Part shown: positions 1-64,000 of the stretch, one piece after another | Position numbering within the stretch: the stretch's first letter is position 1 | Layout: every line of letters starts with the position of its first letter | Assembly: GCA_963848965.1 (NCBI GenBank) | Contig: CAWKFG010000001.1 | Coordinates: 224,001 to 288,000 of the forward strand | From: an uncultured bacterium | Lineage (GTDB): Bacteria > Babelota > Babeliae > Babelales > Babelaceae | DNA length: 64,000 nucleotides | Direction of reading: 5' to 3' | The notes under the pieces: model-generated | What the model was told of the DNA's origin: nothing | Database searches by the model: none | Seen by the model: only the letters and a program-made list of their open reading frames with translations | Program-made: the position numbers and the translations under genes

Positions 1-1596
1 GCAGGTATAAATGTTAATACTAGTGATCTAAAGATAGGATCTTCTGCTCTTATGTATGCAGCACAAAACGGTCGTGCTAAAGCTGTTAAAGCGCTTATTA
101 AGGCAGGAGCTGACGTTAGTATGGAAGACAAGGAAGGACAAAATGCTCTCTATATAGCAGTTGATACGCCGTTTAGTATTGACGCTAATACGCTTGATGA
201 GTATGGTTGTCATAAGGAAGTAGTACAAGCGCTTATTGAAGCAGGAGCTGTATTCAAGTCTCCTCATCGTGAAGATATAACTGATGAGCAACAGCAACTT
301 AACAATAATATGACAAATGCTATTTTGCATGGTGATAAGGATACTGTTAAAAAGCTTCTTGATAATGGTTTTGCTTGCAACCAGTTTCTTTTCGATTTTT
401 CTGCGTACGCCTTAGGTAGTGGATGTGAACCTCTTCTTCTTGCCTGTTTTGTAGGAGATGCTTCTTTAGTAAAAGAATTATTAAATCGTAAAGGTGAATT
501 TGATTTTGAAGAAATCTATGATCTGAAAGAGTTAATAACCTTATTAGCAGCTAATGGAAATGCTGAAGTAATAGAGCTTTTACTGACATGGTATAACGAA
601 AGAGCATCTGTTCCTGTAAAGGTAAGTGAGCAAGCTTTATACTTTGCGCTTAGAAATAAGCATGTTGAGCTTGTTAAAAAGTTTGCTGTAGACTGTGAAT
701 TTGATGATTGGCATATGAAGGAGTATGCTGTTTTTACAGGACAGCAAGAAATTGTAAAGAGACTTCTTGAAGCAGGCGCGGACGTTTGTGGAACATATAT
801 TTTTCATTATGCTGTTATGTCTAAAAATTTAGCAACGGTAGCATTGCTTACCCCAACAGCTTTTGCTAGTAATCTCGTTACGAGGCCTTTAAGAGTAAGC
901 GAATTACTAGATACTGTAGTATTAAGTAAGATTTTTAAAAATATCTATTTAGCTGATGGAGAACAAACGATTACTCCAATACAAATTGCACAAAAAGTAC
1001 ATTCTCAAGAACTAGTACACTTCTTACAAGCATGTCTAGATGAGGATCTCAAAGAATATCTTCAAAATCCAGAAGCATATGTTAAAGGGTATCTAGCGCA
1101 GTGCTCTTCTTCAAAAACGTTGGTATATAATAAATTTGGTCAAACGCCGCTTATATGGGCATGTATATTTAATCATAAGAGTATAGTACAGCTTTTACTT
1201 AATCAGCTCCCTGAATGTTTACATGCTGTTGATAGTTATGGCAGAACAGCACTTGTATATGCTATACAATGTGGAAACACTGAGATAGTCTCTTTCTTGT
1301 TAGATGCTTACGAAAAAGAAAATAGCAAAAAAGCTTATGAAGATAAGCGAGTAAGCAGCATAAATTATTTTGATAAAGAAGGTAATAATGCTCTATGCTA
1401 TGCAGCAGCTCAAGGAAACATGAATCTTGTTACGCAGCTTTTAAAAGCAGGTGCTTATCCTACAGCTCAAGCGATTAAGCTTGCTGCAATACATGGTCAT
1501 AAAGAGTTGGTACTAAAGCTTTTGGCTTTAATGAGTGAGTATGCGCGAATTGGAAACCTTCCTATGAAGGGTAAAGAATTTCCTAAACTTTATTAA
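1..1596 (+). CDS. Ankyrin-repeat protein, 5'-truncated by the window edge
   Basis: Frame 1 is open from base 1 (AGINVNTSDLKIGSSALMYAAQNG...). Multiple ankyrin motifs: GQTPLIWAC, YGRTALVYAIQCG, EGNNALCYAAAQG. Confidence 0.9.
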   Translation, partial: AGINVNTSDLKIGSSALMYAAQNGRAKAVKALIKAGADVSMEDKEGQNALYIAVDTPFSIDANTLDEYGCHKEVVQALIEAGAVFKSPHREDITDEQQQLNNNMTNAILHGDKDTVKKLLDNGFACNQFLFDFSAYALGSGCEPLLLACFVGDASLVKELLNRKGEFDFEEIYDLKELITLLAANGNAEVIELLLTWYNERASVPVKVSEQALYFALRNKHVELVKKFAVDCEFDDWHMKEYAVFTGQQEIVKRLLEAGADVCGTYIFHYAVMSKNLATVALLTPTAFASNLVTRPLRVSELLDTVVLSKIFKNIYLADGEQTITPIQIAQKVHSQELVHFLQACLDEDLKEYLQNPEAYVKGYLAQCSSSKTLVYNKFGQTPLIWACIFNHKSIVQLLLNQLPECLHAVDSYGRTALVYAIQCGNTEIVSFLLDAYEKENSKKAYEDKRVSSINYFDKEGNNALCYAAAQGNMNLVTQLLKAGAYPTAQAIKLAAIHGHKELVLKLLALMSEYARIGNLPMKGKEFPKLY

Positions 1597-1612
1597 ATCT
1601 TAGATAAACAGT

Positions 1613-1644
1613 ACACGCCTGCTCACAGAGTAGGCGTGTTTTTT
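1613..1644 (+). terminator. Intrinsic terminator after the ankyrin gene
   Basis: Stem ACACGCCTGCTC/GAGTAGGCGTGT followed by a T run; overlaps the last codons of the convergent lnt gene. Confidence 0.65.
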
Positions 1645-3005
1645 AGCGTCCATTGTTGCCCTTGAGCATCATAGAGATAAGAATGGGTATACGAGACATA
1701 GACAATAGTACGTTGCCATTCAAGTGCACGAAAGCGATGCATGAATTGCATAAGACGTTTAATATAAGAAGCTTCAATCCATGTATCATTGCATAAAGAT
1801 AGAATCCTTGCTTGAATGTCATCAGGATAAGCTTTAAAGAAAATCTCTGAACATATATAAGGCACAAATGTCAACGTAGGTGTTATAACAAATGGCTCAC
1901 GTTTGTTGCAAGAAGGAGTAATAAAGGGTTTATTCTCTTTATAATAGAGCTGCTTTAAAGAAGAAGTATGAGCCCACTGAGGAAGACGTTCTGTAAGTAG
2001 TAATGCATGCTTTTTACAAAAGAATTTTTGGATTACGCCATCATATATCCAATATACAGCATTAGAGCAGATAGTATTTTCTTTGTAGAGTGCTCCTGTA
2101 ATAATATGCATCTGTCGAGAAAGATGTTCTTGATCCCATGCTTTAAGTAGTTCTCTATGAGCAAAAAGGTCACAAAGATAGAGTGCTGATTCTGGTAAGA
2201 TTATAAGTTCAATAAAAGGGTTCTCTTGAATAAGAGTTTTGAGTCTTTGTGCAACTTCTGCAATAGTACGTGCGGGGTTGCCAGGGTTATAAAAGCTTTC
2301 TGGTAGTATAGCTATTTTTGAGAGCCACTCAGGACGGTTGAAAGACGTATGGTAGAGACTTTGACTTATAAGCCAAGGAAAAAGCGCAGCTATAGCAACG
2401 AATAATTTTTTACGGCTGTCTTTTATAAGAAATAAAGCTCCTAATAGACTAGAAGAAGCGAGAAAAACGCCTGTGAGTATATGCTTACCAAAAACAGGAA
2501 GTATTGTTAAAAAAGGGGGATATGATGCAAGCGGTAATAAAGGATGTGCAAGTGGATATCCTTCAAAAGAGCCAAAGATCCATAAAACAAGTTGATCAAT
2601 AGTAAAAATATACAACCAACTGAATGTAACCCATAACAAAAGCTGTAAAAACGAAGATGTACTATATCTTTTAATAAAATTTATGCTCCAAAACCATATG
2701 CCACTATAACAAGCTGCGTAAAGAATAAGTAAAAACAGTGTTCCTACTAACATAATAAACGAGGTAGGTTTTCCTTGGGCCATATAAAACAGTGAATAAA
2801 ATATGCCGCTTGCCTGTAAGCTAAAAAAGAGGGTGCCCCATACTAAACCTTCTATAAAAGAAAGTTTGTAGGTAATCATCGTATAAAAAAGAAGAGCAAA
2901 TGGTACAAAAATAAGCCACCAAAGAGCTGCTATTATGAAAGTAAGCGCATAGAGAATTGCAGAAAGAGTTAGTAAGGTCCACTTATTAAAGAGCTGTACA
3001 TGCAT
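1623..3005 (-). CDS. lnt: Apolipoprotein N-acyltransferase
   Basis: Multi-TM N-terminal half plus nitrilase-fold domain with Glu-Lys-Cys triad motifs (ILPES, KKHALL, YICSEIF) and CNDTW. Confidence 0.8.
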   Translation of the reverse strand: MHVQLFNKWTLLTLSAILYALTFIIAALWWLIFVPFALLFYTMITYKLSFIEGLVWGTLFFSLQASGIFYSLFYMAQGKPTSFIMLVGTLFLLILYAACYSGIWFWSINFIKRYSTSSFLQLLLWVTFSWLYIFTIDQLVLWIFGSFEGYPLAHPLLPLASYPPFLTILPVFGKHILTGVFLASSSLLGALFLIKDSRKKLFVAIAALFPWLISQSLYHTSFNRPEWLSKIAILPESFYNPGNPARTIAEVAQRLKTLIQENPFIELIILPESALYLCDLFAHRELLKAWDQEHLSRQMHIITGALYKENTICSNAVYWIYDGVIQKFFCKKHALLLTERLPQWAHTSSLKQLYYKENKPFITPSCNKREPFVITPTLTFVPYICSEIFFKAYPDDIQARILSLCNDTWIEASYIKRLMQFMHRFRALEWQRTIVYVSYTHSYLYDAQGQQWTLKNTPTL

Positions 3006-3308
3006 GCGAGGATCCTTGCATAAAGAAGGCTTATCAAAAGAATAACTTTTTTTTTGTCGGGTGCTCTGCTATCTAGTGTAGTATCTGAATATTTCGAAGT
3101 AAAGAAATATGCTAGAGTTCTTTTAATATACATTTGTTTAAAAAAATGCAAGCATCTAGTTCTTAAGCTATCATGGTGGCACACAAAATTATTAGTTTTT
3201 CTGCAAATATGCTTCTAAAAGCTTTTTTCATACATGTTTATTTGCAAATTCTAAGAATCTGGTATACTAAAAGAATACAGTTCATCTATTTAATGCTTTA
3301 AGATACTC

Positions 3309-4001
3309 ATGATTACGATTAAAAGAAAATCAGATTTTGCAAGACACATGTACGAAAAAGAAGCATGGGCTCGCTCAGAGCTTGTATGTGGTATTGATGA
3401 AGTAGGACGGAGCTGTTTAGCAGGACCGGTTGTGGCTGCTGCTGCCATTTTAAAGCCTCATGTAAAGCATAAGTATCTTAAAGATTCAAAACTTTTAACT
3501 CATGAAGAGCGGCTTAAGGCCTATAAGTGGCTTATGAAAAATAGTACTTGGGCTGTAGGTATTATGCACCATCGAGTAATTGATGATGTTAATATTTACC
3601 AAGCTACGTTGCGCGCTATGAAGCGAGCATTAATGCAACTCTTTGCTCAATCTTCAGAGTATCCTTCTATTATTTTAGTTGATGCTATGCCGGTAGCTCT
3701 TGAGCACCTTGCTATTCCTATAGTTCATTTTCCTTATGGCGAACGGCAATCAGCTTCTATTGCTGCTGCTTCTATTATTGCTAAAGTAACAAGAGATGCT
3801 CTTATGGGCCGTCTTGGACAGGTTATTCCTGGCTATGTTTTTGAAGAAAATAAGGGCTATGGTACTCAAGCTCATAAAAAAGCTCTTAAGAGAGATGGAA
3901 CTACTATTATTCATCGTATAAGTTTTAAGTGGGAAAAAGAGACAACTCCCCCTCTAGGAGTTGCTGCTCTAAAGGAAGTACCCTTAGAACGAGAAATTTA
4001 A
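3309..4001 (+). CDS. rnhB: Ribonuclease HII
   Basis: GIDEVGRSCLAGPVVAAA, LKDSKLL, SIAAASIIAKVTRD and NKGYGT motifs. Confidence 0.97.
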   Translation: MITIKRKSDFARHMYEKEAWARSELVCGIDEVGRSCLAGPVVAAAAILKPHVKHKYLKDSKLLTHEERLKAYKWLMKNSTWAVGIMHHRVIDDVNIYQATLRAMKRALMQLFAQSSEYPSIILVDAMPVALEHLAIPIVHFPYGERQSASIAAASIIAKVTRDALMGRLGQVIPGYVFEENKGYGTQAHKKALKRDGTTIIHRISFKWEKETTPPLGVAALKEVPLEREI

Positions 4002-4154
4002 GTAACTGCGCACAGGAGAGGATTTGCGCTTTCTATAGGATAGAGGGGGATTGATAAGAGAAACTGTATATACTCCTCGCTTAAGGACCTTTGCCTCAGT
4101 GCGTTGAGTTTTCTTTTTTCTAACGGGTACATATAATACTGCGTGGCTTATCAT
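3984..4154 (-). CDS. Putative small basic protein (56 aa)
   Basis: ATG at 4154 with AGGA 6 nt upstream; TTGACA-N16-TATTCT upstream (~4200-4227); hairpin CAACTCC/GGAGTTG at 3943-3963 plus a T-rich tail downstream. No recognisable homology. Confidence 0.4.
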   Translation of the reverse strand: MISHAVLYVPVRKKKTQRTEAKVLKRGVYTVSLINPPLSYRKRKSSPVRSYLNFSF

Positions 4155-4343
4155 ACTATATCCTTTACTTTTAATATGCTTTGGCTCACTACTACTATAT
4201 AGAATATCGCTTTCCCCTAAATTGTCAACAGGTAATGCAAATAGTAAAGAATATGCATGAAGGGCTAGAATTTCTGCCCTTTTAAGCAAGAAGAGACTTT
4301 AACAGGAATAAGAAGTCTCCTATTGCCTTTAGGTAGAGGTAGT

Positions 4344-5357
4344 TTACCCATTCATGGGTCGTAGCTCTATATAGTTACCCCCTTTTTTGAGAGAGATACG
4401 TATGGTTATTGGTCGAACAAACGTATCTGTGCCTAAATGTTTAGGTATAGGAGGTAGATCAAGCTTTGAAAAGAATGAAGCGAGATAGTCATCAACTATT
4501 TTTACTCCTGTAAAAGGCGTAGGTCCTTCTACTGTAAAGCTGCCATCTTGAGCTATTACAAGACGAACAAAAAGTAGTTCTTTTACATCTTCTTGTGCAT
4601 GGAGATACCCTTGAGAAAGGCGGCATGCTCGTAGAAGAGCATGGCTAATTTTCTGCTCATAATTAGACGTCTTTAATTCGTCAAGTTGCTCTTGTACATG
4701 AGCAGGTGCTTGGCTCTTTGTTTGACTTCTAGGGCTTTGAGTATAGGTTCCTGTGCGAGCTGCATTTTGAAATGCTTTTACAAAGAATGCTGCTGTAAGG
4801 CCGGGCGGTAGATTTGTTGTTTTCTTTTTTCTTCTCCGAGGGCGTGATGCAGGATGATGTGTTGGCACAGTTCCTTTTTCTGTTAATAGAGGTACGGTAT
4901 ATGGTTCTTGAGAAGGACTACCGGTCTCTTTTTGAGAAGAATGAGCTTCATCAGCAGTTTCAGGAGCACTATCAGCTTCTAGATGAGCAGTAGTATCGTT
5001 TTGAGTTGCCTCTGGAGATACTTGTATGAGAGGATCTATAACAGGCACAGTTGACTCTCGACGTTCTACGATAGACTCTTGTGGATCTTCTAATGGAGTT
5101 GGTAGTTCAAGAGGCGTATCGGCTACTAGGGGCTGAAGTGCTGGAAGAGGCTCTTTTGGTAATGGCGGTAAAGGTACACGGTTATCAAACGATAGAGGAG
5201 CTGGTATTCGTTTGTTCTCTGAATTGCTTTCTAATGTGTTTTCTATTTTACTTAGTTTAAGCGTAGTATAGACGAACCAAAGAAGTAGAAGGCAGTGTAA
5301 TAAAAGAGAAAAGATAAAGGACGTATATTTTCTTTTCGATCGAGCACTTATATCCAT
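4344..5357 (-). CDS. TonB/TolA-like membrane-anchored protein
   Basis: N-terminal TM with SLLLH motif, Pro/Glu-rich linker, C-terminal domain resembling TonB/TolA C-terminus. Confidence 0.55.
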   Translation of the reverse strand: MDISARSKRKYTSFIFSLLLHCLLLLWFVYTTLKLSKIENTLESNSENKRIPAPLSFDNRVPLPPLPKEPLPALQPLVADTPLELPTPLEDPQESIVERRESTVPVIDPLIQVSPEATQNDTTAHLEADSAPETADEAHSSQKETGSPSQEPYTVPLLTEKGTVPTHHPASRPRRRKKKTTNLPPGLTAAFFVKAFQNAARTGTYTQSPRSQTKSQAPAHVQEQLDELKTSNYEQKISHALLRACRLSQGYLHAQEDVKELLFVRLVIAQDGSFTVEGPTPFTGVKIVDDYLASFFSKLDLPPIPKHLGTDTFVRPITIRISLKKGGNYIELRPMNG

Positions 5358-5447
5358 TACAAGCCAATAGTTAAAAGGTATACCATTTGCCCTAGTATAC
5401 TCTAAGTAAAAAGGAATTAGCTAGTTTCTGGTAATAAAAGGAAATAT

Positions 5448-6047
5448 ATGGTCATACTAACACAAAATTTTTATGATCGAGACACTGCGCAAGTTGCTTA
5501 TGATCTTTTAGGTAAGCGCATTATACGTGTTCTTGATGGCACCTATTTAGAAGGAATTATTGCAGAAACAGAAGCATATCATTCTGAAGATCCTGCGAGC
5601 CATTCGTATAGAGGCCAAACTGACCGTAATAAATCTATGTTTGGACCCGTTGGTCATACGTATGTATACCTTAGCTATGGATTACATTACTGCTTAAATA
5701 TTGTAGCTCGAGATAGTACTAGGTATCCTTCTGGGGCAATGCTTATTCGGGCCTTTATTCCTACGTGTGGTCAAGAGAGAATGGAAAAGAACCGAAGAAA
5801 ACAAGTTTCTTTTCTTGTAAGTGGGCCAGGCAATGTTACACAAGCACTGGCTATTACAAAAGCCCATGATGGTAGTGATGTTACAAAAAGTAACTCTCCT
5901 CTCTTTATTACAGAAGGTATAGTGATAGATCCTCGTTCAATTGATGCGACAAAACGTATTGGTATTTCTGTAGCTCAAGAGGTATTATGGCGATTTGTGA
6001 TTAATAAGCCTACCTGTGAACGTATTTACGAAGATTTTTTGGAATAA
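5448..6047 (+). CDS. mpg: DNA-3-methyladenine glycosylase (AAG/MPG family)
   Basis: IAETEAY, DPASHS, MFGPVGHTYVYLSYGLHYCLN, LIRA, SGPG and RIGIS motifs. Confidence 0.95.
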   Translation: MVILTQNFYDRDTAQVAYDLLGKRIIRVLDGTYLEGIIAETEAYHSEDPASHSYRGQTDRNKSMFGPVGHTYVYLSYGLHYCLNIVARDSTRYPSGAMLIRAFIPTCGQERMEKNRRKQVSFLVSGPGNVTQALAITKAHDGSDVTKSNSPLFITEGIVIDPRSIDATKRIGISVAQEVLWRFVINKPTCERIYEDFLE

Positions 6048-6166
6048 CAGTAATATATGCTCATTGTTCAATAACATAATATGCTATATACTTATATAAA
6101 GTACTTTCGTGCTTTAAAAAAGTATTCGTTTGAGATGACCGGTTTCCACGCTTACGGAGTTTACGA

Positions 6167-7723
6167 ATGAAATTCTTTTGTATTGCAGGGCCTATTAAGC
6201 CAGAAATTCATTACTTTGTTCCTCATCGTCTTGATGTTAAGCCTTTAGAGAGACTCATAGATGAGATGCATTACTTTGTATTTCATGCTCCTCGTCAAAC
6301 TGGTAAGACTACGTCGGTAAAGGAGTTTATTCGTTATCTTAACGATAGTGGTAGATATTCAGCACTTTACATAAACATTGAACCGGCACAAGCTGCACGT
6401 GATAATGTAAAAGAGGCTCTTATTGCTATTGTAGAGGAACTAGCAGTTGCTATCGAAGAATATCTGTATAACGATCGTAAGGTTGCGCAGCATTTGAAAG
6501 ATATGATTAGAATCCATCCTGTTACTTTGAATCTTTTAGTGAATGCTTTACGCTTTATAGCCGAGTTGTGTCCAAAGCCAGTTATCCTGTTTATTGATGA
6601 AATAGATTCCTTAATTGGAGACTCACTGCTTTCTGTGCTTAGGCAGATAAGAGCTGGTTTTGGTGAAAGGCCTCACCGATTTCCGCAGTCAATATGCCTT
6701 ATTGGTCTTAGAGATGTAAGGGACTATAGAGTATGGTCTAAAGCATCTGGGGTATATGTCTCTACAAGTAGTCCCTTTAATATTAAGACTGAATCGTTAA
6801 CGCTTTCTAACTTTACTTATGAGCAGGTCAAACACCTTTATCTACAGCATACAACAGAAACTGGACAGCAATTTACAGATGAAGCAATAGACTATGCTTA
6901 CTACTTAACGCAAGGACAACCATGGCTGGTGAATGCTCTTGCTTACCAGGCCTGTTTTAGAGATGTTGCTGATAGAACTATATCTATTACCAAAGAAATA
7001 ATTGAACAATCTAAAAATCAGCTTATTGCTCGTAAAGATACACATTTGGATTCTCTTGTAGATAAACTTAATGAAGAAAGAGTGAGAAAGGTTATAGATA
7101 CTATTATTTCAGGAGAAGTTATTAAGCCGGAGTATATTCAAGATGATGTGCAGTATACGATAGATCTTGGTCTTATCTCTATTAAAGCAGGTAATTTGGC
7201 TATTGCTAATCCCATCTACCAAGAAATAATACCTGCTGTACTTGCTTACACGTTTCAATACAGTATTGTTGAAGAATTAGCTTGGTATAAACGTCTGGAT
7301 GGTTCTCTGGATATGAGTAAGTTGCTTGAATCCTTTACTCAGTTTTTTAGGGAAAATGCAGATGCATGGCTTTCGGATTTTAACTATAAAGAATCAGGTC
7401 CCCATATTCTTATGCTTGCATTTTTGCAAAGAGTGATTAATGGTGGAGGTACCATACATCGAGAATATGCTCTTGGAAGAAAACGTGTAGATCTTTTAAT
7501 TGCTTGGAAAAAGCAAAGAATAGTTATTGAACTTAAGATAAAGCGTGGTGAAGATACACTTAAGCACGGCCTCCAGCAAACAGCAGAGTACATGGATCTT
7601 TGTGGTGCTCATGAAGGACATCTTGTTATTTTTGATAAAGATCCTTGTAAGTCTTGGACTGAGAAAATTTCACAAGAGCTTCTTGTATATAATGCTAAAA
7701 AAATTCATGTCTGGACTCTCTAA
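6167..7723 (+). CDS. AAA-like ATPase with C-terminal PD-(D/E)XK nuclease-like domain
   Basis: Walker A APRQTGKT, Walker B ILFIDEID, SPFNI, GQPWLVN; C-terminal REY-RVDL-IELK-QTAEY. Confidence 0.85.
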   Translation: MKFFCIAGPIKPEIHYFVPHRLDVKPLERLIDEMHYFVFHAPRQTGKTTSVKEFIRYLNDSGRYSALYINIEPAQAARDNVKEALIAIVEELAVAIEEYLYNDRKVAQHLKDMIRIHPVTLNLLVNALRFIAELCPKPVILFIDEIDSLIGDSLLSVLRQIRAGFGERPHRFPQSICLIGLRDVRDYRVWSKASGVYVSTSSPFNIKTESLTLSNFTYEQVKHLYLQHTTETGQQFTDEAIDYAYYLTQGQPWLVNALAYQACFRDVADRTISITKEIIEQSKNQLIARKDTHLDSLVDKLNEERVRKVIDTIISGEVIKPEYIQDDVQYTIDLGLISIKAGNLAIANPIYQEIIPAVLAYTFQYSIVEELAWYKRLDGSLDMSKLLESFTQFFRENADAWLSDFNYKESGPHILMLAFLQRVINGGGTIHREYALGRKRVDLLIAWKKQRIVIELKIKRGEDTLKHGLQQTAEYMDLCGAHEGHLVIFDKDPCKSWTEKISQELLVYNAKKIHVWTL

Positions 7724-7819
7724 TAAGAATTGCACGTCTTAAAATATTGCGATGTTAAGCATGTAAAGAGTATACTTAAGATAAATAATCTATATAACAT
7801 CTAATTAAGGAGTACTCTT

Positions 7820-8179
7820 ATGAAGAAATGTCTTATTATGGCTCTAGCTTTAGGAATGGCAGCACCTCTTTTTTCAATGGAACCTGGTCAATCTGGAGTT
7901 TCAAATCCTTTCCGTATAGAACGAGCAAAAAAAAGAGCTATGCTAGAAGCTACAAGGCAACAGCTTATGGCTGTTATTCAGCAGTTGGAAGGTAACCTCA
8001 AAGCACAGCAAGTTCAGACAGTTTTTGGAAGACCAAGACCTGATCTTACTGCTCTACAAACGCAGGTAGCAGTTCTTAGACAACAGCTTGCTGGTGTCGA
8101 AAAAGAGCTTGTTGCTTTAACACAACAAGGCCCTGGTCTAGCTCGTGGACAGCAACAACGTACACAAAGCACTCGATAA
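7820..8179 (+). CDS. Hypothetical secreted Gln-rich coiled-coil protein
   Basis: AAGGAG RBS, signal peptide ending PLFS-ME, heptad Leu/Gln pattern. Confidence 0.75.
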   Translation: MKKCLIMALALGMAAPLFSMEPGQSGVSNPFRIERAKKRAMLEATRQQLMAVIQQLEGNLKAQQVQTVFGRPRPDLTALQTQVAVLRQQLAGVEKELVALTQQGPGLARGQQQRTQSTR

Positions 8180-8185
8180 AAAGAT

Positions 8186-8216
8186 AAAATCCTGGTCCTA
8201 AAAGCCAGGATTTTTT
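8186..8216 (+). terminator. Intrinsic terminator
   Basis: AAAATCCTGG/CCAGGATTTT stem followed by T run. Confidence 0.7.
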
Positions 8217-8368
8217 CGTGCTCTTTTAGTTTTGTTACCTTTATTATTTTACTAGAGCATAAATAGTTTTTGTTGGCACCCAAGAAATTTTTATTCCAAT
8301 TTGAAATTGTTGAAAATAGTTCTCTACTTATACTATACTAGAATATGAATACAGTAAGGGGGTAGATT

Positions 8369-8926
8369 ATGAAAAAGTTTCTTTTGTGTATATCGCTCAC
8401 TATAGGGCTCTATACAAAGGTTGTGGAAGCTGCTGATATAAAATCAGTAGCTGTCTTTCTTGATAATGTTAAACATTTAGTGACTCGAGTAATGAGTGCT
8501 TCGCAAGCGGTTCAAGAAGTTAAAACTTCTTTATCGGAAAAAGATCAAGATATACTTAATAGGGCTGCTAAAGAAGCAGCAGAACCAAAGAAAATATCGT
8601 GGTCGGATACACTTAAAAATGTTCTTGAATATGCAAAGCCTACAACAGATACGGTCATTGGTGGGGTGCGATTTGATGGTACTGAAGCTAAATTTCAACC
8701 GGGGATTATTATAGCGCTACTGAATATGGTAACGTCATTTCCAAAAGCATTGCCTGCTCATGAAAGCTTTAGTGGGGTAAGAAATTCATTTGCACGCGTA
8801 GCGCCAGTGGCTGCCAAACTTAATACTCAAGCACGAACCTTAGCTGTTCGTCTTGCTTATGTGTATACGATTATTACATCATTACAGCAGCTTGCAGCTT
8901 CTTTTTCTCCTAAACCGATAGATTAA
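8369..8926 (+). CDS. Hypothetical secreted protein
   Basis: Signal peptide MKKFLLCISLTIGLYTKVVEA; RBS-like AAGGGGG; no family recognised. Confidence 0.75.
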   Translation: MKKFLLCISLTIGLYTKVVEAADIKSVAVFLDNVKHLVTRVMSASQAVQEVKTSLSEKDQDILNRAAKEAAEPKKISWSDTLKNVLEYAKPTTDTVIGGVRFDGTEAKFQPGIIIALLNMVTSFPKALPAHESFSGVRNSFARVAPVAAKLNTQARTLAVRLAYVYTIITSLQQLAASFSPKPID

Positions 8927-9032
8927 TGCTCTCGTATAAGTAGAATAGTATAACAACTATAGATAAGCTTGCTCTTGGTATATGAGTTTGTTGGTAACGA
9001 AATAGGGCCTTTGTATTTTATAAGCTTCTTGC

Positions 9033-9098
9033 TTAAGTATGAGTACGTATATGCGCTCTTAAATTACTAGAAGAGGTAAAGGCTTTATCACATTCATT
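9033..9098 (-). pseudogene. Relic 3' end of a C2H2 zinc-finger gene
   Basis: Minus strand reads [21 protein letters not shown], followed by the same TAAGCAAGAAG 3' flank as intact array genes; out of frame with the upstream ORF. Confidence 0.75.
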
Positions 9099-9954
9099 AA
9101 GCTTGAGGACAGCGGTGCTTATCTAAGTATAGTTGTGCAGAAAAAGTTCTTTTACATTGTTTACATGTAGCTGTCTTTTGCTTTTCATGAGTAGTTTTAT
9201 GCGCTGCTAAATTAGCCGGATTAATGAACTTTTTATCACATTGGACACAGAGGTGCTGTGCTTCTTCTTTCTTATGTAGTGCTGGTTTGTTCTTGATCAG
9301 AATCTCAACCTCCATACTTTCTGAATCTTCATCTGTAAAAGAGGAATCTTCTCTGTCATTTAAATAATAGTCCTCATCGTCTGAAGAGTCGTACTTCTGC
9401 TTTTTCAATGGTCTGGCCTGCTGTACTTTTTTTAATGCCGCCTTATCCTTTGAATTAGTGCTAATCTGTGTGTCTTCTTTGTGAGGATTGTTAGGAATCC
9501 TACGTTTCTGATCTACCGCTTTAGCTAGCTTTTTGCTTGCTTTACTTGTAGAATTCTCGTTGTTTTGCTGACTTCTTACATTGCCTAGTGTTGATACCAT
9601 CCTCTTTACTAATAACATAGGAGACGGTGTTACAGAAGCTGTTAAGTTATTTTGTTTGTAATAGCTGTTATCGCCTTGAGATAGCGGCTGCTCTTGAAAA
9701 TCAGTTGTATATGATTCTTCTTCTGTCTCACTATCCGCGTGCTGCATGTTTTCTTTTTCTTCTGCGTGAAGGATGGTGATGTGTAATTCTAGATCTTCTT
9801 TTTGCGTAAATTGTAAAGAACATTGCTCACATGCGTATGCTAGCTCTTGATTACTCACTAAATCCTTTTGTCCTTCTGAGCATTGTTCCATTCCATAGAG
9901 AGTGGTTACTGTACCCCAGAGCAAAAGCATTACAATCTTATTCATAATTTCCAA
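9097..9954 (-). CDS. Secreted protein with three dispersed C2H2/C2HC zinc fingers and basic and acidic tracts
   Basis: Signal peptide ending LYG-ME; fingers CEQC..HITILH, CVQC..HKTTH, CKQC..HRC; PLKKQK basic patch; DSSDDED acidic tract. Confidence 0.85.
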   Translation of the reverse strand: MEIMNKIVMLLLWGTVTTLYGMEQCSEGQKDLVSNQELAYACEQCSLQFTQKEDLELHITILHAEEKENMQHADSETEEESYTTDFQEQPLSQGDNSYYKQNNLTASVTPSPMLLVKRMVSTLGNVRSQQNNENSTSKASKKLAKAVDQKRRIPNNPHKEDTQISTNSKDKAALKKVQQARPLKKQKYDSSDDEDYYLNDREDSSFTDEDSESMEVEILIKNKPALHKKEEAQHLCVQCDKKFINPANLAAHKTTHEKQKTATCKQCKRTFSAQLYLDKHRCPQA

Positions 9955-10092
9955 TTAATTTTAAAAGTACTTTTACTAGTACAATAGAGTTCTTATCATT
10001 CATATCATTATACTATAGCCTATGATTTTAATTATAATTTGTCAATAATAAAAGTATTGGGACATCAGCTACGCAGAGCATTAAGCCGTATT

Positions 10093-10797
10093 TTACGTGT
10101 TATGAACTTTTTGATGTATTGTTAATTGACCAGAAGTAATGAAGGTTTTACTGCACTCAGTACATACATATGGTTTTTCTCCTGTATGAGTACGTATGTG
10201 CCTTGTTAAAGTACTGGAATCAGCAAAAGTTTTATCGCATTCATTACATACATATGGCTTTATACCAGTATGAGTACGCATATGTATTGTTAATTGGTCA
10301 GACTGAGTAAAAGCTTTATGACATTCAGTACAAACATAGGGTCTTTCTTCGGTATGAGTACGTACGTGTTTTGTTAAGTCACTAGCAGTAGTAAAAGCTT
10401 TGTCGCATTCAGTACAGACATAAGGCTTTTCACCAGTATGACTACGCATATGTGATGTTAAACTATCAGTTCGAGCAAAAGCTTTATGACATTCATTACA
10501 AACATAGGGTCTTTCTCCAGTATGAGTGTATATATGCCTTGTTAACTTGCTAGAAGTAGCGAAAGTTTTACCACATTCAATACATATATGCTCTTTTTTT
10601 TGTCTCTTATGATTAACAGCAGAGTCAACATCATTTTGAGAAGCGTGAAGACGTTTTCTAGAGAGAATAGGTGTGTCATCAGATATGTCTTCTAGTGCTG
10701 TATCTGGTTGTTGAGTGTTATTAGTACCTCTATCTTCTTGCATAGAATAAATAAAATGAGAAAATAAGCAGAGTAAGAATAAAGAGAGCGTTTTCAT
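10093..10797 (-). CDS. Secreted Krueppel-type C2H2 zinc-finger protein, 6 fingers
   Basis: Signal peptide, RKR-x14-KRQKK, six 28-aa CxxC-x12-HxxxH units with TGEKP-type linkers. Confidence 0.95.
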   Translation of the reverse strand: MKTLSLFLLCLFSHFIYSMQEDRGTNNTQQPDTALEDISDDTPILSRKRLHASQNDVDSAVNHKRQKKEHICIECGKTFATSSKLTRHIYTHTGERPYVCNECHKAFARTDSLTSHMRSHTGEKPYVCTECDKAFTTASDLTKHVRTHTEERPYVCTECHKAFTQSDQLTIHMRTHTGIKPYVCNECDKTFADSSTLTRHIRTHTGEKPYVCTECSKTFITSGQLTIHQKVHNT

Positions 10798-10900
10798 TGG
10801 ATACCTAATGTTTTATTAGAAAACTTATTGTTTAGGTCTTTAAATATAATTATATAGCTTGAAAATAAAAGTGCAAGTAAGAGCACTCAAAGCTTCTTGC
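10798..10900 (-). repeat. Repeated ~103 bp intergenic promoter/RBS cassette of the ZF array, copy 1
   Basis: Near-identical to 11519-11621 and 16792-16894. Confidence 0.9.
10849..10876 (-). promoter_or_regulatory. sigma70-like promoter TTGCAC-N16-TATAAT
   Basis: Read on the minus strand; conserved or nearly so in the other cassette copies (e.g. 11570-11597). Confidence 0.65.
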
Positions 10901-11518
10901 TTAAGTATGAGTATGCATGTGCCTTGTTAACTTACTAGATTCAGCAAAAGCTTTATCACATTCGTTACATACATAAGGCTTTTCACCAGTATGAGTACGC
11001 ATATGTAATGTTAAACTATCAGCTCGAGTAAAAGCTTTATCACATTCAGTACAAACATAGGGTCTTTCTCCGGTATGAGTACGCATATGTTTTGTTAAAG
11101 TACTAGAATTGGTAAAAGCTTTATCACATTTAGTACATATATACGGCTTTTCTCCTGTATGTGTTAGTATATGTTGTGTTAAATTACCAGATTTAGTAAA
11201 AGCTTTATTACATTCACTACATACATACGGTCTTTCTCCGGTATGTGTTAGTATATGTACTGTTAAACTACTAGAATTGGTAAAAGCTTTATCACATTCA
11301 ATACATATATGCTCTTTTTTTTGTCTCTTATGAATAACTGCGGAGTCAACATCATTTTGAGAAGCGTAAGGGCGTTTTCTAGAGAGAATAGGCGCGTCAT
11401 CAGATATGTCTTCTGTTGCTGTATCTGGTTGTTGAGTGTTATTAGTACCTCTATCTTCTTGCATAGAATAAATAAAATGAGAAAATAAGCAGAGTAAGAA
11501 TAAAGAGAGCGTTTTCAT
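10901..11518 (-). CDS. Secreted Krueppel-type C2H2 zinc-finger protein, 5 fingers
   Basis: Leader nearly identical to the 10093 gene; five tandem fingers. Confidence 0.95.
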
Positions 11519-11621
11519 TGGATACCTAATGTTTTATTAGAAAACTTATTGTTTAGGTCTTTAAATATAATTATATAACTTGAAAATAAAAGTGCAAGTA
11601 AGAGCATTCAAAGCTTCTTGC
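11519..11621 (-). repeat. ZF-array intergenic cassette, copy 2
   Basis: Near-identical to 10798-10900. Confidence 0.9.
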
Positions 11622-12827
11622 TTAAGTATGATTACGCATATGCTTTGTTAAATTACCAGCTTGTGCAAAAGCCTTATTACATTCAGCACAAGTGTAAGGC
11701 TTTTCACCGGTATGAGTACGAATGTGCTCTTTTAGTAGATAAGAACGAGTAAAAGCTTTATCACATTCATTACAAACATAGGGTCTTTCATCAGTATGAC
11801 TACGCATATGCTGTGTTAAATTACCAGGTTGTGTAAAGGCTTTATCACATTCAGTACATACATATGGTTTTTCTCCTGTATGACTATGCATATGTATTGT
11901 TAAATGGCCAGACTGAGTAAAAGCTTTGTCACATTCAGTACATACATAAGGCTTTATACCAGTATGAGTACGCATATGTATTGTTAAGGAGCTAGAGTCA
12001 GCAAAGGCTTTATTACATTCACTACAAACATAGGGCTTTTCATCAGTATGAGTACGCATATGCTGTGTTAAATTACCAGATTGTGTAAAGGCTTTATCAC
12101 ATTCACTACATACATATGGTTTTTCTCCTGTATGACTACGCATATGTTTTGTTAAAGTACTGGAATCGGCAAAGAATTTATTGCACTCAGTACATACGTA
12201 TGGTTTGTCACCTGTATGCATACGCATATGTAGTGTTAACTTGCTAGACTCAGCGAAAGCTTTATCACATTCGTTACAAACATAAGGCTTTTCACCAGTA
12301 TGAGTACGCATATGCTGTGTTAAATTACCAGGTTGTGTAAAGGCTTTATCACATTCAGTACATACATATGGTTTTTCTCCTGTATGACTACGCATATGTT
12401 TTGTTAAAGTACTGGAATCGGCAAAGGATTTATTGCACTCAGTACATACATATGGTTTTTCACCAGTATGAGTACGCATGTGTAGTGTTAAATTACCAGC
12501 TTGTGCAAAAGCCTTATTACATTCAGCACAAGTGTAAGGCTTTTCACCGGTATGAGTACGAATGTGCAGTTTTAGTAGATAAGAACGAGTAAAAGCTTTA
12601 CCACATTCAATACATATGTGCTCTTTTTTTTGTCTCTTATCATTAACTGCGGAGTCAATATCATTTTGAAAGTTAGAAGGGCGTTTTCTAGAGAGAATAG
12701 GTGCGTCATCAGATAGATCTTCTAGTGCTGTATCTGGTTGTTGAGTTTCATTTGTGCTAATAGCTTCTTGCATAGAGTAAGTAAAAGGAAAGAATAAGCA
12801 AAGTAAAAATAAAGAGAATGTTTTCAT
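11622..12827 (-). CDS. Secreted Krueppel-type C2H2 zinc-finger protein, 12 fingers
   Basis: ATG at 12827 (ORF track starts at the preceding TTG); signal peptide, RKR..KRQKK, twelve fingers. Confidence 0.95.
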
Positions 12828-12830
12828 CAA

Positions 12831-12930
12831 AGACCTACCATCTTATTGGGAAATTTTTTGAGCAAATATTTAAATATAATTATATAAATTGAAAATAAAA
12901 TTGCAAGTAAGAGCATCCAAGACTTCTTGC
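12831..12930 (-). repeat. ZF-array intergenic cassette, variant copy
   Basis: Shares the AAATATAATTATA..GAAAATAAAA..TGCAAGTAAGAGCA..CTTCTTGC core (plus strand); closest to 15822-15921. Confidence 0.85.
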
Positions 12931-13734
12931 TTAAGTATGAGTACGCATATGCCTTGTTAAATTACTAGAAGTTGTGAAAGCGTTATCACACTCGGTGCAC
13001 TTATAGGGCCTTTCTCGTGTGTGACTATACATATGTGCTATTAAGTGGCTAGAAGTAGTAAAAGCTCTATTGCATTCATTACATACATACGGCTTTTCTC
13101 CTGTATGTGTTAGTATATGCTTTGCTAAGTTACTAGACTCTGCAAAAGTTTTACCACACTCGTTACATACATACGGCTTCTCACCCGTATGAGTACGCAT
13201 ATGTATTGTTAATTTACCAGATTGTGCAAAAGCTTTATCGCATTCATTACATTTATAAGGTTTTTCTCTTGTATGCGTACGTATATGCTTTGTTAAATCG
13301 CCAGATTCAGCAAAAGCTTTGTTACATTCAGTACATATATATGGCTTTTCGCCTGTATGACCGCGCATATGTAATGTTAAAGAACTAGACTGAGTAAAAG
13401 CTTTATTGCATTCAGGACATATATAGGGCTTTTCTCCTGTATGAGTACGCATATGTACTGTTAAATTTCTAGAGGTTGTAAAAGCTTTATCACATTCATT
13501 ACACTTAAAGGGCCTTTCCCCTGTATGCGTACGCATATGTATCGCCAACTTACTAGGAACACTAAAAGCCTTATTACATTCAACACATATATGTCGTAGC
13601 TTACTTCTTTTATGTCCTCTTTCTTCTTGAGACTCTATCTCACTCTCTTCTCTTTCTCTTTTTGTAGTCTCTCTTTCCATTGCATTGAGCAGACTTACTA
13701 TGAAAAAAAGAGTAAATATCACTATTTTTCTCAT
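12931..13734 (-). CDS. Secreted Krueppel-type C2H2 zinc-finger protein, 8 fingers, distinct leader
   Basis: Signal peptide ending LNA-ME; KR..HKRSK basic clusters; eight fingers. Confidence 0.95.
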
Positions 13735-13825
13735 ATATTATTCCTTATTATAATATGTAAGGTATCATTAGACTTATGGCAGCATTCCTCACATAGAGCT
13801 TTATACAAAGGTAAGCCTAGAATTA

Positions 13826-14542
13826 TTATTTTGAAAACACGAAATCGAGACTTCCAGAATGGGCCTTGAGCGTAAATGAATTAACTACCCATTGCTTTTT
13901 TGCATCAGCAGAAACTATTTGAAGTTGCTTGCTAAGACGGTGTTTAAGGATATGAACCATATTTTGCGGGTCTCTATCTTTATCTTCATAAAGCTTGCCA
14001 ATAGTAAGATGCATATCAAAATAAGGAAACTGGCCTAAGCTGTCCTGTATCGATTGCGCCACATGAGTAAGCGCAGGTGAAGAAGGAAATCGTAGTACAA
14101 TATAATAAAAATTCTTTTTAGGTATCCCCTTGTAGACATTGCCTTTGTCTCTATCTCCTTTAAAGCAAGTAAATTCTACTGCTTTAAGGTTTTCCGTAAG
14201 ATCAATAGCCCTTGTTTCTTTAGCAATCTTTTCAAGAGCTGGAATATTATATTTCTGCTTTTCCAATAACTGCTTAAGTGTTAACTGAGCATCTGTAATA
14301 TACGCAAGCGATATGTGTGAAGCATACTGGGGAGCATCAAATAGATATTTTATATGCCCTGGTTTGGTCTTTTGTGCTTCATTTTCATGATCAATAATCT
14401 CTTTGACTTGCTCTTGGACTACATGCACAAATTCTTGTACCACCGTAGGTGGCTCAATTAATACGATGACTCCACCAAAAAGATTACTCATGGTTATACA
14501 GAAAATAAGCATTAAAATTAACTTACAATGTGAGCTATACAT
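13826..14542 (-). CDS. Putative secreted 2H phosphoesterase-family protein
   Basis: Two Hx(S/T) motifs (SHISLAY and MHLTIGK) about 100 aa apart; likely ATG at 14542 gives a hydrophobic signal-like N-terminus. Confidence 0.7.
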   Translation of the reverse strand: MYSSHCKLILMLIFCITMSNLFGGVIVLIEPPTVVQEFVHVVQEQVKEIIDHENEAQKTKPGHIKYLFDAPQYASHISLAYITDAQLTLKQLLEKQKYNIPALEKIAKETRAIDLTENLKAVEFTCFKGDRDKGNVYKGIPKKNFYYIVLRFPSSPALTHVAQSIQDSLGQFPYFDMHLTIGKLYEDKDRDPQNMVHILKHRLSKQLQIVSADAKKQWVVNSFTLKAHSGSLDFVFSK

Positions 14543-14664
14543 GGTATATCCTAGATAAATGATTCTATTTAATATATTCTCTATATTACATTTTAATGAT
14601 AATTTGTCAATAATATTAATGGTTAAAGGTATGCTGACGCAAAGCAAATAAAGTAGTGCCCTAC

Positions 14665-14757
14665 TTACTGTTGAGTCTCATTGGAGATAGTAGTTTCTTG
14701 CATAGAATAAGTACAAGGAACGAATATGAAAAGTAAAAGAAGATAGAATATTTGCAT
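14665..14757 (-). pseudogene. Truncated ZF-family gene (leader only, 30 aa)
   Basis: MQIFYLLLLFIFVPCTYSMQETTISNETQQ* is homologous to the ZF leaders; a degenerate promoter cassette lies upstream at ~14758-14830. Confidence 0.8.
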
Positions 14758-14862
14758 AGTGCTTAGTCTCTTATTAGAAAGGTTATTGTATAAATGCTTA
14801 AATATAATTATATAATTTGAAAATAAAAAGTAAATGGTTGTCAGAGATAGTACTTTACAGTT

Positions 14863-15032
14863 TTACTTCTTATGAGTGAGCATATGATTTTTAAATTACC
14901 AGATTGAGTAAAAGATCTATCGTACTCAGTGCATACAAAATGCTTTTCTCTAGTATGGGTTCGCATGTGCTATTTCAGTTTATCAGAACGAGCAAAAGCT
15001 TTGTTATATTCAGTACAGACGTAAGGTTGCTC
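14863..15032 (-). pseudogene. Two decayed zinc fingers beyond the stop of the 15033 gene
   Basis: In-frame continuation reads EQPYVCTEYNKAFARSDKLK*HMRTHTREKHFVCTEYDRSFTQSGNLK, then a frameshift before HMLTH. Confidence 0.85.
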
Positions 15033-15818
15033 TCATGTATGAGTATGCATGTGCCTTGTTAAATTACCAGATTGTGCAAAGGCTTTATTGCATTCACTAC
15101 AAACATAAGGTTTTTCACCACTATGGGTACGTATGTGTTGTGTTAAAGTACTGGAATCGGCAAAGAATTTATTGCACTCAGTACATACGTATGGTTTTTC
15201 ACCAGTATGAGTACGTACGTGTTTTGTTAATTTACCAGCAGTGGTAAAAGCTTTGTCGCATTCAGTACATACATAAGGCTTTATACCAGTATGAGTACGC
15301 ATATGTTTTGTTAATTGGCCAGACTCGGCAAAAGCTTTGTTGCATTCAGTACATGCATAAGTCTTTTCACCGGTATGACTACGCATATGTGATGTTAAAC
15401 TATCAGTTCGAGCAAAAGCTTTATCACATTCAGTACATACATAAGGCTTTATACCAGTATGAGTATGTACGTGTTTTGTTAAGTCACCAGCACTAGTAAA
15501 AGCTTTGTTGCATTCAGTACATACATAAGGCTTTTCACCGGTATGACTACGCATATGTCGTGTTAAACTATCAGAACGGGTAAAAAGTTTATCACATTCA
15601 GTGCAGGCATATTCTTTTTTCTGTTTCTTTTGATTAACCGGAGATTCGATATCATTGTGAGCAGAATAAAGCCGTTTTTTAGGTAATATGGGTATCTCAT
15701 CAGATAGGTCTTCTGTAATAGACTTATCTTGTTGAGCCTCATTGGCGCTAATAGCTTCTTGCATAGAGTAAGCAAAAGGAAAGAATAAGCAAAGTAAAAA
15801 TAAAGAAAACGTTTTCAT
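15033..15818 (-). CDS. Secreted Krueppel-type C2H2 zinc-finger protein, 7 fingers
   Basis: ATG at 15818; signal peptide, KKR..KKQKK, seven fingers; ends at a TGA where the linker Gly codon is expected. Confidence 0.95.
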   Translation of the reverse strand: MKTFSLFLLCLFFPFAYSMQEAISANEAQQDKSITEDLSDEIPILPKKRLYSAHNDIESPVNQKKQKKEYACTECDKLFTRSDSLTRHMRSHTGEKPYVCTECNKAFTSAGDLTKHVHTHTGIKPYVCTECDKAFARTDSLTSHMRSHTGEKTYACTECNKAFAESGQLTKHMRTHTGIKPYVCTECDKAFTTAGKLTKHVRTHTGEKPYVCTECNKFFADSSTLTQHIRTHSGEKPYVCSECNKAFAQSGNLTRHMHTHT

Positions 15819-15821
15819 CAA

Positions 15822-15921
15822 AGACCTATCATCTTATTAGGAAATTTTTTGAGTAAATATTTAAATATAATTATATGGCATGAAAATAAAAGTGCAAGTA
15901 AGAGCATTCAAAGCTTCTTGC
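15822..15921 (-). repeat. ZF-array intergenic cassette, variant copy
   Basis: Similar to 12831-12930 and 10798-10900. Confidence 0.85.
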
Positions 15922-16791
15922 TTAAGTATGAGTACGCATGTGCTTTGTTAAACCACTGGAATCGGCAAAAGCTTTACCGCATTCACTACATATATAAGGT
16001 TTTTCACCAGTATGAGTACGCATATGTACTGTTAATTTACTAGAGGTGCTAAAAGCTTTATCACATTCAGTACAGACATAAGGCTTTTCACCAGTATGAG
16101 TGCGCATATGTATTGTTAATTGGTCAGACTGAGTAAAAGCTTTATGACATTCATTACAAACATAGGGTCTTTCTTCGGTATGAGTACGTACGTGTTTTGT
16201 TAAGTCACTAGCAGTAGTAAAAGCTTTGTCGCATTCAGTACATGTATAAGGCTTTTCACCAGTATGAGTACGCATATGTACTGTTAATTTACTAGAGGTG
16301 GTAAAAGCTTTATGACATTCAGTACAAACATAGGGTCTTTCTCCGGTATGGGTACGTACGTGTTGTGTTAATTCGCCAGCAGTAGTAAAAGCTTTGTCGC
16401 ATTCAGTACAGACATAAGGCTTTTCACCAGTATGACTACGCATATGTTTTGTTAAACTATCAGTTCGAGTAAAAGCTTTACTACATTCGTTACATACATA
16501 AGGCTTTTCACCAGTATGAGTGTATATATGCCTTGTTAACTTGCTAGAAGTAGCGAAAGTTTTACCACATTCAATACATATATGCTCTTTTTTTTGTCTC
16601 TTATGATTAACAGCAGAGTCAACATCATTTTGAGAAGCGTGAAGACGTTTTCTAGAGAGAATAGGTGTGTCATCAGATATGTCTTCTAGTGCTGTATCTG
16701 GTTGTTGAGTGTTATTAGTACCTTTATCTTCTTGCATAGAATAAATAAAATGAGAAAATAAGCAAAGTAAGAATAAAGAGAGCGTTTTCAT
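15922..16791 (-). CDS. Secreted Krueppel-type C2H2 zinc-finger protein, 8 fingers
   Basis: Leader and first finger almost identical to the 10093 gene; eight fingers. Confidence 0.95.
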
Positions 16792-16894
16792 TGGATACCT
16801 AATGTTTTATTAGAAAACTTATTGTTTAGGTCTTTAAATATAATTATATAGCTTGAAAATAAAAGTGCAAGTAAGAGCATTCAAAGCTTCTTGC
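16792..16894 (-). repeat. ZF-array intergenic cassette, copy 3
   Basis: Near-identical to 10798-10900. Confidence 0.9.
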
Positions 16895-17848
16895 TTAAGT
16901 ATGAGTACGCATATGCCGTGTTAATTTGCTAGACTCAGCAAAAGCTTTATAACATTCATTACATATATATGGTTTTTCGCCTGTATGACTATGCATATGT
17001 TTTGTTAAAGTACTTGAATCGGCAAAGAATTTATTGCATTCATTACAAACATAAGGTTTTTCACCAGTATGAGTACGCATATGTACTGTTAATTTACTAG
17101 AGGTGGTAAAAGCTTTGCTACATTCATTACAGACGTATGGCTTTTCATCAGTATGAGTACGAATATGTACTATTAATTTACTAGAGGTGGTAAAAGCTTT
17201 ATCACATTCAGTACATGCATAAGGCTTTTCACCAGTATGAGTACGCATGTGTAGTGTTAAATTACCAGCTTGTGCAAAAGCCTTATTACATTCAGCACAA
17301 GTATAAGGCTTTTCACCGGTATGAGTACGCATATGTAATGTTAAAGAACTAGACTGAGTAAAAGCTTTATTGCATTCAGTACATATATAAGGCTTTTCAC
17401 CAGTATGACTACGCATATGTAATGTTAAACTGTCAGCTCGAGCAAAAGCTTTATCACATTCAGTACAAACATAAAACTTTTCACCAGTATGAATACTTAT
17501 ATGTTTTGTTAATTGGCTAGACTGAGTAAAAGCTTTATCACATTCGTTACATACATAAGGTTTTTCACCAGTATGAGTGTATATATGCCTTGTTAACCTG
17601 CTAGAGGTAGCGAAAGCTTTACCACATTCAATACATATGTGCTCTTTTTTCTGTTTCTTTTGATTAACCGGGGATTCGATATCATTGTGAGTAGAATAAA
17701 GCCGTTTTTTAGGTACTATGGGTATCTCATCAGATAGGTCTTCTGTAATAGACTTATCTTGTTGAGCCTCATTTGTGCTAGTAGCTTCTTGCATAGTATA
17801 AGCTAAAGGAAAAAATATGCAAAGTAAGAAAAGAAAGAACATTTTCAT
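16895..17848 (-). CDS. Secreted Krueppel-type C2H2 zinc-finger protein, 9 fingers
   Basis: Start chosen at ATG 17848 (MKMFF) by alignment to paralogues; signal peptide, KKR..KKQKK, nine fingers. Confidence 0.95.
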
Positions 17849-18059
17849 AGTGCCCATTATCATATTAGAAAATTTATTGTGCAAATGCCTGTCTATAATT
17901 ATATAATTTAAAAATAAAAATGCAAATGCGTGGTTTCAAGATGTGTATACTATAAGCAATCAGGTGTAGAAAAAAAGAAAGAATACTTATTCTTGCTATT
18001 TGTTAAAAGATCTTGGGATACTACCTATGTAAAGAGTTCTATTAAAGGGAGAGCTAGCA

Positions 18060-18482
18060 ATGAGGCATGGACTGCGAGAAGAGATTTTAGAAGCTTGTAA
18101 TAAGTGTATTGTAAGTTGTGAAGAATGTGTAAAATTAGCGCGCCGTTGCTTGGGTACTTGTGAATCATCAGAAGCATCTGCTTGTAAAGAGATGGTTCAA
18201 AAGTATATTGAACATTGTAAAAAATGCATTGAAGCATGTAGAGCGTGTATAGATATATGTAATGAAGGTATTAAGCTTGCTGAAAATGATGAAGAAGCCC
18301 ACTTTTTACAAAAATGTGTAGAAGCTTGTGGTGACTGTATTACTGCATGCCAAACAAGCATTGATAATTGTTCTGTACAAGTAAACTGCATACAGGCTAC
18401 AAAAGAATGTATAGAGCTCTGTAACGAATGTATATCTGCTTGTGATGAATGCATTGAGCATTTAGGCATTAGAGGATTGTAA
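18060..18482 (+). CDS. Cys-rich four-helix-bundle metal-binding protein (Csp3/DUF326-like)
   Basis: 23 Cys in 140 aa in repeated CxxCxxxCxxC helical motifs; no signal peptide; GGGAG RBS. Confidence 0.8.
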   Translation: MRHGLREEILEACNKCIVSCEECVKLARRCLGTCESSEASACKEMVQKYIEHCKKCIEACRACIDICNEGIKLAENDEEAHFLQKCVEACGDCITACQTSIDNCSVQVNCIQATKECIELCNECISACDECIEHLGIRGL

Positions 18483-19433
18483 TTGAAATAAACTGCTTGT
18501 CTTTGACAAGTGACCATGTAGGATGCATACGATGTGAGCCTGGACCGGGCCTATGCAAAAAACGAATTATTTCGTTAAAGAAGGGGTTAGTGGGAGTGAA
18601 GGGGACATTGGCTCTGCAGAGCCAGAGCACAAGAATGCGAGGGTACAAAAATGGATCAAAGGAAAAAAACTTTTCCTTATCAAGCCATAGCCGTCCCTCG
18701 CGCATGTGCGCCATAGTATCAAATGCTTTTTGAGCACAGTTCTCTAAAAAATCATCTGTTTCTTGAATATTCTTAAGTGTACTTAAAAAAGTTGTATCAA
18801 ATCTTTTATCACACTGCCTCAATGCTGGCAATAAAATATGGCGTATTCTATTGCGTAAATAGCTTTCAAGCATATTAGTGTAATCTTCTTTGTAGGCAAG
18901 GTTATGCTCTTTAAGATATTCTAGAATCTGTGCTTTTGTAACAGACAAAAGAGGGCGGATATACATACCTGCTTTAGGTCTCATACTTGCAAGGCCTGCA
19001 ATACTTGCTCCTCGAATAAAGCGTATAAAAAACGTTTCTTGTTGATCATCATAATGATGGCCCAGTGCTATAGCTTGAGCTCCATACTCTTGAGCTACAG
19101 ATTCTAAAAAGCAGCGCCGTAACATGCGGCCCAGCTCTTCTTGAGAGCCCTGTGGTACTTTTTCAAGCGTAATACTTGAAGCTTTTGTACTTACAAAAGG
19201 GATGCCAAGCTGCTCTGCAAAGTCAGCACAAAAGAGTGCATCTTCATGAGATTCTTTGCGCCATTCATGATCTAAGTGAGCCGCAATGAGCTTGAGGTGA
19301 TACTGATCCTTGAGAGTAAAAAGTATATGCAAAAGGCATACAGAGTCAGGACCACCAGAAAGCCCCACAACTACAGTAGTGTGGGGCTTTAAAAGATTAT
19401 GTTTATCTATATGAGCAGTGATTGAAGAAAGCA

Positions 19434-19434
<1 letters not shown>
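18469..19434 (-). CDS. tilS: tRNA(Ile)-lysidine synthetase
   Basis: SGGPDS PP-loop, HLDH, GHHYDDQQET, IRPLL and RNRIR motifs. Confidence 0.97.
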
Positions 19435-21887
<2,453 letters not shown>

Positions 21888-22078
21888 TTAGCCATTTTTT
21901 ACGATCCTATTTATTGTATAATTGTACACCAAAATCGTTTTTTTTTCAAGCTCGATCGTATAAAGCACACTATGCTTTCTTGAGGACTCTTTTAAGCACA
22001 GTTTTTGATCAAAAAAATTTACATTTTGAATTAAATAGTGTATGCTTAGGAGTAGGAACTAACAAAAGGAGATACCCA

Positions 22079-22504
22079 ATGGTAACTATTCCTGAGGTAA
22101 CGGCACAAGCTATTATCAATTATTGTGGTAAAAAGATGTATTATTCAGGTAAACAGTTTTTAGGCTCTAAAACTTTCTATCTTTTCTATAGGGAGTGGAT
22201 GGTGCTTAAAGGTGTATGTGAAGGAACATCTAATCCAAGTTATTTTGTAAAAATAGTGTTTGATGAAAGAGGGATTATTCAAGCATCATGCACCTGCTAT
22301 TATAATAAATTTTACCCATGCAAGCATATAGCAGCTTTGCTTATGCTGTGGCACCAAAATCCAGCTACATTTCCTGAAAGGACCCAATGGATGCGCTTGC
22401 TTAAAAAGGCTCCTAAAAAGGATCTTGTAGCACTTATTGAGAAGATGATTGACCTCTATCCTGATACCAGTGATACGTATAGCTCTCTGATAGGACAATC
22501 ATAA
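22079..22504 (+). CDS. SWIM zinc-finger protein
   Basis: SCTC...PCKHIAALL SWIM motif; start set at ATG 22079 behind an AGGAG RBS. Confidence 0.8.
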   Translation: MVTIPEVTAQAIINYCGKKMYYSGKQFLGSKTFYLFYREWMVLKGVCEGTSNPSYFVKIVFDERGIIQASCTCYYNKFYPCKHIAALLMLWHQNPATFPERTQWMRLLKKAPKKDLVALIEKMIDLYPDTSDTYSSLIGQS

Positions 22505-22517
22505 ACGTTTGTGCCAT

Positions 22518-22979
22518 ATGAAGCATGATGAGCATTATATGCGTTATGCGCTTGCTTTAGCGCAGAAAGCATACGAAAAAAATGAGATTCCCATTGGGGC
22601 ACTTGTAGTAGCAAGTGATGGTACTATCATAGGCCGTGGCTATAATACAACAGAGCATGATTATACACAAAGAAGTCATGCTGAAATAAAGGCTCTGGCA
22701 CAAGCTGGTAAAAAGTTGAAAGATTGGCGTCTTGATGGCTGTACGCTCTATGTAACTGTACAACCGTGCTTTATGTGTATAGGGCTTATATATCTGAGTC
22801 GTATAGAGCGGTTAGTATATGGAGCAGAATCTCCTCTTTTTGGCTATCCTCTTGACAATCAAAGTGCGCCTGATTTATACAAGAAACATATTAAAGGAAT
22901 AACGAGTGGGGTACTCGCTTATGAGGCGCAAACAATTTTAAAAGATTTTTTTAAAAAAAAGAGGAAGTCCGGTGAGTAA
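22518..22979 (+). CDS. tadA: tRNA adenosine(34) deaminase
   Basis: NEIPIGA, HAE, PCFMC and RLVYGA motifs. Confidence 0.88.
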   Translation: MKHDEHYMRYALALAQKAYEKNEIPIGALVVASDGTIIGRGYNTTEHDYTQRSHAEIKALAQAGKKLKDWRLDGCTLYVTVQPCFMCIGLIYLSRIERLVYGAESPLFGYPLDNQSAPDLYKKHIKGITSGVLAYEAQTILKDFFKKKRKSGE

Positions 22980-23310
22980 CATACAAGCAATTAAAGAGCG
23001 TCTTTTAACTCGTAAAGCAGAGTTAGAGGAACAGCTCGCCCAACTATATAGAGAGCAAGTAACCGACACTGCGGTTCCAGATACTGGTGATCAGGCGCTA
23101 TCTTCTACAATAGAAGATATCCGTATTTCTCTTCATGATAATGAGCTAAATGAATACAACATGATCGTAAAAGCTCTTGAGCGAATTGAAAACGGAACAT
23201 ATGGAGTCTGTATTGAGTGTGGTAATCCTATTTCTGAAAAACGGTTAGCGCTTTTTCCTAATGCAACGCGGTGTCTTGCTTGTCAAGAAGCTCTTGAAGA
23301 GGGTAAGTAG
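22972..23310 (+). CDS. dksA: DksA/TraR C4-type zinc-finger protein
   Basis: Coiled coil with DTGDQA (DxxDxA) tip; YGVCIECG..RL..P.ATRCLAC. Confidence 0.8.
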   Translation: MSNIQAIKERLLTRKAELEEQLAQLYREQVTDTAVPDTGDQALSSTIEDIRISLHDNELNEYNMIVKALERIENGTYGVCIECGNPISEKRLALFPNATRCLACQEALEEGK

Positions 23311-23364
23311 TAAAAGCAAAGTTGTATATTTTGCGCTCTATGCTATACTAAATGCATGAGGAGC

Positions 23365-23439
23365 GCCGATGTAGCTCAGTGGTAGAGCAACTGATTCGTA
23401 ATCAGTAGGCCGTCGGTTCAAATCCGATCATCGGCTCCA
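23365..23439 (+). tRNA. tRNA-Thr (anticodon CGT)
   Basis: Cloverleaf GCCGATG/CATCGGC, anticodon arm ACTGA-TTCGTAA-TCAGT, GGTTCAAAT T-loop, encoded CCA. Confidence 0.97.
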
Positions 23440-23478
23440 GAGGTACAATGTATTTTTAAGTATAAGGTTCAATATTCT

Positions 23479-23910
23479 ATGAAAAAAGAAGCTAAAAAGA
23501 CAGAGAAGGCTCCAGTAGCAGCTTCTCTTGCACATGGTGTAGGGCGCCGTAAATCTGCTGTTGCTCGCGTATGGCTTAAGCGTGGTAAAGGTGCAGTAAC
23601 CATAAACGATAAAGATTACGCAAATTACTTTGATACTGATATTACGCGTACTGCAGCGGTTCTTCCTCTAAAGGTATATCCGCAAGCAGCAACGTTGTAT
23701 GATATACAAGCAAATGTTTCTGGTGGCGGTCTTTCTGCTCAAGCAGATGCAGTTAAGCTTGGTATTGCGCGTGCACTTTTAGAAATTAATGAAGATATTC
23801 GTTCTCTTCTTCGTCAACATGATCTTTTGACGGTAGATTCACGTATTAAAGAACGTAAAAAATATGGTCAAAAGGCAGCTCGTCGTAAATTCCAATTCGT
23901 AAAACGTTAA
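23479..23910 (+). CDS. rpsI: 30S ribosomal protein S9
   Basis: GRRKSAVARV, GGGLSAQADA, ERKKYG..ARRKFQFVKR. Confidence 0.98.
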   Translation: MKKEAKKTEKAPVAASLAHGVGRRKSAVARVWLKRGKGAVTINDKDYANYFDTDITRTAAVLPLKVYPQAATLYDIQANVSGGGLSAQADAVKLGIARALLEINEDIRSLLRQHDLLTVDSRIKERKKYGQKAARRKFQFVKR

Positions 23911-23917
23911 TATATAC

Positions 23918-23945
23918 AAGCCCTTCTGGTTCGCTGGAAGGGCTT
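23918..23945 (+). terminator. Terminator-like hairpin after rpsI
   Basis: AAGCCCTTC/GAAGGGCTT stem. Confidence 0.6.
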
Positions 23946-24024
23946 ATGTCTTGCTTTGCGCAGGAGTATACGGTATACTTCTGGAAAAATGCTTAACCCA
24001 TAACGTGAGCTTAAGGGGACTACT

Positions 24025-25869
24025 ATGTGTAGCGTTGTTGGATATGTAGGAAAAAGTTTAAGTAGAGCCTATGTTATGGAAGGTCTTACCCGCCTTGAAT
24101 ACCGAGGGTATGATTCTGCAGGATTTGCCTGCTTACATCCACAAGATAACAAAGTTATCTACACAAAATCTCAAGGGGGCGTATCTAATCTTCTTAAAAA
24201 TTTTGAAAAAGCGCCGATTGATGGCCATTTAGGTGTAGGACATACACGATGGTCAACACACGGTATTATCTCTACAGAGAACGCTCATCCTCATTTTGAT
24301 TGCCATAAGACAATCTCAGTAGTACATAATGGTATCATTGAAAATTATCATGAGCTCAAGAAAAAGTTACAAGCAGAAGGGCATATATTTCATTCTCAAA
24401 CAGATACAGAGACAGTTGCTCATCTGTTTGAATCTATTCTTTCTACCGTAAAAGATCTAAAAAGCGCTGTGGTAAAACTGGCAAGTAAACTTGAAGGAGC
24501 CTATGCCTTTGCCTTTTTAATGCAAAAGTATCCTGATACTATGCTTTTAGTGCGTAAACGGTCACCGTTATGTATAGGACAGGGTGACGAAGAGATGTTT
24601 GTCTCTTCAGACATTCTTGCTTTTGCAGGAAAAACAAATAAATTACTTTTTATGCCAGAAGAAAGCTTTGCTTTGGTAAAAAAAGACAAAGTTGAACTCT
24701 ATGACTTTAAAGGCAATCCATTACCGCTCAACTTTCAAATTGTTGATATTCCGTGGACAGGAGATCTTAAGCAGGGGTATGAACACTTTATGCTCAAAGA
24801 AATTCATGAGCAAAAGAGAGTTATTCAAGATACTGTGTACAAGCTCCGTGGATTACAGCACCACCTTTGGAACCAAATGGGCTTATCAGTGCAAGAAGTA
24901 CGTGATTTAAGCTCTTTAACGCTTATTGGGTGCGGTACTTCCTATCATGCAGCTCGGGTTGCACAGTTCTTTTTTGAAACGATTGCTCGTATTCCAACAC
25001 AAGTGCATTTAGCATCTGAGTTTCGTCATATGCCATTTTTTGCACAACGAAATACCTTGAGCATTGCTATATCTCAATCAGGAGAAACTGCAGATACGCT
25101 CGAGGGAATTCGCTTTTTAAATGCTCATGATGTGCCAACAGTAGCGCTTATTAACGTAGCTTCAAGTACTATGGCTCGTGAAGCACAGGGCTATGTGCTT
25201 ACGCATGCAGGTCCTGAAGTTGCTGTTGCATCAACCAAGGCCTTCTCTGCTCAAATTGCTGCGCTCTATTGGCTTGCTCATCGTATTGCTTTAGAAAAGG
25301 GTCTTATTACAACTAAAAAGCTTGAACTAGCAGAAGAAGAGCTGTTTGTAGCAGCTGAGGTATTAAATACCTGTATTGAGCAATATAAGCGCGATATTAT
25401 GCAAACGGTAGCTCCTCGCTATGCAACCTACAAGCAAACGATTTTCTTAGGAAGACATTTGAGTTATCCCTTTGCTTTAGAAGCTGCTTTAAAGCTCAAG
25501 GAAATTGCCTATATTTTTGCAGAATCATATCCTTCAGCTGAATTAAAGCATGGCCCTCTTGCTTTGGTAGATGCTCAAACGCCAGTATTTCTTTTCTCAT
25601 TGCTTGATCCTGCAGTATATCCAAAGCTTGTTTCTAATGCTCAAGAGGTAAAAGCGCGCTTAGGACACCTTGTAGTATTTGCTTTTGAAGGACAAACAGA
25701 GCTCATAGAGCTTGCAGATTATGCATTTATTATTCCTCGAGTACAGCCACTGCTTGCTCCTTTGGCTATGACTGGAATTACACAATTTTTAACTTACCAA
25801 ATAGCGAAGGTGCTTGAAAGACCAATTGATAAGCCGCGTAATTTGGCTAAGTCTCTGACGGTTGAATAA
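24025..25869 (+). CDS. glmS: Glutamine--fructose-6-phosphate aminotransferase
   Basis: N-terminal Cys, LEYRGYDSAG, GHTRWSTHG, SQSGET, ELKHGP, PRNLAKSLTVE. Confidence 0.98.
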   Translation: MCSVVGYVGKSLSRAYVMEGLTRLEYRGYDSAGFACLHPQDNKVIYTKSQGGVSNLLKNFEKAPIDGHLGVGHTRWSTHGIISTENAHPHFDCHKTISVVHNGIIENYHELKKKLQAEGHIFHSQTDTETVAHLFESILSTVKDLKSAVVKLASKLEGAYAFAFLMQKYPDTMLLVRKRSPLCIGQGDEEMFVSSDILAFAGKTNKLLFMPEESFALVKKDKVELYDFKGNPLPLNFQIVDIPWTGDLKQGYEHFMLKEIHEQKRVIQDTVYKLRGLQHHLWNQMGLSVQEVRDLSSLTLIGCGTSYHAARVAQFFFETIARIPTQVHLASEFRHMPFFAQRNTLSIAISQSGETADTLEGIRFLNAHDVPTVALINVASSTMAREAQGYVLTHAGPEVAVASTKAFSAQIAALYWLAHRIALEKGLITTKKLELAEEELFVAAEVLNTCIEQYKRDIMQTVAPRYATYKQTIFLGRHLSYPFALEAALKLKEIAYIFAESYPSAELKHGPLALVDAQTPVFLFSLLDPAVYPKLVSNAQEVKARLGHLVVFAFEGQTELIELADYAFIIPRVQPLLAPLAMTGITQFLTYQIAKVLERPIDKPRNLAKSLTVE

Positions 25870-25950
25870 AGACTTTTTATAGCTTAACTGAGAAAATTAA
25901 GTACGTGTAGATAGAAAGGCATAAGCAATGTGCTATCTTGTACTTCTCTG

Positions 25951-27612
25951 CTAATAAGCACGTTCTGTATAGTATTTATAAAATTCTCGCAAAAGTTCTT
26001 GAGGAAGCAGAATAAGAAGGCCAACAAAATCTCTATACTGAAAAATCTCTTTTTCTTCTAAATTGGGTAACGTAGTATTTCCCTCTTCTACTGGCTCTGT
26101 CTGTATATCTTTAATAGTCTCTACTGCTTTGTGGGTTCCATTTTTAAGCAGAGGGCCTAATTTATTATTTCTTATATCTAAGTTCTTTAAATTGGCTAAT
26201 GTGGCCATTACTAGCAATGGAAGAACTGTTATCTGGTTATTGCTTAGTTTAAGATCTTTTAAATTTTTAAGGGCAGTTATAGTATGCGGTATCTGTGTTA
26301 TGTTATTGCTTGAAAGATTGAGTTCTTTAAGCTTTGTAAGAATAGTTAGATATGAAGGTATTTCTTTTAGCATATTACCTTCAAGATTAAGCTCTTCTAA
26401 ATTACTAAGGACAGTGAGGGCCTCTGGTACTTTTGTTATTTTGTTATGCGCAAGATCAACTTTTGCCACATAAATAGGCAGTAGAGTTTCAAGAGAATTA
26501 GTAAGCGAATTATGTCTTAGTATAAGGCCGTGTAATTTTATAGTAAGCGGTAGATACTTTATCGGGTTTCCAGAAAGATCAAGTCGAGGGTAATTAACTG
26601 CACCTGTAGCTAATTGAAAGTTCTGAGGAACTGTTTGAATGTTGTTATCAGAAAGGTTGAGCCACTCAAGCTTAGGATATGAACTTTGAGGAATTTCTGT
26701 TATCTGATTATGAGAAAGGTTCAGATCAAAAAGATTAGTTAAGAGGGTTAGGTAATGCGGTATATGCGTAATTTTATTCTGTGCCAATTCTAGTGTTCTT
26801 AATTGAGCTAGGGCTGTTATATCTTCTGGTATCTGAGCTATGTGATGGTTACTAAGACGAAGAAACCATAAATTAGTAAGAGCTGTAATGATATGGTGAG
26901 GGATCTCTGTTATTTTAATACCTATGTTGGACAAAGAGAGAGCTTTAAGGTGAGTGAGTATACGTATATATTGAGGAATCTCAGTTATAGGATTATGTGC
27001 AAGATCGAGCGCTCCTAGATTAGTAAAAAGAGTTAGATGTTCAGGGATTTCTGTTAGCTTATTACTTTTAACCTGAAGCTGTTTTAAGCAAAGAGGTAAA
27101 TTATGAGATATCTTTGATAAGTGATTATATGAAAGACAAAGTTGTACAAGGTGAGTGAACGCGGTTAAGTGTGCAGGTAATTCTGTTATATTATTTTTTG
27201 CTAGATCAAGTATTTTAAGGGTAGGATGAGTAGATAAAGCTTCCGGTATACTGTTTATGTTATTGTTTACAAGAGCAAGCATTTTAAGACTGGATGGCAA
27301 TTTGTGCTCTACTGTTGTTATGCTATTGTTTGAAAGCTCTAGGTTTTCGAGCTTACTAAGCTTTGTTAAAAACAATGGTAGTTGGGTTATTTTATTTTTA
27401 CTACAATCAAGCAACTTAAGATTTGTAAGAGTAGTTATTTGATCGGGTATTTCTGTTAACTGCAAATCTACTAGGTAAAGTATGCTATCTACTTGCTGTA
27501 TTTTGTTCATAACAGCGTGTGGTTTTGAGGAAGAATCCTTCTCCATAGCTGAAAGGTGAAAACCAAAAATTGTAGATAAGCTGAATGTTAAACATAATAA
27601 TGAACGTATCAT
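25951..27612 (-). CDS. Secreted leucine-rich-repeat protein with F-box-like C-terminus
   Basis: Signal peptide ending LSA-ME; many LxxLxLxxNxIxxIP repeats; C-terminal LLPQELLREFYKY. Confidence 0.9.
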   Translation of the reverse strand: MIRSLLCLTFSLSTIFGFHLSAMEKDSSSKPHAVMNKIQQVDSILYLVDLQLTEIPDQITTLTNLKLLDCSKNKITQLPLFLTKLSKLENLELSNNSITTVEHKLPSSLKMLALVNNNINSIPEALSTHPTLKILDLAKNNITELPAHLTAFTHLVQLCLSYNHLSKISHNLPLCLKQLQVKSNKLTEIPEHLTLFTNLGALDLAHNPITEIPQYIRILTHLKALSLSNIGIKITEIPHHIITALTNLWFLRLSNHHIAQIPEDITALAQLRTLELAQNKITHIPHYLTLLTNLFDLNLSHNQITEIPQSSYPKLEWLNLSDNNIQTVPQNFQLATGAVNYPRLDLSGNPIKYLPLTIKLHGLILRHNSLTNSLETLLPIYVAKVDLAHNKITKVPEALTVLSNLEELNLEGNMLKEIPSYLTILTKLKELNLSSNNITQIPHTITALKNLKDLKLSNNQITVLPLLVMATLANLKNLDIRNNKLGPLLKNGTHKAVETIKDIQTEPVEEGNTTLPNLEEKEIFQYRDFVGLLILLPQELLREFYKYYTERAY

Positions 27613-27742
27613 AATACCTCTCTATAAAATAAATTTTTTATTTTTATAATTATATCATTTAAATTATACAAATCAAAATTACTATTAAAATATAAACTTA
27701 TAAATTGTTTTTTACAGCACAGTTATCTGATTTTTAAAAAGG

Positions 27743-29296
27743 TTAATTAAGAGGCTCTATATGCCAATTTAGTGCAAGCTTTTTCTGTTTCTTTTTAAAT
27801 GAAAGACCAACAAGAACGATGTGCTTGTTGGTAAGCATATATCGTTCATAGTATTTTTGTTCTTTGATTTGTTTTAGCGCATTTCCTGCATCTGTGTTGA
27901 ACTTTAGTTCAAAAATATATACATGTGTTTTGGTTATGGCGACTGAATCAATTCTTCCTTTATCGGTAAGCACTTCGGAGTATGATTCAAGTGGCAGAAG
28001 GCTAAATATGAGTTGCAAGAGAGAATGATAATAGCTTTCTTTATCAATATGCAGCGTATAAGGTATATGAGCAAAAAGTGCTTGAAGATGAGAACAAAAA
28101 GCATCGATATTATTTTCATAGAGCACTGTAGAAAGCTTAAAAAGAGTAGTATCAACGGTAACTGGGTTAGTTTCAGAAAGCGCTGCTACAATATGTTTTT
28201 TCAAGGATTCTTCAACTTCAAGGTTAGGGTATCCAAGCTTATAGTTTCTTGATACTGGATTGTAATCGGTAATGGTAAGATAACCAGCTTGAAAAAGAAG
28301 AGGTACGAGCGGGATATTTGAAAGATTAAAAGTGCCTAAGCTATCTGCACTGATTTCTGCTTCTTGAAGATCGGGTAAGGCCTGATATTGGTTTTTAAAA
28401 AGGTTAATAAGAAAAGAAGGAGTACCAGATGCAAACCAGTAGTTTGCTAATTTCTTTTTATACAAGTAGTAAAGAATAGAAAATGGATTATATACTTTGG
28501 TTTCTTCTTCTGAGAATCGATAACCATTATACCACTGTTTCATTATATGAAGAACTTCTTGTGCTTGTATATTTTGTTCTTGGGCTACTTCATTAATATA
28601 GTCAGGAAAATAGCTATCTATCTCTTCTTGAGTATACCCTAATAATTGAGCGGCTTCTTTATCTAAAGAAATATCATTAAGATTATTGATACCAGAAAAG
28701 ATAGAAGTTTTTGAAAATTTGCTTACTCCGGTAACAAAAATTGCATGCAAATGATCATCCATACCCTTTAAAACGTCATAAAAAGTTTTGAGAAATTCTC
28801 GTTGAACTTCAGCTCTTTTTACATCCTTGATATGATCTAGGAGAGGTTTATCATATTCGTCAACAAGAATAACAACTCTATTTTTTTCGGCGAGCTTTTC
28901 AATAAGTGTTGAAAATTTGTCTTGAGGGGTAGGAGCTTTTGAAATACTAATCTCATATTTTTCAGCAATTTTTTTAAGATTCCATGAAAGGCTCAGCTTT
29001 AGTTCCGGTACTGTTTCATGGGCTATAACAGAAAAATCAAGGTGAATAACAGGATGGGTATCCCATGTATAATTGCTTTTATAAATCCAAAGATCTTTGA
29101 ATAACTCTTTATTGCCTAAAAATAGCTCCTTAAGTGTTGAAATAAGAAGCGATTTACCAAATCTTCGTGGCCGTGATAAAAAATAATAGCGCCCTTGAGT
29201 AACTATATTATAGATGTATTTGGTTTTATCTACATAGAGGTAATTGTAGTCAACCATGGTTTTAAAAGTACTAACATCTATAGGTAACTTTTTCAT
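27743..29296 (-). CDS. AAA-ATPase-like protein with PD-(D/E)XK nuclease domain
   Basis: YVDKT, SRPRRFGKS, ILVDEYDKP, WYNGY, YNPFS, ESYYHS, GRID..IFELK..ALKQI. Confidence 0.92.
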   Translation of the reverse strand: MKKLPIDVSTFKTMVDYNYLYVDKTKYIYNIVTQGRYYFLSRPRRFGKSLLISTLKELFLGNKELFKDLWIYKSNYTWDTHPVIHLDFSVIAHETVPELKLSLSWNLKKIAEKYEISISKAPTPQDKFSTLIEKLAEKNRVVILVDEYDKPLLDHIKDVKRAEVQREFLKTFYDVLKGMDDHLHAIFVTGVSKFSKTSIFSGINNLNDISLDKEAAQLLGYTQEEIDSYFPDYINEVAQEQNIQAQEVLHIMKQWYNGYRFSEEETKVYNPFSILYYLYKKKLANYWFASGTPSFLINLFKNQYQALPDLQEAEISADSLGTFNLSNIPLVPLLFQAGYLTITDYNPVSRNYKLGYPNLEVEESLKKHIVAALSETNPVTVDTTLFKLSTVLYENNIDAFCSHLQALFAHIPYTLHIDKESYYHSLLQLIFSLLPLESYSEVLTDKGRIDSVAITKTHVYIFELKFNTDAGNALKQIKEQKYYERYMLTNKHIVLVGLSFKKKQKKLALNWHIEPLN

Positions 29297-29412
29297 TGAT
29301 AACTCCGCTAGGGCGACTATTGAGTACTTAATGCTACAATTTAAAAAATAAGTACATTTTCAGTATATCAAAAGCTGAAAGAAAGTCCCAAAATAGGTAA
29401 ATCTTTATGGTA

Positions 29413-30852
29413 TTACTTTATTTCTTCTAATTCCATAGTATGTGGAATACTATAGTTCTTTTCTAGCCATTTACGTGCTTTTTCATGAGTGCTTACATTT
29501 TGAGGAAAGCGGCGAAGAGCTATATCAAGAATCGAGATCATATTTAAGGCTGTTTGTACTTGATAGTCATTTTTAAATGCTTCTAATCGCTGTTTTTTCC
29601 AATCTTTTTGATCTTCCTGTGGTACTGTTGCTTCAGTATCCTCTTCATCTTTTGCTTTTTGTTGTCCTCGTTCTTTGCCATAAAGCTTGGTAAGAAGTTT
29701 CATTTCGGGAGTAGGGGGGTATTTTTGTTCAACAAGAAAGTCTGGAGTAATACCTGTTGAATGCACGCAGCTATCATCGGGCAGATAATACAGACAGGTA
29801 GTGATTTTAAGTGCGCAGTTGTTGCTCATAGGAATAACTTCTTGCACTGAGCCTTTGCCGTAGGTGGTAGTACCTACTAAAAATACATAAGGCGTAATAG
29901 CTCTCTGTTTACCGCTACTTTTTTGAGCATGAACATGGAGTGCTTTTGCAAGAATTTCTGCAGCTGATGCTGTATAGTCATTAACAAGTATAATAAGGAT
30001 AGTATCTTGTGGTAACAATGGTTGTCGTGTTGTATAAAATTGTTCAAGTACCATACGATTGCGATCTTTAGTAGAAGAAACGAGACTGCCTTTTTTAAGA
30101 AAGAGTCCTGCGCATTCAACTGCTGCATGCAGGATGCCGCCTGAGTTATCGCGTAGATCAAGGATAATACCTTTAGGATTTCTTGGCAGGGCTTTTTTAA
30201 GTGCGTTTTCAAGCTGTTGTGCTACTTGTTGACTAAATACAGTAAGAGAGCAGTAAAGTACATTCTGCTTTGGTAAATAGTAAGAGGTAATATGCTCTTC
30301 TTCAATAAGGTCACGCTCTACGGTAATGGTAAGAGCTCCTTTTTTATCACGTAAGATATCAAGCGTTACCGGAGAATACCGTTTATCGCTTTTTAATTTG
30401 TTTATTGCTTCTTCAACAGGCATAGAGCTTACTGGTTTGCCATCAATTGCTATGATTTTGTCGTATTTTTGTAATCCTTGTTTTGCAGCCGGCTTTCCTG
30501 GAATAACATCGAGAACCAGTAAGAATTCGTCTTCTGATCTCTTGGGCCCTAAAATAATACCGATACCAAAAAAGTTTCCTGTTGTTGTTTTGATAAGGCT
30601 CTTATATTCTTGCGGTCCTAGAAAATGAGAATAATCATCCTGATGATGTACAAAAGCATCAAGCAACTTGATCATTGCTTGTTCTACAGGAACAGGAAAA
30701 TAGGATTTATTGTTCACTAAATGAAATACCTCAGCCATTGAGCGAGACCAACGATAAATATCTTCATTAAATGTATTGCGCTCTAATGATTGAAAGTTTT
30801 TTGCATAAAGAGGTATTATTGCAAAAAAAAGAACAAAAATACTGTATTTCAT
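29413..30852 (-). CDS. ctpA: C-terminal processing peptidase (S41, PDZ)
   Basis: Signal peptide; GIGI PDZ; ILDLRDNSGG, TASAAEI, TYGKGSVQ and GITPD motifs. Confidence 0.92.
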   Translation of the reverse strand: MKYSIFVLFFAIIPLYAKNFQSLERNTFNEDIYRWSRSMAEVFHLVNNKSYFPVPVEQAMIKLLDAFVHHQDDYSHFLGPQEYKSLIKTTTGNFFGIGIILGPKRSEDEFLLVLDVIPGKPAAKQGLQKYDKIIAIDGKPVSSMPVEEAINKLKSDKRYSPVTLDILRDKKGALTITVERDLIEEEHITSYYLPKQNVLYCSLTVFSQQVAQQLENALKKALPRNPKGIILDLRDNSGGILHAAVECAGLFLKKGSLVSSTKDRNRMVLEQFYTTRQPLLPQDTILIILVNDYTASAAEILAKALHVHAQKSSGKQRAITPYVFLVGTTTYGKGSVQEVIPMSNNCALKITTCLYYLPDDSCVHSTGITPDFLVEQKYPPTPEMKLLTKLYGKERGQQKAKDEEDTEATVPQEDQKDWKKQRLEAFKNDYQVQTALNMISILDIALRRFPQNVSTHEKARKWLEKNYSIPHTMELEEIK

Positions 30853-31061
30853 AGCACTCTCACTCTCCCATGTTTATTTTATTGTAGAATTATTGAGAGT
30901 GCTCTGTAAAGAGTTATTCTTTTGGTTGATGCTGTGAAAACAAATTGATTAACTATTTAGGGTATGCTACTTGCGCTAATTACTTTTGAAAGTCTTTACA
31001 CCTCTTTTTCAAGGGATATACTAAACAAAAATTCTTTGTTTATAACTTTAGGAAAGCCGTC

Positions 31062-33917
31062 ATGTATATCTTGCTTCTTTTCTCTTTATTGGTGAACATA
31101 ATAACAGGTGATCTAGTGGCTATGAATCTGCCAGCAAGAGTATTAATTAAAGGTAGTGATCAAAGAACAGTAACTATTGATAAAAAGCACTTTTCTGATG
31201 CATTTCTTAAGAAATATTCTGCACAAATTTTAAGCGGTAGCAGTTTAACGGTTAGCTATCCTAGCTCTCTTATTAATGCAGCATGTAGCACTCTTATTAC
31301 TTATAGAAAGACTAAGAATATACACACCACTATATATGATAAAACCATAACTGAATTATTTAGAAAACTACAGCTTGCTGTAAATCCCTTTGACTTACAA
31401 CAAGTAAATCACTATTTAAAGATACTTAAGTGGCTTATGCCTCCACAAGAATGTATTGATCACGTAGTCTCTTTGTGTGCACGATTGACAAAAACGCAGT
31501 CATATAAAGAATTTTATAAACAATTTTCTACAGAAAATCTAGAGCCTCTTGTTTCACAAGGGCCAACTATATCTCTTGAAGATCAAGAAGAGAATCCGGT
31601 ACAACGCGATTTTGTAGCTGAGATTAATAGATATCTTACTATGCTGCTCTCTCCAGATGCTTTTACTAAGCGACAGGCAGCGTTAAGGTTAGTAGCAGCG
31701 TACAAAACTCATGAAGAAGATTCTCTTATTTCTAAAGTGCTTGATGTTCAATCGCGACGAGACTGTGAACTGTTGTGTGGTCCAAAATCGTCACCACTGT
31801 CATCTGTAGCTGCTAAAATAGATCGTACTTCTACAGAAGTAGGTAAGGTTCTTTTTTATGAAAAACTCTCTCAACCGACTTCTAACTGTGATCAATTACG
31901 TCTTATAAAGCAAAAAGTTGAGCATCTTAAAGCTAGTCCTTATTATGACAAATTTAGGAGGCTCTTAAAGAAATTAAAAGATGAACAATGTGAGAATAGT
32001 ATTCTGTCATTATGGTCTGAAGATGTTTTTTATCACTACTTAAAGTATCAAGAAGTCAATATACACCGCTGGAAAGAGTTGTCTGCATGGTTTAATACGA
32101 ATGAGTGCTTTTTGGAAGTAACACAAGAAACATCTCTGCTAGCTTTAAGAATAAAGAATAAACTCTCTAAAGCAGCGGTATCAATTTCTTTTAAGATAGG
32201 TGATATACTGGGAATAAGCGAAAATGAGGATGTTAAAGATATTGTTACACTTGTTGCAGATCCTTTAACTCAACAAGTACTTCCATTCCTTTTAACAGCA
32301 TACGGAGGTGCATATGCTCCTGTTGCTTATCTGTTACCTCTGTTAAGTACAAAGCATGAAGAGGCATTAGCTCAAACAATATGTATTCATTTGGCTATGC
32401 AAAAAAACCTTAAAAATATGGCTCGCTATCTCCATACGATACGCAAAATTCAAGCGCTTTTAAAAGAGGTATTTCAACAGAGAGTTAAAGTTGGTAATAA
32501 TTATCAAGTAACGCCAGTACGACTAAGTGAGGACTTTCCTTTGTTAGATAGTCTAGATCTAACAGCTCGTAATACACAAGAACCCTTCTTGAGCAGGTTA
32601 TGGTCTAAAGCTGCAACTGTTGATAACTTTAATGATCTTTTAGGTATCTTAGAAACTTCTTTATTTAAAGCTCAAAAGCCTAGTGAATCATATCCAGGAA
32701 GAGTGATAGCTGCATATCGACTTGTTCATAAGTATAAAAAAGAGCTATCACCTATTATTGTAGCTCTTGGGGAATTTGATATGTATATGTCTATAGCACA
32801 GCTTTCTCAAGAGAAATATATTCCGCATGAGGAGGCATATGCTCTTTTCAATAAGATAATGGTAGAAAATCAGCATATGTTAAGTGATATTTTTTCTTCA
32901 AGTAAACTTGATAGTTTAGTTGATGATGAGATGAAAAAATATGTATCTGAGAATGAGACAACATTTTGTTTTCCAGAACTATTAAATGCTCAAGAACCAG
33001 TTATTGCTTTTGAAGGTTTTTGGAATCCATTAGTGCATACCCCAGGAAAGAATTTTGTGCGTAAAACTGAAACGACAACTGCTGTCATAAACTCTCTTGA
33101 GCTTGGTGACACATGTCCAAGGAATGTGATCATTACAGGACCAAATGGTGGCGGTAAATCGACAATAATGAAAGCGGCTCTTCTTGCTGTTATTCTTGCT
33201 CAAAGTATAGGCATTGCTCCTGCCCAGTTTATGAAATTTACTCCTTTTTCCAAAATATGTGCATATCTTAACATTACTGATGATACAGCAGCAGGTGCTT
33301 CGCTCTTTAATGCAGCTGCTTTACGTGCTGCTAAATTGTTACATAAAGTTGAAACTATGCCAGAGGGACAAATGAGTCTAACGGTGTTTGACGAATTATT
33401 TAATGGAACAAGCCCTCGAGAAGGACAAGCATTAGCATACGCGCTTATTAAAGAGATAGGAACTAAGCTTCATAATATCTGTATATTAACTACCCATTTT
33501 CATTATATTACAAAGCTTGAGCAAGAAGATGCTGATACTTTTGTAAACTATCAAGTATCTGCTCATGTTGATAGAATAGGAAATCATGCTCAAATTGAAT
33601 ATCCTTATAAGTTAGAGCCTGGTATTTCTCGTCAATGTATAGCATTTCATGTTTTACGCAGTAAAGGCTTTAAAAAACGGTTACTTCAAGAAGCAGAGCG
33701 AGTATTGCAAGAACTTGATGATCTCGAAGAGGCTTTACAAGCGCCGCAAGGAGCTCAAAACAATGAGCATGTGTCAGAAGTAGTTGAACAAGAGGAAACC
33801 CAAGAAGATTTCTATAAAGTAGAAGAAGCTGAAGAATATAAAGAAGCACAACTAGCTCTAGATGAAGAAGAGGACCGAATACTTCAAGAAAGGTTACAAG
33901 CTCTACGAAGAACGTAG
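31062..33917 (+). CDS. MutS-family ATPase domain protein with signal peptide
   Basis: ITGPNGGGKS, LAQSIG, SLF, FDELFNGT..EG and TTHF MutS domain V motifs; hydrophobic N-terminus; acidic tail. Confidence 0.88.
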   Translation: MYILLLFSLLVNIITGDLVAMNLPARVLIKGSDQRTVTIDKKHFSDAFLKKYSAQILSGSSLTVSYPSSLINAACSTLITYRKTKNIHTTIYDKTITELFRKLQLAVNPFDLQQVNHYLKILKWLMPPQECIDHVVSLCARLTKTQSYKEFYKQFSTENLEPLVSQGPTISLEDQEENPVQRDFVAEINRYLTMLLSPDAFTKRQAALRLVAAYKTHEEDSLISKVLDVQSRRDCELLCGPKSSPLSSVAAKIDRTSTEVGKVLFYEKLSQPTSNCDQLRLIKQKVEHLKASPYYDKFRRLLKKLKDEQCENSILSLWSEDVFYHYLKYQEVNIHRWKELSAWFNTNECFLEVTQETSLLALRIKNKLSKAAVSISFKIGDILGISENEDVKDIVTLVADPLTQQVLPFLLTAYGGAYAPVAYLLPLLSTKHEEALAQTICIHLAMQKNLKNMARYLHTIRKIQALLKEVFQQRVKVGNNYQVTPVRLSEDFPLLDSLDLTARNTQEPFLSRLWSKAATVDNFNDLLGILETSLFKAQKPSESYPGRVIAAYRLVHKYKKELSPIIVALGEFDMYMSIAQLSQEKYIPHEEAYALFNKIMVENQHMLSDIFSSSKLDSLVDDEMKKYVSENETTFCFPELLNAQEPVIAFEGFWNPLVHTPGKNFVRKTETTTAVINSLELGDTCPRNVIITGPNGGGKSTIMKAALLAVILAQSIGIAPAQFMKFTPFSKICAYLNITDDTAAGASLFNAAALRAAKLLHKVETMPEGQMSLTVFDELFNGTSPREGQALAYALIKEIGTKLHNICILTTHFHYITKLEQEDADTFVNYQVSAHVDRIGNHAQIEYPYKLEPGISRQCIAFHVLRSKGFKKRLLQEAERVLQELDDLEEALQAPQGAQNNEHVSEVVEQEETQEDFYKVEEAEEYKEAQLALDEEEDRILQERLQALRRT

Positions 33918-34004
33918 CAAGCTTAAGAGTGAAAACGTATCAAGGTGTTGCTTTTTGCTTGTTGTCTAGTAAGCTGAAATAAGCACTTACTACGAAAGGA
34001 ACCT

Positions 34005-34892
34005 ATGAGTACTCAGCTTACTAGTAGGGAAAAACAAGTCTTTATTGTTACCGGCTACTCAGGAGCTGGCAAAAGTAGTGTTTTGCGAGCACTCGAGGAT
34101 GTAGGATTCTTTTGTGTTGATAATCTTCCTAGTGGATTTTTAACGTCGTTTTTCCAATTTGTCGGCCAACCAGAGCAGCAGTTAGAGAAAATAGCGCTTG
34201 GTATTGATATACGAGGTGGCCACAATATGTATGATCTTGTAGAGCAACTTATTGCCTGGAATAAACGACAAAACTACCAAATAAAAATTCTTTTTTTAAC
34301 AGCAAGTACAGAAGTGCTTGTTAAACGTTTTCAAGAAACACGACGCAAGCATCCACTAGCAGATCCTCTTGATCTGTCTGATGCTATAGCCTATGAAAAG
34401 CAGCTTTTAAAGCCTCTTTCAGAAAGAGCAGATTTTACCATTGATACTGACCAGTTTAATATCCATGATTTGCGATCATTTGTACGGAATTCACTTACAG
34501 AGAGTAAGCAAAAAATGATGGTAACGTTAGTTTCTTTTGGCTTTAAATATGGTGTTCCTCTTGAAAGTAATTTTGTCTATGATTTACGTTCGCTTCCTAA
34601 TCCCTATTTTGTGCCACATTTAAAAGAGCATGATGGTACGTATCCTCAAGTACGAGACTATTTGTTTAGTCAACCAGAAGTACAGGAATATTGGGGTAAA
34701 TTGCAGGAGTTTCTCTTCTTTGCATTGAAAAAAGCATATAATGAAGGTCGATTCTTTATCAATGTTGCGCTTGGATGCACGGGAGGTCGACATCGTTCAG
34801 TTGCTTTTGTACAAGAACTTGCTCACCATGAAGTAGAACATGTACAATTTTTAGTAAAGCATCGTGACATTTACAAAGATGTACAAAAATAG
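34005..34892 (+). CDS. rapZ: RNase adapter RapZ
   Basis: TGYSGAGKS, CVDNLP, ETRRKHPL, SFGFKYG, LPNPYF, GCTGGRHRSV. Confidence 0.96.
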   Translation: MSTQLTSREKQVFIVTGYSGAGKSSVLRALEDVGFFCVDNLPSGFLTSFFQFVGQPEQQLEKIALGIDIRGGHNMYDLVEQLIAWNKRQNYQIKILFLTASTEVLVKRFQETRRKHPLADPLDLSDAIAYEKQLLKPLSERADFTIDTDQFNIHDLRSFVRNSLTESKQKMMVTLVSFGFKYGVPLESNFVYDLRSLPNPYFVPHLKEHDGTYPQVRDYLFSQPEVQEYWGKLQEFLFFALKKAYNEGRFFINVALGCTGGRHRSVAFVQELAHHEVEHVQFLVKHRDIYKDVQK

Positions 34893-34900
34893 GGGGCTGT

Positions 34901-35197
34901 ATGAAAGAAGTTAAAAGGCTTATTTTACGAGTTTTTCTTATAGGCGAAGTACTTGCTTTAAGTGGCTGGTATATAGGAGGAAACTCTGGATTACGGGCAA
35001 TAAGAAGTGCAGAGAGATACAATAAGCAAGTGCTTGCAGATATAGACACTCTTGAAAAAGAGATAGGTATATTGAAGGATGAGCTTGAAGAACGTCAAAA
35101 AAATTCTTTTTATAAAGAAAGAATAGCACGACAAGAGCTTCAAATGGCTCGAGAACATGAAGAAATTTATCTTTTGCCAGATTCTATAAGAGATTAA
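34901..35197 (+). CDS. ftsB: Septum formation initiator (FtsB/DivIC family)
   Basis: Single TM, coiled coil, ERIARQELQM..E.IY. Confidence 0.8.
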   Translation: MKEVKRLILRVFLIGEVLALSGWYIGGNSGLRAIRSAERYNKQVLADIDTLEKEIGILKDELEERQKNSFYKERIARQELQMAREHEEIYLLPDSIRD

Positions 35198-35272
35198 TGC
35201 TCTGCAGTTTTGATTGTTCTTGAAAATATGATAATCTGCACAAAAGGACCTACATAGAGAAAGGAGATTATT

Positions 35273-35878
35273 ATGTTTAAATTAGAACCGTTACCATATG
35301 CCTATGATGCATTAGAACCTTATATTGATGCCAAAACTATGGAATTGCATCATGATAAACATCATCAAAAATATGTAGACGATCTTAATGCTGCGCTTAA
35401 AGATTATCCAGAATTACAGAAAAAATCTCTTGAGGAGTTGCTCAGTGATCTTAATGCTGTTCCTGAATCTGTTCGTAAAGCAGTTCAAAATAATGCAGGA
35501 GGAGACTATAATCATGCAATGTTTTGGCTTCTTATGAAAAAGGGTGGCAGTAAGCCTCTTGGGCATGTAAAAGAGGAGATTATTAAAACATTTAAAAGCT
35601 TTGATAATTTTAAAGAAAAATTCTCTACCGCTGCAAGAACACGTTTTGGTAGTGGCTGGGCATGGCTTTCTATAAATCAAGAAGGTGAACTTGTTATTAC
35701 TTCAACAGCAAATCAAGATACACCTCTTTCACAAGGACTTTCACCTATTTTAGGTCTTGATGTGTGGGAACATGCTTACTACTTAAAGTATAATAATAGA
35801 CGTCCAGATTATATTGAAGCGTGGTGGAATGTTATAAATTGGGAGCAGGTAGAAGCAAATTACATAGAGTGTATGTAG
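35273..35878 (+). CDS. sodA: Superoxide dismutase (Mn/Fe family), cytoplasmic
   Basis: [36 protein letters not shown]. Confidence 0.95.
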
Positions 35879-35909
35879 AACAGATAGTATTGGTGAAAGG
35901 TCAAAGCTT

Positions 35910-36650
35910 ATGAATATGGATCAAATCTATCGATGGCTCTTTTTTGGAGCACTTGCTCTTTTAGTAGGAGCACTTGCTTATACGCTTATTAAAAAGGTAG
36001 CTCCTAACGGTTTCTTAAGTACTCAAAGTGCACTTTATACCTTGCCACAACTTCCTTATGCATATAATGCGTTAGAGCCTTATATTGACGCTCAAACTAT
36101 GGAATTGCATCATAGTAAGCATCATCAGAAATATATAGATGAGCTTAATACTGCGTTAAAAGAGTACCCTGATTTGCAGAAGAAATCTCTTGAAGAACTC
36201 TTGAGAAATTTAGAGAGCGTACCTGAAGCTATTAGAGCTACTGTTCGCAACAATGGTGGTGGACATTATAACCACTCTTTCTTTTGGCTCATAATGGCGC
36301 CGAAGGCAGGAGGAGCGCCTGTAGGTAAAGTAAAAGAGCTTATTGAGAGGGATTTTGGAAGTTTTGATAAATTTAAAGAGCAGTTTAATCAAGCTGCGCG
36401 TACACGCTTTGGCAGCGGTTGGGCATGGCTTAGCCTTAATAAAGATGGAAAGCTTGTAGTAACTTCTACACAAAACCAGGATACTCCGCTTGCAGATAAG
36501 CTTATTCCACTATTAGGCTTAGATGTGTGGGAACATGCCTATTATTTAAAGTATAATAATAGACGCCCAGATTATATTAATGCATGGTGGAATGTCGTAA
36601 ACTGGAAGCAAGTAGAAGATAATTATCAAAAAGCTGTGCAACCACAATAA
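35910..36650 (+). CDS. sodA: Superoxide dismutase (Mn/Fe family) with N-terminal hydrophobic anchor
   Basis: Same motifs as the upstream paralogue plus a ~40 aa N-terminal extension containing [19 protein letters not shown]. Confidence 0.93.
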
Positions 36651-36653
36651 AAG

Positions 36654-36674
36654 AGGGCTGCATAAAGCAGCCCT
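36654..36674. terminator. Hairpin between convergent sod and GH3 genes
   Basis: AGGGCTGC/GCAGCCCT stem. Confidence 0.6.
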
Positions 36675-36710
36675 TAATTATTTGAAAGTTATGTACAAAC
36701 GTTCTACAAG

Positions 36711-38360
36711 CTAGAATGTAAGACTTGTTCCAGCTGCAAATGTAGGTGAAGCAGTAACTGGTAATTTACCTTGAGGAACAAGTTTGCCAAGAAGCACTTT
36801 TGCAGCGCCTTCTTGTGCGTCTTTCTCATCTTCATAAGCTACAAGAATGCTGTTTTCATTGCCAAAGAAGGTAAGTCCATAAGGAGTGCCGAAAAGCACA
36901 AGAATAACTTTTTTGCCAAGTGAGGAAACATTCTTAATGAATTCTCTGGTTTCTTGTGCTATGCCATAATCTTGTTGAGCAAATTTATTCATACCAAAAA
37001 GAGCAATTATAGCAGTATCTTTGGTTGTACATTCTGTTTTGATCTGTGAAAGTACCTCTTGTAGTTGGGCTGGAGTTGCTGTATAAAGAGGAAGAGTTCC
37101 ATATGATTGTAGTGCTTGTGCAAATGGGCATGAAGCGTCTTTTTCTATTACTACTGTAAAAAGCTTAGAGGTATCTTTAAGAGGAAGTAGTTGTTGATCA
37201 TTTTTTACCAAAGTAAGAGCTGCATAGTAAAGCTTCTTTTTCAATTCTTGTACTTCTTGTGTATTCAATGTTTGTAGTGCCTCTGAGACGTTAACAAAGC
37301 GATTTTTATGTAATAAGAGCTCTTCTTTTGCTTGTAAGATTTTTAATACTCGAGCATCAAGTTCGTTTTCAGGAAAAGTTTTTTCGTCTAGTGCTTTTTC
37401 AATAAGTGTAACTGTTTGTTGAATATCAACGGGATAAAGAAGAATATGATTGCCTGCAAGTAAAGCCTGAAGCTCTGCTGTTCCCTGGCCAAAATGTTCA
37501 GTAATTGCTTTCATATTGAGAGCGTCGGTAATTACTAATCCCTTAAAACCGAGCTTTTCTTTCAGAAGTTCGGTTATAAGCTTTTTAGAAAGGCTTGAAG
37601 GAAAGGTATTGTCATAAGCAGGAACTTTTAAATGAGCATTCATAACACATTTAACACCATGAGCGATAAGTTGTGTAAAAGGATAAAGTTCTACAGATTC
37701 AAAGCGCTCCTTAGGGTGATTGATGCATGGCAGCCCTAAATGAGAGTCTACTTCAGTATCTCCATGACCAGGAAAGTGCTTAGCACAGGCGTATGTACCT
37801 GCATCTTGTAATCCTTTCATAAAAAGAATGCTTGCTGCAGCTACTTTTGCCTTATCTTCACCAAAAGATCTATCACTAATAACTGGATTTTTAGGATTAT
37901 TGTTAATGTCTGCTACAGGAGCAAAGTTGATATGGATACCGAGTGCTTTACATTGTTTACCCACAATATACCCCATTGTATAGATATTTGCAGGATTAGC
38001 CATAGCTCCTAAAGTGAGATTACGCGGAAAACGAAGAGCATCATCGAGCCGCATGTTAAGGCCCCATTCGCAATCTTGAGCGATAAGCAAAGGAAGCTTG
38101 CTTAATGACTGGTAATGGTTTATTGTTTCTGTTTGTGGCTTTACTGTATTTCTCTGTACTAAAAGTACGCCTCCAACGTGGTATTGTTGTATAAGTGATG
38201 CAGCTTTCTCTTGTTCTTGAGGAGTGACGCCTATCATAAAGAGTTGTGCTATTTTATCTCGACGGGAAAGATTTTTGAGTGTTTCTTCTGCCCAGCCTGC
38301 ACGTGCTGTAAAAGAGAGAAATATGCAGCCAACTAGGCTTACAAGTATACGCTTAGTCAT
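36711..38360 (-). CDS. nagZ: Glycoside hydrolase family 3 (NagZ-like beta-N-acetylglucosaminidase), exported
   Basis: Signal peptide; KHFPGHGDTEVDSH, ITDALNM and PQGKLPV motifs. Confidence 0.88.
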   Translation of the reverse strand: MTKRILVSLVGCIFLSFTARAGWAEETLKNLSRRDKIAQLFMIGVTPQEQEKAASLIQQYHVGGVLLVQRNTVKPQTETINHYQSLSKLPLLIAQDCEWGLNMRLDDALRFPRNLTLGAMANPANIYTMGYIVGKQCKALGIHINFAPVADINNNPKNPVISDRSFGEDKAKVAAASILFMKGLQDAGTYACAKHFPGHGDTEVDSHLGLPCINHPKERFESVELYPFTQLIAHGVKCVMNAHLKVPAYDNTFPSSLSKKLITELLKEKLGFKGLVITDALNMKAITEHFGQGTAELQALLAGNHILLYPVDIQQTVTLIEKALDEKTFPENELDARVLKILQAKEELLLHKNRFVNVSEALQTLNTQEVQELKKKLYYAALTLVKNDQQLLPLKDTSKLFTVVIEKDASCPFAQALQSYGTLPLYTATPAQLQEVLSQIKTECTTKDTAIIALFGMNKFAQQDYGIAQETREFIKNVSSLGKKVILVLFGTPYGLTFFGNENSILVAYEDEKDAQEGAAKVLLGKLVPQGKLPVTASPTFAAGTSLTF

Positions 38361-38514
38361 AGCATCTCCTTAAGGTTAAGAGGTTGTATTTTGTGCTAGA
38401 ATAGCATAGGAGTTCTCAAGGGTAAAGGCCATCCTCTGTCATACCATGAGGAAATGGAAGAGCACGTTTTCAAAAAGACAGAGGCGTCGTCTAACTTTTT
38501 TGGTGGAAGGGAAC

Positions 38515-39186
38515 TTATAGGTAAATAAGAGCCTCTCGTATACTAAGAGAAGATAAAACATCTTTATTTTTTGTAACAAATTCTCTTACTGCTGTTGAAT
38601 TAGTTTTTGAATGGTGGCGTAGTGCCCATCCAATAGCTTTTCTTATAAAGAAATCTTTGTGCGAAGCTGAATATTGGCAATAGCGAAAAAGTCGCTCTTC
38701 ATCTGTACCTAATTTCCACTGTAGCTGAAATATAAGAGCAGAGCGTTGAATCCATAAGTAATCATCTTTGATCCACTTGTCCATATGGTTTATAAGATCA
38801 GGATGCCTGCTGATTAAATCACCTATACTGTGAGCAGCTAGTGTATCTACGGTATCCCACCATGATTTTGTCCGAATAAGATATTCAAAAGTGCTCAATG
38901 CAGTGACAGAAAAGAATTTTTTATAGCGTTGAGCAAGCACAAGTGCTGTATACTGAAATTCTCGTTCTTCTAGATGCCAAAGTTCTTTTATAGTACTTAT
39001 AAGCTCTTGCTCATCTGAAGGGCCATACTTTTTAAGAATTGCTTTTTCTAAAAGAGCTCGTTGAGGTTTTGGAATACCAAAGAACAAAAACTGATTCCTC
39101 ATATAAGCTGATTGCTTACGTGCAAGATCAGGATTTTTATGCGAAATAAAAGTGTCCTTAAGTTCTTGGATTATACTAGCTTTCAT
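38515..39186 (-). CDS. alkD: DNA alkylation repair protein (AlkD family)
   Basis: AYMRNQFLFFGI, EREFQY, SWWDTVD, FFIRKAIGWALR; start set at ATG 39186. Confidence 0.88.
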   Translation of the reverse strand: MKASIIQELKDTFISHKNPDLARKQSAYMRNQFLFFGIPKPQRALLEKAILKKYGPSDEQELISTIKELWHLEEREFQYTALVLAQRYKKFFSVTALSTFEYLIRTKSWWDTVDTLAAHSIGDLISRHPDLINHMDKWIKDDYLWIQRSALIFQLQWKLGTDEERLFRYCQYSASHKDFFIRKAIGWALRHHSKTNSTAVREFVTKNKDVLSSLSIREALIYL

Positions 39187-41098
39187 ATTTTCCGCCAAGG
39201 TGCTGTGCTAAAAACTTTTCTGCAGCAGCGTAGAATTTTTGCTTATTATCATATTTTACAAATCCATGACCTTCATCTTCAAAAAGCATATATTCATGTG
39301 GAATATTATGTGCTTTAAGGGCAGCTACAATCTGTTCTGCTTCCTCTTTTGGTACTCGAGGATCTTGTGCTCCTTGAGCAATTAAAAGAGGAATCTTAAT
39401 GTTTTGTACTTTAAAGAGTGGTGAACGATCCTTAAGGAATTGCTTTTCTGTTTGAGGATCTCCTATACACTTATATACTTCATGCAAGTGTAATGCCCAA
39501 TAAGCAGGAGCAGATTTTAAAAAGGTAATTAGATTGCACGGTCCTACAAGGTCTACTGCGCAGCAAAATACATCGGGGGTAAATGTTGCACCTACTAAGG
39601 CTGCATAACCGCCATAAGAAGCTCCATAGATTGCTACTTTCCTAGGATCAGCGATACCACGTTTAACTGCCCATTGTACGGCGTCAACAAGATCGTTATG
39701 CATTTTTCCAGCCCATTCTTTGTTTGCTGCATTAACAAATTGTTTACCGTATCCTGTAGATCCCCGGTAGTTCACTTGAAGTACTGCATATCCTCTATTG
39801 GCAAGCCACTGTACTTCTGCTCGATAGCCCCACGTATCCCGTATCCAAGGACCGCCATGAACAAGCAGTACTAACGGCAAGTTGCGTCGTTCAACACCTG
39901 AAGGGCAGGTCAAATAACCATGAATAGTAAGGCCATCACGAGCTGTGAATGAACAGGGCTCACAAGGAGCAAGTGCATACTTGTTTAATACAGGGCGTAG
40001 ATCAAAAAGGTGTGTAGCTTTATTTTGAGTAGTAGTATACAGATAAAATGCTGCAGATTTTGTATCGTGCTCAATACAGACAATCCACTTTTCTTGTTTA
40101 TCGTCAACGCTTAAGATATAGAGATTTCCTTTATCAATGGAAGTAAGCGCAGACAGTGTTTTTTTAAAGTGTGGATGAAGAGCTTTCCATTCTTCGTACT
40201 CTTTAACAAATGAAACTGCTTCAACTTCCCCTGTATCTGGATTAATATGTACTGAATGTACATCAGACTGAGGATCTTCTGCAAGTACTTCAATCTTTTT
40301 TGTTGCAAGATCCATTTTTACAAGTCTACTTGTATTAGCATCTTTAGAGTCGAACAAGTATAGAAACTTACCATCATGTGAAAATTCTGCAGGGCCACTA
40401 AGTGTGTAATCTTCATGTTCCCATATACGTGCAGTCTCCCAAGCAGATTTTGCGTCTTTACGTACAAGTAGTTTAGTACAGCCATTTTCCATAGGCACCG
40501 TTGCTGCGCGTATTATAAGGTCCTTATCTGCGAGCCAGTCTGAGATAGTACCTGGATTTTTTTCAACGAGATCTAGCTTGCCAGTAGAAAGATCAAGCTT
40601 ATAGACATCATGTACTTGAGGATTATCTTTGTTAAGACCGATAAGAAGAGTTTGTGGGTGAAATTTATTACCGGCAATAATTTTAGCTTGTACTTTCTCA
40701 AAAGGTGTATAACACGTAACTTTGCCATCAGGGATAGTTACTCCATAAAGTTGCCAATTTTCATCTCCGTTACTATCTCGTATATAAAGAATTTTGCTGC
40801 TATCAGGTGCCCAAAAATAGCTTTGTATTGAACGATCTGTTATATTGGTTATAGCTCTGTCATCATTTTTATCAAGGCTTCTTACCCAAATGTTGAGTGC
40901 TGACGTTGCTGAATTTAAAGGAGCAAGATAGCTTATAGAGGTTCCATCAGGAGAAATACGTGCTAATGTTTTAGAGGGGCACCCAAAAAGCACTGTTCGT
41001 GGAATTAACGTGAGTTTAGCTGGAGTAATCATAGTACTGATACCAATACATGCGGCTACTGCAAAAAGTAAAAAAGCAAAGAGAAAGGGTTTTTTCAT
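39176..41098 (-). CDS. S9-family prolyl oligopeptidase/acylaminoacyl peptidase, exported
   Basis: VHGGPW, VNYRGSTGYG, GASYGGY, QGAQDPRV, DEGHG. Confidence 0.93.
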   Translation of the reverse strand: MKKPFLFAFLLFAVAACIGISTMITPAKLTLIPRTVLFGCPSKTLARISPDGTSISYLAPLNSATSALNIWVRSLDKNDDRAITNITDRSIQSYFWAPDSSKILYIRDSNGDENWQLYGVTIPDGKVTCYTPFEKVQAKIIAGNKFHPQTLLIGLNKDNPQVHDVYKLDLSTGKLDLVEKNPGTISDWLADKDLIIRAATVPMENGCTKLLVRKDAKSAWETARIWEHEDYTLSGPAEFSHDGKFLYLFDSKDANTSRLVKMDLATKKIEVLAEDPQSDVHSVHINPDTGEVEAVSFVKEYEEWKALHPHFKKTLSALTSIDKGNLYILSVDDKQEKWIVCIEHDTKSAAFYLYTTTQNKATHLFDLRPVLNKYALAPCEPCSFTARDGLTIHGYLTCPSGVERRNLPLVLLVHGGPWIRDTWGYRAEVQWLANRGYAVLQVNYRGSTGYGKQFVNAANKEWAGKMHNDLVDAVQWAVKRGIADPRKVAIYGASYGGYAALVGATFTPDVFCCAVDLVGPCNLITFLKSAPAYWALHLHEVYKCIGDPQTEKQFLKDRSPLFKVQNIKIPLLIAQGAQDPRVPKEEAEQIVAALKAHNIPHEYMLFEDEGHGFVKYDNKQKFYAAAEKFLAQHLGGKYES

Positions 41099-41213
41099 AA
41101 TTAAAGGCCTTTAAGAGAAATTATACTTATACATTTATACTCTTAATAGTACCTAATTTTTTATTTTTTGTTAAACTTTAAAAAAAGAGTCTTATTTTAT
41201 TTTATGGTTTGTT

Positions 41214-42713
41214 ATGGATAAAAAAAATACTACGCATGAGCATCAGGGTGAACACGAAGTACAAGAGCATCAGATTCGTGTAGAAAAAGTTCGTAAGTTA
41301 CGTGAGCTGGGTATTGAGCCGTGGCCAGATACGCAACCAGTAGACAGTACGTGTACTCAGGTTATACAAGAATTTCAGGAAGGTAAAGAGCGCCGCTATC
41401 GTGTAGCAGGACGCTTAATGACCATTCGAGTGCATGGCAAAACAGCATTTGCTAATATACAAGATACTACCGGTAAGCTACAGATTTATCTTCGAGCAGA
41501 TACTATTGGACAAGAACGGTTTAAGATTTTTGAAGAGCTGCTTGATACTGGAGATATTCTCTGGTGCGAGGGAACTTCATTTAAGACAAAAACAGGTGAG
41601 ATTACTCTTAATGTAGAAAAATATATTCTACTGAGTAAGTGTTTATATCCATTACCAGATAAATTTCATGGTCTTCATGATATTGAAATTAAGTATCGGC
41701 AGCGGTATCTTGATTTAATGACAAGTAAAGAGACTCGTGATAGGTTTATTACGCGTACGAAAATTATAAGCTCTTTACGATGCTATCTTGATAGTCATGG
41801 ATACTTTGAAGTAGAAACACCTATGTTGCATCCAATAGCTGGAGGAGCTGCAGCTCGTCCTTTTATTACGCATCACAACGCGCTTGATAGTGATTTCTAT
41901 ATAAGAATTGCCCCTGAACTTTATCTTAAAAGGCTATTAGTTGGCGGATTTGAACGTGTTTATGAGCTTAATAGAAATTTTCGTAATGAAGGCATATCTA
42001 CGCGACATAATCCAGAATTTACGATGCTTGAATTTTATACAGCATATAAGGATTATCATTTTAGTATGGATTTTGTTGAAGATATGCTTCGTAAAGCTGC
42101 ACAAGAAGCAGCAGGTAGATTGCAGTTGCCTTATGGAGAGCTATCGATAGATTTTGAAGCACCGTTTAAACGTTTAAGTATGAAACAAGCGGTACTTGAA
42201 TATGGTAATCTTCAGGAAGCTGATCTTGCTGCTGATAAAATAGATCTTGCTATTGATAAGCATAACATTAAACTTGCTCATAAAAATGCCTCAGTAGGCG
42301 AAAAGATTTTTGCTCTTTTTGAAGAGCTTGTTGAACATAAGCTTTTACAACCAACATTTATTCTTGATTTTCCTATCGAAACATCGCCTCTTACTAAGCG
42401 TGACAGTACTAACCCTGCTATTGCTCCTCGTTATGAATTATTTATAGCAGGTATGGAGATTAGTAATAGTTATAATGAGCTTAATGATCCTTTCGATCAA
42501 GCAGAACGTTTTCGTGAACAGTTACAAGCACATGCTGCAGGTAATGTAGAAGCACATCAGTTTGATGCAGACTATGTCAAGGCATTAGAATACGCAATGC
42601 CTCCTGCTGTTGGTGTTGGCATTGGTATAGATAGACTTGTTATGCTTTTTACTAATACTCCTTCAATTAAAGAGGTCATTCTCTTTCCTACGCTTAAAAA
42701 GAAATCAGAGTAA
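41214..42713 (+). CDS. lysS: Lysine--tRNA ligase (class II)
   Basis: YRQRYLDL, GGAAARPF, RIAPELYLKRL, FRNEG, HNPEFTMLE, GIGIDRL. Confidence 0.98.
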   Translation: MDKKNTTHEHQGEHEVQEHQIRVEKVRKLRELGIEPWPDTQPVDSTCTQVIQEFQEGKERRYRVAGRLMTIRVHGKTAFANIQDTTGKLQIYLRADTIGQERFKIFEELLDTGDILWCEGTSFKTKTGEITLNVEKYILLSKCLYPLPDKFHGLHDIEIKYRQRYLDLMTSKETRDRFITRTKIISSLRCYLDSHGYFEVETPMLHPIAGGAAARPFITHHNALDSDFYIRIAPELYLKRLLVGGFERVYELNRNFRNEGISTRHNPEFTMLEFYTAYKDYHFSMDFVEDMLRKAAQEAAGRLQLPYGELSIDFEAPFKRLSMKQAVLEYGNLQEADLAADKIDLAIDKHNIKLAHKNASVGEKIFALFEELVEHKLLQPTFILDFPIETSPLTKRDSTNPAIAPRYELFIAGMEISNSYNELNDPFDQAERFREQLQAHAAGNVEAHQFDADYVKALEYAMPPAVGVGIGIDRLVMLFTNTPSIKEVILFPTLKKKSE

Positions 42714-42721
42714 TAAGTTAT

Positions 42722-42743
42722 AAAGGAGGTGTGAACCTCCTTT
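42722..42743 (+). terminator. Intrinsic terminator after lysS
   Basis: AAAGGAGGT/ACCTCCTTT stem with a T-rich tail. Confidence 0.7.
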
Positions 42744-42935
42744 ATTGTTTGTCTCCTTATTTAAAGTCTCGATGAACAAGCCTATTGTAACTTTAGCCTT
42801 CTATATTTTTTATTTGTAATTGTGATTTGCTACAATTATCCTAAAGATGGTAATTATTGACTTTGTTTTATTAACTTGTATATTTGAAATTACTATAATG
42901 GTTATTTATAAATTACTCTTACAAAAAGGTTACTC

Positions 42936-45155
42936 ATGAAAATGTCTGTGTGTTATGTAGTGACATTACTCACTCTTTTTGCTTCTTGTACGTATAGTAT
43001 GAAGCCTGAAGAACAAGGTAAGCAAGAAGTATCTATACCTACTTTCATGGAAGCAATTCGTGAAGGCAGTATATTTTCTGCAAAACAGTATATTAGTAAC
43101 GGTATAAACGTTAATATACAGAGCAAAAACGGTATTACTCTGCTGATGCTTGCTGTTATGAAAGGCCATGTGAAGATGGTAGAGCTTCTTTTAGCTGCTC
43201 ACGCGTCTGTTAATGTGCGTGATATACATGGTAATACTCCTTTATCTATAGCTCTTAGTACAGCTGCAAATGCACCTATTGACAATGCTGAAACGTTAAT
43301 TGAGAATGCTGAAACGTTAGGGGAAATAAAAAATCTTAACTATTGGATAATTGCTGTAAAGCTTATTGAAGCTGGTGCTCCTCTTGATAAGAAGGCGCTT
43401 AGCTGCAAGGCAAGTAATGAGTGGGAATCTACAAGAACAAAAAATGAATTAAAGAGCCAAGGATATTCTTTAGAAACATCCATACTGCCTTCGTTATGTA
43501 CTGCCGCAGCACGTATGGGAAGTATACAGTGTTTAAAAAGACTTGCTGATATGCAAGTACAGGGTCAAAGTCTATTAACTTTTTTGATACATAATAGTTA
43601 CAAAAAAAGTTTAGGCGGAGCTTTCTTTTTGGCATGTTTAGATGGACAAGTTGAAACTGCTCGGTTTCTAGCACAACATGGTGTAAATATTAATATTAAA
43701 AATGGTGAAGGAGAGACTCCTTTATCATGTGCTGCAGAAAGAGGCGATATAAAAATAGTAGAACTGCTTATAGAACTGGGTTCTGACATACATAAGAGCG
43801 GTGAATATGCTTTAAGAGCAGCTGCTAAAAATGGCCATACGCAAGTAATTGAATTGCTTCTTAAGCATGGAGTTGAGGTACAACACATAGATGGTTATGC
43901 AGATTCACCATTGTTGTGTGCTATAGAAGGCAGACAGCTAGCAGTAGTAAAAATGCTTTTACAAGCAGGAGCTCATGCAAGTGATGAGACTGAAGATATG
44001 TCGGCTGTCGAAAGTGCTATTTGGGATATGAATCCTGAAATAGTAAAGGTACTTGTAGAGCATGGTGCAGCGGTCGATGATAATGATAGCAACTTAAATG
44101 AGCTTTTAACTGTTATTATAAAAGGTGATAGTGAACGACTTACTGCTCTCTTAAAAACAAAGGCAGAACTTATTAATGCGATACCTCGAACAGGAAGTCA
44201 TTATACACCGCTTATGTTTGCTTGTTTACTGGGTGAGATGGCTATAGTAAAAATACTTATTTCAGCTGGAGCAGATATACACCAAAAAGATAGCAATGGT
44301 TGCAATGCGCTTGCATATGCAGCAGCTATAGGTAATGAACCTTTGATAGCTCTGCTTATTACTCAAGGAAGTACAGTATCGAGCCAAGTTATCTTCCGAG
44401 CTATTGAGCATGGACACTATGATCTTGCACGTAATCTTGTACAAAAATGGACTGATGTAAAGGACTATCATATTCCGTTAAATGCGGCTATTAAAGCTCA
44501 GCAGAAACACCTTATAGTAACTCTTATACAAGCAGGAGCAGATCTGGTATCTTTAGCAAAAGAAGATTCATTTTATTATAGGCCAACTTCTACAAATGAA
44601 ACTATTCGTTGTCTTATAGAAGCAGCACAACAACCGGAATTTAAGCACTATCTTCGAATGCAAAAGAACGATTGTTCTCTTATAAGCTCCTCTAACAATA
44701 ATGCTCTTATACATAGGCAGACTCCTCTTATGTGGGCATGTATGCTTGGCCATGATGAAGTAGTAACCAGTATTTTAGTTTCTGATGCTATACGTCTTTT
44801 TGCTGAACAGGATATACATGGAAGAACGGCCTTAATGTATGCAGTTATAGCTGGACATACTGCTTTAGTAGAGCATCTCCTTCAAAGCCAAGTACATGAT
44901 ACAAACGTTCTCAATATAAGAGATAAATATAACCATACAGCACTTTATTATGCTGTAAAAGCAAGCAATCTAAGAATGGTAAAGGCACTTTTAGGTGCAG
45001 GAGCAGAAGTAACTGCTCAATGCGTAAGGTTAGCTGCAGGTCAAAGTAATAAGGAGATTCTTATTACTCTTATGTTTAAAGCTTACAAGACGTATGGAGC
45101 TCTCTTTGGTGCTCAGCATCCTGAAGCGCATAAACTTCTACCTTCTCCTTTTTAA
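42936..45155 (+). CDS. Secreted ankyrin-repeat protein
   Basis: Signal peptide ending TYS-MK; many ankyrin repeats (GETPLSCAAERG, YTPLMFAC, HGRTALMYA). Confidence 0.92.
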   Translation: MKMSVCYVVTLLTLFASCTYSMKPEEQGKQEVSIPTFMEAIREGSIFSAKQYISNGINVNIQSKNGITLLMLAVMKGHVKMVELLLAAHASVNVRDIHGNTPLSIALSTAANAPIDNAETLIENAETLGEIKNLNYWIIAVKLIEAGAPLDKKALSCKASNEWESTRTKNELKSQGYSLETSILPSLCTAAARMGSIQCLKRLADMQVQGQSLLTFLIHNSYKKSLGGAFFLACLDGQVETARFLAQHGVNINIKNGEGETPLSCAAERGDIKIVELLIELGSDIHKSGEYALRAAAKNGHTQVIELLLKHGVEVQHIDGYADSPLLCAIEGRQLAVVKMLLQAGAHASDETEDMSAVESAIWDMNPEIVKVLVEHGAAVDDNDSNLNELLTVIIKGDSERLTALLKTKAELINAIPRTGSHYTPLMFACLLGEMAIVKILISAGADIHQKDSNGCNALAYAAAIGNEPLIALLITQGSTVSSQVIFRAIEHGHYDLARNLVQKWTDVKDYHIPLNAAIKAQQKHLIVTLIQAGADLVSLAKEDSFYYRPTSTNETIRCLIEAAQQPEFKHYLRMQKNDCSLISSSNNNALIHRQTPLMWACMLGHDEVVTSILVSDAIRLFAEQDIHGRTALMYAVIAGHTALVEHLLQSQVHDTNVLNIRDKYNHTALYYAVKASNLRMVKALLGAGAEVTAQCVRLAAGQSNKEILITLMFKAYKTYGALFGAQHPEAHKLLPSPF

Positions 45156-46158
45156 GTTTTTTACAAGCAAAGGACTGTGGTCCCTTGCTTTCTAATTGTG
45201 CAAGACATTCAATAATATGAATAATTTCATTTTCTATCTCTTGTTCATGTAATAAAGTAATATTAAGAACGCTGTTAGCAGCTTGTAATACTGCAAGCCC
45301 ATTGTTAACTACATTGACGCTGTTATGCGCAAGAGAAATAAAAGCTTTAATAGTATGAGCAAAATGTTGCTGTGTTGAAGAGAGCTTATTAGTAAACGTA
45401 ATGTTTTTATCATGAATATCATCAACTATAGAGCTCGGCTCTTTTTCAAAGAGCGCTATTATATGTTGAAGGTTATATACATGCTCCATTTGGCTTATAA
45501 CGATATTATGAAGAGCACAGTGAGTAATAGTGCATCTATCAATAAGTTGGTTAAATTTTGCAGGAGATGAAACAAGTGTTGAAAGAAATTTTTCTTCACT
45601 AAGAGTGCTTAGAAGAGGCATTCGCTGTAAAGAACTGTTTTTTAAGTAGAGATGAAGAAAGGTTAAGTGTTCGCGCATTTTCTTAAAATGAGGAAGTGCT
45701 GTAGGCTCAATAGAAAGCCGCTTATAGTGAGAACTTGTTGCAGCAAAGCTTTCTAAAGCTAATAGTCTGTCAAGAGACTCTGTAAGCGCATGTATAATCG
45801 AAGCTGAAGTATGTACTAAAGGACTTATAGCAAAAGAGTTAAGCCGCGAAAGAAATTTAAAAGAAAGAGCAAGCTCTTTTATAGTTGCAGGTGAAAGTTG
45901 TCCAGAGGATTGAGTAAGAGTAGTTTTGATGTGAGTAAAATCTGCAAGTATGCTTTGTAGGGGACTATGACACTTTTGGAATTCTTCCTTAAAATGAGAT
46001 GAATGATGCTCTGTTGCACTTACTCTCTTATTAAAAAGATGAATAAGGCAAATAAGCTTTTCAGTCTCTTCATTAAGTAGCGAGTTATCTGCTCTCGTTA
46101 TTCCCTGTAAGGTTATTATAAAGAGTGGTAAAAGTATTTTAAACATAAATTTTACCAT
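45076..46158 (-). CDS. Hypothetical secreted helical protein
   Basis: 360-aa ORF, AAGGAG RBS, signal-like N-terminus; 80 bp convergent overlap with the ankyrin gene. Confidence 0.7.
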   Translation of the reverse strand: MVKFMFKILLPLFIITLQGITRADNSLLNEETEKLICLIHLFNKRVSATEHHSSHFKEEFQKCHSPLQSILADFTHIKTTLTQSSGQLSPATIKELALSFKFLSRLNSFAISPLVHTSASIIHALTESLDRLLALESFAATSSHYKRLSIEPTALPHFKKMREHLTFLHLYLKNSSLQRMPLLSTLSEEKFLSTLVSSPAKFNQLIDRCTITHCALHNIVISQMEHVYNLQHIIALFEKEPSSIVDDIHDKNITFTNKLSSTQQHFAHTIKAFISLAHNSVNVVNNGLAVLQAANSVLNITLLHEQEIENEIIHIIECLAQLESKGPQSFACKKLKKEKVEVYALQDAEHQRELHTSCKL

Positions 46159-46335
46159 ATTTTTTCTCCTTTTAAAGTATCATAATCTGGCTAGTTATAA
46201 TATTTTTTTTTCACAATGTAAACTGTTTTAACAAAACAAGCTCTTATTACGAGTATAAGAGCTTACTGCAAGTAAAAGTAGGAGGATTGTTTTTTTTGTG
46301 CTAAAGTGATAGAGGGTTTTTAAGGTATTAGATTT

Positions 46336-48081
46336 TTGAGGGGGTATATGAGCAGTAGTGTGTCTTCAGTAGCAGGTGCAAAATATGTGTGGAAACTTCC
46401 AGATACAGCTCATCAGATTGTGATGGATCTTGCTCTTGCTTATAATATCTCTGTACCTATTATGCAAACACTTGTAAGTCGAGGTATAGCTTCTCGTGAT
46501 AGCCTTGATAGTTATCTTTTTAGCACTCTTGAAAAAGACGTAGCTCATCCAACATTGCTTAAAGATGCTGAAAAAGCTATAGATCGTATTTTGAGTGCAA
46601 TTAAGAATAATGAAAAGATTCTTATCTGTGGCGATTATGATGTTGATGGTATTACCTCATCTGCTATGATGATGCTCTGCTTACTTCCTTTAACACCCCA
46701 TGTAAACTTTTTTTTACCACATCGCGTTCGTGATGGTTATGGACTTTCAGTAAAGACGATAGAGCGAGCAGCTAAAAATGGCTATACTGTGGTAATTACT
46801 GTTGATAATGGTATTACTGCTTTTGAGCCTGCTCTTCAAGCAAAAAAGTTAGGTATAGATCTTATCATTACAGATCATCATAAGCCACATGAGCATGCTC
46901 CTGAAGCCTATGCTATTATTAATCCTCATCAAACATCATGTTTGTATCCCTATAAAAAGCTTGCAGGAGTAGGAGTAACGTTCAAGCTTCTTTCTCTCCT
47001 TTATGAGCGGTTAGAACGGTCACTTCCAGCTAAAGTATATGAATTGTTGTTACTAGGTACTATAGCTGATGTAGTTCCGCTTACAGGCGAAAATCGCTTT
47101 TGGGTTCGGCATGGTTTAAGATACGTAAATACAAAAGAGAGTTTTTCATTACGGGTTCTTAAGCAAAATGCTCGATTTTCAAAACCGCTCCTTTCTGCCT
47201 CTGATATTGGCTTTTTTATTACACCTCAAATCAATGCTCTGGGCCGTTTAGAGGATGCTCGAGAGGGAGTAAAATTTTTAATAGGAAATGATACTACAGA
47301 AATTGAACGTGTAGGGACAGTGCTCAAAGAGTTAAATGAAGCTCGAAAAGCGATTGAGAAATCAGTTTTAGCTTCTGTTGAAGAGGAGATTGCTGCAAAA
47401 AAAATAAATCTTGAACATGAGCGCATTATTTTAGCTTCATCGCATGAATGGCAACCGGGCGTTATAGGTCTTGTTGCTTCTCGTTTAGTAAGTGCTTACA
47501 ATCGTCCTACTTTACTTTTTCACATTACACAAGATAATATTGCTAAAGGATCATGCCGTTCCGTACAAGGATTTAATGTTTTTGAAGCTCTTCATGAACA
47601 TAAAGACCTTCTTTCCTCTTTTGGAGGTCATGCAATGGCTGCAGGACTTGCGCTTCCTGCTGCAAAACTGCAGGAACTTAAAGAGCGGCTAGAAGCTACT
47701 ATTAAAGCTCAAATACCAGTGTTTGAACAGAAACCAACAATTGCACTTGATGCAGAGCTATCACTTCCTGAAGTAAATAAAAAGCTGCTTTCTGATTTAT
47801 CTTATTTAGAGCCTTTTGGTAATGAAAATACGCAACCTCTTTTTTATTTACAACAGGTGACCCTTGTTGATAATCCTGTTATACTAAAGGATGCTCATGT
47901 AAAATGTATGGTATTTAAAGACGGTATACTGAAGCCCGTTATATTTTTTAATCGGCCTGAGATGTATACACTGCTTATGGAAAGAAAAAACGATCATCTT
48001 TCACTTGCTGTATATGTAACAGAGAATCATTGGAATGGAAAAGTATCAATAGAACTGCAGGGAGTGGATATAGCGCTATGA
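46336..48081 (+). CDS. recJ: Single-stranded-DNA exonuclease RecJ
   Basis: GDYDVDG, DGYGL, TVDNG, TDHH, GTIADVVPL, FGGHAMAAG; true start may be ATG 46348. Confidence 0.97.
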   Translation: MRGYMSSSVSSVAGAKYVWKLPDTAHQIVMDLALAYNISVPIMQTLVSRGIASRDSLDSYLFSTLEKDVAHPTLLKDAEKAIDRILSAIKNNEKILICGDYDVDGITSSAMMMLCLLPLTPHVNFFLPHRVRDGYGLSVKTIERAAKNGYTVVITVDNGITAFEPALQAKKLGIDLIITDHHKPHEHAPEAYAIINPHQTSCLYPYKKLAGVGVTFKLLSLLYERLERSLPAKVYELLLLGTIADVVPLTGENRFWVRHGLRYVNTKESFSLRVLKQNARFSKPLLSASDIGFFITPQINALGRLEDAREGVKFLIGNDTTEIERVGTVLKELNEARKAIEKSVLASVEEEIAAKKINLEHERIILASSHEWQPGVIGLVASRLVSAYNRPTLLFHITQDNIAKGSCRSVQGFNVFEALHEHKDLLSSFGGHAMAAGLALPAAKLQELKERLEATIKAQIPVFEQKPTIALDAELSLPEVNKKLLSDLSYLEPFGNENTQPLFYLQQVTLVDNPVILKDAHVKCMVFKDGILKPVIFFNRPEMYTLLMERKNDHLSLAVYVTENHWNGKVSIELQGVDIAL

Positions 48082-48752
48082 TTATTACTATTGATGGGCC
48101 TGTAGCAAGTGGAAAGTCTACCATAGCTCGTGCGCTTGCAGAACAATTAGGCTATATGTACCTTAACTCTGGCCTACTCTTTAGAGCACTTGCGTATATA
48201 TATACGAAGGAAAGGCGCGCATCTGATGAGACTATGATGCACAGTACTCCTCATGAAGTAGAGTCCATTGTATACCAAGGTAGAATACGTTATACATATT
48301 CTATGGAACAAGGAGCACGTATCTTATTAGACGGGGTAGATATAACACCTTTTTTAAAGGATCCTGATATTGATCGTGCGGCGTCTTTAATGAGTCTTAA
48401 TCCTGCAGTACGACAAGTGCTTCTTGAGTATCAGCGCAATTTTGTCGGAGAAAACAATGCGGTAATTGATGGAAGAGATGCGGGTACAGTTGTCTTTCCT
48501 CATGCAGATGTTAAGTTTTACTTAACGGCTTCGCTGCAGATACGAGCACAACGCTGGCATCGTGATCAACTTCTTAAGGGCACTACTATAAGTTTAGAAG
48601 AGAGTTTGCAGGCACTTGTTGAGCGAGATAAACGAGATAGTACACGTTCTGTTGCTCCGCTTAAGCCTGCATGTGATGCTTTAATACTAGATACATCTTC
48701 TCTTACTACACAAGAAGTAATGGCGCACATTATTGAGGCTCTTCAGGGGTGA
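48078..48752 (+). CDS. cmk: Cytidylate kinase
   Basis: MIITIDGPVASGKST, DGRDAGTVVFP, RDKRD; ATG 48078 overlaps the recJ stop. Confidence 0.96.
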   Translation: MIITIDGPVASGKSTIARALAEQLGYMYLNSGLLFRALAYIYTKERRASDETMMHSTPHEVESIVYQGRIRYTYSMEQGARILLDGVDITPFLKDPDIDRAASLMSLNPAVRQVLLEYQRNFVGENNAVIDGRDAGTVVFPHADVKFYLTASLQIRAQRWHRDQLLKGTTISLEESLQALVERDKRDSTRSVAPLKPACDALILDTSSLTTQEVMAHIIEALQG

Positions 48753-48857
48753 TTTTATACTATCTTGTTTTACCAAATTGCTTAATTGTTAATTTTAGTA
48801 TAAAGTAATATGATAGAGAAGTAGATAACATAATATGTATTACCTTAGTTAAAGATT

Positions 48858-51134
48858 ATGAAATATTGCATACTAGTATTGTTTGTTGTACAATTTTTTA
48901 TCCCGTGTTTTTCTATGAAAAGAGACGCTCCTATCTCTGATAATAAAAGACAGGTCAAGAGATCTTGTATACAATGGCAACACTCTTTTAAAGATGGATG
49001 TTCTCAAAAACATCTTCAATATCCATCTTTTTTGTTAAGAGCTGGAGTGCCTTACCCTTGTACAGCACATGCTAGGGTTGGAGAGGTTAATCAAGGAGTA
49101 AAAGAACCATTTACAAATAACGACTGGAGTAGTTTTTCACATGTGTACCGTCATGTGTGTTCAAAGTATTCTATTTCTTATACATCTGGTATTGCAGACC
49201 ACAAGTCTCTTCTTTTGGTATTGGCTGCAGCTCGTGGACATGAAACACTTGTTAAATATATGCTAGAAGCAAATCCTCTTATTACATCTTATAAGTCAGC
49301 TTATACAACTTTGTTACTAGCAGCTGCTCGAGGAGGGCATAAGCATATTATTGAATATCTTATCAAGCAGGGAGCTGATGTACATGAAGCATGGAAAAGC
49401 GCACTAGCAGATCAAGATGTAGACGCGGCTCTTAATCTAGTACAAGGACAGGAGCTTGATGGTAATACACTAATTGGTACAAATGCTATGTTTCTTATAA
49501 ATGCCCTAGAGGCCGGATCTAAAGCTTTTATAGAAAAGATTATAGCTGCCGGAGCAGGTGTTAATGCTTGTTCTGCTGAAGGTATGACGCCACTTATGCG
49601 AGCTGCTCAATTAGGAGATAAAGAGCTTGTAAAACTTTTATTAGAGAATAAAGCAGATGTTAACAAGGTCGATAGTGCGCAATGTAGTGCTTTAATTTAT
49701 GCAATACAAGCAGGATATGATGATATAGCAAAACTTTTTATTTCCTATGGTGCTCCAATAGAAGATGACTTACTTTGGACTGTTATTAATAATGAAGAAT
49801 CGTTAGTAAGCAAACTGCTGACTCTTAAATCTGCTCTTGTTAATGTGCAAGATAAACAAAGTGGTAATTCTGCGCTTATGTGTGCAATTAAAAAGAGAAA
49901 TGAGAGTATTGCCACCGAGCTTATACAGAGAGGTGCATCAGTTAATACTGCTAATAAAAAAGGTCAAACAGCTCTTATGTTTGCTGCTCTTGAAGGATTA
50001 GAAAAAATAGTAACACTGTTACTTGAACGTGCTGCCAACAGCGGTGCACAAGACAATTCTGGTCTTACTGCTTTAATGTTTGCTATCTATCGAGGACATG
50101 CTGGAGTAGTACGCATTTTATTGAATCATACTGCTGATGTGCGAGTTCGTACCAAAGAGGGCTGGGATGCTCTTATGATAGCTGCAGATAAAGGAAATAA
50201 AGAAGTAGTAGAAATGCTCTTAGCTAAAGGGGCAGACAGTAATGCTCAAAATCCTACTAATGATAATGCTCTTACTCGAGCTTTGTTGCGCAAGCATACG
50301 GAAGTTGTTGATACGCTTATTGGCAAAGGAGCAAATGTTCACAAAAGCTTACTATTGGCTGCTTCTAATGGTTATTTAGAGGTAGTTACGAGGCTTGTCG
50401 AGCTTGGGGCTAATACTTCAATACGTATACCTCATAGGAATTATACACCCTTAGTACTTGCTCGTGAAGGACGACATGAAGAGGTGAGTAATTTTCTTGA
50501 GCTTTGTACGCAGCCAGGGATACTGCTCTATCGGCAAGATCCTAATGCTTATGTAGATTCTCATATACAACAATGCTTTGTACATAAAAAATATCCTCGC
50601 ACCTGTTTAGTACACTTTAATGAATGTTACTTTGAGCAAAAGGCTCCAGACCATTCTATTTGTTACCATCAAACAGTGCTCATGTGGGCTTGTATATTTG
50701 GACATGCTCATATAGTGGAAAAGATTCTTTTATCTGGAGTGCCATCATGGTATATAAGTGCACAAGACAAATTTGGGTGCACAGCGTTACATTATGCAAT
50801 TATTTATGGTCATACTCCTTGTATTAATACAATGCTTAGGTGGCATACGGCAGATAAAGAACGTATAAAAGAGCTGTATGAAGATAATCCTGAAGCGCTG
50901 AAGAAAGCTCGCGCTCTGTCAGGTATAAATCTGTGTAATGCAAAAGGAAGCTCTGCTCTGATGCATGCCATTAAAAAAGGAAATTTAGGCCTTATTTCTC
51001 GCCTTATAGAAGCAGGAGCATGGCCGAGTAGTAAAGCGATAAAACTTGCTGTAACATTAGGACACAAAGAGATCGCTATCAAGCTTCTCTTTTTACTATC
51101 GCCTGATGGAAAACAATATCCTCACATTTTTTAA
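48858..51134 (+). CDS. Secreted ankyrin-repeat protein
   Basis: Signal peptide ending CFS-MK; basic KR..KRQVKR after it; multiple ankyrin repeats. Confidence 0.92.
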   Translation: MKYCILVLFVVQFFIPCFSMKRDAPISDNKRQVKRSCIQWQHSFKDGCSQKHLQYPSFLLRAGVPYPCTAHARVGEVNQGVKEPFTNNDWSSFSHVYRHVCSKYSISYTSGIADHKSLLLVLAAARGHETLVKYMLEANPLITSYKSAYTTLLLAAARGGHKHIIEYLIKQGADVHEAWKSALADQDVDAALNLVQGQELDGNTLIGTNAMFLINALEAGSKAFIEKIIAAGAGVNACSAEGMTPLMRAAQLGDKELVKLLLENKADVNKVDSAQCSALIYAIQAGYDDIAKLFISYGAPIEDDLLWTVINNEESLVSKLLTLKSALVNVQDKQSGNSALMCAIKKRNESIATELIQRGASVNTANKKGQTALMFAALEGLEKIVTLLLERAANSGAQDNSGLTALMFAIYRGHAGVVRILLNHTADVRVRTKEGWDALMIAADKGNKEVVEMLLAKGADSNAQNPTNDNALTRALLRKHTEVVDTLIGKGANVHKSLLLAASNGYLEVVTRLVELGANTSIRIPHRNYTPLVLAREGRHEEVSNFLELCTQPGILLYRQDPNAYVDSHIQQCFVHKKYPRTCLVHFNECYFEQKAPDHSICYHQTVLMWACIFGHAHIVEKILLSGVPSWYISAQDKFGCTALHYAIIYGHTPCINTMLRWHTADKERIKELYEDNPEALKKARALSGINLCNAKGSSALMHAIKKGNLGLISRLIEAGAWPSSKAIKLAVTLGHKEIAIKLLFLLSPDGKQYPHIF

Positions 51135-51140
51135 ATAAAA

Positions 51141-51169
51141 AAGCTGCAGGTAACTAATACCTGCAGCTT
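51141..51169. terminator. Bidirectional terminator
   Basis: AAGCTGCAGGTA/TACCTGCAGCTT stem between convergent genes, flanked by A and T runs. Confidence 0.75.
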
Positions 51170-51185
51170 AATTTTTGAGACACCG

Positions 51186-51617
51186 TTACTTTGTGTCGTC
51201 TTCATCTTCATCTGCTGCTGGTGCTGGAGCTGCAGGAGTTCTTGCTGGAACCTGTGCTGCTGAAGCTTTAGTATCGAGTGTTTTTAATTCTTGATCATCT
51301 TCATCAAGATCAAAATCTTCGTCACCTGCAAATTGATCTTGTGCTACAGGAGCTGGGCGAGCAGGAGCTGCTGATAGCTGTGCGCCTGTTTCGTCATATG
51401 CACCTTCTGTATAAGAAGCTTGTGCAGCTGGTTGTTGTTCGTCATAGTAAGCAGAAGGAGCAGGTGCATAAGAAGCGTCTGCAGGAGCAGGAGCTGCAGG
51501 ACAGCAAACAGGTGCAGCTACTGGGTAGCAACAACGACGACGACCGTTATTCATCCAACCACACGCAGGTATAAGCAGCACTAAGCTGAATAATGAAAAG
51601 TAAGAAAGACGTTTCAT
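51186..51617 (-). CDS. Low-complexity Ala/Pro/Asp-rich lipoprotein
   Basis: AAGGAG RBS, lipobox-like LIPAC, paired CC motifs, disordered acidic C-terminus. Confidence 0.7.
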   Translation of the reverse strand: MKRLSYFSLFSLVLLIPACGWMNNGRRRCCYPVAAPVCCPAAPAPADASYAPAPSAYYDEQQPAAQASYTEGAYDETGAQLSAAPARPAPVAQDQFAGDEDFDLDEDDQELKTLDTKASAAQVPARTPAAPAPAADEDEDDTK

Positions 51618-51696
51618 AGACTCTCCTTATAAAGAGGGTTAATATACTGTCGCCCATTTTAAATCAAAATGGCACCTTTACGCAAGCTGTTCGTAT

Positions 51697-51732
51697 AAAA
51701 AAAGGGCAAAGTTTTGAACTTTGCCCTTTTTT
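51697..51732 (-). terminator. Intrinsic terminator after lon
   Basis: AAAAAAGGGCAAAGTT/AACTTTGCCCTTTTTT inverted repeat. Confidence 0.8.
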
Positions 51733-51740
51733 AGGTACTT

Positions 51741-54185
51741 TTACGCTTTCTTTTTCTTTAGAGGAGTGCGCGTTTTTTTTACTGCTTTTTCAGGTTGCTT
51801 GTTAGATTCTTCATGAGATTCTTCAATCTTATGATTAAAGGGATTGTTAACAAGTGCTTCTTTAAGTACAGTATCCATCTCTTTTACATACATAATTTCT
51901 AGAGAGTCAAGCGCACCAATATCTTTGAGTACTTCTTCGATATCGTTTCTGTTTTCTTCAGGAACAAGAACTTTTTTCATGCCATGTTGTCGTGCAGCAA
52001 GAAGTTTTTCTTTGAGTCCTCCTACTGCAAGAACACGCCCACGAAGTGTTACTTCTCCTGTCATAGCAACAGCAACTCTTGTAGGATTCTTAGTAAGTGC
52101 AGATACAAGTGCTACACACATTGTAATACCTGCAGATGGACCATCCTTAGGAGTAGCTCCTTCAGGTATATGAATGTGAATATCCTTAGCAGAGTAGAAG
52201 CTCTCTTTGAGTCCAAGTTGCTCTGCTCGAGAACGAATATAGCTTACTGCCGCATGAGCAGACTCTTGCATTACATCACCAAGCTGTCCTGTAAGTGTCA
52301 AGCATCCCTTACCTGGCAGTACTATGGCTTCAATTTCTAACATATCTCCACCAAATTCAGTCCAAGCAAGACCATTGGCAAGGCCTATACGGTCGATTCC
52401 TGCATCAAGGCTTGCTTTCTTAAAGCGAGGATGCCCTAACCATTCTTTGAGTAGCTCTGGGCTTACTGTTACACCCTTTTCTTTGTCGTTCTTTAAAAGG
52501 AGCTGAATGGTTTTACGCATAAGCTTAGAAATAATACGTTCAAGCTGACGCACTCCTGCTTCTTTTGTATATTCTGAGATAATGCGGTGCAAAATAGTAT
52601 CAGGAAGCTTAAATTGACGAGATTTTAGGCTATATTCCTTAAGGTTTTTAGGAATAAGGAATGATTTAGCAATTTCTACTTTCTCATCGTCGGTATATCC
52701 TGACAAGAAGATTTTTTCCATACGGTCAAAAAGCGCATAAGGAATACCATCGACATGATTTGCAGTAGCAATAAACATTACTTTAGAAAGATCATATTCG
52801 ATTTCTAAAAAGTGATCTACAAAAGATTTGTTTTGTTCTGGATCTAATACCTCGAGCAATGCTGCTGCAGGATCACCGTGGTAATCACTAGACATCTTAT
52901 CGATCTCATCAAGTAAGATAACAGGATTAAGCGTTTTTGCTTTACGCATGGCTTGAATAATCTTACCTGGTAATGCTCCAATGTATGTTCTTCTGTGACC
53001 ACGAATTTCTGCTTCATCGCGGATACCTCCTAAGGAGATACGAACAAATTCACGCCCTAAGCTTTCTGCAACCGAGTGACCAAGTGATGTTTTTCCTACC
53101 CCAGGAGGCCCTACAAGACATAGAATCGGTGACCGCTCAAAAGTATGAGAAAATTTTTTAGCAGCTAAGAATTCGATAATACGATCTTTTGCTTTTTTGA
53201 GTCCTGCATGATTTTTATTTAAAATCTTTTCTGCTTGCTCTAAGCTAATAGTGTCCTGACTTACCTTATGCCATGGAAGCGAAATAACCCAGTCAATATA
53301 GTGCCTGCTTACTACTGCTTCAGAAGAAAGAGGAGGCATCTGTTCAAGACGCTTAAGCTCTTTTTCTACTTTCTCATGTGCTTCTTGAGGAAGCCCAAGA
53401 CTTTTGACTTTAGCGCGAATTTGCATAATTTCAGTATGAGCATCGTCTCGGCCAAGCTCTTTCTGAATAGCCTTTATCTGCTCTGTTAAATAATATTCAC
53501 GCTGGTTTTTTTCGACTTGCTTTTGTATACTGCCACGAATACGCTCTTCTGTTTCCAAAATGTCTATTTCTCGTTGTAAGAGACTACAAAGGCGCAGAAT
53601 ACGCTCTCGAAGATCAACGATTTCAAGAATTTCTTGGCGTTCTTCAAATGAAAGATTAAGATGTACGGCAAGTGTATCTGCAATATTATCCATATCTTCT
53701 GCACTCTTTACTGAGACCATAAGATCTACAGGTATCTTAGTATTAAGCTGTGCATAAGCGGTATAAAGCCCTTTAAGTTGGCGCCAAAGAGCTTCTAGTT
53801 CAACGGTTTTTTCAAGCCCTGTTGTAGGTAAATCTTCACATTCAACTGTTAAAAATCCTTCAGTAGATTCAGTTTTAAGAATTTTTGCTCTACATACCCC
53901 CTCTACTAAAATTTTGAGTGTCCCCTTAGGCATACGCATAACTTGCAAAATAGTCGCGCGTGTTCCATAAGCATATACATCTTCTTCAGTAGGATGTTCT
54001 ACATCTGGGTGCTTTTGAGCTGTAATAAAGATAGTTTTATTATTCCTTAGGGAATATTCAACGGCTGCAATCGAAGAAGATCTTCCTACAATTATAGGAA
54101 TGATACTTTTAGGAAGGATCACCACGTTTTTAAGCGGCAAAAGCGCTAAAACGCTATGTCTTCCAAATGGTTCGTTTTCAAGCAT
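51741..54185 (-). CDS. lon: ATP-dependent protease Lon
   Basis: GPPGVGKT, GHRRTYIGA, LLDEIDK, PKDGPSAG, GGLKEK. Confidence 0.98.
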   Translation of the reverse strand: MLENEPFGRHSVLALLPLKNVVILPKSIIPIIVGRSSSIAAVEYSLRNNKTIFITAQKHPDVEHPTEEDVYAYGTRATILQVMRMPKGTLKILVEGVCRAKILKTESTEGFLTVECEDLPTTGLEKTVELEALWRQLKGLYTAYAQLNTKIPVDLMVSVKSAEDMDNIADTLAVHLNLSFEERQEILEIVDLRERILRLCSLLQREIDILETEERIRGSIQKQVEKNQREYYLTEQIKAIQKELGRDDAHTEIMQIRAKVKSLGLPQEAHEKVEKELKRLEQMPPLSSEAVVSRHYIDWVISLPWHKVSQDTISLEQAEKILNKNHAGLKKAKDRIIEFLAAKKFSHTFERSPILCLVGPPGVGKTSLGHSVAESLGREFVRISLGGIRDEAEIRGHRRTYIGALPGKIIQAMRKAKTLNPVILLDEIDKMSSDYHGDPAAALLEVLDPEQNKSFVDHFLEIEYDLSKVMFIATANHVDGIPYALFDRMEKIFLSGYTDDEKVEIAKSFLIPKNLKEYSLKSRQFKLPDTILHRIISEYTKEAGVRQLERIISKLMRKTIQLLLKNDKEKGVTVSPELLKEWLGHPRFKKASLDAGIDRIGLANGLAWTEFGGDMLEIEAIVLPGKGCLTLTGQLGDVMQESAHAAVSYIRSRAEQLGLKESFYSAKDIHIHIPEGATPKDGPSAGITMCVALVSALTKNPTRVAVAMTGEVTLRGRVLAVGGLKEKLLAARQHGMKKVLVPEENRNDIEEVLKDIGALDSLEIMYVKEMDTVLKEALVNNPFNHKIEESHEESNKQPEKAVKKTRTPLKKKKA

Positions 54186-54627
54186 GGAACTTCCTTCTTT
54201 TTCAATGGTTATTTTCTATATATAAGTGTATGCTATTTATCTAGTATCCTACAAGTATCTTTTGTAAAACTCCTTCAACTCGTAAGATCCTTTTTTATAA
54301 CATCTGTAAAAAGTTAATAAGAGAACTTTAGATTATTTTAGCATAATACACTCAATTTGTAAATAATAATTAATCTCCAAAAGAGCTCTTTTGGCAAATA
54401 AAAAGAGAAAACTTAAGAATTTTTTTAAATAGTGTATACTACTTATCATTAAAAGGAGTTTTGTCTTAGGAGGCTAGGAGGATGCTTTATGACGTAAGGA
54501 AATTAATACCCAATACCTGTCTGTAAAGGGTGCATAGTATATCGATGCTATTTTTTACAAATTCGAAAATTTGAGATATAGTAAAAAGAGAAAGTTCACA
54601 TACATTTTTTTATAAAAAGGATGACTT

Positions 54628-56055
54628 ATGGCGTCTTCAAGATCCTCGATTATAGGCTTTTTAAGGGCCTGGTTCGGAGACTTTAGCAGAGAAGAACTTA
54701 AAAAGTTTTTGCTTTTAGGTACTATCTTTGCTCTTGTAATTGGCATTTATTGGACCTTACGTCCTATGAAGGATGCTCTTTTCCAAGATATAGTAGGTGG
54801 AATTTATCAGCCTCGTGCAAAATGGCTTTCGCTTGTGGTGGTTTTCCCACTCGTTATTATTTATAGTAAATTGGTTGACCGGCTTCGTCGGCATGTGCTT
54901 TTTTATGTACTGAGTCTGGTCTATGGTGTTGCAACGCTTATTATTGCCTGGTTTATGTTTGACCCAGTCATCGGTCTTGCAAATACTCATGCTGATCCAT
55001 CACGTGTTCTTGGCTGGATATGGTATGTGTTTGTAGAAAGCTTTGGTTCTTTAATTGTTGCTCTTTTCTGGGCTTTTGCTACAGATATTACAACTGCAGA
55101 TTCTGCTAGACGAGGATTCTCGGTAGTTGTGATGATTGGGCAGATTGGCGGAATTATTGCACCTCTTATTTTAACCAATATTCCTCTTTGGTTTAAGGTA
55201 AGTAATGCTTATGTAGTACTTATCTGTGGATTGCTTATGTTTCTTATAATTCCTATGGTTATGTTCTTTATGACAAATGTTCCTAAAGAGCAGATGGTAG
55301 GGTTTGCAGAAAAGGGTCATAAGCATCAAGAAGAAGTTGAGCCTGGGTTCCTAGAAGGACTTAAGCTGATGTTTTCTCAGCCATATCTTCTTGGTATTCT
55401 AGGTATTATTATGTTCTATGAAGTAATTGTTACCGTATTTGACTATTACTTTAAGATTATGACTGAAGCTCAAATTCTTGATAAGGCTTTAAAATCTTCT
55501 TATCTTGGTAAATATGCGGTGTATGCTAATTTAGGAACATTCTTGTGTCTTCTCTTGGGTATCAATAACATTTCGCGTAGATTAGGATTAACAACATCAT
55601 TAGCATTAATGCCTATTATGGTAGGTCTTGCAATATTTGTGTTTAGATTCTATCGTCTATTAGACGTTTTCTTCTGGCTTATGGTTGCTTCCAAAGCAGT
55701 AAACTATGCGTTAAATAGCCCATCTATGAAGCAGCTCTATATTCCGACAACGAAAGAAGTCCGTTATAAATCTCAAGCATGGATTGAGAGCTTTGGTTCC
55801 CGTGGTTCTAAGGCAGCTGGATCTGGTATTACTGATGCCCATAAGAATGCTATGGTTAAATGGAATGGTCCAGAGTGGGCAGATACGGCCTATGCAAAAG
55901 CGAATATGTTTACTCCTGCAGATACAGGAACAGTATGGCATATTGCTTTAAGCAGCTATCTCTTCTTAGGCATTGTTGGAGTCTGGTTCTTTGTTGCACT
56001 CTATCTTGGCAGAACCTATAAAAAGGCTGTTGACGAGGATAGAGTGGTATGTTAA
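54628..56055 (+). CDS. ATP/ADP translocase (NTT/Tlc family)
   Basis: LRPMKD, YVFVE..FWAFA, KAVNYALN, LYIP..RYKSQAWIE; multiple TM helices. Confidence 0.88.
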   Translation: MASSRSSIIGFLRAWFGDFSREELKKFLLLGTIFALVIGIYWTLRPMKDALFQDIVGGIYQPRAKWLSLVVVFPLVIIYSKLVDRLRRHVLFYVLSLVYGVATLIIAWFMFDPVIGLANTHADPSRVLGWIWYVFVESFGSLIVALFWAFATDITTADSARRGFSVVVMIGQIGGIIAPLILTNIPLWFKVSNAYVVLICGLLMFLIIPMVMFFMTNVPKEQMVGFAEKGHKHQEEVEPGFLEGLKLMFSQPYLLGILGIIMFYEVIVTVFDYYFKIMTEAQILDKALKSSYLGKYAVYANLGTFLCLLLGINNISRRLGLTTSLALMPIMVGLAIFVFRFYRLLDVFFWLMVASKAVNYALNSPSMKQLYIPTTKEVRYKSQAWIESFGSRGSKAAGSGITDAHKNAMVKWNGPEWADTAYAKANMFTPADTGTVWHIALSSYLFLGIVGVWFFVALYLGRTYKKAVDEDRVVC

Positions 56056-56081
56056 TTCCTCACATAAAATAACGAGATATA

Positions 56082-56111
56082 ATCAAGCACGGGGCCTTCC
56101 TTGTGCTTGAT
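56082..56111 (+). terminator. Hairpin between the two NTT genes
   Basis: ATCAAGCAC/GTGCTTGAT stem; no clear T tail. Confidence 0.45.
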
Positions 56112-56128
56112 CTAAAGGACATAGGGGT

Positions 56129-57604
56129 ATGTCGAGTTTCTATAGTTTTAAAAAGATTTTTGGTCAAAAGCATCTAATAGGTAACCAAGATGTGGTAAGG
56201 GGTAACGGGATGGGATCAAAACTCAGATCTATTTTTAAGTTTCTATTGGATGTTGAGCGGCATGAGCTTGTCAAAGTTATTATTTTAACAGCTACGTTTT
56301 TTTTAGTTATAGGTTCTTATACCGTTGTCAGAGAGCTAAAGGATGTTGTATTTCCTACACTCATAGGTCAGGATAGAAAATACTTGGCATATGCAAAGAT
56401 TTTTTCAATGCTTGTGCTGATACCGGCGCTTTTTATTCATTCTCGTCTTGTTGATTTAGTTCGTAGACATTATTTATTGTATATTTATGCCACTTTTTAT
56501 GGTCTTGTAGGGCTTATATGTGTGTTTTTTTTAGGGCATCCTACCATAGGGCTTCCTAATACTATTAGCAGTCCACATAGAATTTTTGGCTGGCTCTTTT
56601 ACTTTTTTATCGAAGGGTATTCTCCCTTAGTGGTAAGTGTCTTTTGGGCATTTGCCAACTCGGTGACTTCTCCTGAGTCTGCTAAAAATAATTATACTGC
56701 AATGATTGCGGGTTCTAAGCTGGGAGGAATTCTAACAGCGACAAGTGCGTGGTTTTTACTGAGAAGTCACTATTTTAGCGATGTAACAAATCATCAAATT
56801 CTTCTTGCAGCATCATCTCTTATCTTATTGTTTGTTCCTTTTTGTGTTTATCTTCTAGTAACAAAAGTGCCACGTAAGTATATGCATGGTTATGAAGCAG
56901 CATATCAGGTAGAAAAAGAGCGCCATCGTCATCAAGAAGGTGAAGGATGGCTGCATAGTATGCTGTCAGGCCTCATTATGCTTTTCAAGTATCCGTATGT
57001 TATGGGAATCTTTGGGATGAGCTTTTTCTTTGAAGTTATTAGTCAAGCGCTCAAGGTAGAAAATATAATATTTGTTAAAAAGACCTCTGCATCATTATCT
57101 GAATTTACCAGTTTCTTATTGTGGCAGGCACTATTAGTGCATATTGTAGCTTTTGTAGTAGTGCTATTTGGCACCAGGGCTCTTTTGCAGTTACTTGGTG
57201 AACGTCGTTCTTTAATGCTTATTCCAACGCTTACAGGCCTTTCTATTATTGGCTTTGTTTTACGCCCTTCCTATGCTACTGCAATATTTGCTTTTGTGGT
57301 AACTCGATCGGTAAATTATGCTTTTGCGGCACCATTGCGAGAAAGTCTCTATATCCCTACCGTAAAAGAGGTACAATTTAAATCGAAATCGTGGATAGAA
57401 GGAGTGGGAACAAAGTTTGCAAAAACTTGTGCTTCTTCCTTTAATATGTACACGGATGGTCTTGCTGCTCAGCTTTTATTAACAGTCCAAACTACGTTTT
57501 TTAGTTTTATTATTTTCTCTTGGTTTATCGCTGCATATACTCTTGGACGCCGTTATGAGCGAGCAGTAAGACATAATGAGGTTATCGGCTCTCAAGAAAT
57601 ATAG
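56129..57604 (+). CDS. Second nucleotide transporter (NTT/Tlc family)
   Basis: VRELKD, FWAFANS, RSVNYAF, LYIP..FKSKSWIE; start may be the downstream ATG (MGSKL). Confidence 0.85.
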   Translation: MSSFYSFKKIFGQKHLIGNQDVVRGNGMGSKLRSIFKFLLDVERHELVKVIILTATFFLVIGSYTVVRELKDVVFPTLIGQDRKYLAYAKIFSMLVLIPALFIHSRLVDLVRRHYLLYIYATFYGLVGLICVFFLGHPTIGLPNTISSPHRIFGWLFYFFIEGYSPLVVSVFWAFANSVTSPESAKNNYTAMIAGSKLGGILTATSAWFLLRSHYFSDVTNHQILLAASSLILLFVPFCVYLLVTKVPRKYMHGYEAAYQVEKERHRHQEGEGWLHSMLSGLIMLFKYPYVMGIFGMSFFFEVISQALKVENIIFVKKTSASLSEFTSFLLWQALLVHIVAFVVVLFGTRALLQLLGERRSLMLIPTLTGLSIIGFVLRPSYATAIFAFVVTRSVNYAFAAPLRESLYIPTVKEVQFKSKSWIEGVGTKFAKTCASSFNMYTDGLAAQLLLTVQTTFFSFIIFSWFIAAYTLGRRYERAVRHNEVIGSQEI

Positions 57605-57612
57605 AGAATTTT

Positions 57613-57745
57613 TTGCAATTTTCTATAACTTTGGTACAATGAAAGAGTACATATCGCTTATTTTCCATAAAGGGTGGTTGTTGATTCTTAGGCGGAGTCA
57701 AGCCGGAAAATAATAGGTTATAACCCTTCATAAAAAAGGTATTCT
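57613..57745 (+). promoter_or_regulatory. rpsB promoter and structured 5' leader
   Basis: TTGCAA-N16-TACAAT; leader pairings TTATTTTCC(57658-66)/GGAAAATAA(57705-13) and TTGATTCT/GGAGTCAA. Confidence 0.5.
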
Positions 57746-58846
57746 ATGGCTATAGATTTAAAAAAATTAATTAAAAATCAAGTACACTTTGGGCATCAAA
57801 CAGCTCGTTGGAATCCCAAAATGGCTCCTTATATTTGGGGACAAAAAAATAATATTCATCTAATAGATGTTTCTAAAACAGCCCATCAGATTGAAAAAGC
57901 GGCAGCGTTCTTAAAAACGATTGCTGCGGAAGGAAAATCTATTCTGTGGGTAGGGACAAAAAAGGCTGCTCAAGAAATTATAGGGCGTACAGCTCAAGAG
58001 CTTGGTAATCCTTATGTAGTACACAGATGGGTAGGTGGTACGTTTAGTAACTATCGTCAAGTACGTAAATCTATTGCAAACCTTCTACACTACGAAGATA
58101 TTCTTTCTAAATCGGAACAGTTTCCGTATAGCAAAAAAGAGCTTAATCTTTTTCAAAAGCGTGCGGACCGTTTAGAGAAAAACGTAGGTGGTATCAGGAT
58201 GCTTGCGTGGCCAGTAGGAGCTGTGGTAATAGTAGATGTGAAAAAAGAGCATGTATCAGTAAAAGAGGCGCTTACAATGGGAATTCCCGTTGTTGCTCTT
58301 GTAGATACTAATAGTGATCCATCAGACATCGCTTTTCCAATCCCTGCAAATGATGATGCTCCTCGTTCTATTAATGCTGTTATAGAGTATCTTGCACAAG
58401 CCGTACAGCAAGGGCAAGAAGCAGCTGCAACTAAGCCGCAAACAGAGTTAACTTCTGCAGAGCTTTATGAATCTCTTCTTGAAGAGCCGGGTCTTTCTGA
58501 AGCTGAAGAGGAAGAAGAAAATGAAAAGCGCCGTAAAGCACAAGGAGCTCGTAGTGCTAAAAAAGGCAGTGTAGGGCTTAAACCTAAGCCAAGTAAACGG
58601 CCAGTTCGTCAAGAGGATGTTGATGAACAAGGGCGTGCTAGAGGTCGTGGTGCACGCCATGGGCATGATGTAGCGTCTGCAGATACTACTATTCAAACTC
58701 CTGGTCTAGAAACGAAACCTGAGCCTGTAGTTGCACAAGAGCCTACTATTCAACGTTCATCAGTAGAAACAAAAGCCGAAGCTCACTTAGAAGAAGGAAC
58801 GACAATCCAGACGCCAACTACTGAAACAGGAAAAAAGAAAAAGTAA
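57746..58846 (+). CDS. rpsB: 30S ribosomal protein S2 with long C-terminal extension
   Basis: HFGHQTARWNPKM, VGTKK, RWVGG, VDTNSDP, PANDDA. Confidence 0.97.
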   Translation: MAIDLKKLIKNQVHFGHQTARWNPKMAPYIWGQKNNIHLIDVSKTAHQIEKAAAFLKTIAAEGKSILWVGTKKAAQEIIGRTAQELGNPYVVHRWVGGTFSNYRQVRKSIANLLHYEDILSKSEQFPYSKKELNLFQKRADRLEKNVGGIRMLAWPVGAVVIVDVKKEHVSVKEALTMGIPVVALVDTNSDPSDIAFPIPANDDAPRSINAVIEYLAQAVQQGQEAAATKPQTELTSAELYESLLEEPGLSEAEEEEENEKRRKAQGARSAKKGSVGLKPKPSKRPVRQEDVDEQGRARGRGARHGHDVASADTTIQTPGLETKPEPVVAQEPTIQRSSVETKAEAHLEEGTTIQTPTTETGKKKK

Positions 58847-58851
58847 TATAA

Positions 58852-58943
58852 GGAGAGGTGTCTGAGAGGCCGAAAGAGCGTGATTGGAAATCGCGTATAT
58901 CCCGAAAGGGGTATCGAGGGTTCGAATCCCTCCCTCTCCACCA
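58852..58943 (+). tRNA. tRNA-Ser (anticodon GGA)
   Basis: GGAGAGG/CCTCTCC acceptor stem, CGTGA-TTGGAAA-TCGCG anticodon arm, long variable arm, GTTCGAAT, CCA. Confidence 0.96.
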
Positions 58944-59079
58944 GCCTACGCTCCTTCGGGCTATGCCTGGCATCTTGTCCGGCGAAGCTGAAAGCGTAGA
59001 CGGAGGCCGTAAAGGATGGATTTAAATAAGATTGATATTGCTAGCTTAAGCTAAAGCTGGGCTAGCAGACCTAAAAATT

Positions 59080-59161
59080 GGAAGCCTATAAAGGGCAGTT
59101 GCTTAACGTGTCAGGTCCGAAAGGAAGCAGCACAAGTAACCCCGCTCTTGTATAGGCTTCC
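59080..59161 (+). ncRNA. ffs: Signal recognition particle RNA (4.5S, small bacterial type)
   Basis: Conserved TCAGGTCCGAAAGGAAGCAGC motif inside a long hairpin closed by GGAAGCCTATA/TATAGGCTTCC; T run follows. Confidence 0.92.
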
Positions 59162-59353
59162 TTCTTTTTTGTGCACGTCTCGAAGTACCTATAACTTTCA
59201 AGCAGTATCGCTTAGCCTTATTTAAGTCATAGAAGTTAATAAAAAAAAGAATAGGGCAGTGGGTGTCTTAGATCTTAAGCGCAACTAATGTATCTTTGAC
59301 ATAAAATAATAATGCTGTTAAGCTGGAGCAATGGTAAGACTTAAGGAAAATAT

Positions 59354-62344
59354 ATGTTAAAAGTCATAGGGAACCTCGTGCAATTGAGATTTTTGTTTAC
59401 GTTTATACTAGCTGCTACAAGTACTTTTCCACTTTTTAGTATGGAAAAAGTTTTTAATACTTTTAATACTAAAGAAGAGGATCGTCAGCAGACTAGTCAG
59501 GTATATGGTGAGACAGAAGAAGAATATATAGAGAAAATAGAGTCCTATTATAAAAATCTGCCCTCAGATACTCTACTTCAGCGATTCTCGATGTCTTTTT
59601 TTTCTATAACAGAAAAGTTATTGGTATCTGCTATTACTTATAAAATGGCAGAAGCATATTTAAAAGCAACTTTTGAGCCAGTTACTCCTCTTCTTAATAA
59701 ATTTGGAGATTGTACTGCTTTAATGCTTGCATGTCTTATTGGAGATAGGACATTGGTAACTCTTTTTCTTAGTGCAAAAGCTGACGTTAATGGGGCTAAT
59801 AAACTTGGCTGGACAGCTCTTATGCTTGCAGCACGAAAAGGGAACGTAGAGCTGGTAAAACAGCTACTCAATGCAGGAGCAAATAGTAATGTGCAAGTAC
59901 CACACTCAGGTTGGACTGCTTTAAACCTTGCAATAAAAAATGGACACAAAGATGTAGTCGCATTACTTCTTGATAAAGGAGCAGATGTTTCTTTGAGGTC
60001 TTTAGATAGAAAAAGTGCTTTAAACCTTGCTGCACAGTATGGGTACAAAGATATAGTAGAAATGCTTCTTGAAAGAAAAGTACTTTTAGAAACTAAAGAT
60101 GGAGAAGAAGCTACTCCGTTACTGCGAGCTATAGAAAAAGGACATAAAGAAATAGTCTCTTTATTGCTTAACCATGGTGCTAATGTGGATGCTACATGCC
60201 TTATTAAACAAAGAGGTAGCAATACAGCATTGATACTTGCAGCACGAGCTGGTAATGAGCACATAGTTGATTTGTTACTCAAGCGAGGTGTTTTTGTTAA
60301 TGAATGTAATAGCCAAGGGCAAACACCAGCTACATTTGCAGGGCTTACAGGAAATGAAACTATTTTGCAAAGACTCTTAGATGTTGGGTCTTCTACTCAA
60401 GACATTAAAACGCAGGCATTATTGGGAGCTGCTTTCAAAGGTCATAGAGGTATGGTAAGTAGGTTACTCAAGCAAGGAGTTTCTGCTAACATAAAAGCAT
60501 CCGTTAATATAAAAGCTATGAATGAAGATCCTCTTGATGAGGCTTTACTAAGCTGTTTAGAAGAATATAGAGGACATGAGAGTGCTTTAACGCTTGCTGT
60601 ACAGGGTGGACATAAAGATATAGTAATACTACTTCTTGAGGCAGGTGCTGATGTTAACTATAAGAATGAGCATGGTATTACTCCCTTATTAATTGCAATA
60701 AAAAAAGGGGATAGGGATTTAGTAAAATTACTGCTAGGTCGTGGAGCTTCATTGAATATAGAGGCTGATGTAACCACAAAAAAAGACAATAGAGATTTTT
60801 TTGATGAAATGTTTGATGATGCTGATTTAATCCCTTCAGATAGAGCAAAGCGTAGAAATAAGGATCTTCCTGAGGCTTTAAAGGAACAAAAGAATGCTAT
60901 AATGCTTGCTGTACAGAGTGGACATAAAGATATAGTAATATTACTTCTTGATGCGGGTGCTGATGTTAACTATAAAAATGAGCGAGGAGTTACTCCCTTA
61001 TTAGTTGCAATAGAAAGAGGCGATAGAGATTTAGTAAAATTACTGCTAGATCGTGGAGCTTCAGTAAGTATATGCGACAATAAAAAAGCTACAGCTTTTA
61101 TCTACGCAGGTAGAGCAGGACATATAGAGGTATTACAAGACCTTTTAATGTGGTGTGGAGATAAAGGGACAGCTAAAGTTGAGGCTCTATTTGGTGCAAT
61201 TTATGCTCATGATACTTATCTTATAAATACATTACTTAGTATGAAAACAGATGTTACTGCAAAAAACCAAACGGGCTTTACTACATTGCACACAAGTGTA
61301 GAGACGAGATTGGCTAAAGAAACAGTAGCACTTCTTATTGATGCTGGTGCAGATGTTAATGCTCAGGATGATAATGGCTGGACTCCTTTAATGTATGCAG
61401 CTAGTGGTTGCTACCAAGAATTAGTATCATTACTTGTTAATCGCGGAGCTGATTGTAGTATTAAAAATAGCAAGGGTGATACTGCTTTAATAGTAGCTCT
61501 AAAGGGGTGGAAAAGGTTGGATCAGTGTAATAAACATGAAAATCCTACAGAAACGGTTAGGATTCTTCTTGAAAGAGAAACAGATAACCATATTCTAGAA
61601 AAACATAGAGGTTGTATACTTAATCGAAACAGGAACCACGGTCATCAACTTCTTTCATTATTCATTGCAAAAGGTATGATACTTACTCCTTTACCTACAG
61701 AGCAATGGCCACCGGTTCAGCTTTATCAAAGCCATTTTACAGAGGGCGAGTATTACGAAACTCGAGGTGGAGACTCTATAACGATGGATGCTCTTTGGGC
61801 TAAACTGTTATCATTGTTAGTGCAAGAACCCGAGGTAAAAAAGTATTTGTCTGATGCTTGTTCTGTTAATAATGAGATGCTAAAGGGATTAGATCTAATC
61901 TATCGTAGTCCAAGGGGGCATACCCTTCTTATGGTAGCATGCATGCTTGGGCATACCGAAGTTATTAAAGGGCTTAAAGATCATGTAAGTAAAGAATATT
62001 TAAATATTGTGGATGATTATGATTATTGTGCTCTTGATCATGCCTTTAAATTTGGCAAAACTGATGCTGCTATTGCCCTTATAGAAACTTATGGAAACTA
62101 CCTTGATTATTTAAAGCAAGATTCAAATTTATTTGAGATAGCTATAGACCTTGATAGCTTAAAGCTTGTTAATGTACTTTTAAAAGCTGGTCTCAGGCCT
62201 ACTGTTAAGGATTTAGAGTATTCAGCTGCTACAGGGCGTCTATTTATTATGTTTAAATTACTTATTGCTATCTCAAACAATGATCCTTACTTTATTGCTC
62301 ATCCTTATATAAGAAGGTGTTTTAAGAATATTCAACCCTTTTGA
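59354..62344 (+). CDS. Large secreted ankyrin-repeat protein
   Basis: Signal-like N-terminus ending PLFS-ME; many ankyrin repeats (GWTALMLAARKG, GITPLLIA, GWTPLMYAA). Confidence 0.92.
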   Translation: MLKVIGNLVQLRFLFTFILAATSTFPLFSMEKVFNTFNTKEEDRQQTSQVYGETEEEYIEKIESYYKNLPSDTLLQRFSMSFFSITEKLLVSAITYKMAEAYLKATFEPVTPLLNKFGDCTALMLACLIGDRTLVTLFLSAKADVNGANKLGWTALMLAARKGNVELVKQLLNAGANSNVQVPHSGWTALNLAIKNGHKDVVALLLDKGADVSLRSLDRKSALNLAAQYGYKDIVEMLLERKVLLETKDGEEATPLLRAIEKGHKEIVSLLLNHGANVDATCLIKQRGSNTALILAARAGNEHIVDLLLKRGVFVNECNSQGQTPATFAGLTGNETILQRLLDVGSSTQDIKTQALLGAAFKGHRGMVSRLLKQGVSANIKASVNIKAMNEDPLDEALLSCLEEYRGHESALTLAVQGGHKDIVILLLEAGADVNYKNEHGITPLLIAIKKGDRDLVKLLLGRGASLNIEADVTTKKDNRDFFDEMFDDADLIPSDRAKRRNKDLPEALKEQKNAIMLAVQSGHKDIVILLLDAGADVNYKNERGVTPLLVAIERGDRDLVKLLLDRGASVSICDNKKATAFIYAGRAGHIEVLQDLLMWCGDKGTAKVEALFGAIYAHDTYLINTLLSMKTDVTAKNQTGFTTLHTSVETRLAKETVALLIDAGADVNAQDDNGWTPLMYAASGCYQELVSLLVNRGADCSIKNSKGDTALIVALKGWKRLDQCNKHENPTETVRILLERETDNHILEKHRGCILNRNRNHGHQLLSLFIAKGMILTPLPTEQWPPVQLYQSHFTEGEYYETRGGDSITMDALWAKLLSLLVQEPEVKKYLSDACSVNNEMLKGLDLIYRSPRGHTLLMVACMLGHTEVIKGLKDHVSKEYLNIVDDYDYCALDHAFKFGKTDAAIALIETYGNYLDYLKQDSNLFEIAIDLDSLKLVNVLLKAGLRPTVKDLEYSAATGRLFIMFKLLIAISNNDPYFIAHPYIRRCFKNIQPF
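60592..61063 (+). repeat. Internal 160 bp direct duplication in the ankyrin gene
   Basis: 60592-60751 and 60904-61063 are highly similar at the DNA level (offset 312 bp). Confidence 0.85.
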
Positions 62345-62605
62345 ATATGGTGGTACAGTCAGCATTATTCAAAAGCAGGAACTTTTGACCATATTTTTTT
62401 GACAATGTTTATTAATAAAAGATAGTATACAACGAATGCAGTAAGTGAACGTGATGTAAAAGCCGATTTATGCTCGTGAGCTACTCTCATCTGTAGAGAT
62501 GACGGGTGGTGCAATCAAGGTGTACTATTTTTGCTAAACCTTTGTTAAAAGACAGAGCAGAAAATTTAGGCTATACTGAAAGAAAAAAGTTTTTGCAGGA
62601 CTACG

Positions 62606-64000
62606 ATGAATGATAATGGCTTAAATTTAGCGCGTAAGTGGCGATCCAAGCATTTTGATGAGCTTATTGGGCAAAAGCTTGTCGTACGTACTATTAAAAA
62701 TAGCCTGTATCGCAGCCTTATTTTCCCTGTCTATCTTTTTTCGGGTACTAAAGGATGTGGAAAGACGAGTATGGCGCGCTTATTTGCAGCTGCGCTTAAC
62801 TGTCAAGAATTGGAAACATTTAGAAAAAACCCACAAAAAACTATATTACCATGTCTTAGTTGTTTTTCTTGCACTTCTATGCAGAAAGTACAGCATCCAG
62901 ATTTTATTGAGATAGATGCAGCATCTCACACTGGTGTAGATAATGTACGTCATATTATTGATGCGTCATCTTTTGTGCCGGTACTTGGAACTAAAAAGAT
63001 CTATCTCATTGATGAAGCACATATGCTCAGTAAAGCAGCCTTTAATGCATTGCTGAAAGTGTTGGAAGAACCACCTGCTTCTGCACTTTTTATATTAGCA
63101 ACGACGGATCCTCATAAGATTCTTGATACAGTACGATCGCGCTGTTTTCAGCTTTTTTTTCATCCTATCGCTCCACCAGAGCTTGTTGCTCATCTCACGT
63201 ATGTCTGTCAACAAGAAAAGATTACGTTTGAATCTCATGCATTAGAACTTATTGCTCATACGGCAGAAGGATCTATGAGAGATGCTTTAAACATTATTGA
63301 ACGGGTACGATTAGTGCATCCAGCTCTTTCTAAGCAAGGAGTGATAGAAACACTGGGTACTCTTGATGATGAGCATCTTATACGTCTTTTAGAACGAGTG
63401 CTTACAGGAGATGCTACAGAAGTATTGCAGTTAATTGAGCAGCTTCATCTTGAACGATATAATGTGCAGATAGTATGGAAAAAGTATGTTGAGCTTTTGC
63501 GTATAGCAGTGTGGCTTAAGCAGGGTATAGAACTTACTGCTATGAGCTCTGTAAAAGAGCAGATTATTTCCTGTATTGGATCGTGCTCGCTTAATAAGCT
63601 TATTGCGATGGTAGAACTGTGTTATGCTTATGAGTTAACACTGGCAAAAACGAGTGCTCCTCATATGGTATTTGAAATGGTTCTTCTTAAAATGTGTCAA
63701 TTGCATGAAGGGCAAAAGTCGTCAGGAGTTAGAGAGGTAATTCAGCAAAAAAAAGCTGAAGTTCATGAAGTATCTGAATGGTCTCTCTTTTTACAAAAAG
63801 TAGAACAGCTTGATGATCCTTTAGTAACTTCTATATTTAAGCAAGGTGCCTTTGTGCAATGGGATAGGACTGCTCAAAAGGTGGTAGTCTCTTTTTCACA
63901 AGATCTTCTTTTTTTCAAAGAATGGTTACAAACAACACAGCAATTATGGCAGCCGCTACTTGAAGAAAGTTTTAAGAGTGTTGTAGAGCTTGATGCTCAA
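62606..64000 (+). CDS. dnaX: DNA polymerase III subunit gamma/tau, runs off the window end (missing from ORF track)
   Basis: MNDNGLNLARKWRSKHFDELIGQ, SGTKGCGKTS, EIDAASHTGVD, IDEAHML, NALLKVLEEPP, SRC; AGGA RBS. Confidence 0.97.
   Translation, partial: MNDNGLNLARKWRSKHFDELIGQKLVVRTIKNSLYRSLIFPVYLFSGTKGCGKTSMARLFAAALNCQELETFRKNPQKTILPCLSCFSCTSMQKVQHPDFIEIDAASHTGVDNVRHIIDASSFVPVLGTKKIYLIDEAHMLSKAAFNALLKVLEEPPASALFILATTDPHKILDTVRSRCFQLFFHPIAPPELVAHLTYVCQQEKITFESHALELIAHTAEGSMRDALNIIERVRLVHPALSKQGVIETLGTLDDEHLIRLLERVLTGDATEVLQLIEQLHLERYNVQIVWKKYVELLRIAVWLKQGIELTAMSSVKEQIISCIGSCSLNKLIAMVELCYAYELTLAKTSAPHMVFEMVLLKMCQLHEGQKSSGVREVIQQKKAEVHEVSEWSLFLQKVEQLDDPLVTSIFKQGAFVQWDRTAQKVVVSFSQDLLFFKEWLQTTQQLWQPLLEESFKSVVELDAQ

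Follow-up and report, generated by a model that had tools for sequence, protein, structure and literature searches.

Host-targeting motifs located behind the signal peptide, such as RxLR and PEXEL, are known from eukaryotic pathogens. A comparable Y/F/WxC motif has been described for effector candidates of powdery mildews (PMC2886064). In Bacteroidetes, the Q-rule places Gln at position +1 of signal peptidase I sites, where it is cyclised to pyroglutamate (Bochtler et al. 2018, PMC5837995; PMC10653852) and is reported to raise stability (PMC10653852). For the Dependentiae, signal peptides were reported on 79 of 126 ankyrin proteins of Babela massiliensis, with type II as the only secretion system (PMC4378268), and on 44% of the coding sequences and 78% of the ankyrin proteins of Chromulinavorax destructans (PMC6561590).

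The window (i.e. the whole 64-kb stretch of DNA that was analysed) contained 25 signal-peptide-like ORFs by a heuristic call, and 14 of these exhibited a convincing Met at the junction, directly after the predicted signal peptide (Table 1). An earlier note had cited 15 junctions, all of which were present in the ORF translations, and had set those with Met against two housekeeping enzymes without the residue, CtpA (PLYA-KNFQ) and GH3 (TARA-GWAE), both seen as described. Junctions of the form IYS/TYS/AYS/AYT-MQE were observed in six zinc-finger genes (10797, 11518, 12830, 15821, 16791 and 17884). The longest ORF of the 17884 gene opens at TTG 17884, and an in-frame ATG downstream (MKMFF..), the start that we infer, would give an 18-aa signal peptide. 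The MutS-like protein (31062) matched MutS_V (1.4e-30) in its C-terminal part and has an Asp in the c-region of its signal peptide. One further call in the window, the IST-MITPAK junction of the S9 peptidase, was judged chance-looking, as its Met precedes a hydrophobic residue, and was rejected as a true case; the G010 homologue also lacks Met at this point.

Table 1. Junction-Met features and comparators in the window (hyphen, predicted cleavage site)
Feature	Signal peptide	Positions	Strand	Met codon	Junction	Basis
119-aa orphan	19 aa	7820..7879	+	7877-7879	AAPLFS-MEPGQ	Pfam: no family
285-aa C2H2 zinc-finger protein	21 aa	9889..9954	-	9889-9891	TTLYG-MEQCS	Pfam
Zinc-finger array protein	18 aa	10741..10797	-	10741-10743		translation, Pfam
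Zinc-finger array protein	18 aa	11462..11518	-	11462-11464		translation, Pfam
402-aa zinc-finger array protein	19 aa	12771..12830	-	12771-12773		translation, Pfam
Zinc-finger array protein	18 aa	13678..13734	-	13678-13680	LLNA-MERE	Pfam
Zinc-finger array protein	19 aa	15762..15821	-	15762-15764	PFAYS-MQEAI	Pfam
Zinc-finger array protein	18 aa	16735..16791	-	16735-16737		translation, Pfam
Zinc-finger array protein	N-terminus	17792..17884	-	17792-17794		translation, Pfam
553-aa LRR protein	22 aa	27544..27612	-	27544-27546	FHLSA-MEKDS	Pfam
951-aa MutS-like protein	20 aa	31062..31124	+	31122-31124	GDLVA-MNLPA	
739-aa ankyrin protein	21 aa	42936..43001	+	42999-43001	SCTYS-MKPEE	Pfam
758-aa ankyrin protein	19 aa	48858..48917	+	48915-48917	IPCFS-MKRDA	Pfam
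996-aa ankyrin protein	N-terminus, 29 aa	59354..59443	+	59441-59443	TFPLFS-MEKVF	Pfam
Exported S41 (CtpA-type) peptidase, comparator without junction Met		29413..30852	-		IPLYA-KNFQS	
Exported GH3 glycosidase, comparator without junction Met		36711..38360	-		FTARA-GWAEE	
S9 prolyl oligopeptidase, rule-scored junction Met		39176..41098	-		GIST-MITPAK	
Lipoprotein-type signal peptide, comparator		51186..51617	-		LIPA-C	lipobox-like, recognised by eye

Signal peptides were called genome-wide (1575 ORFs) by hydrophobicity and by -3/-1 rules of our own rather than by SignalP. In a loose set of 710 signal-peptide-like N-termini, which takes in membrane proteins and some false positives, Met directly preceded the first charged residue past the hydrophobic core in 173, against a Met background of 1.77% (binomial p = 3e-138, with paralogues included; many junction-Met proteins are paralogues, so the p-values given here overstate independence). 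At neighbouring offsets, Met reached only 0.8-4.9%. A refined call yielded 327 junction-Met ORFs in at least 91 unrelated families, with Met 21.5-fold above background and every other residue at 8-fold or less, the highest being Cys (i.e. lipoproteins). The 228 strict cases formed 91 clusters, of which 79 were singletons and the biggest, an ankyrin cluster, had 106 members. The strict pattern was found in none of 28 signal-peptide-like ORFs from 100 kb of E. coli K-12. The junction-Met pattern is not explained by chance. Its consensus was L/I/V at -3, Y/F (also Q) at -2 and A/G/S at -1, followed by Met-Glu/Gln/Lys, with Asp also occurring at +2; in the strict cases Glu occupied +2 in 130/228, Met-Glu/Gln/Asp/Asn together accounted for 175/228 and Lys for 25/228.

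The suggestion in the earlier note that this motif predicts an effector-like repertoire was borne out in an unbiased sample, comprising the window and C4:1-400000, in which Pfam was applied to all 190 signal-peptide-like ORFs. The Met was present on 33/37 eukaryote-like exported proteins as compared to 2/22 envelope or periplasmic proteins (Fisher p = 7e-10), and both of the latter enzymes are doubtful cases. Eukaryote-like exported proteins lacking the Met in the sample included three ankyrin proteins, one UCH, two DnaJ and one DSP phosphatase. Carriers were ankyrin, C2H2 zinc-finger, WD40, LRR and RING proteins together with orphans, and 131/145 exported ankyrin ORFs had the residue. A further 70 non-ankyrin cases comprised zf-C2H2 (6), WD40 (3), LRR (2) and one each of TPR, RING, MYND, UCH and DnaJ, as well as normally cytosolic enzymes (Ham1, thioredoxin, Pyr_redox_2, His_Phos_1 and PLA2_B) and 42 proteins with no family; envelope-biogenesis proteins were absent from these 70. 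Because the junction Met was nearly confined to orphans and to proteins with eukaryote-like or cytosolic domains, the approximately 230-330 ORFs carrying it (15-21% of the genome) probably represent the host-directed secretome; a single residue seems to mark the proteins that a protist-parasitic bacterium, and some of its relatives, direct to the host.

Our tentative leaning, ahead of a sorting tag, is that the Met may act as a cap producing an N-terminus proof against the host cytosol. The proteins would be exported by Sec, cut by the single LepB and would enter the host bearing Met-Glu, Met-Gln or Met-Asp as their free N-terminus. Sec export would favour an acidic or amide-rich mature start, and the Met would cap this otherwise destabilising residue, with a presumed gain in stability. 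In the eukaryotic cytosol, N-terminal Glu, Asp, Gln, Asn, Lys, Arg and bulky hydrophobic residues are described as degradation signals; Met does not form an Arg/N-degron when the next residue is non-bulky, and Met with a non-hydrophobic second residue is spared by N-degron pathways among the residues named there, Val not being one of them (Varshavsky 2024, PMC11441550). In the 131 ankyrin proteins, which were called without regard to +2, D/E/N/Q filled this position in 93 and L/F/Y/W/I in 3, against a 27.7% background for the latter, and positions beyond +2 carried little information (0.2-0.7 bits each). The acid/amide preference recurs in G003, G021 and G025. The hydrophobic depletion, the acid/amide preference and the low information past +2 fit the cap idea, although the depletion may merely mirror a hydrophilic linker downstream. 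The classical Arg/N-degron pathway also spares Ala, Ser, Gly and Thr; for the cap idea to hold, protist hosts would need a pathway against small unmodified N-termini, of the kind described for human enzymes (PMC11441550). Also against a cap, Ile or Leu replaces the expected Met in some paralogues of this genome, which would have destabilising ends, exported ankyrins of other families manage without Met, and Pro at -1 in five cases fits poorly with cleavage directly before the Met.

A possible but rather doubtful alternative is that the Met-acidic N-terminus left after cleavage serves as a linear address in the periplasm, leading these proteins, as opposed to residents of the periplasm, to the host via a secretin-based type II-like pathway or vesicles. 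Such a tag would ease the sorting of >200 substrates of unrelated folds, and a clade-specific distribution would be expected if the tag had co-evolved with a receptor in the bacterium. Precedents exist elsewhere in the lipoprotein +2 rule and the Bacteroidetes lipoprotein export signal, where mature N-terminal residues direct envelope sorting. The Met as a single feature separates host-like from envelope proteins almost completely, three tandem secretin genes are present in this genome, and type II is the sole secretion system reported in published Dependentiae genomes (PMC4378268, PMC4776705). Against a tag, one or two residues hold little information, and the GH18, esterase and GH1 hydrolases, which are of kinds exported by type II systems elsewhere, lacked the junction Met. 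Nor was machinery tracking the rule found among secretin copies (2-3 in genomes with and without the rule) or S26 peptidases (single). Type II substrates are not known to carry a linear signal.

Among relatives, the rule held strongly in three of the families sampled (f1, f10 and f11) and was weak or absent in four, and the Met was observed on few exported ankyrin proteins of other families (1/10 in G056, 1/4 in G055, 0/2 in G015 and 0/1 in G046). As the Met is missing from exported ankyrins in several related families, the rule is clade-specific and not a general need of the secretion route, which complicates both functions proposed in the earlier note (i.e. an N-degron-safe end and a second-step sorting signal). 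Clade-specificity would also suit a historical by-product, with the Met, devoid of any function of its own, being the original start of (often eukaryote-derived) genes that gained a signal peptide upstream afterwards, or part of an ancestral 5' module that spread within one clade through duplication and recombination. The largest family alone supplies 106/228 strict cases, members of two cross-cluster groups have a clear 5' module in common, and Sec export constraints could by themselves account for an acidic +2. We consider such an origin unlikely, as the Met persists in the exported ankyrin ORFs despite the decay of flanking positions to 6-26% pairwise identity in the 106-member cluster, and recurs in 91 unrelated clusters as well as on unrelated proteins of other genera. 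DNA similarity of the 5' module across clusters was limited to three pairs (5/228 genes), and the sequence logo survived with one member per cluster. Glu follows the Met at only 15/241 Shine-Dalgarno-supported real starts as compared to its majority share at the junctions, and Val or Leu relics of GTG/TTG starts do not stand out. These comparisons indicate that selection has maintained the junction Met in one clade of the order and that it was not inherited via recent copying.

The junction-Met genes encode N-termini with the properties of ordinary Sec-type signal peptides, and the predicted cut by signal peptidase I would expose Met at +1. Cleavage adjoining the Met, which the earlier note had assumed, was supported by A/G/S/C/T at -1 in 234/260 cases, by L/I/S/T/V/A/C at -3 in 234/260 and by signal peptide lengths of 18-22 aa in 177/260. 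Signal peptides with and without Met matched closely, at 21.1 and 20.9 aa in length and with n-region charges of 1.5 and 1.49, respectively, and the genome encodes a single S26 signal peptidase. L or I at -3 is frequent in non-Met signal peptides too, indicating that this residue reflects a local signal peptidase I preference. It is very improbable that the hydrophobic segment stays uncut as an anchor, or is processed at another site, with the Met at the membrane interface for a different reason: Pro occurs at -1 in five variants (SKP-MEKE, VAP-MEDI and others), c-regions contain charged residues in some cases and the junctions were placed by rules and not by a trained cleavage predictor, but the -1 and -3 residues obey the signal peptidase I rule in exact register with the Met, and the short hydrophobic core (~14 residues) and segment length are typical of cleaved signals.

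Initiation at the Met itself, an alternative raised in the earlier note, found no support from Shine-Dalgarno sequences or mRNA folding. A Shine-Dalgarno core was detected at 1/228 junction ATGs; the corresponding figures were 114/228 for upstream starts and 8.3% for control ATGs at internal positions (n = 2577). Mean folding energies were -7.3 kcal/mol around junction ATGs, -6.3 around control ATGs and -3.5 at signal-peptide starts, so that the junction ATG lies in mRNA more folded than that of controls (p = 2e-5). A second start at the junction giving a signal-less form kept inside the bacterium or, in the extreme, the sole real start, is scarcely credible: an A-rich stretch (GAA AAA GAA) follows the junction ATG as at many real starts, and roughly half of all genes here have no identifiable Shine-Dalgarno sequence, but the upstream segments have all signal-peptide properties with a tight length distribution, and ankyrin, zinc-finger and RING proteins have no plausible role inside the bacterium.

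No published description of a +1 Met rule was found in the literature searched. The Babela, Chromulinavorax and TM6 comparative papers describe neither the rule nor its class specificity, the word methionine being absent from the article texts, as distinct from supplementary tables, of PMC4378268, PMC6561590 and PMC4776705. Methionine, TM6 and Dependentiae likewise have zero occurrences in the Q-rule paper. The Met rule resembles lipoprotein lipoboxes (L-[AS]-[GA]-C) in having Leu at -3 and a small residue at -1, but a lipid-modified Cys occupies +1 in lipoproteins, and true lipobox proteins are separate here (e.g. 51186-51617). The predominant Met-Glu/Gln/Asp/Asn ends are of the type recognised by NatB, although Lys at +2 falls outside NatB specificity. 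The substrates of NatB are chains still being synthesised, whereas the exported proteins would enter the host already complete, and their acetylation after import would thus have to be assumed in addition; the word NatB is absent from the text of PMC11441550. As with RxLR, PEXEL and Y/F/WxC, a short motif after the signal peptide is common to effector candidates that are otherwise unrelated and allows them to be listed, but those motifs belong to eukaryotic secretion and are described as lying a few to tens of residues past the cleavage site, whereas here the motif is bacterial and is the +1 residue itself. The biology matches that reported for the Sec/type II-dependent secretome of the Dependentiae Babela and Chromulinavorax, with its many signal-peptide-bearing ankyrin proteins. 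There is also a likeness in form to the Q-rule, another lineage-specific, proteome-wide +1 residue rule at signal peptidase I sites with a presumed effect on the mature protein. The residue there is Gln and here Met, with no modifying enzyme implied, and the Met rule is present in only part of the order. While the Q-rule, as described, spans most signal peptidase I substrates, the Met rule divides exported proteins into two sets and leaves out those with housekeeping roles in the envelope.

Signal peptides of the genome under study (G000; 1.73 Mb, 37% G+C, five contigs) were scored with a home-made pipeline on 1575 non-overlapping ORFs representing 88.7% of the genome. An uncharged hydrophobic 8-residue core, the criterion applied to the N-terminus, was found in 859 of 1512 ORFs of at least 70 aa, and 710 of them passed a loose signal-peptide filter that is too inclusive, as it lets through membrane proteins and a number of false positives from the cytosol. 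Among these 710, the first charged residue downstream of the core was immediately preceded by Met in 173 (24.4%) as compared to a Met background of 1.77% (binomial p = 3e-138), and at all other offsets from -12 to +12 its frequency was 0.8-4.9%. Alignment on this Met (n = 260), taken as +1 relative to the predicted cut, produced a logo of L97, I28, S27, T24, V21, A21 and C16 at -3, Y75, F43 and Q29 at -2, A79, G68, S55, C19 and T13 at -1, and E134, Q33 and K27 at +2. The Met was located at position 19-23 in 177 of the 260 proteins, and the signal-peptide length had a mode of 18-22 aa. A refined call permitting charged residues in the c-region yielded 327 ORFs and a Met enrichment of 21.5-fold, with every other residue at 8-fold or less; Cys-type +1 sites formed a separate, smaller class (8-fold enriched). 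Further filters (i.e. a polar residue after the Met and no later membrane segment) left 226-235 ORFs; the comparisons below use 228 strict cases. The 235 signal peptides of this Met class had a mean length of 21.1 aa, an n-region charge of +1.5 and a core of ~14 aa. They are of the Sec type (charged n-region, hydrophobic core, ~18-30 aa) and end in a signal peptidase I-type site whose -1 and -3 positions, counted from the Met, are occupied by small, uncharged amino acids. We infer that cleavage occurs directly before this junction Met.

The proteins carrying the Met were examined with Pfam, applied to each of the 190 signal-peptide-like ORFs that fall entirely in the window or in one 20-kb tile of C4:1-400000 (C4 and C1 are contigs of G000), classed by the refined rule into 67 with and 123 without a junction Met.

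Pfam classes of 190 signal-peptide-like ORFs with and without a junction Met
Class	With Met	Without Met
Eukaryote-like	33 (ankyrin 19, C2H2 zinc finger 8, WD40 3, LRR 2, RING 1)	4 (ankyrin 3, UCH 1); plus 2 DnaJ, 1 DSP phosphatase
Classical envelope/periplasmic	2, doubtful (POTRA protein, S9 peptidase)	20 (BamA, PBP, S41, two S49, GH1, GH3, GH18, esterase, SBP, SurA, PPIase, SpoIID, MreC, PASTA, PGA_cap, SOD, nucleoside hydrolase, Cache, pilin)
Polytopic membrane	1, doubtful (M50 protease)	12
Cytosolic false positives	0	6
Other	3 (AAA, FGase, DUF2935)	18
No family	28	60

The Met was tied near-exclusively to host-like or normally cytosolic domains, supporting the proposal of the earlier note that it predicts the effector repertoire. 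The contrast of eukaryote-like with envelope proteins was significant (Fisher p = 7e-10), a value inflated by paralogy, and in each of the three doubtful Met calls the residue after the Met was hydrophobic. The 18 other proteins without Met include glycosyltransferases and methyltransferases from a glycosylation island. Pfam was then applied to 70 of the 78 strict non-ankyrin cases left over that reach at least 150 aa, namely those in the 40 tiles with the most such genes. No envelope-biogenesis protein was detected among these 70; families were zf-C2H2 (6), WD40 (3), AAA (3), LRR (2), DUF5122 (2) and one each of TPR, RING, MYND, UCH, DnaJ, PLA2_B, Metallophos, DUF6829, Pyr_redox_2, thioredoxin, Ham1 and His_Phos_1, and 42 had no family. 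Several small exported orphans without Met have a mature part that begins with an ankyrin-like helix (..AIxxxNxxxVxxLL..) under the Pfam threshold; if these are ankyrin proteins, the association of Met with fold would be a little weaker than counted.

Within the window, every junction cited in the earlier note was found as written in the ORF translations. Fourteen ORFs exhibited a hydrophobic N-terminal segment, a small residue at its end and a Met directly after; the carriers are an orphan, eight zinc-finger genes, one LRR protein, one MutS-like protein and three ankyrin proteins. Another ankyrin gene overlaps the upstream edge of the window, and its N-terminus, encoded beyond that edge, likewise reads ..SLVVA-MKDKA (hyphen, predicted cut). 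Exported housekeeping proteins of the window (i.e. an S41 peptidase, a GH3 glycosidase and a lipobox protein) lack the junction Met, and an S9 peptidase (IST-MITPAK) that fits the scoring rule looks like a chance match.

Features of the window, of other regions of G000 and of one relative
Feature	Location	Strand
Ankyrin gene with C-terminal module	window 1-1596	
Orphan with junction Met	window 7820	
Eight C2H2 zinc-finger genes with junction Met	window 9097-17884	-
273-aa ORF	window 13826-14647	-
MutS-like paralogue	window 31062-33917	
Two Fe/Mn superoxide dismutase genes	window 35273-36650	
Ankyrin gene with C-terminal module	window 42936-45155	
Ankyrin gene with C-terminal module	window 48858-51134	
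Two ATP/ADP translocase (TLC)-type genes	window 54628-57604	
Ankyrin gene with C-terminal module	window 59354-62344	
Peptidase_S26 gene	G000:C1:323737-324447	
MutS-like paralogue	G000:C4:85991-89497	
MutS-like paralogue	G000:C4:95335-98916	
Ankyrin-like orphan without Met	G000:C4:261281-263621	
Ankyrin-like orphan without Met	G000:C4:322460-323637	
Three tandem secretin genes	G000:C4:764526-774999	
gyrB match	G002:C1:1244758-1247177	

The proteins of the zinc-finger array contain Krüppel-type TGEKPY linkers, up to 12 fingers each and, between signal peptide and fingers, a basic KRQKK-like stretch resembling a nuclear localisation signal; together these features point to host DNA as the putative target. 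Six further exported zf-C2H2 proteins are encoded elsewhere in G000. The array is broken up by the 273-aa ORF, which has no Pfam family and in which two His-x-Ser/Thr-like motifs (HISLAY, HLTIGK), cf. 2H phosphoesterases, were seen by eye. All three large MutS-like paralogues (MutS_V or MutS_III domains) carry a signal peptide and junction Met, two of them with Pro at -1 (SKP-MEKE, VAP-MEDI), and an exported MutS relative is itself odd. A subfamily of exported ankyrin proteins, including ~15 of 40 ankyrin ORFs examined in G000, shares a C-terminal module of last repeat, KLLxL and a tail of P/G-x-L/I-F/Y(-K) (e.g. PALFK, SGLFK, PKLY, PHIF). This module may be a second functional tail and is not general across the Met class; nor was a C-terminal signal shared by that class, as terminal F/Y/W occurred in 14/226 Met-class and 96/1158 other ORFs. 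The two TLC-type genes adjoin each other, the second being recognised by eye, and fit an energy parasite. The second of the neighbouring superoxide dismutase genes encodes an N-terminal hydrophobic segment without a junction Met.

The contribution of paralogy was assessed by clustering the 228 strict cases on their mature parts; they fell into 91 single-linkage clusters (E < 1e-5) with 79 singletons; the largest was the ankyrin family with 106 members. With one member per cluster the logo persisted (A/G/S at -1 in 87%, L/I/V at -3 in 63%, Glu at +2 in 57%), and within the ankyrin cluster the flanking positions were saturated, as indicated by pairwise identities of 6-26%. A home-made profile built from 40 Pfam Ank_2 matches retrieved 165 ankyrin ORFs in G000, 131 of which had both signal peptide and junction Met. 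Another 14 had a signal-peptide-like start without a junction-Met call (Met after P, F or I in three, Ile instead in two, Leu in one), and 19 more were under the hydrophobicity threshold, with the motif visible in four. Shuffling of a signal-peptide cassette was ruled out by comparing the 5' module (80 nt upstream plus signal peptide) as DNA: only three pairs, involving 5/228 genes, were similar between clusters. The pattern is more than paralogy, and the Met is under selection within one clade.

Relatives of the same order were tiled at 13-200 kb each and scored with the same script (13 genomes including G000, 13-400 kb), the strict pattern being [A/G/S/C/T]-Met-[polar] near the core end and the denominator signal-peptide-like ORFs without later membrane segments. 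The samples of G044, G013 and G034 were very small and uninformative.

Strict pattern and exported ankyrin ORFs with Met in G000, sampled relatives and E. coli
Genome	Family	Strict pattern	Exported ankyrin ORFs with Met
G000	f1	44/153	131/145
G003	f1	22/67	17/23
G021	f10	21/90	0/1
G025	f11	21/92	9/11
G010	f1	10/70	6/12
G056	f5	10/78	1/10
G055	f14	7/63	1/4
G015	f4	4/57	0/2
G027	f12	2/33	
G046	f12	1/19	0/1
E. coli K-12 (100 kb)		0/28	

These counts indicate a strong rule in family f1, in f11 and, among non-ankyrin proteins, in f10; in f5, f4, f12 and f14 it is weak or absent despite their exported ankyrin proteins. When G000 was compared with six relatives, ankyrin proteins excluded, best matches were nearly all housekeeping proteins, and the junction-Met calls among them (M/M 4, M/N 10, N/M 15) look like chance; as true Met-class proteins are lineage-specific, orthologue comparison has little power. 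The gyrB match of one relative, G002, is split, with 8 TGA and 2 TAG in frame, and may be a decaying gene or reflect another genetic code.

As to function, the Met-class proteins would be exported by Sec and cut by signal peptidase I, exposing the Met as +1; release to the host would follow, most likely via a type II-like route, and the Met would then act on the mature protein. A type II system is described as the only secretion system in Dependentiae (PMC4378268). The gene content of G000 is in keeping with a place in that group. Protection of the mature N-terminus in the host cytosol by the Met is slightly preferred. Acidic or amide-rich early mature regions are tolerated by Sec export. When they stand at the free N-terminus, Glu, Asp, Gln, Asn, Lys, Arg and bulky hydrophobic residues constitute Arg/N-degrons. 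Unmodified Gly, Ala, Ser, Thr and Cys N-termini are reported targets of human ZER1 and ZYG11B (PMC11441550). Met followed by a polar residue is spared by these degradation pathways, L/F/Y/W/I followed the Met in just 3 of the 131 ankyrin proteins, and there was almost no sequence information past +2, all of which favour protection. NatB substrates have an N-terminal Met with Asp, Glu, Asn or Gln next to it; such a second residue was present in 175/228 strict cases (E130, Q32, D8, N5) and 93/131 ankyrin cases.

Only a little behind protection stands the possibility that the Met is an address for a second export step, which accounts for the class split and for the restriction to certain clades no less well. 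In its full form, +1 Met and its acidic neighbour would be a linear address after cleavage, routing >200 unrelated proteins per genome via the secretin pathway to the host, a proposal that we regard as doubtful. Three tandem secretin genes are present in G000 and two or three in relatives; two gspD copies are reported in a TM6 comparative paper (PMC4776705). The third secretin was ruled out as partner of the rule, as two to three copies occur with or without it.

Explanations by translation initiation are less likely, whether the Met is a fossil start codon or one of two starts in dual initiation. G000 makes use of Shine-Dalgarno sequences: a 4-base core at -18 to -4 was detected at 114/228 signal-peptide starts of the strict cases and 33% of 468 other first starts; only 1/228 junction ATGs had one, below the 8.3% of 2577 control internal ATGs. 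The mRNA is nearly unfolded at signal-peptide starts (mean folding energy -3.5 kcal/mol), and it is more structured at junction ATGs (-7.3) than at control internal ones (-6.3; 48-nt windows, 150 sequences per set; p = 2e-5 for the difference to shuffles, junction versus control ATGs). These data rule out the junction Met as a real or second start, against the refuting condition of the earlier note that it is the real start codon. Glu followed the junction Met in 130/228 cases; after 241 Shine-Dalgarno-supported ATG starts of other genes, Lys was next in 44 and Glu in 15. Junction ATGs resemble a Kozak context, 84% having a purine at -3 and 64% a G at +4; the Ala/Gly/Ser codons at -1 and the Glu at +2 were taken to account for this. 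A leaderless transcript with its 5' end at the junction ATG was set aside: the T-rich hexamer lies only 2-3 nt upstream of that ATG and is explained by Leu-Tyr/Phe codons. No public sequencing run was listed for window 42000-51500. Genome-wide, the U-rich signal-peptide codons before junction ATGs and the purine-rich GAA/AAA codons after them render these ATGs more base-paired than random internal ones, which would also suppress accidental internal initiation.

Absence of cleavage at the junction is likewise less likely. Met and non-Met signal peptides did not differ in length or charge, and differed slightly in hydrophobicity and Ala content. Equal length and charge rule out a separate signal-peptide type per class, and the single S26 gene of the genome rules out a second, specialised signal peptidase, so a common export and cleavage route is likely for both classes.

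Large sets of ankyrin proteins with signal peptides are reported in Dependentiae genome papers (PMC4378268, PMC6561590, PMC4776705), the main texts of which do not contain the word methionine; the literature searched, supplements and subscription journals aside, does not mention a Met following the signal peptide in these bacteria. Genome papers describe hundreds of exported ankyrin and host-like proteins, yet only Sec and a type II system. At stake is how exported host-like proteins are distinguished from resident periplasmic ones and how they survive in the host. A one-residue rule splits host-like from envelope proteins almost completely, allows cheap prediction of effectors in the clade with the rule, including ~100 or more orphans per genome, and names a concrete residue for mutation; clades with and without it offer a natural comparison for finding partner machinery or a host factor. 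If the Met proofs the N-terminus, a bacterial secretome would have adapted genome-wide to the N-degron pathways of eukaryotes. If it is a linear address, a type II-like system would have its first linear secretion signal, and the effector sets of an uncultured clade could be recognised by sequence.

Motifs behind the signal peptide are known from effectors of oomycetes and Plasmodium. Together with those of powdery mildew (PMC2886064), these are the next closest kind of signal. Lipoprotein signals, cut by signal peptidase II, have an invariant +1 Cys after a lipobox, whereas here +1 is Met. Among known kinds, the Bacteroidetes Q-rule comes closest, in which the residue exposed by signal peptidase I at +1 is specific to a phylum (PMC5837995); that rule has Gln at +1 in most substrates of the enzyme, whereas at the scored position here Met occurred in 173/710 and Gln in 58/710. 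Judged from sequence, the Met would be a lineage-specific +1 rule of this kind, here selective for host-directed proteins.

Follow-up and report, generated by a model that had tools for sequence, protein, structure and literature searches.

The TAL effectors are bacterial DNA readers built from modular repeats, which carry an NLS and an acidic region, are bound for the host nucleus, and have paralogues that are reshuffled by repeat recombination. Ros and MucR (cf. PMC7710501) have a single, structurally distinct zinc finger, and act in the cytoplasm as regulators of bacterial genes. Secreted C2H2 nuclear effectors are represented by MoHTR1 and MoHTR2 of Magnaporthe oryzae, which reprogram host immunity genes according to the accessible part of PMC12488382, where TAL effectors also come up. 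Within the phylum Dependentiae, the accessible parts of published work place signal-peptide ankyrin-repeat proteins in the Sec/type II secretome of Babela and Chromulinavorax. No published description of secreted poly-C2H2 genes such as those reported here was found in the literature searched, and the accessible portions of the Dependentiae genome papers searched do not mention zinc fingers.

The window, i.e., the whole stretch of 64,000 nucleotides that was analysed, contains seven co-oriented zinc-finger genes that span positions 10093-17884 in the ORF listing, all on the minus strand. The first-pass annotation had assigned 6, 5, 12, 8, 7, 8 and 9 canonical C2H2 fingers to genes 1 to 7, and these numbers (55 in total) are reproduced by the ORF listing and the PF00096 stretches from Pfam, with a regular-expression count that equals the Pfam count for every gene. 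All seven proteins score above the gathering cut-offs for PF00096 (124-300 bits; cut-off 25.2) and PF13465 (138-360 bits; cut-off 40), with E-values between 2e-41 and 7e-112 for the latter. The C-x2-C-x12-H-x3-H spacing and the Phe/Leu core are found in 55/55 fingers, with C, C, F, L, H and H invariant, and the 84-bp unit that had been proposed (28 aa) is recovered by TRF in all seven genes. The linkers had been described as TGEKP, which holds exactly for 28 of the 48 inter-finger linkers, and for 33 of 48 if TGE[KR]P is allowed, while the remaining ones differ.

Gene 1 (10093-10797) encodes a predicted 18-aa signal peptide, an acidic segment, the basic pair RKR-x14-KRQKK and 6 fingers; gene 2 (10901-11518) has a leader as in gene 1 followed by 5 fingers, and the leader of the 12-finger gene 3 (ORF 11622-12830, probable start at ATG 12827) is related. 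The 8-finger gene 4 (12931-13734) has a divergent leader, MRKIVIF…LLNA|MERE…HKRSKLR. Gene 5 (ORF 15033-15821, probable start at ATG 15818) encodes 7 fingers, gene 6 (15922-16791) has 8 fingers and a leader with 99% identity to the one in gene 1, and gene 7 (16895-17884, with the ORF open from 17884 and a likely start at ATG 17848) has 9. The proteins end at the last His, or one to two residues beyond it.

As for eukaryotic Krueppel-type arrays (ZNF568, CTCF, PRDM9, and the designed Aart), the proteins belong to the same fold family, with 28-aa units, TGEKP-type linkers, and variable positions. ZNF568 is the best solved relative (E=4e-100), and animal poly-ZnF proteins share 50-59% identity with the finger part. 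Unlike the eukaryotic arrays, those described here are bacterium-encoded, intronless, and preceded by a Sec-type signal peptide. Of the up to 38 Pfam families matched by the seven proteins, the best 25 are all zinc-finger or other zinc-binding families, and KRAB, BTB, SCAN or ZAD partners are not among them, in agreement with the earlier statement that other domains are absent. The likeness to TAL effectors lies in modular, repeat-based DNA reading and in paralogue families, but the TAL repeats are about 34 aa long, read one base each and have an unrelated fold, whereas the units here are 28-aa C2H2 fingers. The TAL effectors also depend on type III delivery, and have the NLS and activation domain at the C-terminus, whereas here the N-terminus carries both the acidic and the basic part. 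Membership of the TAL effector family was rejected because the repeats are not of the 33-35-aa type with repeat-variable diresidues, and because no type III marker (FHIPEP) was found in the 88.7%-complete genome; the earlier label of a TAL effector analogue is to be read as a functional analogy only. Ros/MucR are bacterial DNA-binding proteins that likewise carry a Cys2His2-type zinc site, but with 5-12 canonical eukaryote-type fingers behind a signal-like leader, and with the Ros/MucR Pfam family absent from the best 25, membership was rejected here as well. MoHTR1 and MoHTR2 combine a signal peptide, a C2H2 finger, and nuclear targeting, but their producer is eukaryotic, MoHTR2 has 110 aa and one finger domain, and TGEKP arrays or a tandem family do not appear in the accessible description. 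The ankyrin proteins of the Dependentiae secretome come from the same phylum, with the same presumed export route and a eukaryote-like repeat behind a signal peptide in the sources as accessible, but ankyrin repeats bind proteins, whereas the fingers are predicted to read nucleic acids.

We consider it probable (roughly 0.6) that the genes encode host-nuclear DNA binders exported by the Sec/type II route of an obligate intracellular Dependentiae bacterium. This agrees in part with the first-pass annotation, which had proposed exported nucleomodulins: the genes are bacterial and intact, the leaders are of the export type, and variation falls on contact positions, while we infer export, nuclear import, DNA binding, and an effect on transcription from these features. 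The effector genes, built from eukaryote-type C2H2 arrays and presumably long resident in the genome, would each produce a protein with a cleavable Sec signal peptide, which would exit by Sec and the secretin/type II pathway, no other export route having been found in the genome. After cleavage the protein, predicted at 21-42 kDa, would consist of an acidic segment followed by a bipartite basic cluster that resembles a nuclear-import signal, and an array of 5-12 TGEKP-linked fingers. Once inside the nucleus of the protist host, it would bind long DNA sites of about 15-36 bp through the fingers and alter transcription, and the family would retarget by duplication, by module swapping between tandem paralogues, and by changes at those helix positions that contact bases. 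Steric competition, as suggested earlier, is one option, but the 28-aa acidic segment, which is conserved, has 7 D/E, and precedes the basic cluster, would fit an activator at least as well.

Sequence-specific DNA contacts of C2H2 fingers are made from helix positions -1, 2, 3 and 6, and TGEKP-type linkers together with variation at -1, +3 and +6 are a signature of readers of double-stranded DNA. In the array, variation is concentrated at helix -1, +3 and +6, where the column entropy is 2.63, 2.99 and 2.80 bits, and the entropy is 0 at the two Cys, Phe, Leu, and the two His. The constraint pattern follows the DNA-reading positions also at the codon level, where nearest-neighbour finger pairs give a pN of 0.173 at contact codons and 0.065 at other codons (2.7-fold). 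Positive selection is not supported, since omega at contact codons is 0.70, i.e., below 1. In 32 of the 41 nearest-neighbour finger pairs the partners come from different genes and different finger positions, and g1f3 and g1f4 match g6f5 and g6f6 at 96-97%, which points to shuffling of finger modules between paralogues.

The best-surviving alternative, to which we attach a small but real probability, is that the proteins are exported but act on the DNA or RNA of competitors within the same host cell (giant viruses, other symbionts), on mitochondrial DNA, or on host RNA or proteins. Related arrays are present in giant-virus contigs, at 22 confirmed loci with 28-63% identity, which suggests that the viruses and these bacteria draw on a common gene pool within protists, and the accessible literature has Chromulinavorax replicating while enveloped by the host mitochondrion. 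RNA or protein binding is also established for certain C2H2 fingers. The linkers and contact-position variation described above are marks of double-stranded-DNA readers, however, and basic clusters lie directly ahead of finger 1 in all seven proteins. Two such clusters had been claimed for each protein, and the pattern RKR/KKR-x14-K[RK]QKK is indeed found in six of seven, with gene 4 having the different basic leader HKRSKLR. The spacing of a classical bipartite NLS is 10-12, whereas the clusters here are 14 residues apart, and a basic cluster lies within 25 aa of finger 1 in only 13/35 relatives.

Export of the proteins, as favoured in the main reading, is suggested by the N-termini, since all seven begin with M-K/R and continue with a hydrophobic core and then a small residue. 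The claimed Sec-type leader on each gene is upheld by a hydropathy heuristic, in which the start codon was picked for maximal hydrophobicity, and which also passes about 20% of viral control ORFs (8/38). In six of the seven proteins the layout is an 18-aa signal peptide, the 28-aa acidic segment, the bipartite basic cluster, and the finger array. By the heuristic, the 18-aa leader, with K/R and a hydrophobic core, ends in Y-S, Y-T or N-A before a Met residue. It speaks against this route that substrates of type II secretion fold in the periplasm, where the Cys ligands could oxidise. The genome encodes a Sec signal peptidase (SPase I), three secretins and two T2SSE ATPases; markers of T3SS, T4SS and T6SS (FHIPEP, VirB4, VipB) were not found in this 88.7%-complete genome, and Sec/T2SS is the sole export route that published work describes for Dependentiae. 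By the heuristic, signal-peptidase-type leaders and the machinery together would place the proteins in the Dependentiae Sec/type II secretome. This particular leader was found in 0/40 other genomes of the family, so that it has no orthologues there. A natural control is offered by finger arrays elsewhere: 33 loci in other Dependentiae genomes yielded 35 finger-array ORFs, of which 33 have a signal-like N-terminus, compared with 27/45 flanking non-finger ORFs and 2/14 giant-virus finger-array ORFs under the same procedure. The leader is associated with the bacterial and not the viral arrays, which supports export.

Somewhat less probable than a non-nuclear target is retention in the bacterium, either in the periplasm or envelope, e.g., as zinc buffers, or as a cytoplasmic form that starts at an internal Met and regulates bacterial genes. 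All eight leaders at the locus (the seven above and that of an additional protein described below) have a Met after the hydrophobic core, so that an internal start is formally possible. Among the 303 leaders of this kind genome-wide, however, an SD-like motif precedes the leader Met in 200 and the internal Met in 22, and the residues at -1 and -3 from the internal Met suit a signal-peptidase site, with -1 being occupied by A, S or G in 65%. Zinc buffering would also leave the variation at the contact positions unexplained.

The eighth signal-peptide zinc-finger protein (9097-9954 or 9097-9945, minus strand; PF00096 5.3e-09, 2 stretches) is of a different type with dispersed fingers: a signal-like leader (…TTLYG|MEQ) is followed by a single C2H2 finger near the N-terminus, an extended charged linker, and a pair of fingers at the C-terminus. 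The array is split by a non-finger gene (13826-14542, minus strand), which has no Pfam match at E<=0.01 (PF13563, E=0.031, is below the cut-off) and for which the AF2 model is unusable (pLDDT 35.9). A hydrophobic N-terminus and two H-x-S/T-x motifs make it a possible exported 2H phosphoesterase, which is a weak assignment. Also on the minus strand, positions 14665-14757 hold 30 codons that read as a signal-peptide-like stretch followed by MQETT… and TAA, with a TATAAT box of their own upstream; we interpret this leader-only relic as the remnant of a lost ZnF gene. Past the stop codon of gene 5, two decayed finger units (14871-15032, minus strand; from the TRF array at 14871-15602 and a reading of the sequence) have, in contrast to the intact fingers, lost ligands: Tyr replaces the second Cys in both units, an internal stop is present, and one His ligand is gone. 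None of these elements was in the first-pass annotation. The decayed fingers and the leader relic indicate birth and death of copies.

That copies do die is also what would be expected of functionless passengers, i.e., recently acquired eukaryotic DNA undergoing neutral duplication and decay, but we regard this explanation as very unlikely. All seven ORFs and 55/55 fingers are intact, and at the six invariant ligand and core columns the 41 nearest-neighbour finger pairs show 20 synonymous and 0 non-synonymous differences. Codon choices have drifted toward those of the genome, and the architecture recurs in the phylum: in a profile search across genomes, along lines the first-pass annotation had suggested, PF13465 is found in 75/261 genomes and 44/145 genera, closed single-contig genomes among them, compared with 4/300 Gammaproteobacteria (seed included) and 0/14 control genomes. 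The locus had been viewed singly; the array is real, but represents a single expansion within a class found across the phylum.

The array lies at about 233-242 kb inside a 643,180-bp contig of a 1.73-Mb TM6/Dependentiae genome (contamination 1.18%), of which the window covers positions 224001-288000 of that contig. Directly upstream on the map are the tilS-like gene (18469-19434; PF01171, 1.9e-49) and gyrB (19434-21845; PF00204, 5.9e-56), both on the minus strand, and these housekeeping genes anchor the array in the bacterial chromosome, as had been claimed. The ZnF genes have a GC of 0.350 and a GC3 of 0.199 (genome ORF means 0.380+/-0.055 and 0.271+/-0.091). The claim of AT-rich codons like those of the neighbours stands with respect to the shared preference for A/T-ending codons, but the RSCU correlation with the genome is 0.73, which is low against a mean of 0.95 and a minimum of 0.67 in random ORF sets. 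A conserved intergenic unit (10798-10900, minus strand) contains TTGCAC, a 16-nt spacer and TATAAT (10876-10849), 51 nt from the ATG, with AGGT 5 nt before the ATG, and it recurs upstream of genes 2, 3, 5 and 6 with 75-99% identity over 100 nt. The bacterial promoters and ribosome-binding sites proposed earlier are borne out by TTGCAx-16-TATAAT 49-51 nt ahead of the leader ATG in 6/7 genes and the Shine-Dalgarno-like AGGT 5 nt ahead of it in 5/7, but not by a generic promoter scan, which gave 20 sites, fewer than in shuffled sequence (40.2+/-7.0). Contaminated bins do exist, e.g., an Endozoicomonas MAG with >120 PF13465 matches across many contigs, one of which is 3,081 bp long, but an assembly chimera or eukaryotic contamination is extremely improbable for an intron-free array 233 kb from the nearer contig end, with bacterial genes on both sides, genome-like codons, promoter- and Shine-Dalgarno-like sites, leaders of a bacterial kind common to about 300 other ORFs of the same genome, and relatives in single-contig genomes of the phylum.

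Beyond the export of nuclear DNA binders, a more far-reaching and still tentative interpretation by analogy is that the arrays are secreted, programmable transcription factors across the phylum. Each protein would be a minimal eukaryotic activator, with an acidic activation segment, an NLS, and 5-12 fingers, behind a bacterial signal peptide, and tandem paralogues would trade finger modules, and so follow or switch host promoters. Leaderless versions of the arrays would circulate in giant viruses that infect the same hosts. In about 300 leaders of this genome, the Met past the predicted cleavage site would give the mature proteins a eukaryote-like Met-Glu/Lys/Gln N-terminus in the host cytosol. 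If true, the Dependentiae would possess a zinc-finger counterpart of TAL effectors, spread through the phylum.

The seven minus-strand open reading frames on which the first-pass annotation was built are all present in the ORF listing (within 10093–17884, with gene 1 at 10093–10797 and the gene 7 frame open from 17884), and the observation as a whole was confirmed. Stretches matching Pfam PF00096 reproduce the reported finger counts of 6, 5, 12, 8, 7, 8, and 9 (55 in total), the same 55 units are recovered by the regular expression [FYH]-x-C-x2-C-x3-F-x5-L-x2-H-x3-H, and the proposed 84-bp unit reappears as a TRF period of 84 bp in all seven genes. The double-finger model PF13465, which requires the linker, matches the seven proteins with E-values from 2e-41 to 7e-112. 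The inter-finger linker is exactly TGEKP in 28 of 48 cases and TGE[KR]P in 33 of 48, and every protein ends one or two residues past the last His. As had been claimed, no other domain appears, the top 25 of up to 38 matched Pfam families being solely zinc-finger or other zinc-binding ones. A set of 11 long finger proteins, taken from this and two other genomes (G126 and G047), likewise returned zinc-finger-type Pfam families and no other domain, and among these 11 there is no natural “zinc-finger nuclease” or similar enzymatic fusion. The closest relative of solved structure is ZNF568 (E=4e-100). Database relatives, with 50–59% identity over the finger part, are mostly animal poly-zinc-finger proteins; a protein labelled ‘Candidatus Dependentiae bacterium’ is also among them, at 57% identity. 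Because the fingers lie near the consensus of their family, and animal sequences abound in the database, no donor lineage can be named from these best matches.

Six of the proteins share a common layout, with an 18-aa leader (MKT[LF]SLFLLCLF…Y[ST]), a Met, an acidic segment of 28 aa containing 7 D/E and 0–1 K/R, basic clusters, and finger 1. The claim of two basic clusters before finger 1 holds for these six (RKR/KKR-x14-KRQKK/KKQKK); gene 4 has a leader unlike the others and a basic stretch HKRSKLR. Predicted mature sizes are about 21–42 kDa, and the succession of acidic segment, basic clusters, and fingers corresponds to a eukaryotic transcription factor in minimal form. Most likely, the array encodes an exported protein family that reaches the host nucleus and binds long DNA sites, where export, import, binding, and targets are what we infer; the earlier proposal of host-DNA-binding effectors is partly supported. 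The predicted effect of the bound proteins on host DNA could be either activation or mere blocking. Of the alternatives, exported proteins with another nucleic-acid target fare best, at low probability.

The sequence TTGCAx, a 16-nt spacer, and TATAAT are found 49–51 nt ahead of the leader ATG in six of the seven genes and in a relic copy, with AGGT 5 nt ahead of the leader ATG in five genes. The upstream 100 nt of genes 1, 2, 3, 5, and 6 are 75–99% identical to one another. A generic promoter/terminator scan returned fewer promoter-like sites (20) than shuffled sequences (40.2±7.0) and therefore provides no evidence, and the conserved intergenic unit was instead read directly. Since the exact leader family, searched as the 69-aa leader, was found in none of the 40 other genomes of the family, the array is a lineage-specific expansion.

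N-termini resembling a signal peptide or membrane anchor are found in 616 of 1432 ORFs in a crude ORF set, near the 44% reported for Chromulinavorax in the accessible text of the genome paper (PMC6561590). An inner Met, placed after the hydrophobic core, is present in 303 of the signal-like ORFs in this set, compared with 63 of 465 control ORFs; it is most often located at residues 19–22, with A/S/G as the previous residue in 65% and E as the next in 35%. SD-like motifs stand ahead of the leader Met in 200 of the 303, of the inner Met in 22 of the 303, and of the start in 234 of 465 non-signal ORFs, and this preference for the leader Met over the inner Met argues that translation begins with the leader. 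A Met placed first in the predicted mature protein might imitate the N-terminus of eukaryotic proteins, or reflect the way in which leaders were added. This type of leader, with a signal peptide, a small residue, and Met-Glu/Lys/Gln, is seen genome-wide, for instance in the ORF at 7820–8179 (+), in a protein with dispersed C2H2 fingers at 9097–9954 (−), and in the seven zinc-finger genes. Genes for SPase I, three clustered secretins, and two T2SSE ATPases are present, and FHIPEP, VirB4, and VipB were not found in the genome, which is 88.7% complete. The three secretin genes lie side by side at C4:767163–774663 (contig C4; open frames of 1153, 818, and 796 aa). This exceeds the two gspD genes that, with the type II system, are core to the phylum according to the accessible text of Yeoh et al. 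(PMC4776705). For Babela, the corresponding text of Pagnier et al. (PMC4378268) reports type II as the sole secretion system, and assumes that its ankyrin proteins with signal peptides are released into the cytoplasm of the amoeba.

Retention of the finger proteins in the bacterium is a still less probable alternative. At 33 loci in other Dependentiae genomes, 35 finger-array ORFs have an N-terminus that is complete, and in 33 of these it is signal-like, as it is in 27 of 45 flanking non-finger ORFs; these counts and those below include related, non-independent genomes, and the statistics are thereby overstated. A basic cluster lies within 25 aa of finger 1 in 13 of the 35. Giant-virus MAGs and large viral contigs carry TGEKP-type arrays, with 22 confirmed related loci 28–63% identical to the query. 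Of the 14 finger-array ORFs there, 2 pass the same signal test, as do 8 of the 38 other ORFs. The leader thus tracks the bacterial and not the viral copies (33/35 vs 2/14). Bacterial copies would need export, whereas viral copies are made in the host cytoplasm. In other Dependentiae genomes (L008, L009, and L011), acidic stretches follow the signal peptide of several finger proteins and contain a recurring L-W-[FL] motif (…DLWF…, …ALWFTEE…) that is reminiscent of acidic activation motifs.

Column entropy among the fingers is 0 at the two Cys, Phe, Leu, and two His; helix positions −1, +3, and +6 reach 2.63, 2.99, and 2.80 bits, respectively, and the 55 fingers carry 44 different recognition helices. 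When each finger is compared with its nearest neighbour (41 pairs), codons for the contact positions (−1, +2, +3, and +6) give pN 0.173, pS 0.235, and omega 0.70, compared with pN 0.065, pS 0.175, and omega 0.34 for the other 19 codons, and the six invariant columns contain 20 synonymous and 0 non-synonymous differences. The lower omega outside the contacts, and the purely synonymous changes in the invariant columns, argue that the fold is kept and that the reading surface is freer. Positive selection at the contact codons is not indicated, omega being below 1. Neutral passenger arrays are a very improbable alternative. The look of unconstrained fingers at the array locus is shown by two decayed units at 14871–15032 (−), in frame past the gene 5 stop codon and identified by TRF and sequence reading, where the second Cys is replaced by Tyr in both, an internal stop is present, and one His ligand is gone.

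The closest pairs span different genes in 32 of the 41 cases, often at different finger positions, which indicates exchange of finger modules between genes. Finger 1 of gene 1 is 100% identical to finger 1 of gene 6, and identities of 96, 97, and 99% are seen for g1f3/g6f5, g1f4/g6f6, and g3f2/g7f5 (gene and finger numbers). A leader-only relic of a lost zinc-finger gene at 14665–14757 (−), comprising 30 codons with its own −10 box and ending in TAA, lies directly upstream of a non-finger gene at 13826–14542 (−) that splits the array. The product of the latter has a hydrophobic N-terminus, contains the motif H-x-S/T-x twice, and matches the 2′-5′ RNA ligase/2H phosphoesterase superfamily weakly, below threshold (PF13563, E=0.031); its single-sequence AF2 model has a pLDDT of 35.9, too low to use. 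At least 17 ORFs in the genome carry C2H2-like motifs, most of them with signal-like leaders as judged from the N-termini by eye. They include a second cluster at C1:611800–619700, with a 1209-aa protein containing about ten dispersed fingers, and further ORFs at C1:78219–79064, 200583–201740, 330542–332623, and 123806–123994, the last holding another (eighth) copy of the leader, and at C4:600065–600799. Of these C2H2-bearing ORFs, the four scanned against Pfam showed no other domain.

The genome, from the phylum TM6/Dependentiae, comprises 1,726,235 bp in five contigs (88.7% complete, 1.18% contaminated), of which C1 accounts for 643,180 bp, with the window at C1:224001–288000. A chimeric array is the least probable alternative, the tilS-like and gyrB genes adjoining the array, as first described, the A/T-ending codon preferences of the finger genes matching those of the genome, and several single-contig genomes being among those of the phylum with PF13465 matches. 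In the finger genes, GC is 0.350 and GC3 0.199, compared with genome ORF means of 0.380±0.055 and 0.271±0.091. Their RSCU values correlate at 0.73 with those of the remaining genome, below the mean of 0.95 for random ORF sets (minimum 0.67), as expected from the repetitive composition, yet this remains a caveat. Between the array and tilS, the ORF at 18060–18482 (+) encodes a Cys-rich protein of 140 aa that matches DUF326 (E=2.5e-06). The product of 6167–7723 (+), 518 aa long, has an AAA_35 ATPase domain and, at its C-terminus, a weak match to PD-(D/E)XK nucleases. A sequencing-run lookup listed no RNA run; a single DNA run, from a soil metagenome, showed a word share of 0.07.

A single-protein scan of genome contigs gave 42 pattern matches, none confirmed, and an alignment scan gave four loci, too few to gauge spread outside the phylum, which was assessed with a profile search of genomes instead. 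Of the 261 genomes of the phylum, 75 have PF13465 matches at E≤0.001, representing 44 of its 145 genera, and 23 exceed the curated cut-off; the corresponding values are 4 of 300 Gammaproteobacteria (a sample, seed included) and 0 of 14 control genomes. Other genomes also have finger genes clustered in tandem, with six finger ORFs within 5 kb on one contig (G055:C28) and at least four on another (G054:C2). An Endozoicomonas sp. MAG of 5.9 Mb (G263, L015) has more than 120 PF13465 matches over many contig numbers, and the one contig inspected is 3,081 bp; these matches look like host DNA binned with the bacterium, not bacterial genes.

A literature search covering the main text of mostly open-access articles brought up no publication that describes tandem C2H2 arrays from Dependentiae or as effectors of bacteria. 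The accessible text of Dependentiae genome papers (PMC6561590, PMC4776705, and PMC4378268) and of a 2025 Babelota survey contains no relevant mention of zinc. For Kistimonas, an Endozoicomonadaceae paper notes zinc-finger enrichment in its accessible part, citing the Ros/MucR literature (PMC12491435). The closest functional analogues include TAL effectors and, from the accessible text of PMC12488382, MoHTR1/2, C2H2 effectors secreted by a fungus. Both nucleomodulins and secreted effectors of eukaryote-like type are known; the tandem C2H2-array form, found across the phylum, would be a variant of these.

To our knowledge, few bacterial effectors read the DNA of the host directly, TAL effectors being the main example. 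If the reading is true, the natural set of compact multi-finger arrays, with its predicted working layout for export and import, would constitute a second, independent solution for reading host DNA, derived from the commonest eukaryotic DNA-reading module. It would also bear on the movement of eukaryotic regulatory modules among protists, giant viruses, and intracellular bacteria. As the proteins are short and without partner domains, their target sites should be predictable and measurable by existing zinc-finger methods, and these sites could lead to the host organisms and the host genes that matter. The module would then be spread over an entire phylum of protist parasites.

Follow-up and report, generated by a model that had tools for sequence, protein, structure and literature searches.

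To our knowledge, tandem arrays of C2H2 zinc fingers count as an invention of eukaryotes, and the TALEs as the sole bacterial family of modular DNA-reading effectors. Ros/MucR proteins, which are bacterial, have a single finger within a larger globular domain and act as cytoplasmic regulators, without TGEKP linkers or an export leader. Several described systems have much in common with the genes considered below. In PRDM9 and the clustered vertebrate KRAB-type C2H2 genes, the finger is an 84-bp repeat whose scaffold is highly uniform and whose variation is centred on the DNA-contact residues, fingers are gained, lost and reshuffled through unequal recombination, and tandem clusters grow by duplication (PMC3890296; PMC2443715). 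TALEs evolve by substitution of specificity residues, by recombination of their N- and C-terminal regions and by deletion of repeats (PMC5512977). MoHTR1 and MoHTR2, which the pathogen Magnaporthe oryzae secretes and which localise to the nucleus of its host, have a C2H2 zinc-finger domain behind a signal peptide (PMC12488382). Finally, in Chromulinavorax destructans, which replicates in the host cytoplasm, signal peptides are found on 44% of CDS and on 78% of ankyrin proteins, and these eukaryote-type domains behind a signal peptide were proposed to be secreted, host-manipulating effectors (PMC6561590).

The locus described here has features of all of these. Seven intact tandem zinc-finger genes occupy positions 10093-17848 on the minus strand of the window, the whole 64,000-nucleotide stretch of DNA that was analysed, and encode 55 classical C2H2 fingers (6+5+12+8+7+8+9, in order from gene 10093 to gene 16895; Table 1). 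The cluster is part of a 643-kb contig in a 5-contig genome and adjoins tilS and gyrB. The nearest named relatives of the GyrB protein are Candidatus Dependentiae / Babeliaceae (68-72% identity), which places the source genome in the Dependentiae (TM6), the phylum of C. destructans. From this contig context and the GyrB relatives, the genes are bacterial and not contamination.

Table 1. Features of the zinc-finger gene cluster in window positions, with genes numbered in order of transcription.
Feature	Position	Strand	Composition	Remarks
Gene 1	16895..17848	-	leader, basic motif and 9 C2H2 fingers; type-B' head	zf-C2H2 E 6e-65
Gene 2	15922..16791	-	type-A head and 8 fingers	finger type map E A B D B G D.
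Gene 3	15033..15818	-	type-B head and 7 fingers	TGA at a linker Gly codon ends the array
Two decaying fingers	14877..15032	-	Cys to Tyr changes, internal stop	downstream of the 15033 TGA
Dead head remnant, eighth family member	14665..14757	-	leader and about 12 residues, then stop	
Non-family ORF, 273 aa	13826..14647	-	unrelated to the finger genes	interrupts the cluster
Gene 4	12931..13734	-	divergent head and 8 fingers	F3 (QSSSLTL) matches 16895 F4
Gene 5	11622..12827	-	type-B leader with type-A linker and 12 fingers	internal 252-bp (3-finger) periodicity
Gene 6	10901..11518	-	type-A head and 5 fingers	
Gene 7	10093..10797	-	type-A head and 6 fingers	head 0.99 identity to 15922
Recombinant finger, 10093 F3	10339..10422	-		
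Junction module	10517..10930	-	upstream gene's last ~30 nt, 103-nt spacer, head and F1	
Single-finger shared tract	12457..12560	-	11622 F2	counterpart 17226-17329 = 16895 F5
Neighbour gene, distant relative	9097..9945	-	leader of the same type and 2 degenerate, unlinked C2H2 fingers	outside the shuffling set

All seven ORFs have complete heads and tails and are separated by regular spacers of 100-103 nt. Each has its own promoter-like spacer, and in that of the junction module a TTGCAC-N17-TATAAT sequence is found. The ATG at 17848 lines up with the start codons of the other genes and is likely to be the true start of the 16895 ORF, which ORF calling extends to a TTG at 17884. Gene 12931 is the oldest-looking member of the family, and no Pfam match was found for the 273-aa ORF beside it. 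At the end of the 15033 array, the usual CAT ACT GGT GAA AAG CCT TAT is replaced by CAT ACA TGA GAG CAA CCT TAC, while the region around the dead head has 81% identity to the head of gene 1. This nonsense-truncated array end and the dead head indicate gene loss at the locus, and with its seven intact genes, one dead head and two dead fingers it is a birth-and-death family.

The identity of the fingers themselves as classical (Krueppel-type) C2H2 fingers is clear. The C-x2-C-x12-H-x3-H spacing is present in 55 of 55, as are the invariant C, C, F, L, H and H residues, F and L being those of the hydrophobic core. All 48 inter-finger linkers, of seven residues and TGEKP type, fit the permissive pattern H[TS]x[EIDV][KR][PTF], with HTGEKPY as consensus and a period of 28 residues. 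In a Pfam profile search all seven proteins match zf-C2H2 and zf-H2C2_2 (E 1e-37 to 1e-112), scoring 124-300 bits for PF00096 (cut-off 25.2) and 138-360 bits for PF13465 (cut-off 40). Among solved structures the top matches are arrays bound to DNA, namely ZFP568 (4e-100) and then CTCF, Aart and PRDM9 (5v3g, 5egb), and the predicted fold is accordingly the zinc-dependent beta-beta-alpha finger that would bind DNA in the major groove; an AlphaFold model built from a single sequence was of poor quality, with a mean pLDDT of 59.4. The arrays have no recognisable effector domain, and no homologue of the head region was found outside the source genome.

Membership in the TALE, KRAB-ZFP/PRDM9 and Ros/MucR families was rejected. 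The repeat is a 28-residue C2H2 finger, predicted to bind zinc and to read ~3 bp, a fold unrelated to the 33-35-residue helical TALE repeat, which reads 1 bp through its repeat-variable di-residue. Among the best 25 Pfam families listed per protein there is no KRAB, SSXRD, SCAN or PR/SET domain, N-terminal or otherwise, as would be expected of a KRAB-ZFP or PRDM9 protein, and the genes further differ from these in being bacterial, in their putative N-terminal export leader, in the absence of introns and in having a sigma-70-like promoter for each gene. Ros/MucR is likewise absent from the best 25 families listed, and 5-12 tandem fingers behind an export leader stand against its one Cys2His2 site; what is shared is a bacterial protein with such a zinc site and, if the arrays here bind as predicted, DNA binding (PMC12491435). 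MoHTR1 and MoHTR2 differ in coming from a eukaryote, a fungus. MoHTR2 is a protein of 110 aa with one zinc-finger domain, compared to 5-12 fingers here, and the available text makes no mention of a recombining tandem family (PMC12488382).

The first-pass annotation had claimed that the same recognition helices recur in different orders in different genes, and parsing of the ORFs confirmed every case: DSSTLT (10093 F5, 11622 F3/F6, 15033 F6, 16895 F8), QAGNLT (11622 F2/F12, 16895 F5), ESSKLT (10901 F5, 11622 F5, 16895 F9), RADSLTL (10901 F4, 16895 F3), RTDSLT (10093 F2, 15033 F3, 15922 F2), QSSSLTL (12931 F3, 16895 F4) and the TASDLTK-QSDQLTI pair (10093 F3-4, 15922 F5-6). The near-identical tract it had reported as extending to synonymous sites is equally real, with 12457-12560 and 17226-17329 differing at 1 of 104 bases. 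Chance does not produce this. Identical 7-residue helices are found in 15 finger pairs, while shuffling residues within helix positions gave a mean of 0.80 and a maximum of 6, and none of the 5000 shuffles reached 15. Between genes, 29 pairs are identical at positions -1..5, 23 of them at different finger indices; nine pairs have 0/24 nucleotide differences in the helix block, and helix-identical pairs have 0.925 of their scaffold bases in common compared to a background of about 0.78.

How the helices came to be shared is seen from the arrangement of the fingers. When all were placed in a tree as 84-bp units, they grouped by helix type across genes and not by gene, as the shuffling proposal implied, and on scaffold alone the nearest neighbour is in the same gene for only 13 of 55. 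The type maps read EABG.. for 10093, EABDBGD. for 15922, E.AJFDDCH for 16895, IFCA.CA..AIF for 11622,.BA.BC. for 15033, ...AH for 10901 and ..J..... for 12931. One could suppose that helices are shared because genes and fingers were duplicated long ago, and that they were kept similar by purifying selection and codon bias and never exchanged between paralogues. The scaffold is indeed constrained (omega 0.29 in 16 independent close pairs), codon usage in this AT-rich genome is biased, and 10093 and 15922 are largely explicable as a recent whole-gene duplicate pair. Nevertheless we regard this explanation as extremely improbable. Type A precedes F in 16895 and follows it in 11622, and within one gene pair identity falls from 99% to 60-75% at finger borders. 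Genes 12931 and 16895, with heads that are unalignable (0.47), have a finger in common at 0.92 identity (for 11622 and 16895 the values are 0.74 and 0.96). The same codon is used at 0.75 of scaffold sites, far above the 0.48 expected from genome codon usage; Leu is TTA in 52 of 55 fingers against a genome share of 26%, and Arg is CGT in 39 of 41 against 27%. Scaffold codons are homogenised.

The ends of the shared tracts are abrupt. Flanks in the same register are 25-40% mismatched, and for the 104-base tract the single mismatch inside compares to 23/84 and 35/84 in its flanks, a contrast drawn from tracts picked post hoc. A second tract, 13364-13434, is 97.2% identical over 71 bases to 17328-17398 (12931 F3 and 16895 F4). 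Within 11622, 12023-12218 repeats as 12275-12470 (95.9%) and 11646-11727 equals 12486-12567 at 82 of 82 bases. In 10093 F3, bases 1-39 are identical to 15922 F3 and bases 7-84 to 15922 F5. It is a hybrid of the two, the footprint of a two-finger unequal crossover, and matches exactly the F3 x F5 product of a 15922-like array; this finger also speaks against the account by old duplication alone. Gene 10093 is a recent copy of a 15922-like gene with two fingers fewer. Clustering by helix type, abrupt tract ends and this hybrid together support the mechanism first proposed, in which the 84-bp repeats recombine unequally or undergo gene conversion. Such exchange may be ongoing, as the first-pass annotation also had it.

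Exchange is not limited to single fingers: it also involves head and junction modules and, below the level of the finger, helix blocks, a range that the first-pass annotation had missed, as it had the bacterial origin of the DNA and the export leader. The tail-spacer-head junction module is present in three copies of 98-99% identity: that at 10517-10930 recurs at 16511-16924 (414 bp, 98.6%) and at 11417-11643 (215-227 bp, 98-99%). At the other end of the scale, 13 finger pairs have at most 3/60 scaffold differences but 8-13/24 in the helix block. The 24-nt block is as divergent as between fingers paired at random, on scaffold DNA that is uniform across all genes. These patterns show that the finger repeat serves homologous recombination both inside single genes and from gene to gene. 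Whole fingers and blocks of 2-3 fingers have been duplicated, deleted and moved out of register, and new genes arise by copying of tail-spacer-head junctions. Such recombination can only be of the RecA type and mitotic, unlike the meiotic recombination of PRDM9.

Short reads do not easily resolve 8 kb of repeats that are 75-99% identical, and ORFs would survive mis-joins that are in frame, so the mosaic could in principle be an artefact of in-phase mis-joins or collapse among the 84-bp units. This is very unlikely given the 643-kb contig in a 5-contig genome, the seven regularly spaced ORFs with complete heads and tails, and the decay features typical of real loci (the TGA with its degenerate fingers, and the dead head). 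Moreover, two independent Dependentiae assemblies have the same architecture. One (G078) has six tandem genes with leader and array, in which 15 finger pairs of at least 0.9 identity occur at shifted positions, again sharing out of register; the other (G077) has five.

Recombination is accompanied by a particular pattern of variation. The PRDM9-like signature that had been suggested was found, with entropy maxima at helix positions h3, h6 and h-1 on a scaffold of homogenised codons, and in three genomes variation is concentrated at these canonical base-contact positions. In the comparison of helix and scaffold substitutions, contact-site pN is 0.338 and scaffold pS 0.151, a ratio of 2.2, in the same 16 close pairs. 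As pS at the contact codons is also high (0.39), this excess may partly represent old helix blocks on homogenised scaffolds and not fresh positive selection. By the finger code, the re-assorted arrays would have new DNA specificities.

The remaining question is where the proteins act. In order, they have a hydrophobic leader ending in x-[S/G/A]|M-[Q/E], an acidic stretch, a basic RKR-x14-KRQKK motif and the 5-12 fingers. The basic motif, conserved as [SP][RK]KR...K[RK]QKK, directly precedes finger 1 in 6 of 7 genes; its spacer is 14 residues, while that of the textbook NLS consensus is 10-12. The genome has 14 C2H2 ORFs with more than one finger, and every one begins with the leader. Among ORFs of at least 100 aa, leader and cleavage-like motif (a -3/-1-type site) are found in 119 of 1502, compared to 8 of 1239 at an internal control position. 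Twenty leader ORFs sampled at random comprised 8 ankyrin, 2 LRR, 1 MYND only, 1 C2H2, 1 AAA and 7 with no Pfam match. The same leader precedes ankyrin, LRR and MYND proteins, and signal peptides likewise precede the ankyrin proteins of C. destructans, with the difference that the ankyrins there are protein-binding repeats and the modules here are predicted to read DNA. Zinc-finger proteins go unmentioned in that account (0 occurrences of 'zinc finger' or 'C2H2'; PMC6561590). The genome has genes for signal peptidase I and for three secretins, and a search of it for a VirB4-type T4SS found none.

From the export leader and the NLS-like motif we infer secreted, host-nucleus DNA-binding effectors, candidate nucleomodulins that would act on host chromatin, with secretion, nuclear import and DNA binding all deduced from sequence. 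The leader would drive Sec export and be cut by signal peptidase I, the protein could leave the cell via a secretin-type channel or in vesicles, and the basic motif would carry it into the nucleus of the host protist, where each array would read 15-36 bp of host DNA. Recombination and selection on contact residues would keep generating new target specificities. A rather unlikely but serious alternative accepts the genes and their shuffling and places the target elsewhere: RNA, protein, a co-infecting virus, organelle DNA, the bacterial surface or periplasm, or the bacterium's own genes. The lack of an effector domain fits this, C2H2 fingers can bind RNA and proteins (PMC12774644), and a host mitochondrion wraps the replication body of C. 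destructans (PMC6561590). Variation focused on base-contact positions, TGEKP-type linkers as in DNA-wrapping arrays, solved relatives that are DNA complexes and a basic motif right before finger 1 all point back to nuclear DNA, and the export leader speaks against a regulatory role inside the bacterium. On balance we consider it probable that this is a birth-and-death, recombining Dependentiae family of exported C2H2 arrays that serve as host-nucleus effectors and in which new specificities are generated.

The family may therefore function like the TALEs of Xanthomonas (also RipTALs and Bats) without being one of them. Both are bacterial multi-gene families and, if export and binding here are as predicted, exported modular DNA binders in which each repeat reads a few bases; all three modes of TALE evolution are also found in the finger family. 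The leader, however, is Sec-type and not a type III signal, no activation domain is recognisable, and the host is presumably a protist instead of a plant. Such a protein would be a functional analogue of a TALE built from zinc fingers. The stronger version, in which the Dependentiae independently built a TALE-like weapon from exported, nucleus-targeted polydactyl C2H2 families, with cassettes continually re-assorted and positions -1, 3 and 6 tuned to targets in the protist host genome, we put forward tentatively, at somewhat less than even chance.

Among the open-access papers searched, none was found linking C2H2 fingers to Dependentiae, TM6 or Babeliales, or to bacterial nucleomodulins or eukaryote-like endosymbiont proteins. 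Genes of this kind, with linked fingers (PF13465), occur in 75 of 261 Dependentiae genomes, about one in four, and in 0 of 14 control genomes. Here, then, is a bacterium in which finger arrays of eukaryotic type, preceded by a putative export signal, form a multi-gene family that recombines, with evolutionary signatures as in PRDM9 and TALEs. If the reading as a TALE-like weapon is true, bacteria would have a second natural class of DNA-targeting effectors that are modular and programmable. Should the proteins enter the nucleus of the host, they would offer a handle on how uncultured Dependentiae control their protist hosts and a natural experiment in zinc-finger specificity evolution in a haploid, RecA-only setting, and their predicted binding sites might help to identify unknown hosts.

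Seven intact C2H2 zinc-finger genes, named here by their lower window coordinates, stand in tandem in the window and follow a single plan in which a hydrophobic leader is succeeded by an acidic stretch, a basic motif (together the head) and finally 5-12 classical C2H2 fingers joined by TGEKP-type linkers. The C-x2-C-x12-H-x3-H spacing is found in all 55 fingers (55/55), and the seven proteins lie far over the Pfam cut-offs for both zf-C2H2 (E 6e-37 to 1e-92) and zf-H2C2_2 (E 2e-41 to 7e-112). The closest solved structures are DNA-bound arrays, led by ZFP568 (4e-100) and followed by CTCF, the designed protein Aart and PRDM9. Intergenic spacers are regular at 100-103 nt and have in common a stop and a short hairpin as well as a promoter-like TTGCAC-N17-TATAAT; a promoter consensus scan flagged only the two closest matches (12906-12879 and 17926-17898).

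Features of the zinc-finger cluster and related loci. Positions are those of the window unless a genome and contig are named; G000 is the genome of the window, and G077 and G078 are other Dependentiae genomes. In the type maps, fingers run from F1 onwards, letters are finger-unit clusters at an identity of at least 0.88 and a dot is an unclustered finger.
Feature	Position	Strand	Detail
Seven intact tandem C2H2 genes	10093-17848	minus	ORF listing
Two decaying fingers after the TGA of 15033	14877-15032	minus	Cys-to-Tyr changes, internal stop
Dead head	14665-14757	minus	surrounding region 81% identical to 16895 head; abuts unrelated ORF
Junction module copies	10517-10930 and 16511-16924		414 bp, 98.6%
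Junction module copies	11417-11643 and 16690-16916		227 bp, 98.2%
Junction module copies	10696-10910 and 11417-11631		215 bp, 99.1%
Type map, 10093			E A B G..
Type map, 15922			E A B D B G D.
Type map, 16895			E. A J F D D C H
Type map, 11622			I F C A. C A.. A I F
Type map, 15033			. B A. B C.
Type map, 10901			... A H
Type map, 12931			.. J.....
Cluster L031	G078:C28:2567-8053		independent cluster, 6 leader + polydactyl C2H2 genes; out-of-register finger sharing as in the window
Cluster L032	G077:C2:157-3897		independent cluster, 5 leader + polydactyl C2H2 genes
Three secretin-domain ORFs in a row	G000:C4:767163-774663		1153, 818 and 796 aa

The genome (1.73 Mb, 5 contigs, GC ~36%), of which the window covers C1:224001-288000, belongs to the Dependentiae, a phylum described as obligate intracellular parasites of protists (PMC6561590, PMC12172432). 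The tilS and gyrB genes directly adjoin the cluster, and the nearest named relatives of this GyrB are from Candidatus Dependentiae / Babeliaceae (68-72% identity); a further relative, at 92% GyrB identity, is on a 129-kb contig (P0122). Related zinc-finger loci occur in a TM6 MAG and in another bin. The locus is therefore bacterial, and eukaryotic contamination is ruled out by these neighbors and by the Dependentiae affinity of GyrB. Zinc-finger proteins of animals, 36-59% identical, make up most of the matches in a full-length protein search. Since consensus-like fingers match everywhere, such matches are uninformative as to a donor. In a sequencing-run index, the single run with words of the window is a soil metagenome (contigs; word share 0.07), and no RNA runs were listed. 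No sister strain was found among 18 metagenome loci matching a query of leader plus F1, in which the finger part alone (residues 63-97) was matched.

Several other genes lie in or near the cluster. A 273-aa ORF inside it (13826-14647, minus strand) has no Pfam match; visual inspection shows two H-x-[ST] motifs (HISLAY, HLTIGK), a possible resemblance to 2H phosphoesterases. The gene directly upstream of the cluster (18060-18482, plus strand) encodes a Cys-rich 140-aa protein with a DUF326 repeat (PF03860, E 2.5e-6) and overlaps the terminal part of tilS, which lies on the opposite strand. A paralogous pair, one member of which is at the cluster edge (9097-9945, minus strand) and the other at C1:78219-79064 of the same genome, combines a leader and two unlinked degenerate C2H2 fingers with a long low-complexity middle. 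The GyrB of the window is present in a collection of 5.8 billion proteins in which no self-matches were seen for the seven zinc-finger proteins; these may be missing from the gene calls of the source annotation.

The first-pass annotation had described the same recognition helices recurring in different orders in different genes, and a finger parse of the seven ORFs recovers every recurrence that it named. Fifteen finger pairs have the same seven-residue helix throughout; shuffling residues within positions yields 0.80 such pairs on average, and none of 5000 shuffles reaches 15. Identity at positions -1 to 5 is found in 36 pairs, often with a difference at position 6 only; 29 of these are between genes, and the finger index differs in 23 of the 29. 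Nucleotide identity averages 0.74 over all 1485 unit pairs, each unit being one 84-bp finger, and is at least 0.90 in 27 pairs and at least 0.95 in 7. When all 55 units were placed in a maximum-likelihood tree to ask whether genes or helix types group together, units clustered across genes by helix type (11 of 52 inner branches starred; e.g., QAGNLT 100/98, QSSSLTL 100/97, DSSTLT 99/91). Clustering by helix is the outcome set beforehand as supporting, not refuting, the idea of exchangeable cassettes. With the helix codons dropped, the nearest neighbor is in the same gene for only 13/55 fingers, and mean scaffold identity (the unit minus its 24-nt helix block) is 0.787 for fingers of one gene and 0.778 for fingers of different genes. 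Scaffold and helix identity are uncorrelated in a Mantel test (r = 0.03; 1470/5000 permutations as high). Only the youngest copies retain a link between the history of the helix and that of its scaffold.

Recombination, and not old duplication alone, probably made this pattern. The mechanism originally proposed, unequal recombination or gene conversion across the 84-bp repeat, is supported by uneven divergence, abrupt tract ends, a hybrid finger and copied junctions, and it may be ongoing. Genes 11622 and 16895 have a head identity of 0.74 and a best finger pair at 0.96, while 12931 and 16895 have heads at 0.47 and one finger pair at 0.92. The 104-base tract reported earlier with a single difference was recounted at one mismatch (1/104), compared with 23/84 and 35/84 in its same-register flanks. 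Two further tracts end as sharply, with 2/153 mismatches inside and flanks of 23/84 and 17/84, and with 0/82 inside and flanks of 45/84 and 29/84. Because the tracts were chosen after the fact, the tract-versus-flank p-values are illustrative, though the strongest (4e-13, 2e-16) would hold under any reasonable correction. The hybrid is 10093 F3, in which bases 1-39 are identical to 15922 F3 and bases 7-84 to 15922 F5. This exact double identity identifies it as the crossover product of two type-B fingers with a loss of 168 bp (two fingers). Within 11622, a three-finger repeat (252 bp, 95.9% identity) and a stretch identical at 82/82 bases linking the first and last finger pairs are found.

Each of the three occurrences of the junction module spans the ~25 nt that close one gene, the spacer behind it, and the head and F1 of the gene that follows. 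Unequal crossing-over between the arrays of neighboring genes would yield such copied modules, and junction copying is a route to new genes. The heads are themselves mosaic, as in 11622, where the leader is of the type-B head class and the linker region of type A. Genes also die: 15033 terminates at a TGA in place of a linker glycine codon, and this, together with the decaying fingers beyond it and the dead head, makes the cluster a birth-and-death family.

The scaffolds are too uniform in DNA to be accounted for by codon bias. Over 16 conserved codons, the same-codon fraction reaches 0.75 versus 0.48 expected from genome usage; for example, TTA encodes Leu+4 in 52/55 fingers (26% share genome-wide), ACA encodes Thr+5 in 49/49 (36%) and CGT encodes Arg in 39/41 (27%). 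Thirteen finger pairs have at most 3/60 scaffold differences yet 8-13/24 in the helix block, for which the all-pair average is 9/24. These helix-block differences, which include multi-base codon changes and silent ones, are unlikely to stem from recent point mutation. The pattern is consistent with short conversion tracts that homogenize scaffolds and halt where the helix block diverges; helix blocks that travel as cassettes would be an equivalent description. The suggested comparison of dN/dS between helix and scaffold was made in 16 independent close pairs, as contact codons are saturated across all pairs (pS 0.68). In these pairs, pN at contact positions -1, 2, 3 and 6 is 0.338 versus a scaffold pS of 0.151 (ratio 2.2), and scaffold omega is 0.29. 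The four contact codons hold 52/86 non-synonymous differences, versus an expected share of 0.167, and amino-acid entropy peaks at helix positions 3, 6 and -1. Since contact-codon pS is itself 0.39, part of this excess may be old diversity and not new selection.

Similar genes are found elsewhere in the phylum. PF13465 (two linked fingers) is detected in 75/261 Dependentiae genomes at E <= 0.001, 23 of them over the curated cut-off, and in 0/14 control genomes; the 15922 protein as query matched 9/40 relatives. Proteins with both leader and array are encoded at further Dependentiae loci. The six tandem genes of G078 contain 41 fingers (mean identity 0.74; 15 pairs at least 0.9); among these pairs, two genes share one finger at 84/84 bases, and ETSTLNS-QIGALTI recurs as a pair, at F6-7 in one gene and F3-4 in another. 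The five tandem genes of G077 have 2 pairs at 0.9 or more. In both clusters genes overlap or abut (e.g., 3765 / 3772). When 155 units of seven loci are placed in one tree, they group by genome (7 label changes; minimum 6, shuffled mean 86), and therefore each lineage amplified or homogenized its own fingers. Outside the phylum, an animal-associated Endozoicomonas MAG has leaderless multi-finger C2H2 ORFs on a 3-kb contig, which could be host DNA wrongly binned, and a Nitrosarchaeum chromosome has a two-finger 65-aa ORF.

Judging from their architecture, we infer that the seven proteins could be exported effectors. A hydrophobic leader opens 14/14 ORFs of the genome with at least two C2H2 motifs, linked arrays being confined to this cluster, and the end of the leader reads x-[S/G/A]|M-[E/Q]. 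Leader plus motif is found in 119/1502 ORFs of at least 100 aa (~8%) versus 8/1239 at an internal control position; examples of the end are LYSME, LYGME and FAME, and the window has such ORFs at 7820-8179, 8369-8926 and 59354-62344. A random sample of 20 leader ORFs (fixed seed, zinc-finger cluster genes left out) comprised 8 ankyrin, 2 LRR, 1 MYND-only, 1 C2H2 and 1 AAA protein and 7 without a Pfam family. The leader thus looks like a lineage-specific signature of a secretome or effectorome. In 6/7 genes [SP][RK]KR, ~14 residues and K[RK]QKK directly precede finger 1, a putative bipartite nuclear localization signal by the consensus for such signals. The genome encodes signal peptidase I and three large adjacent secretins, which is unusual for a genome of 1.7 Mb and gives a candidate outer-membrane exit for leader-bearing proteins; a VirB4-type ATPase was not found in this 88.7% complete genome. 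In the cultured relative C. destructans, the share with a predicted signal peptide is 44% among CDS and 78% among ankyrin proteins, replication takes place in the host cytoplasm and effector export via Sec has been proposed (PMC6561590).

Residues 1-72 of the head gave no match in a word-index search, and an exhaustive phmmer search of 1.84 billion representative proteins with a 69-residue head gave three at E <= 1e-3: an ORF of the same genome (C1:123806-124066), a repeat protein (P0241) and a third protein (P0243). No convincing homologue outside the genome emerged from the metagenome scan, the word index and the two phmmer matches examined, the ORF and P0241. The ORF, the one convincing head homologue among these, is a solo one-finger relative of the family; its head is homologous at 49% identity and it carries the motif KKRQKKE, but it has no ATG ahead of the leader and is possibly a relic. 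Single-sequence AlphaFold gave the 10901 protein a mean pLDDT of 59.4.

The likeness to PRDM9 arrays and TALE repeats drawn at the outset holds for the mode of evolution, which the cluster shares with both and with clustered vertebrate zinc-finger genes. Published work describes a coding minisatellite under positive selection at DNA-recognition positions for the PRDM9 array (PMC3890296), growth through tandem duplication for clustered vertebrate genes (PMC2443715), and evolution by specificity-residue substitutions, terminal-region recombination and repeat deletion for TALEs (PMC5512977). Secreted C2H2 nuclear effectors are known in a fungus, where MoHTR2 has a signal peptide and one C2H2 domain (PMC12488382). 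We found no C2H2 fingers tied to Dependentiae, TM6 or Babeliales in the open-access papers searched; apart from unrelated work, a wider search of these gave just remarks that zinc fingers are enriched in Kistimonas. New with respect to the known systems are a bacterial producer, polydactyl arrays, a Sec-type leader and a recombining multi-gene family.
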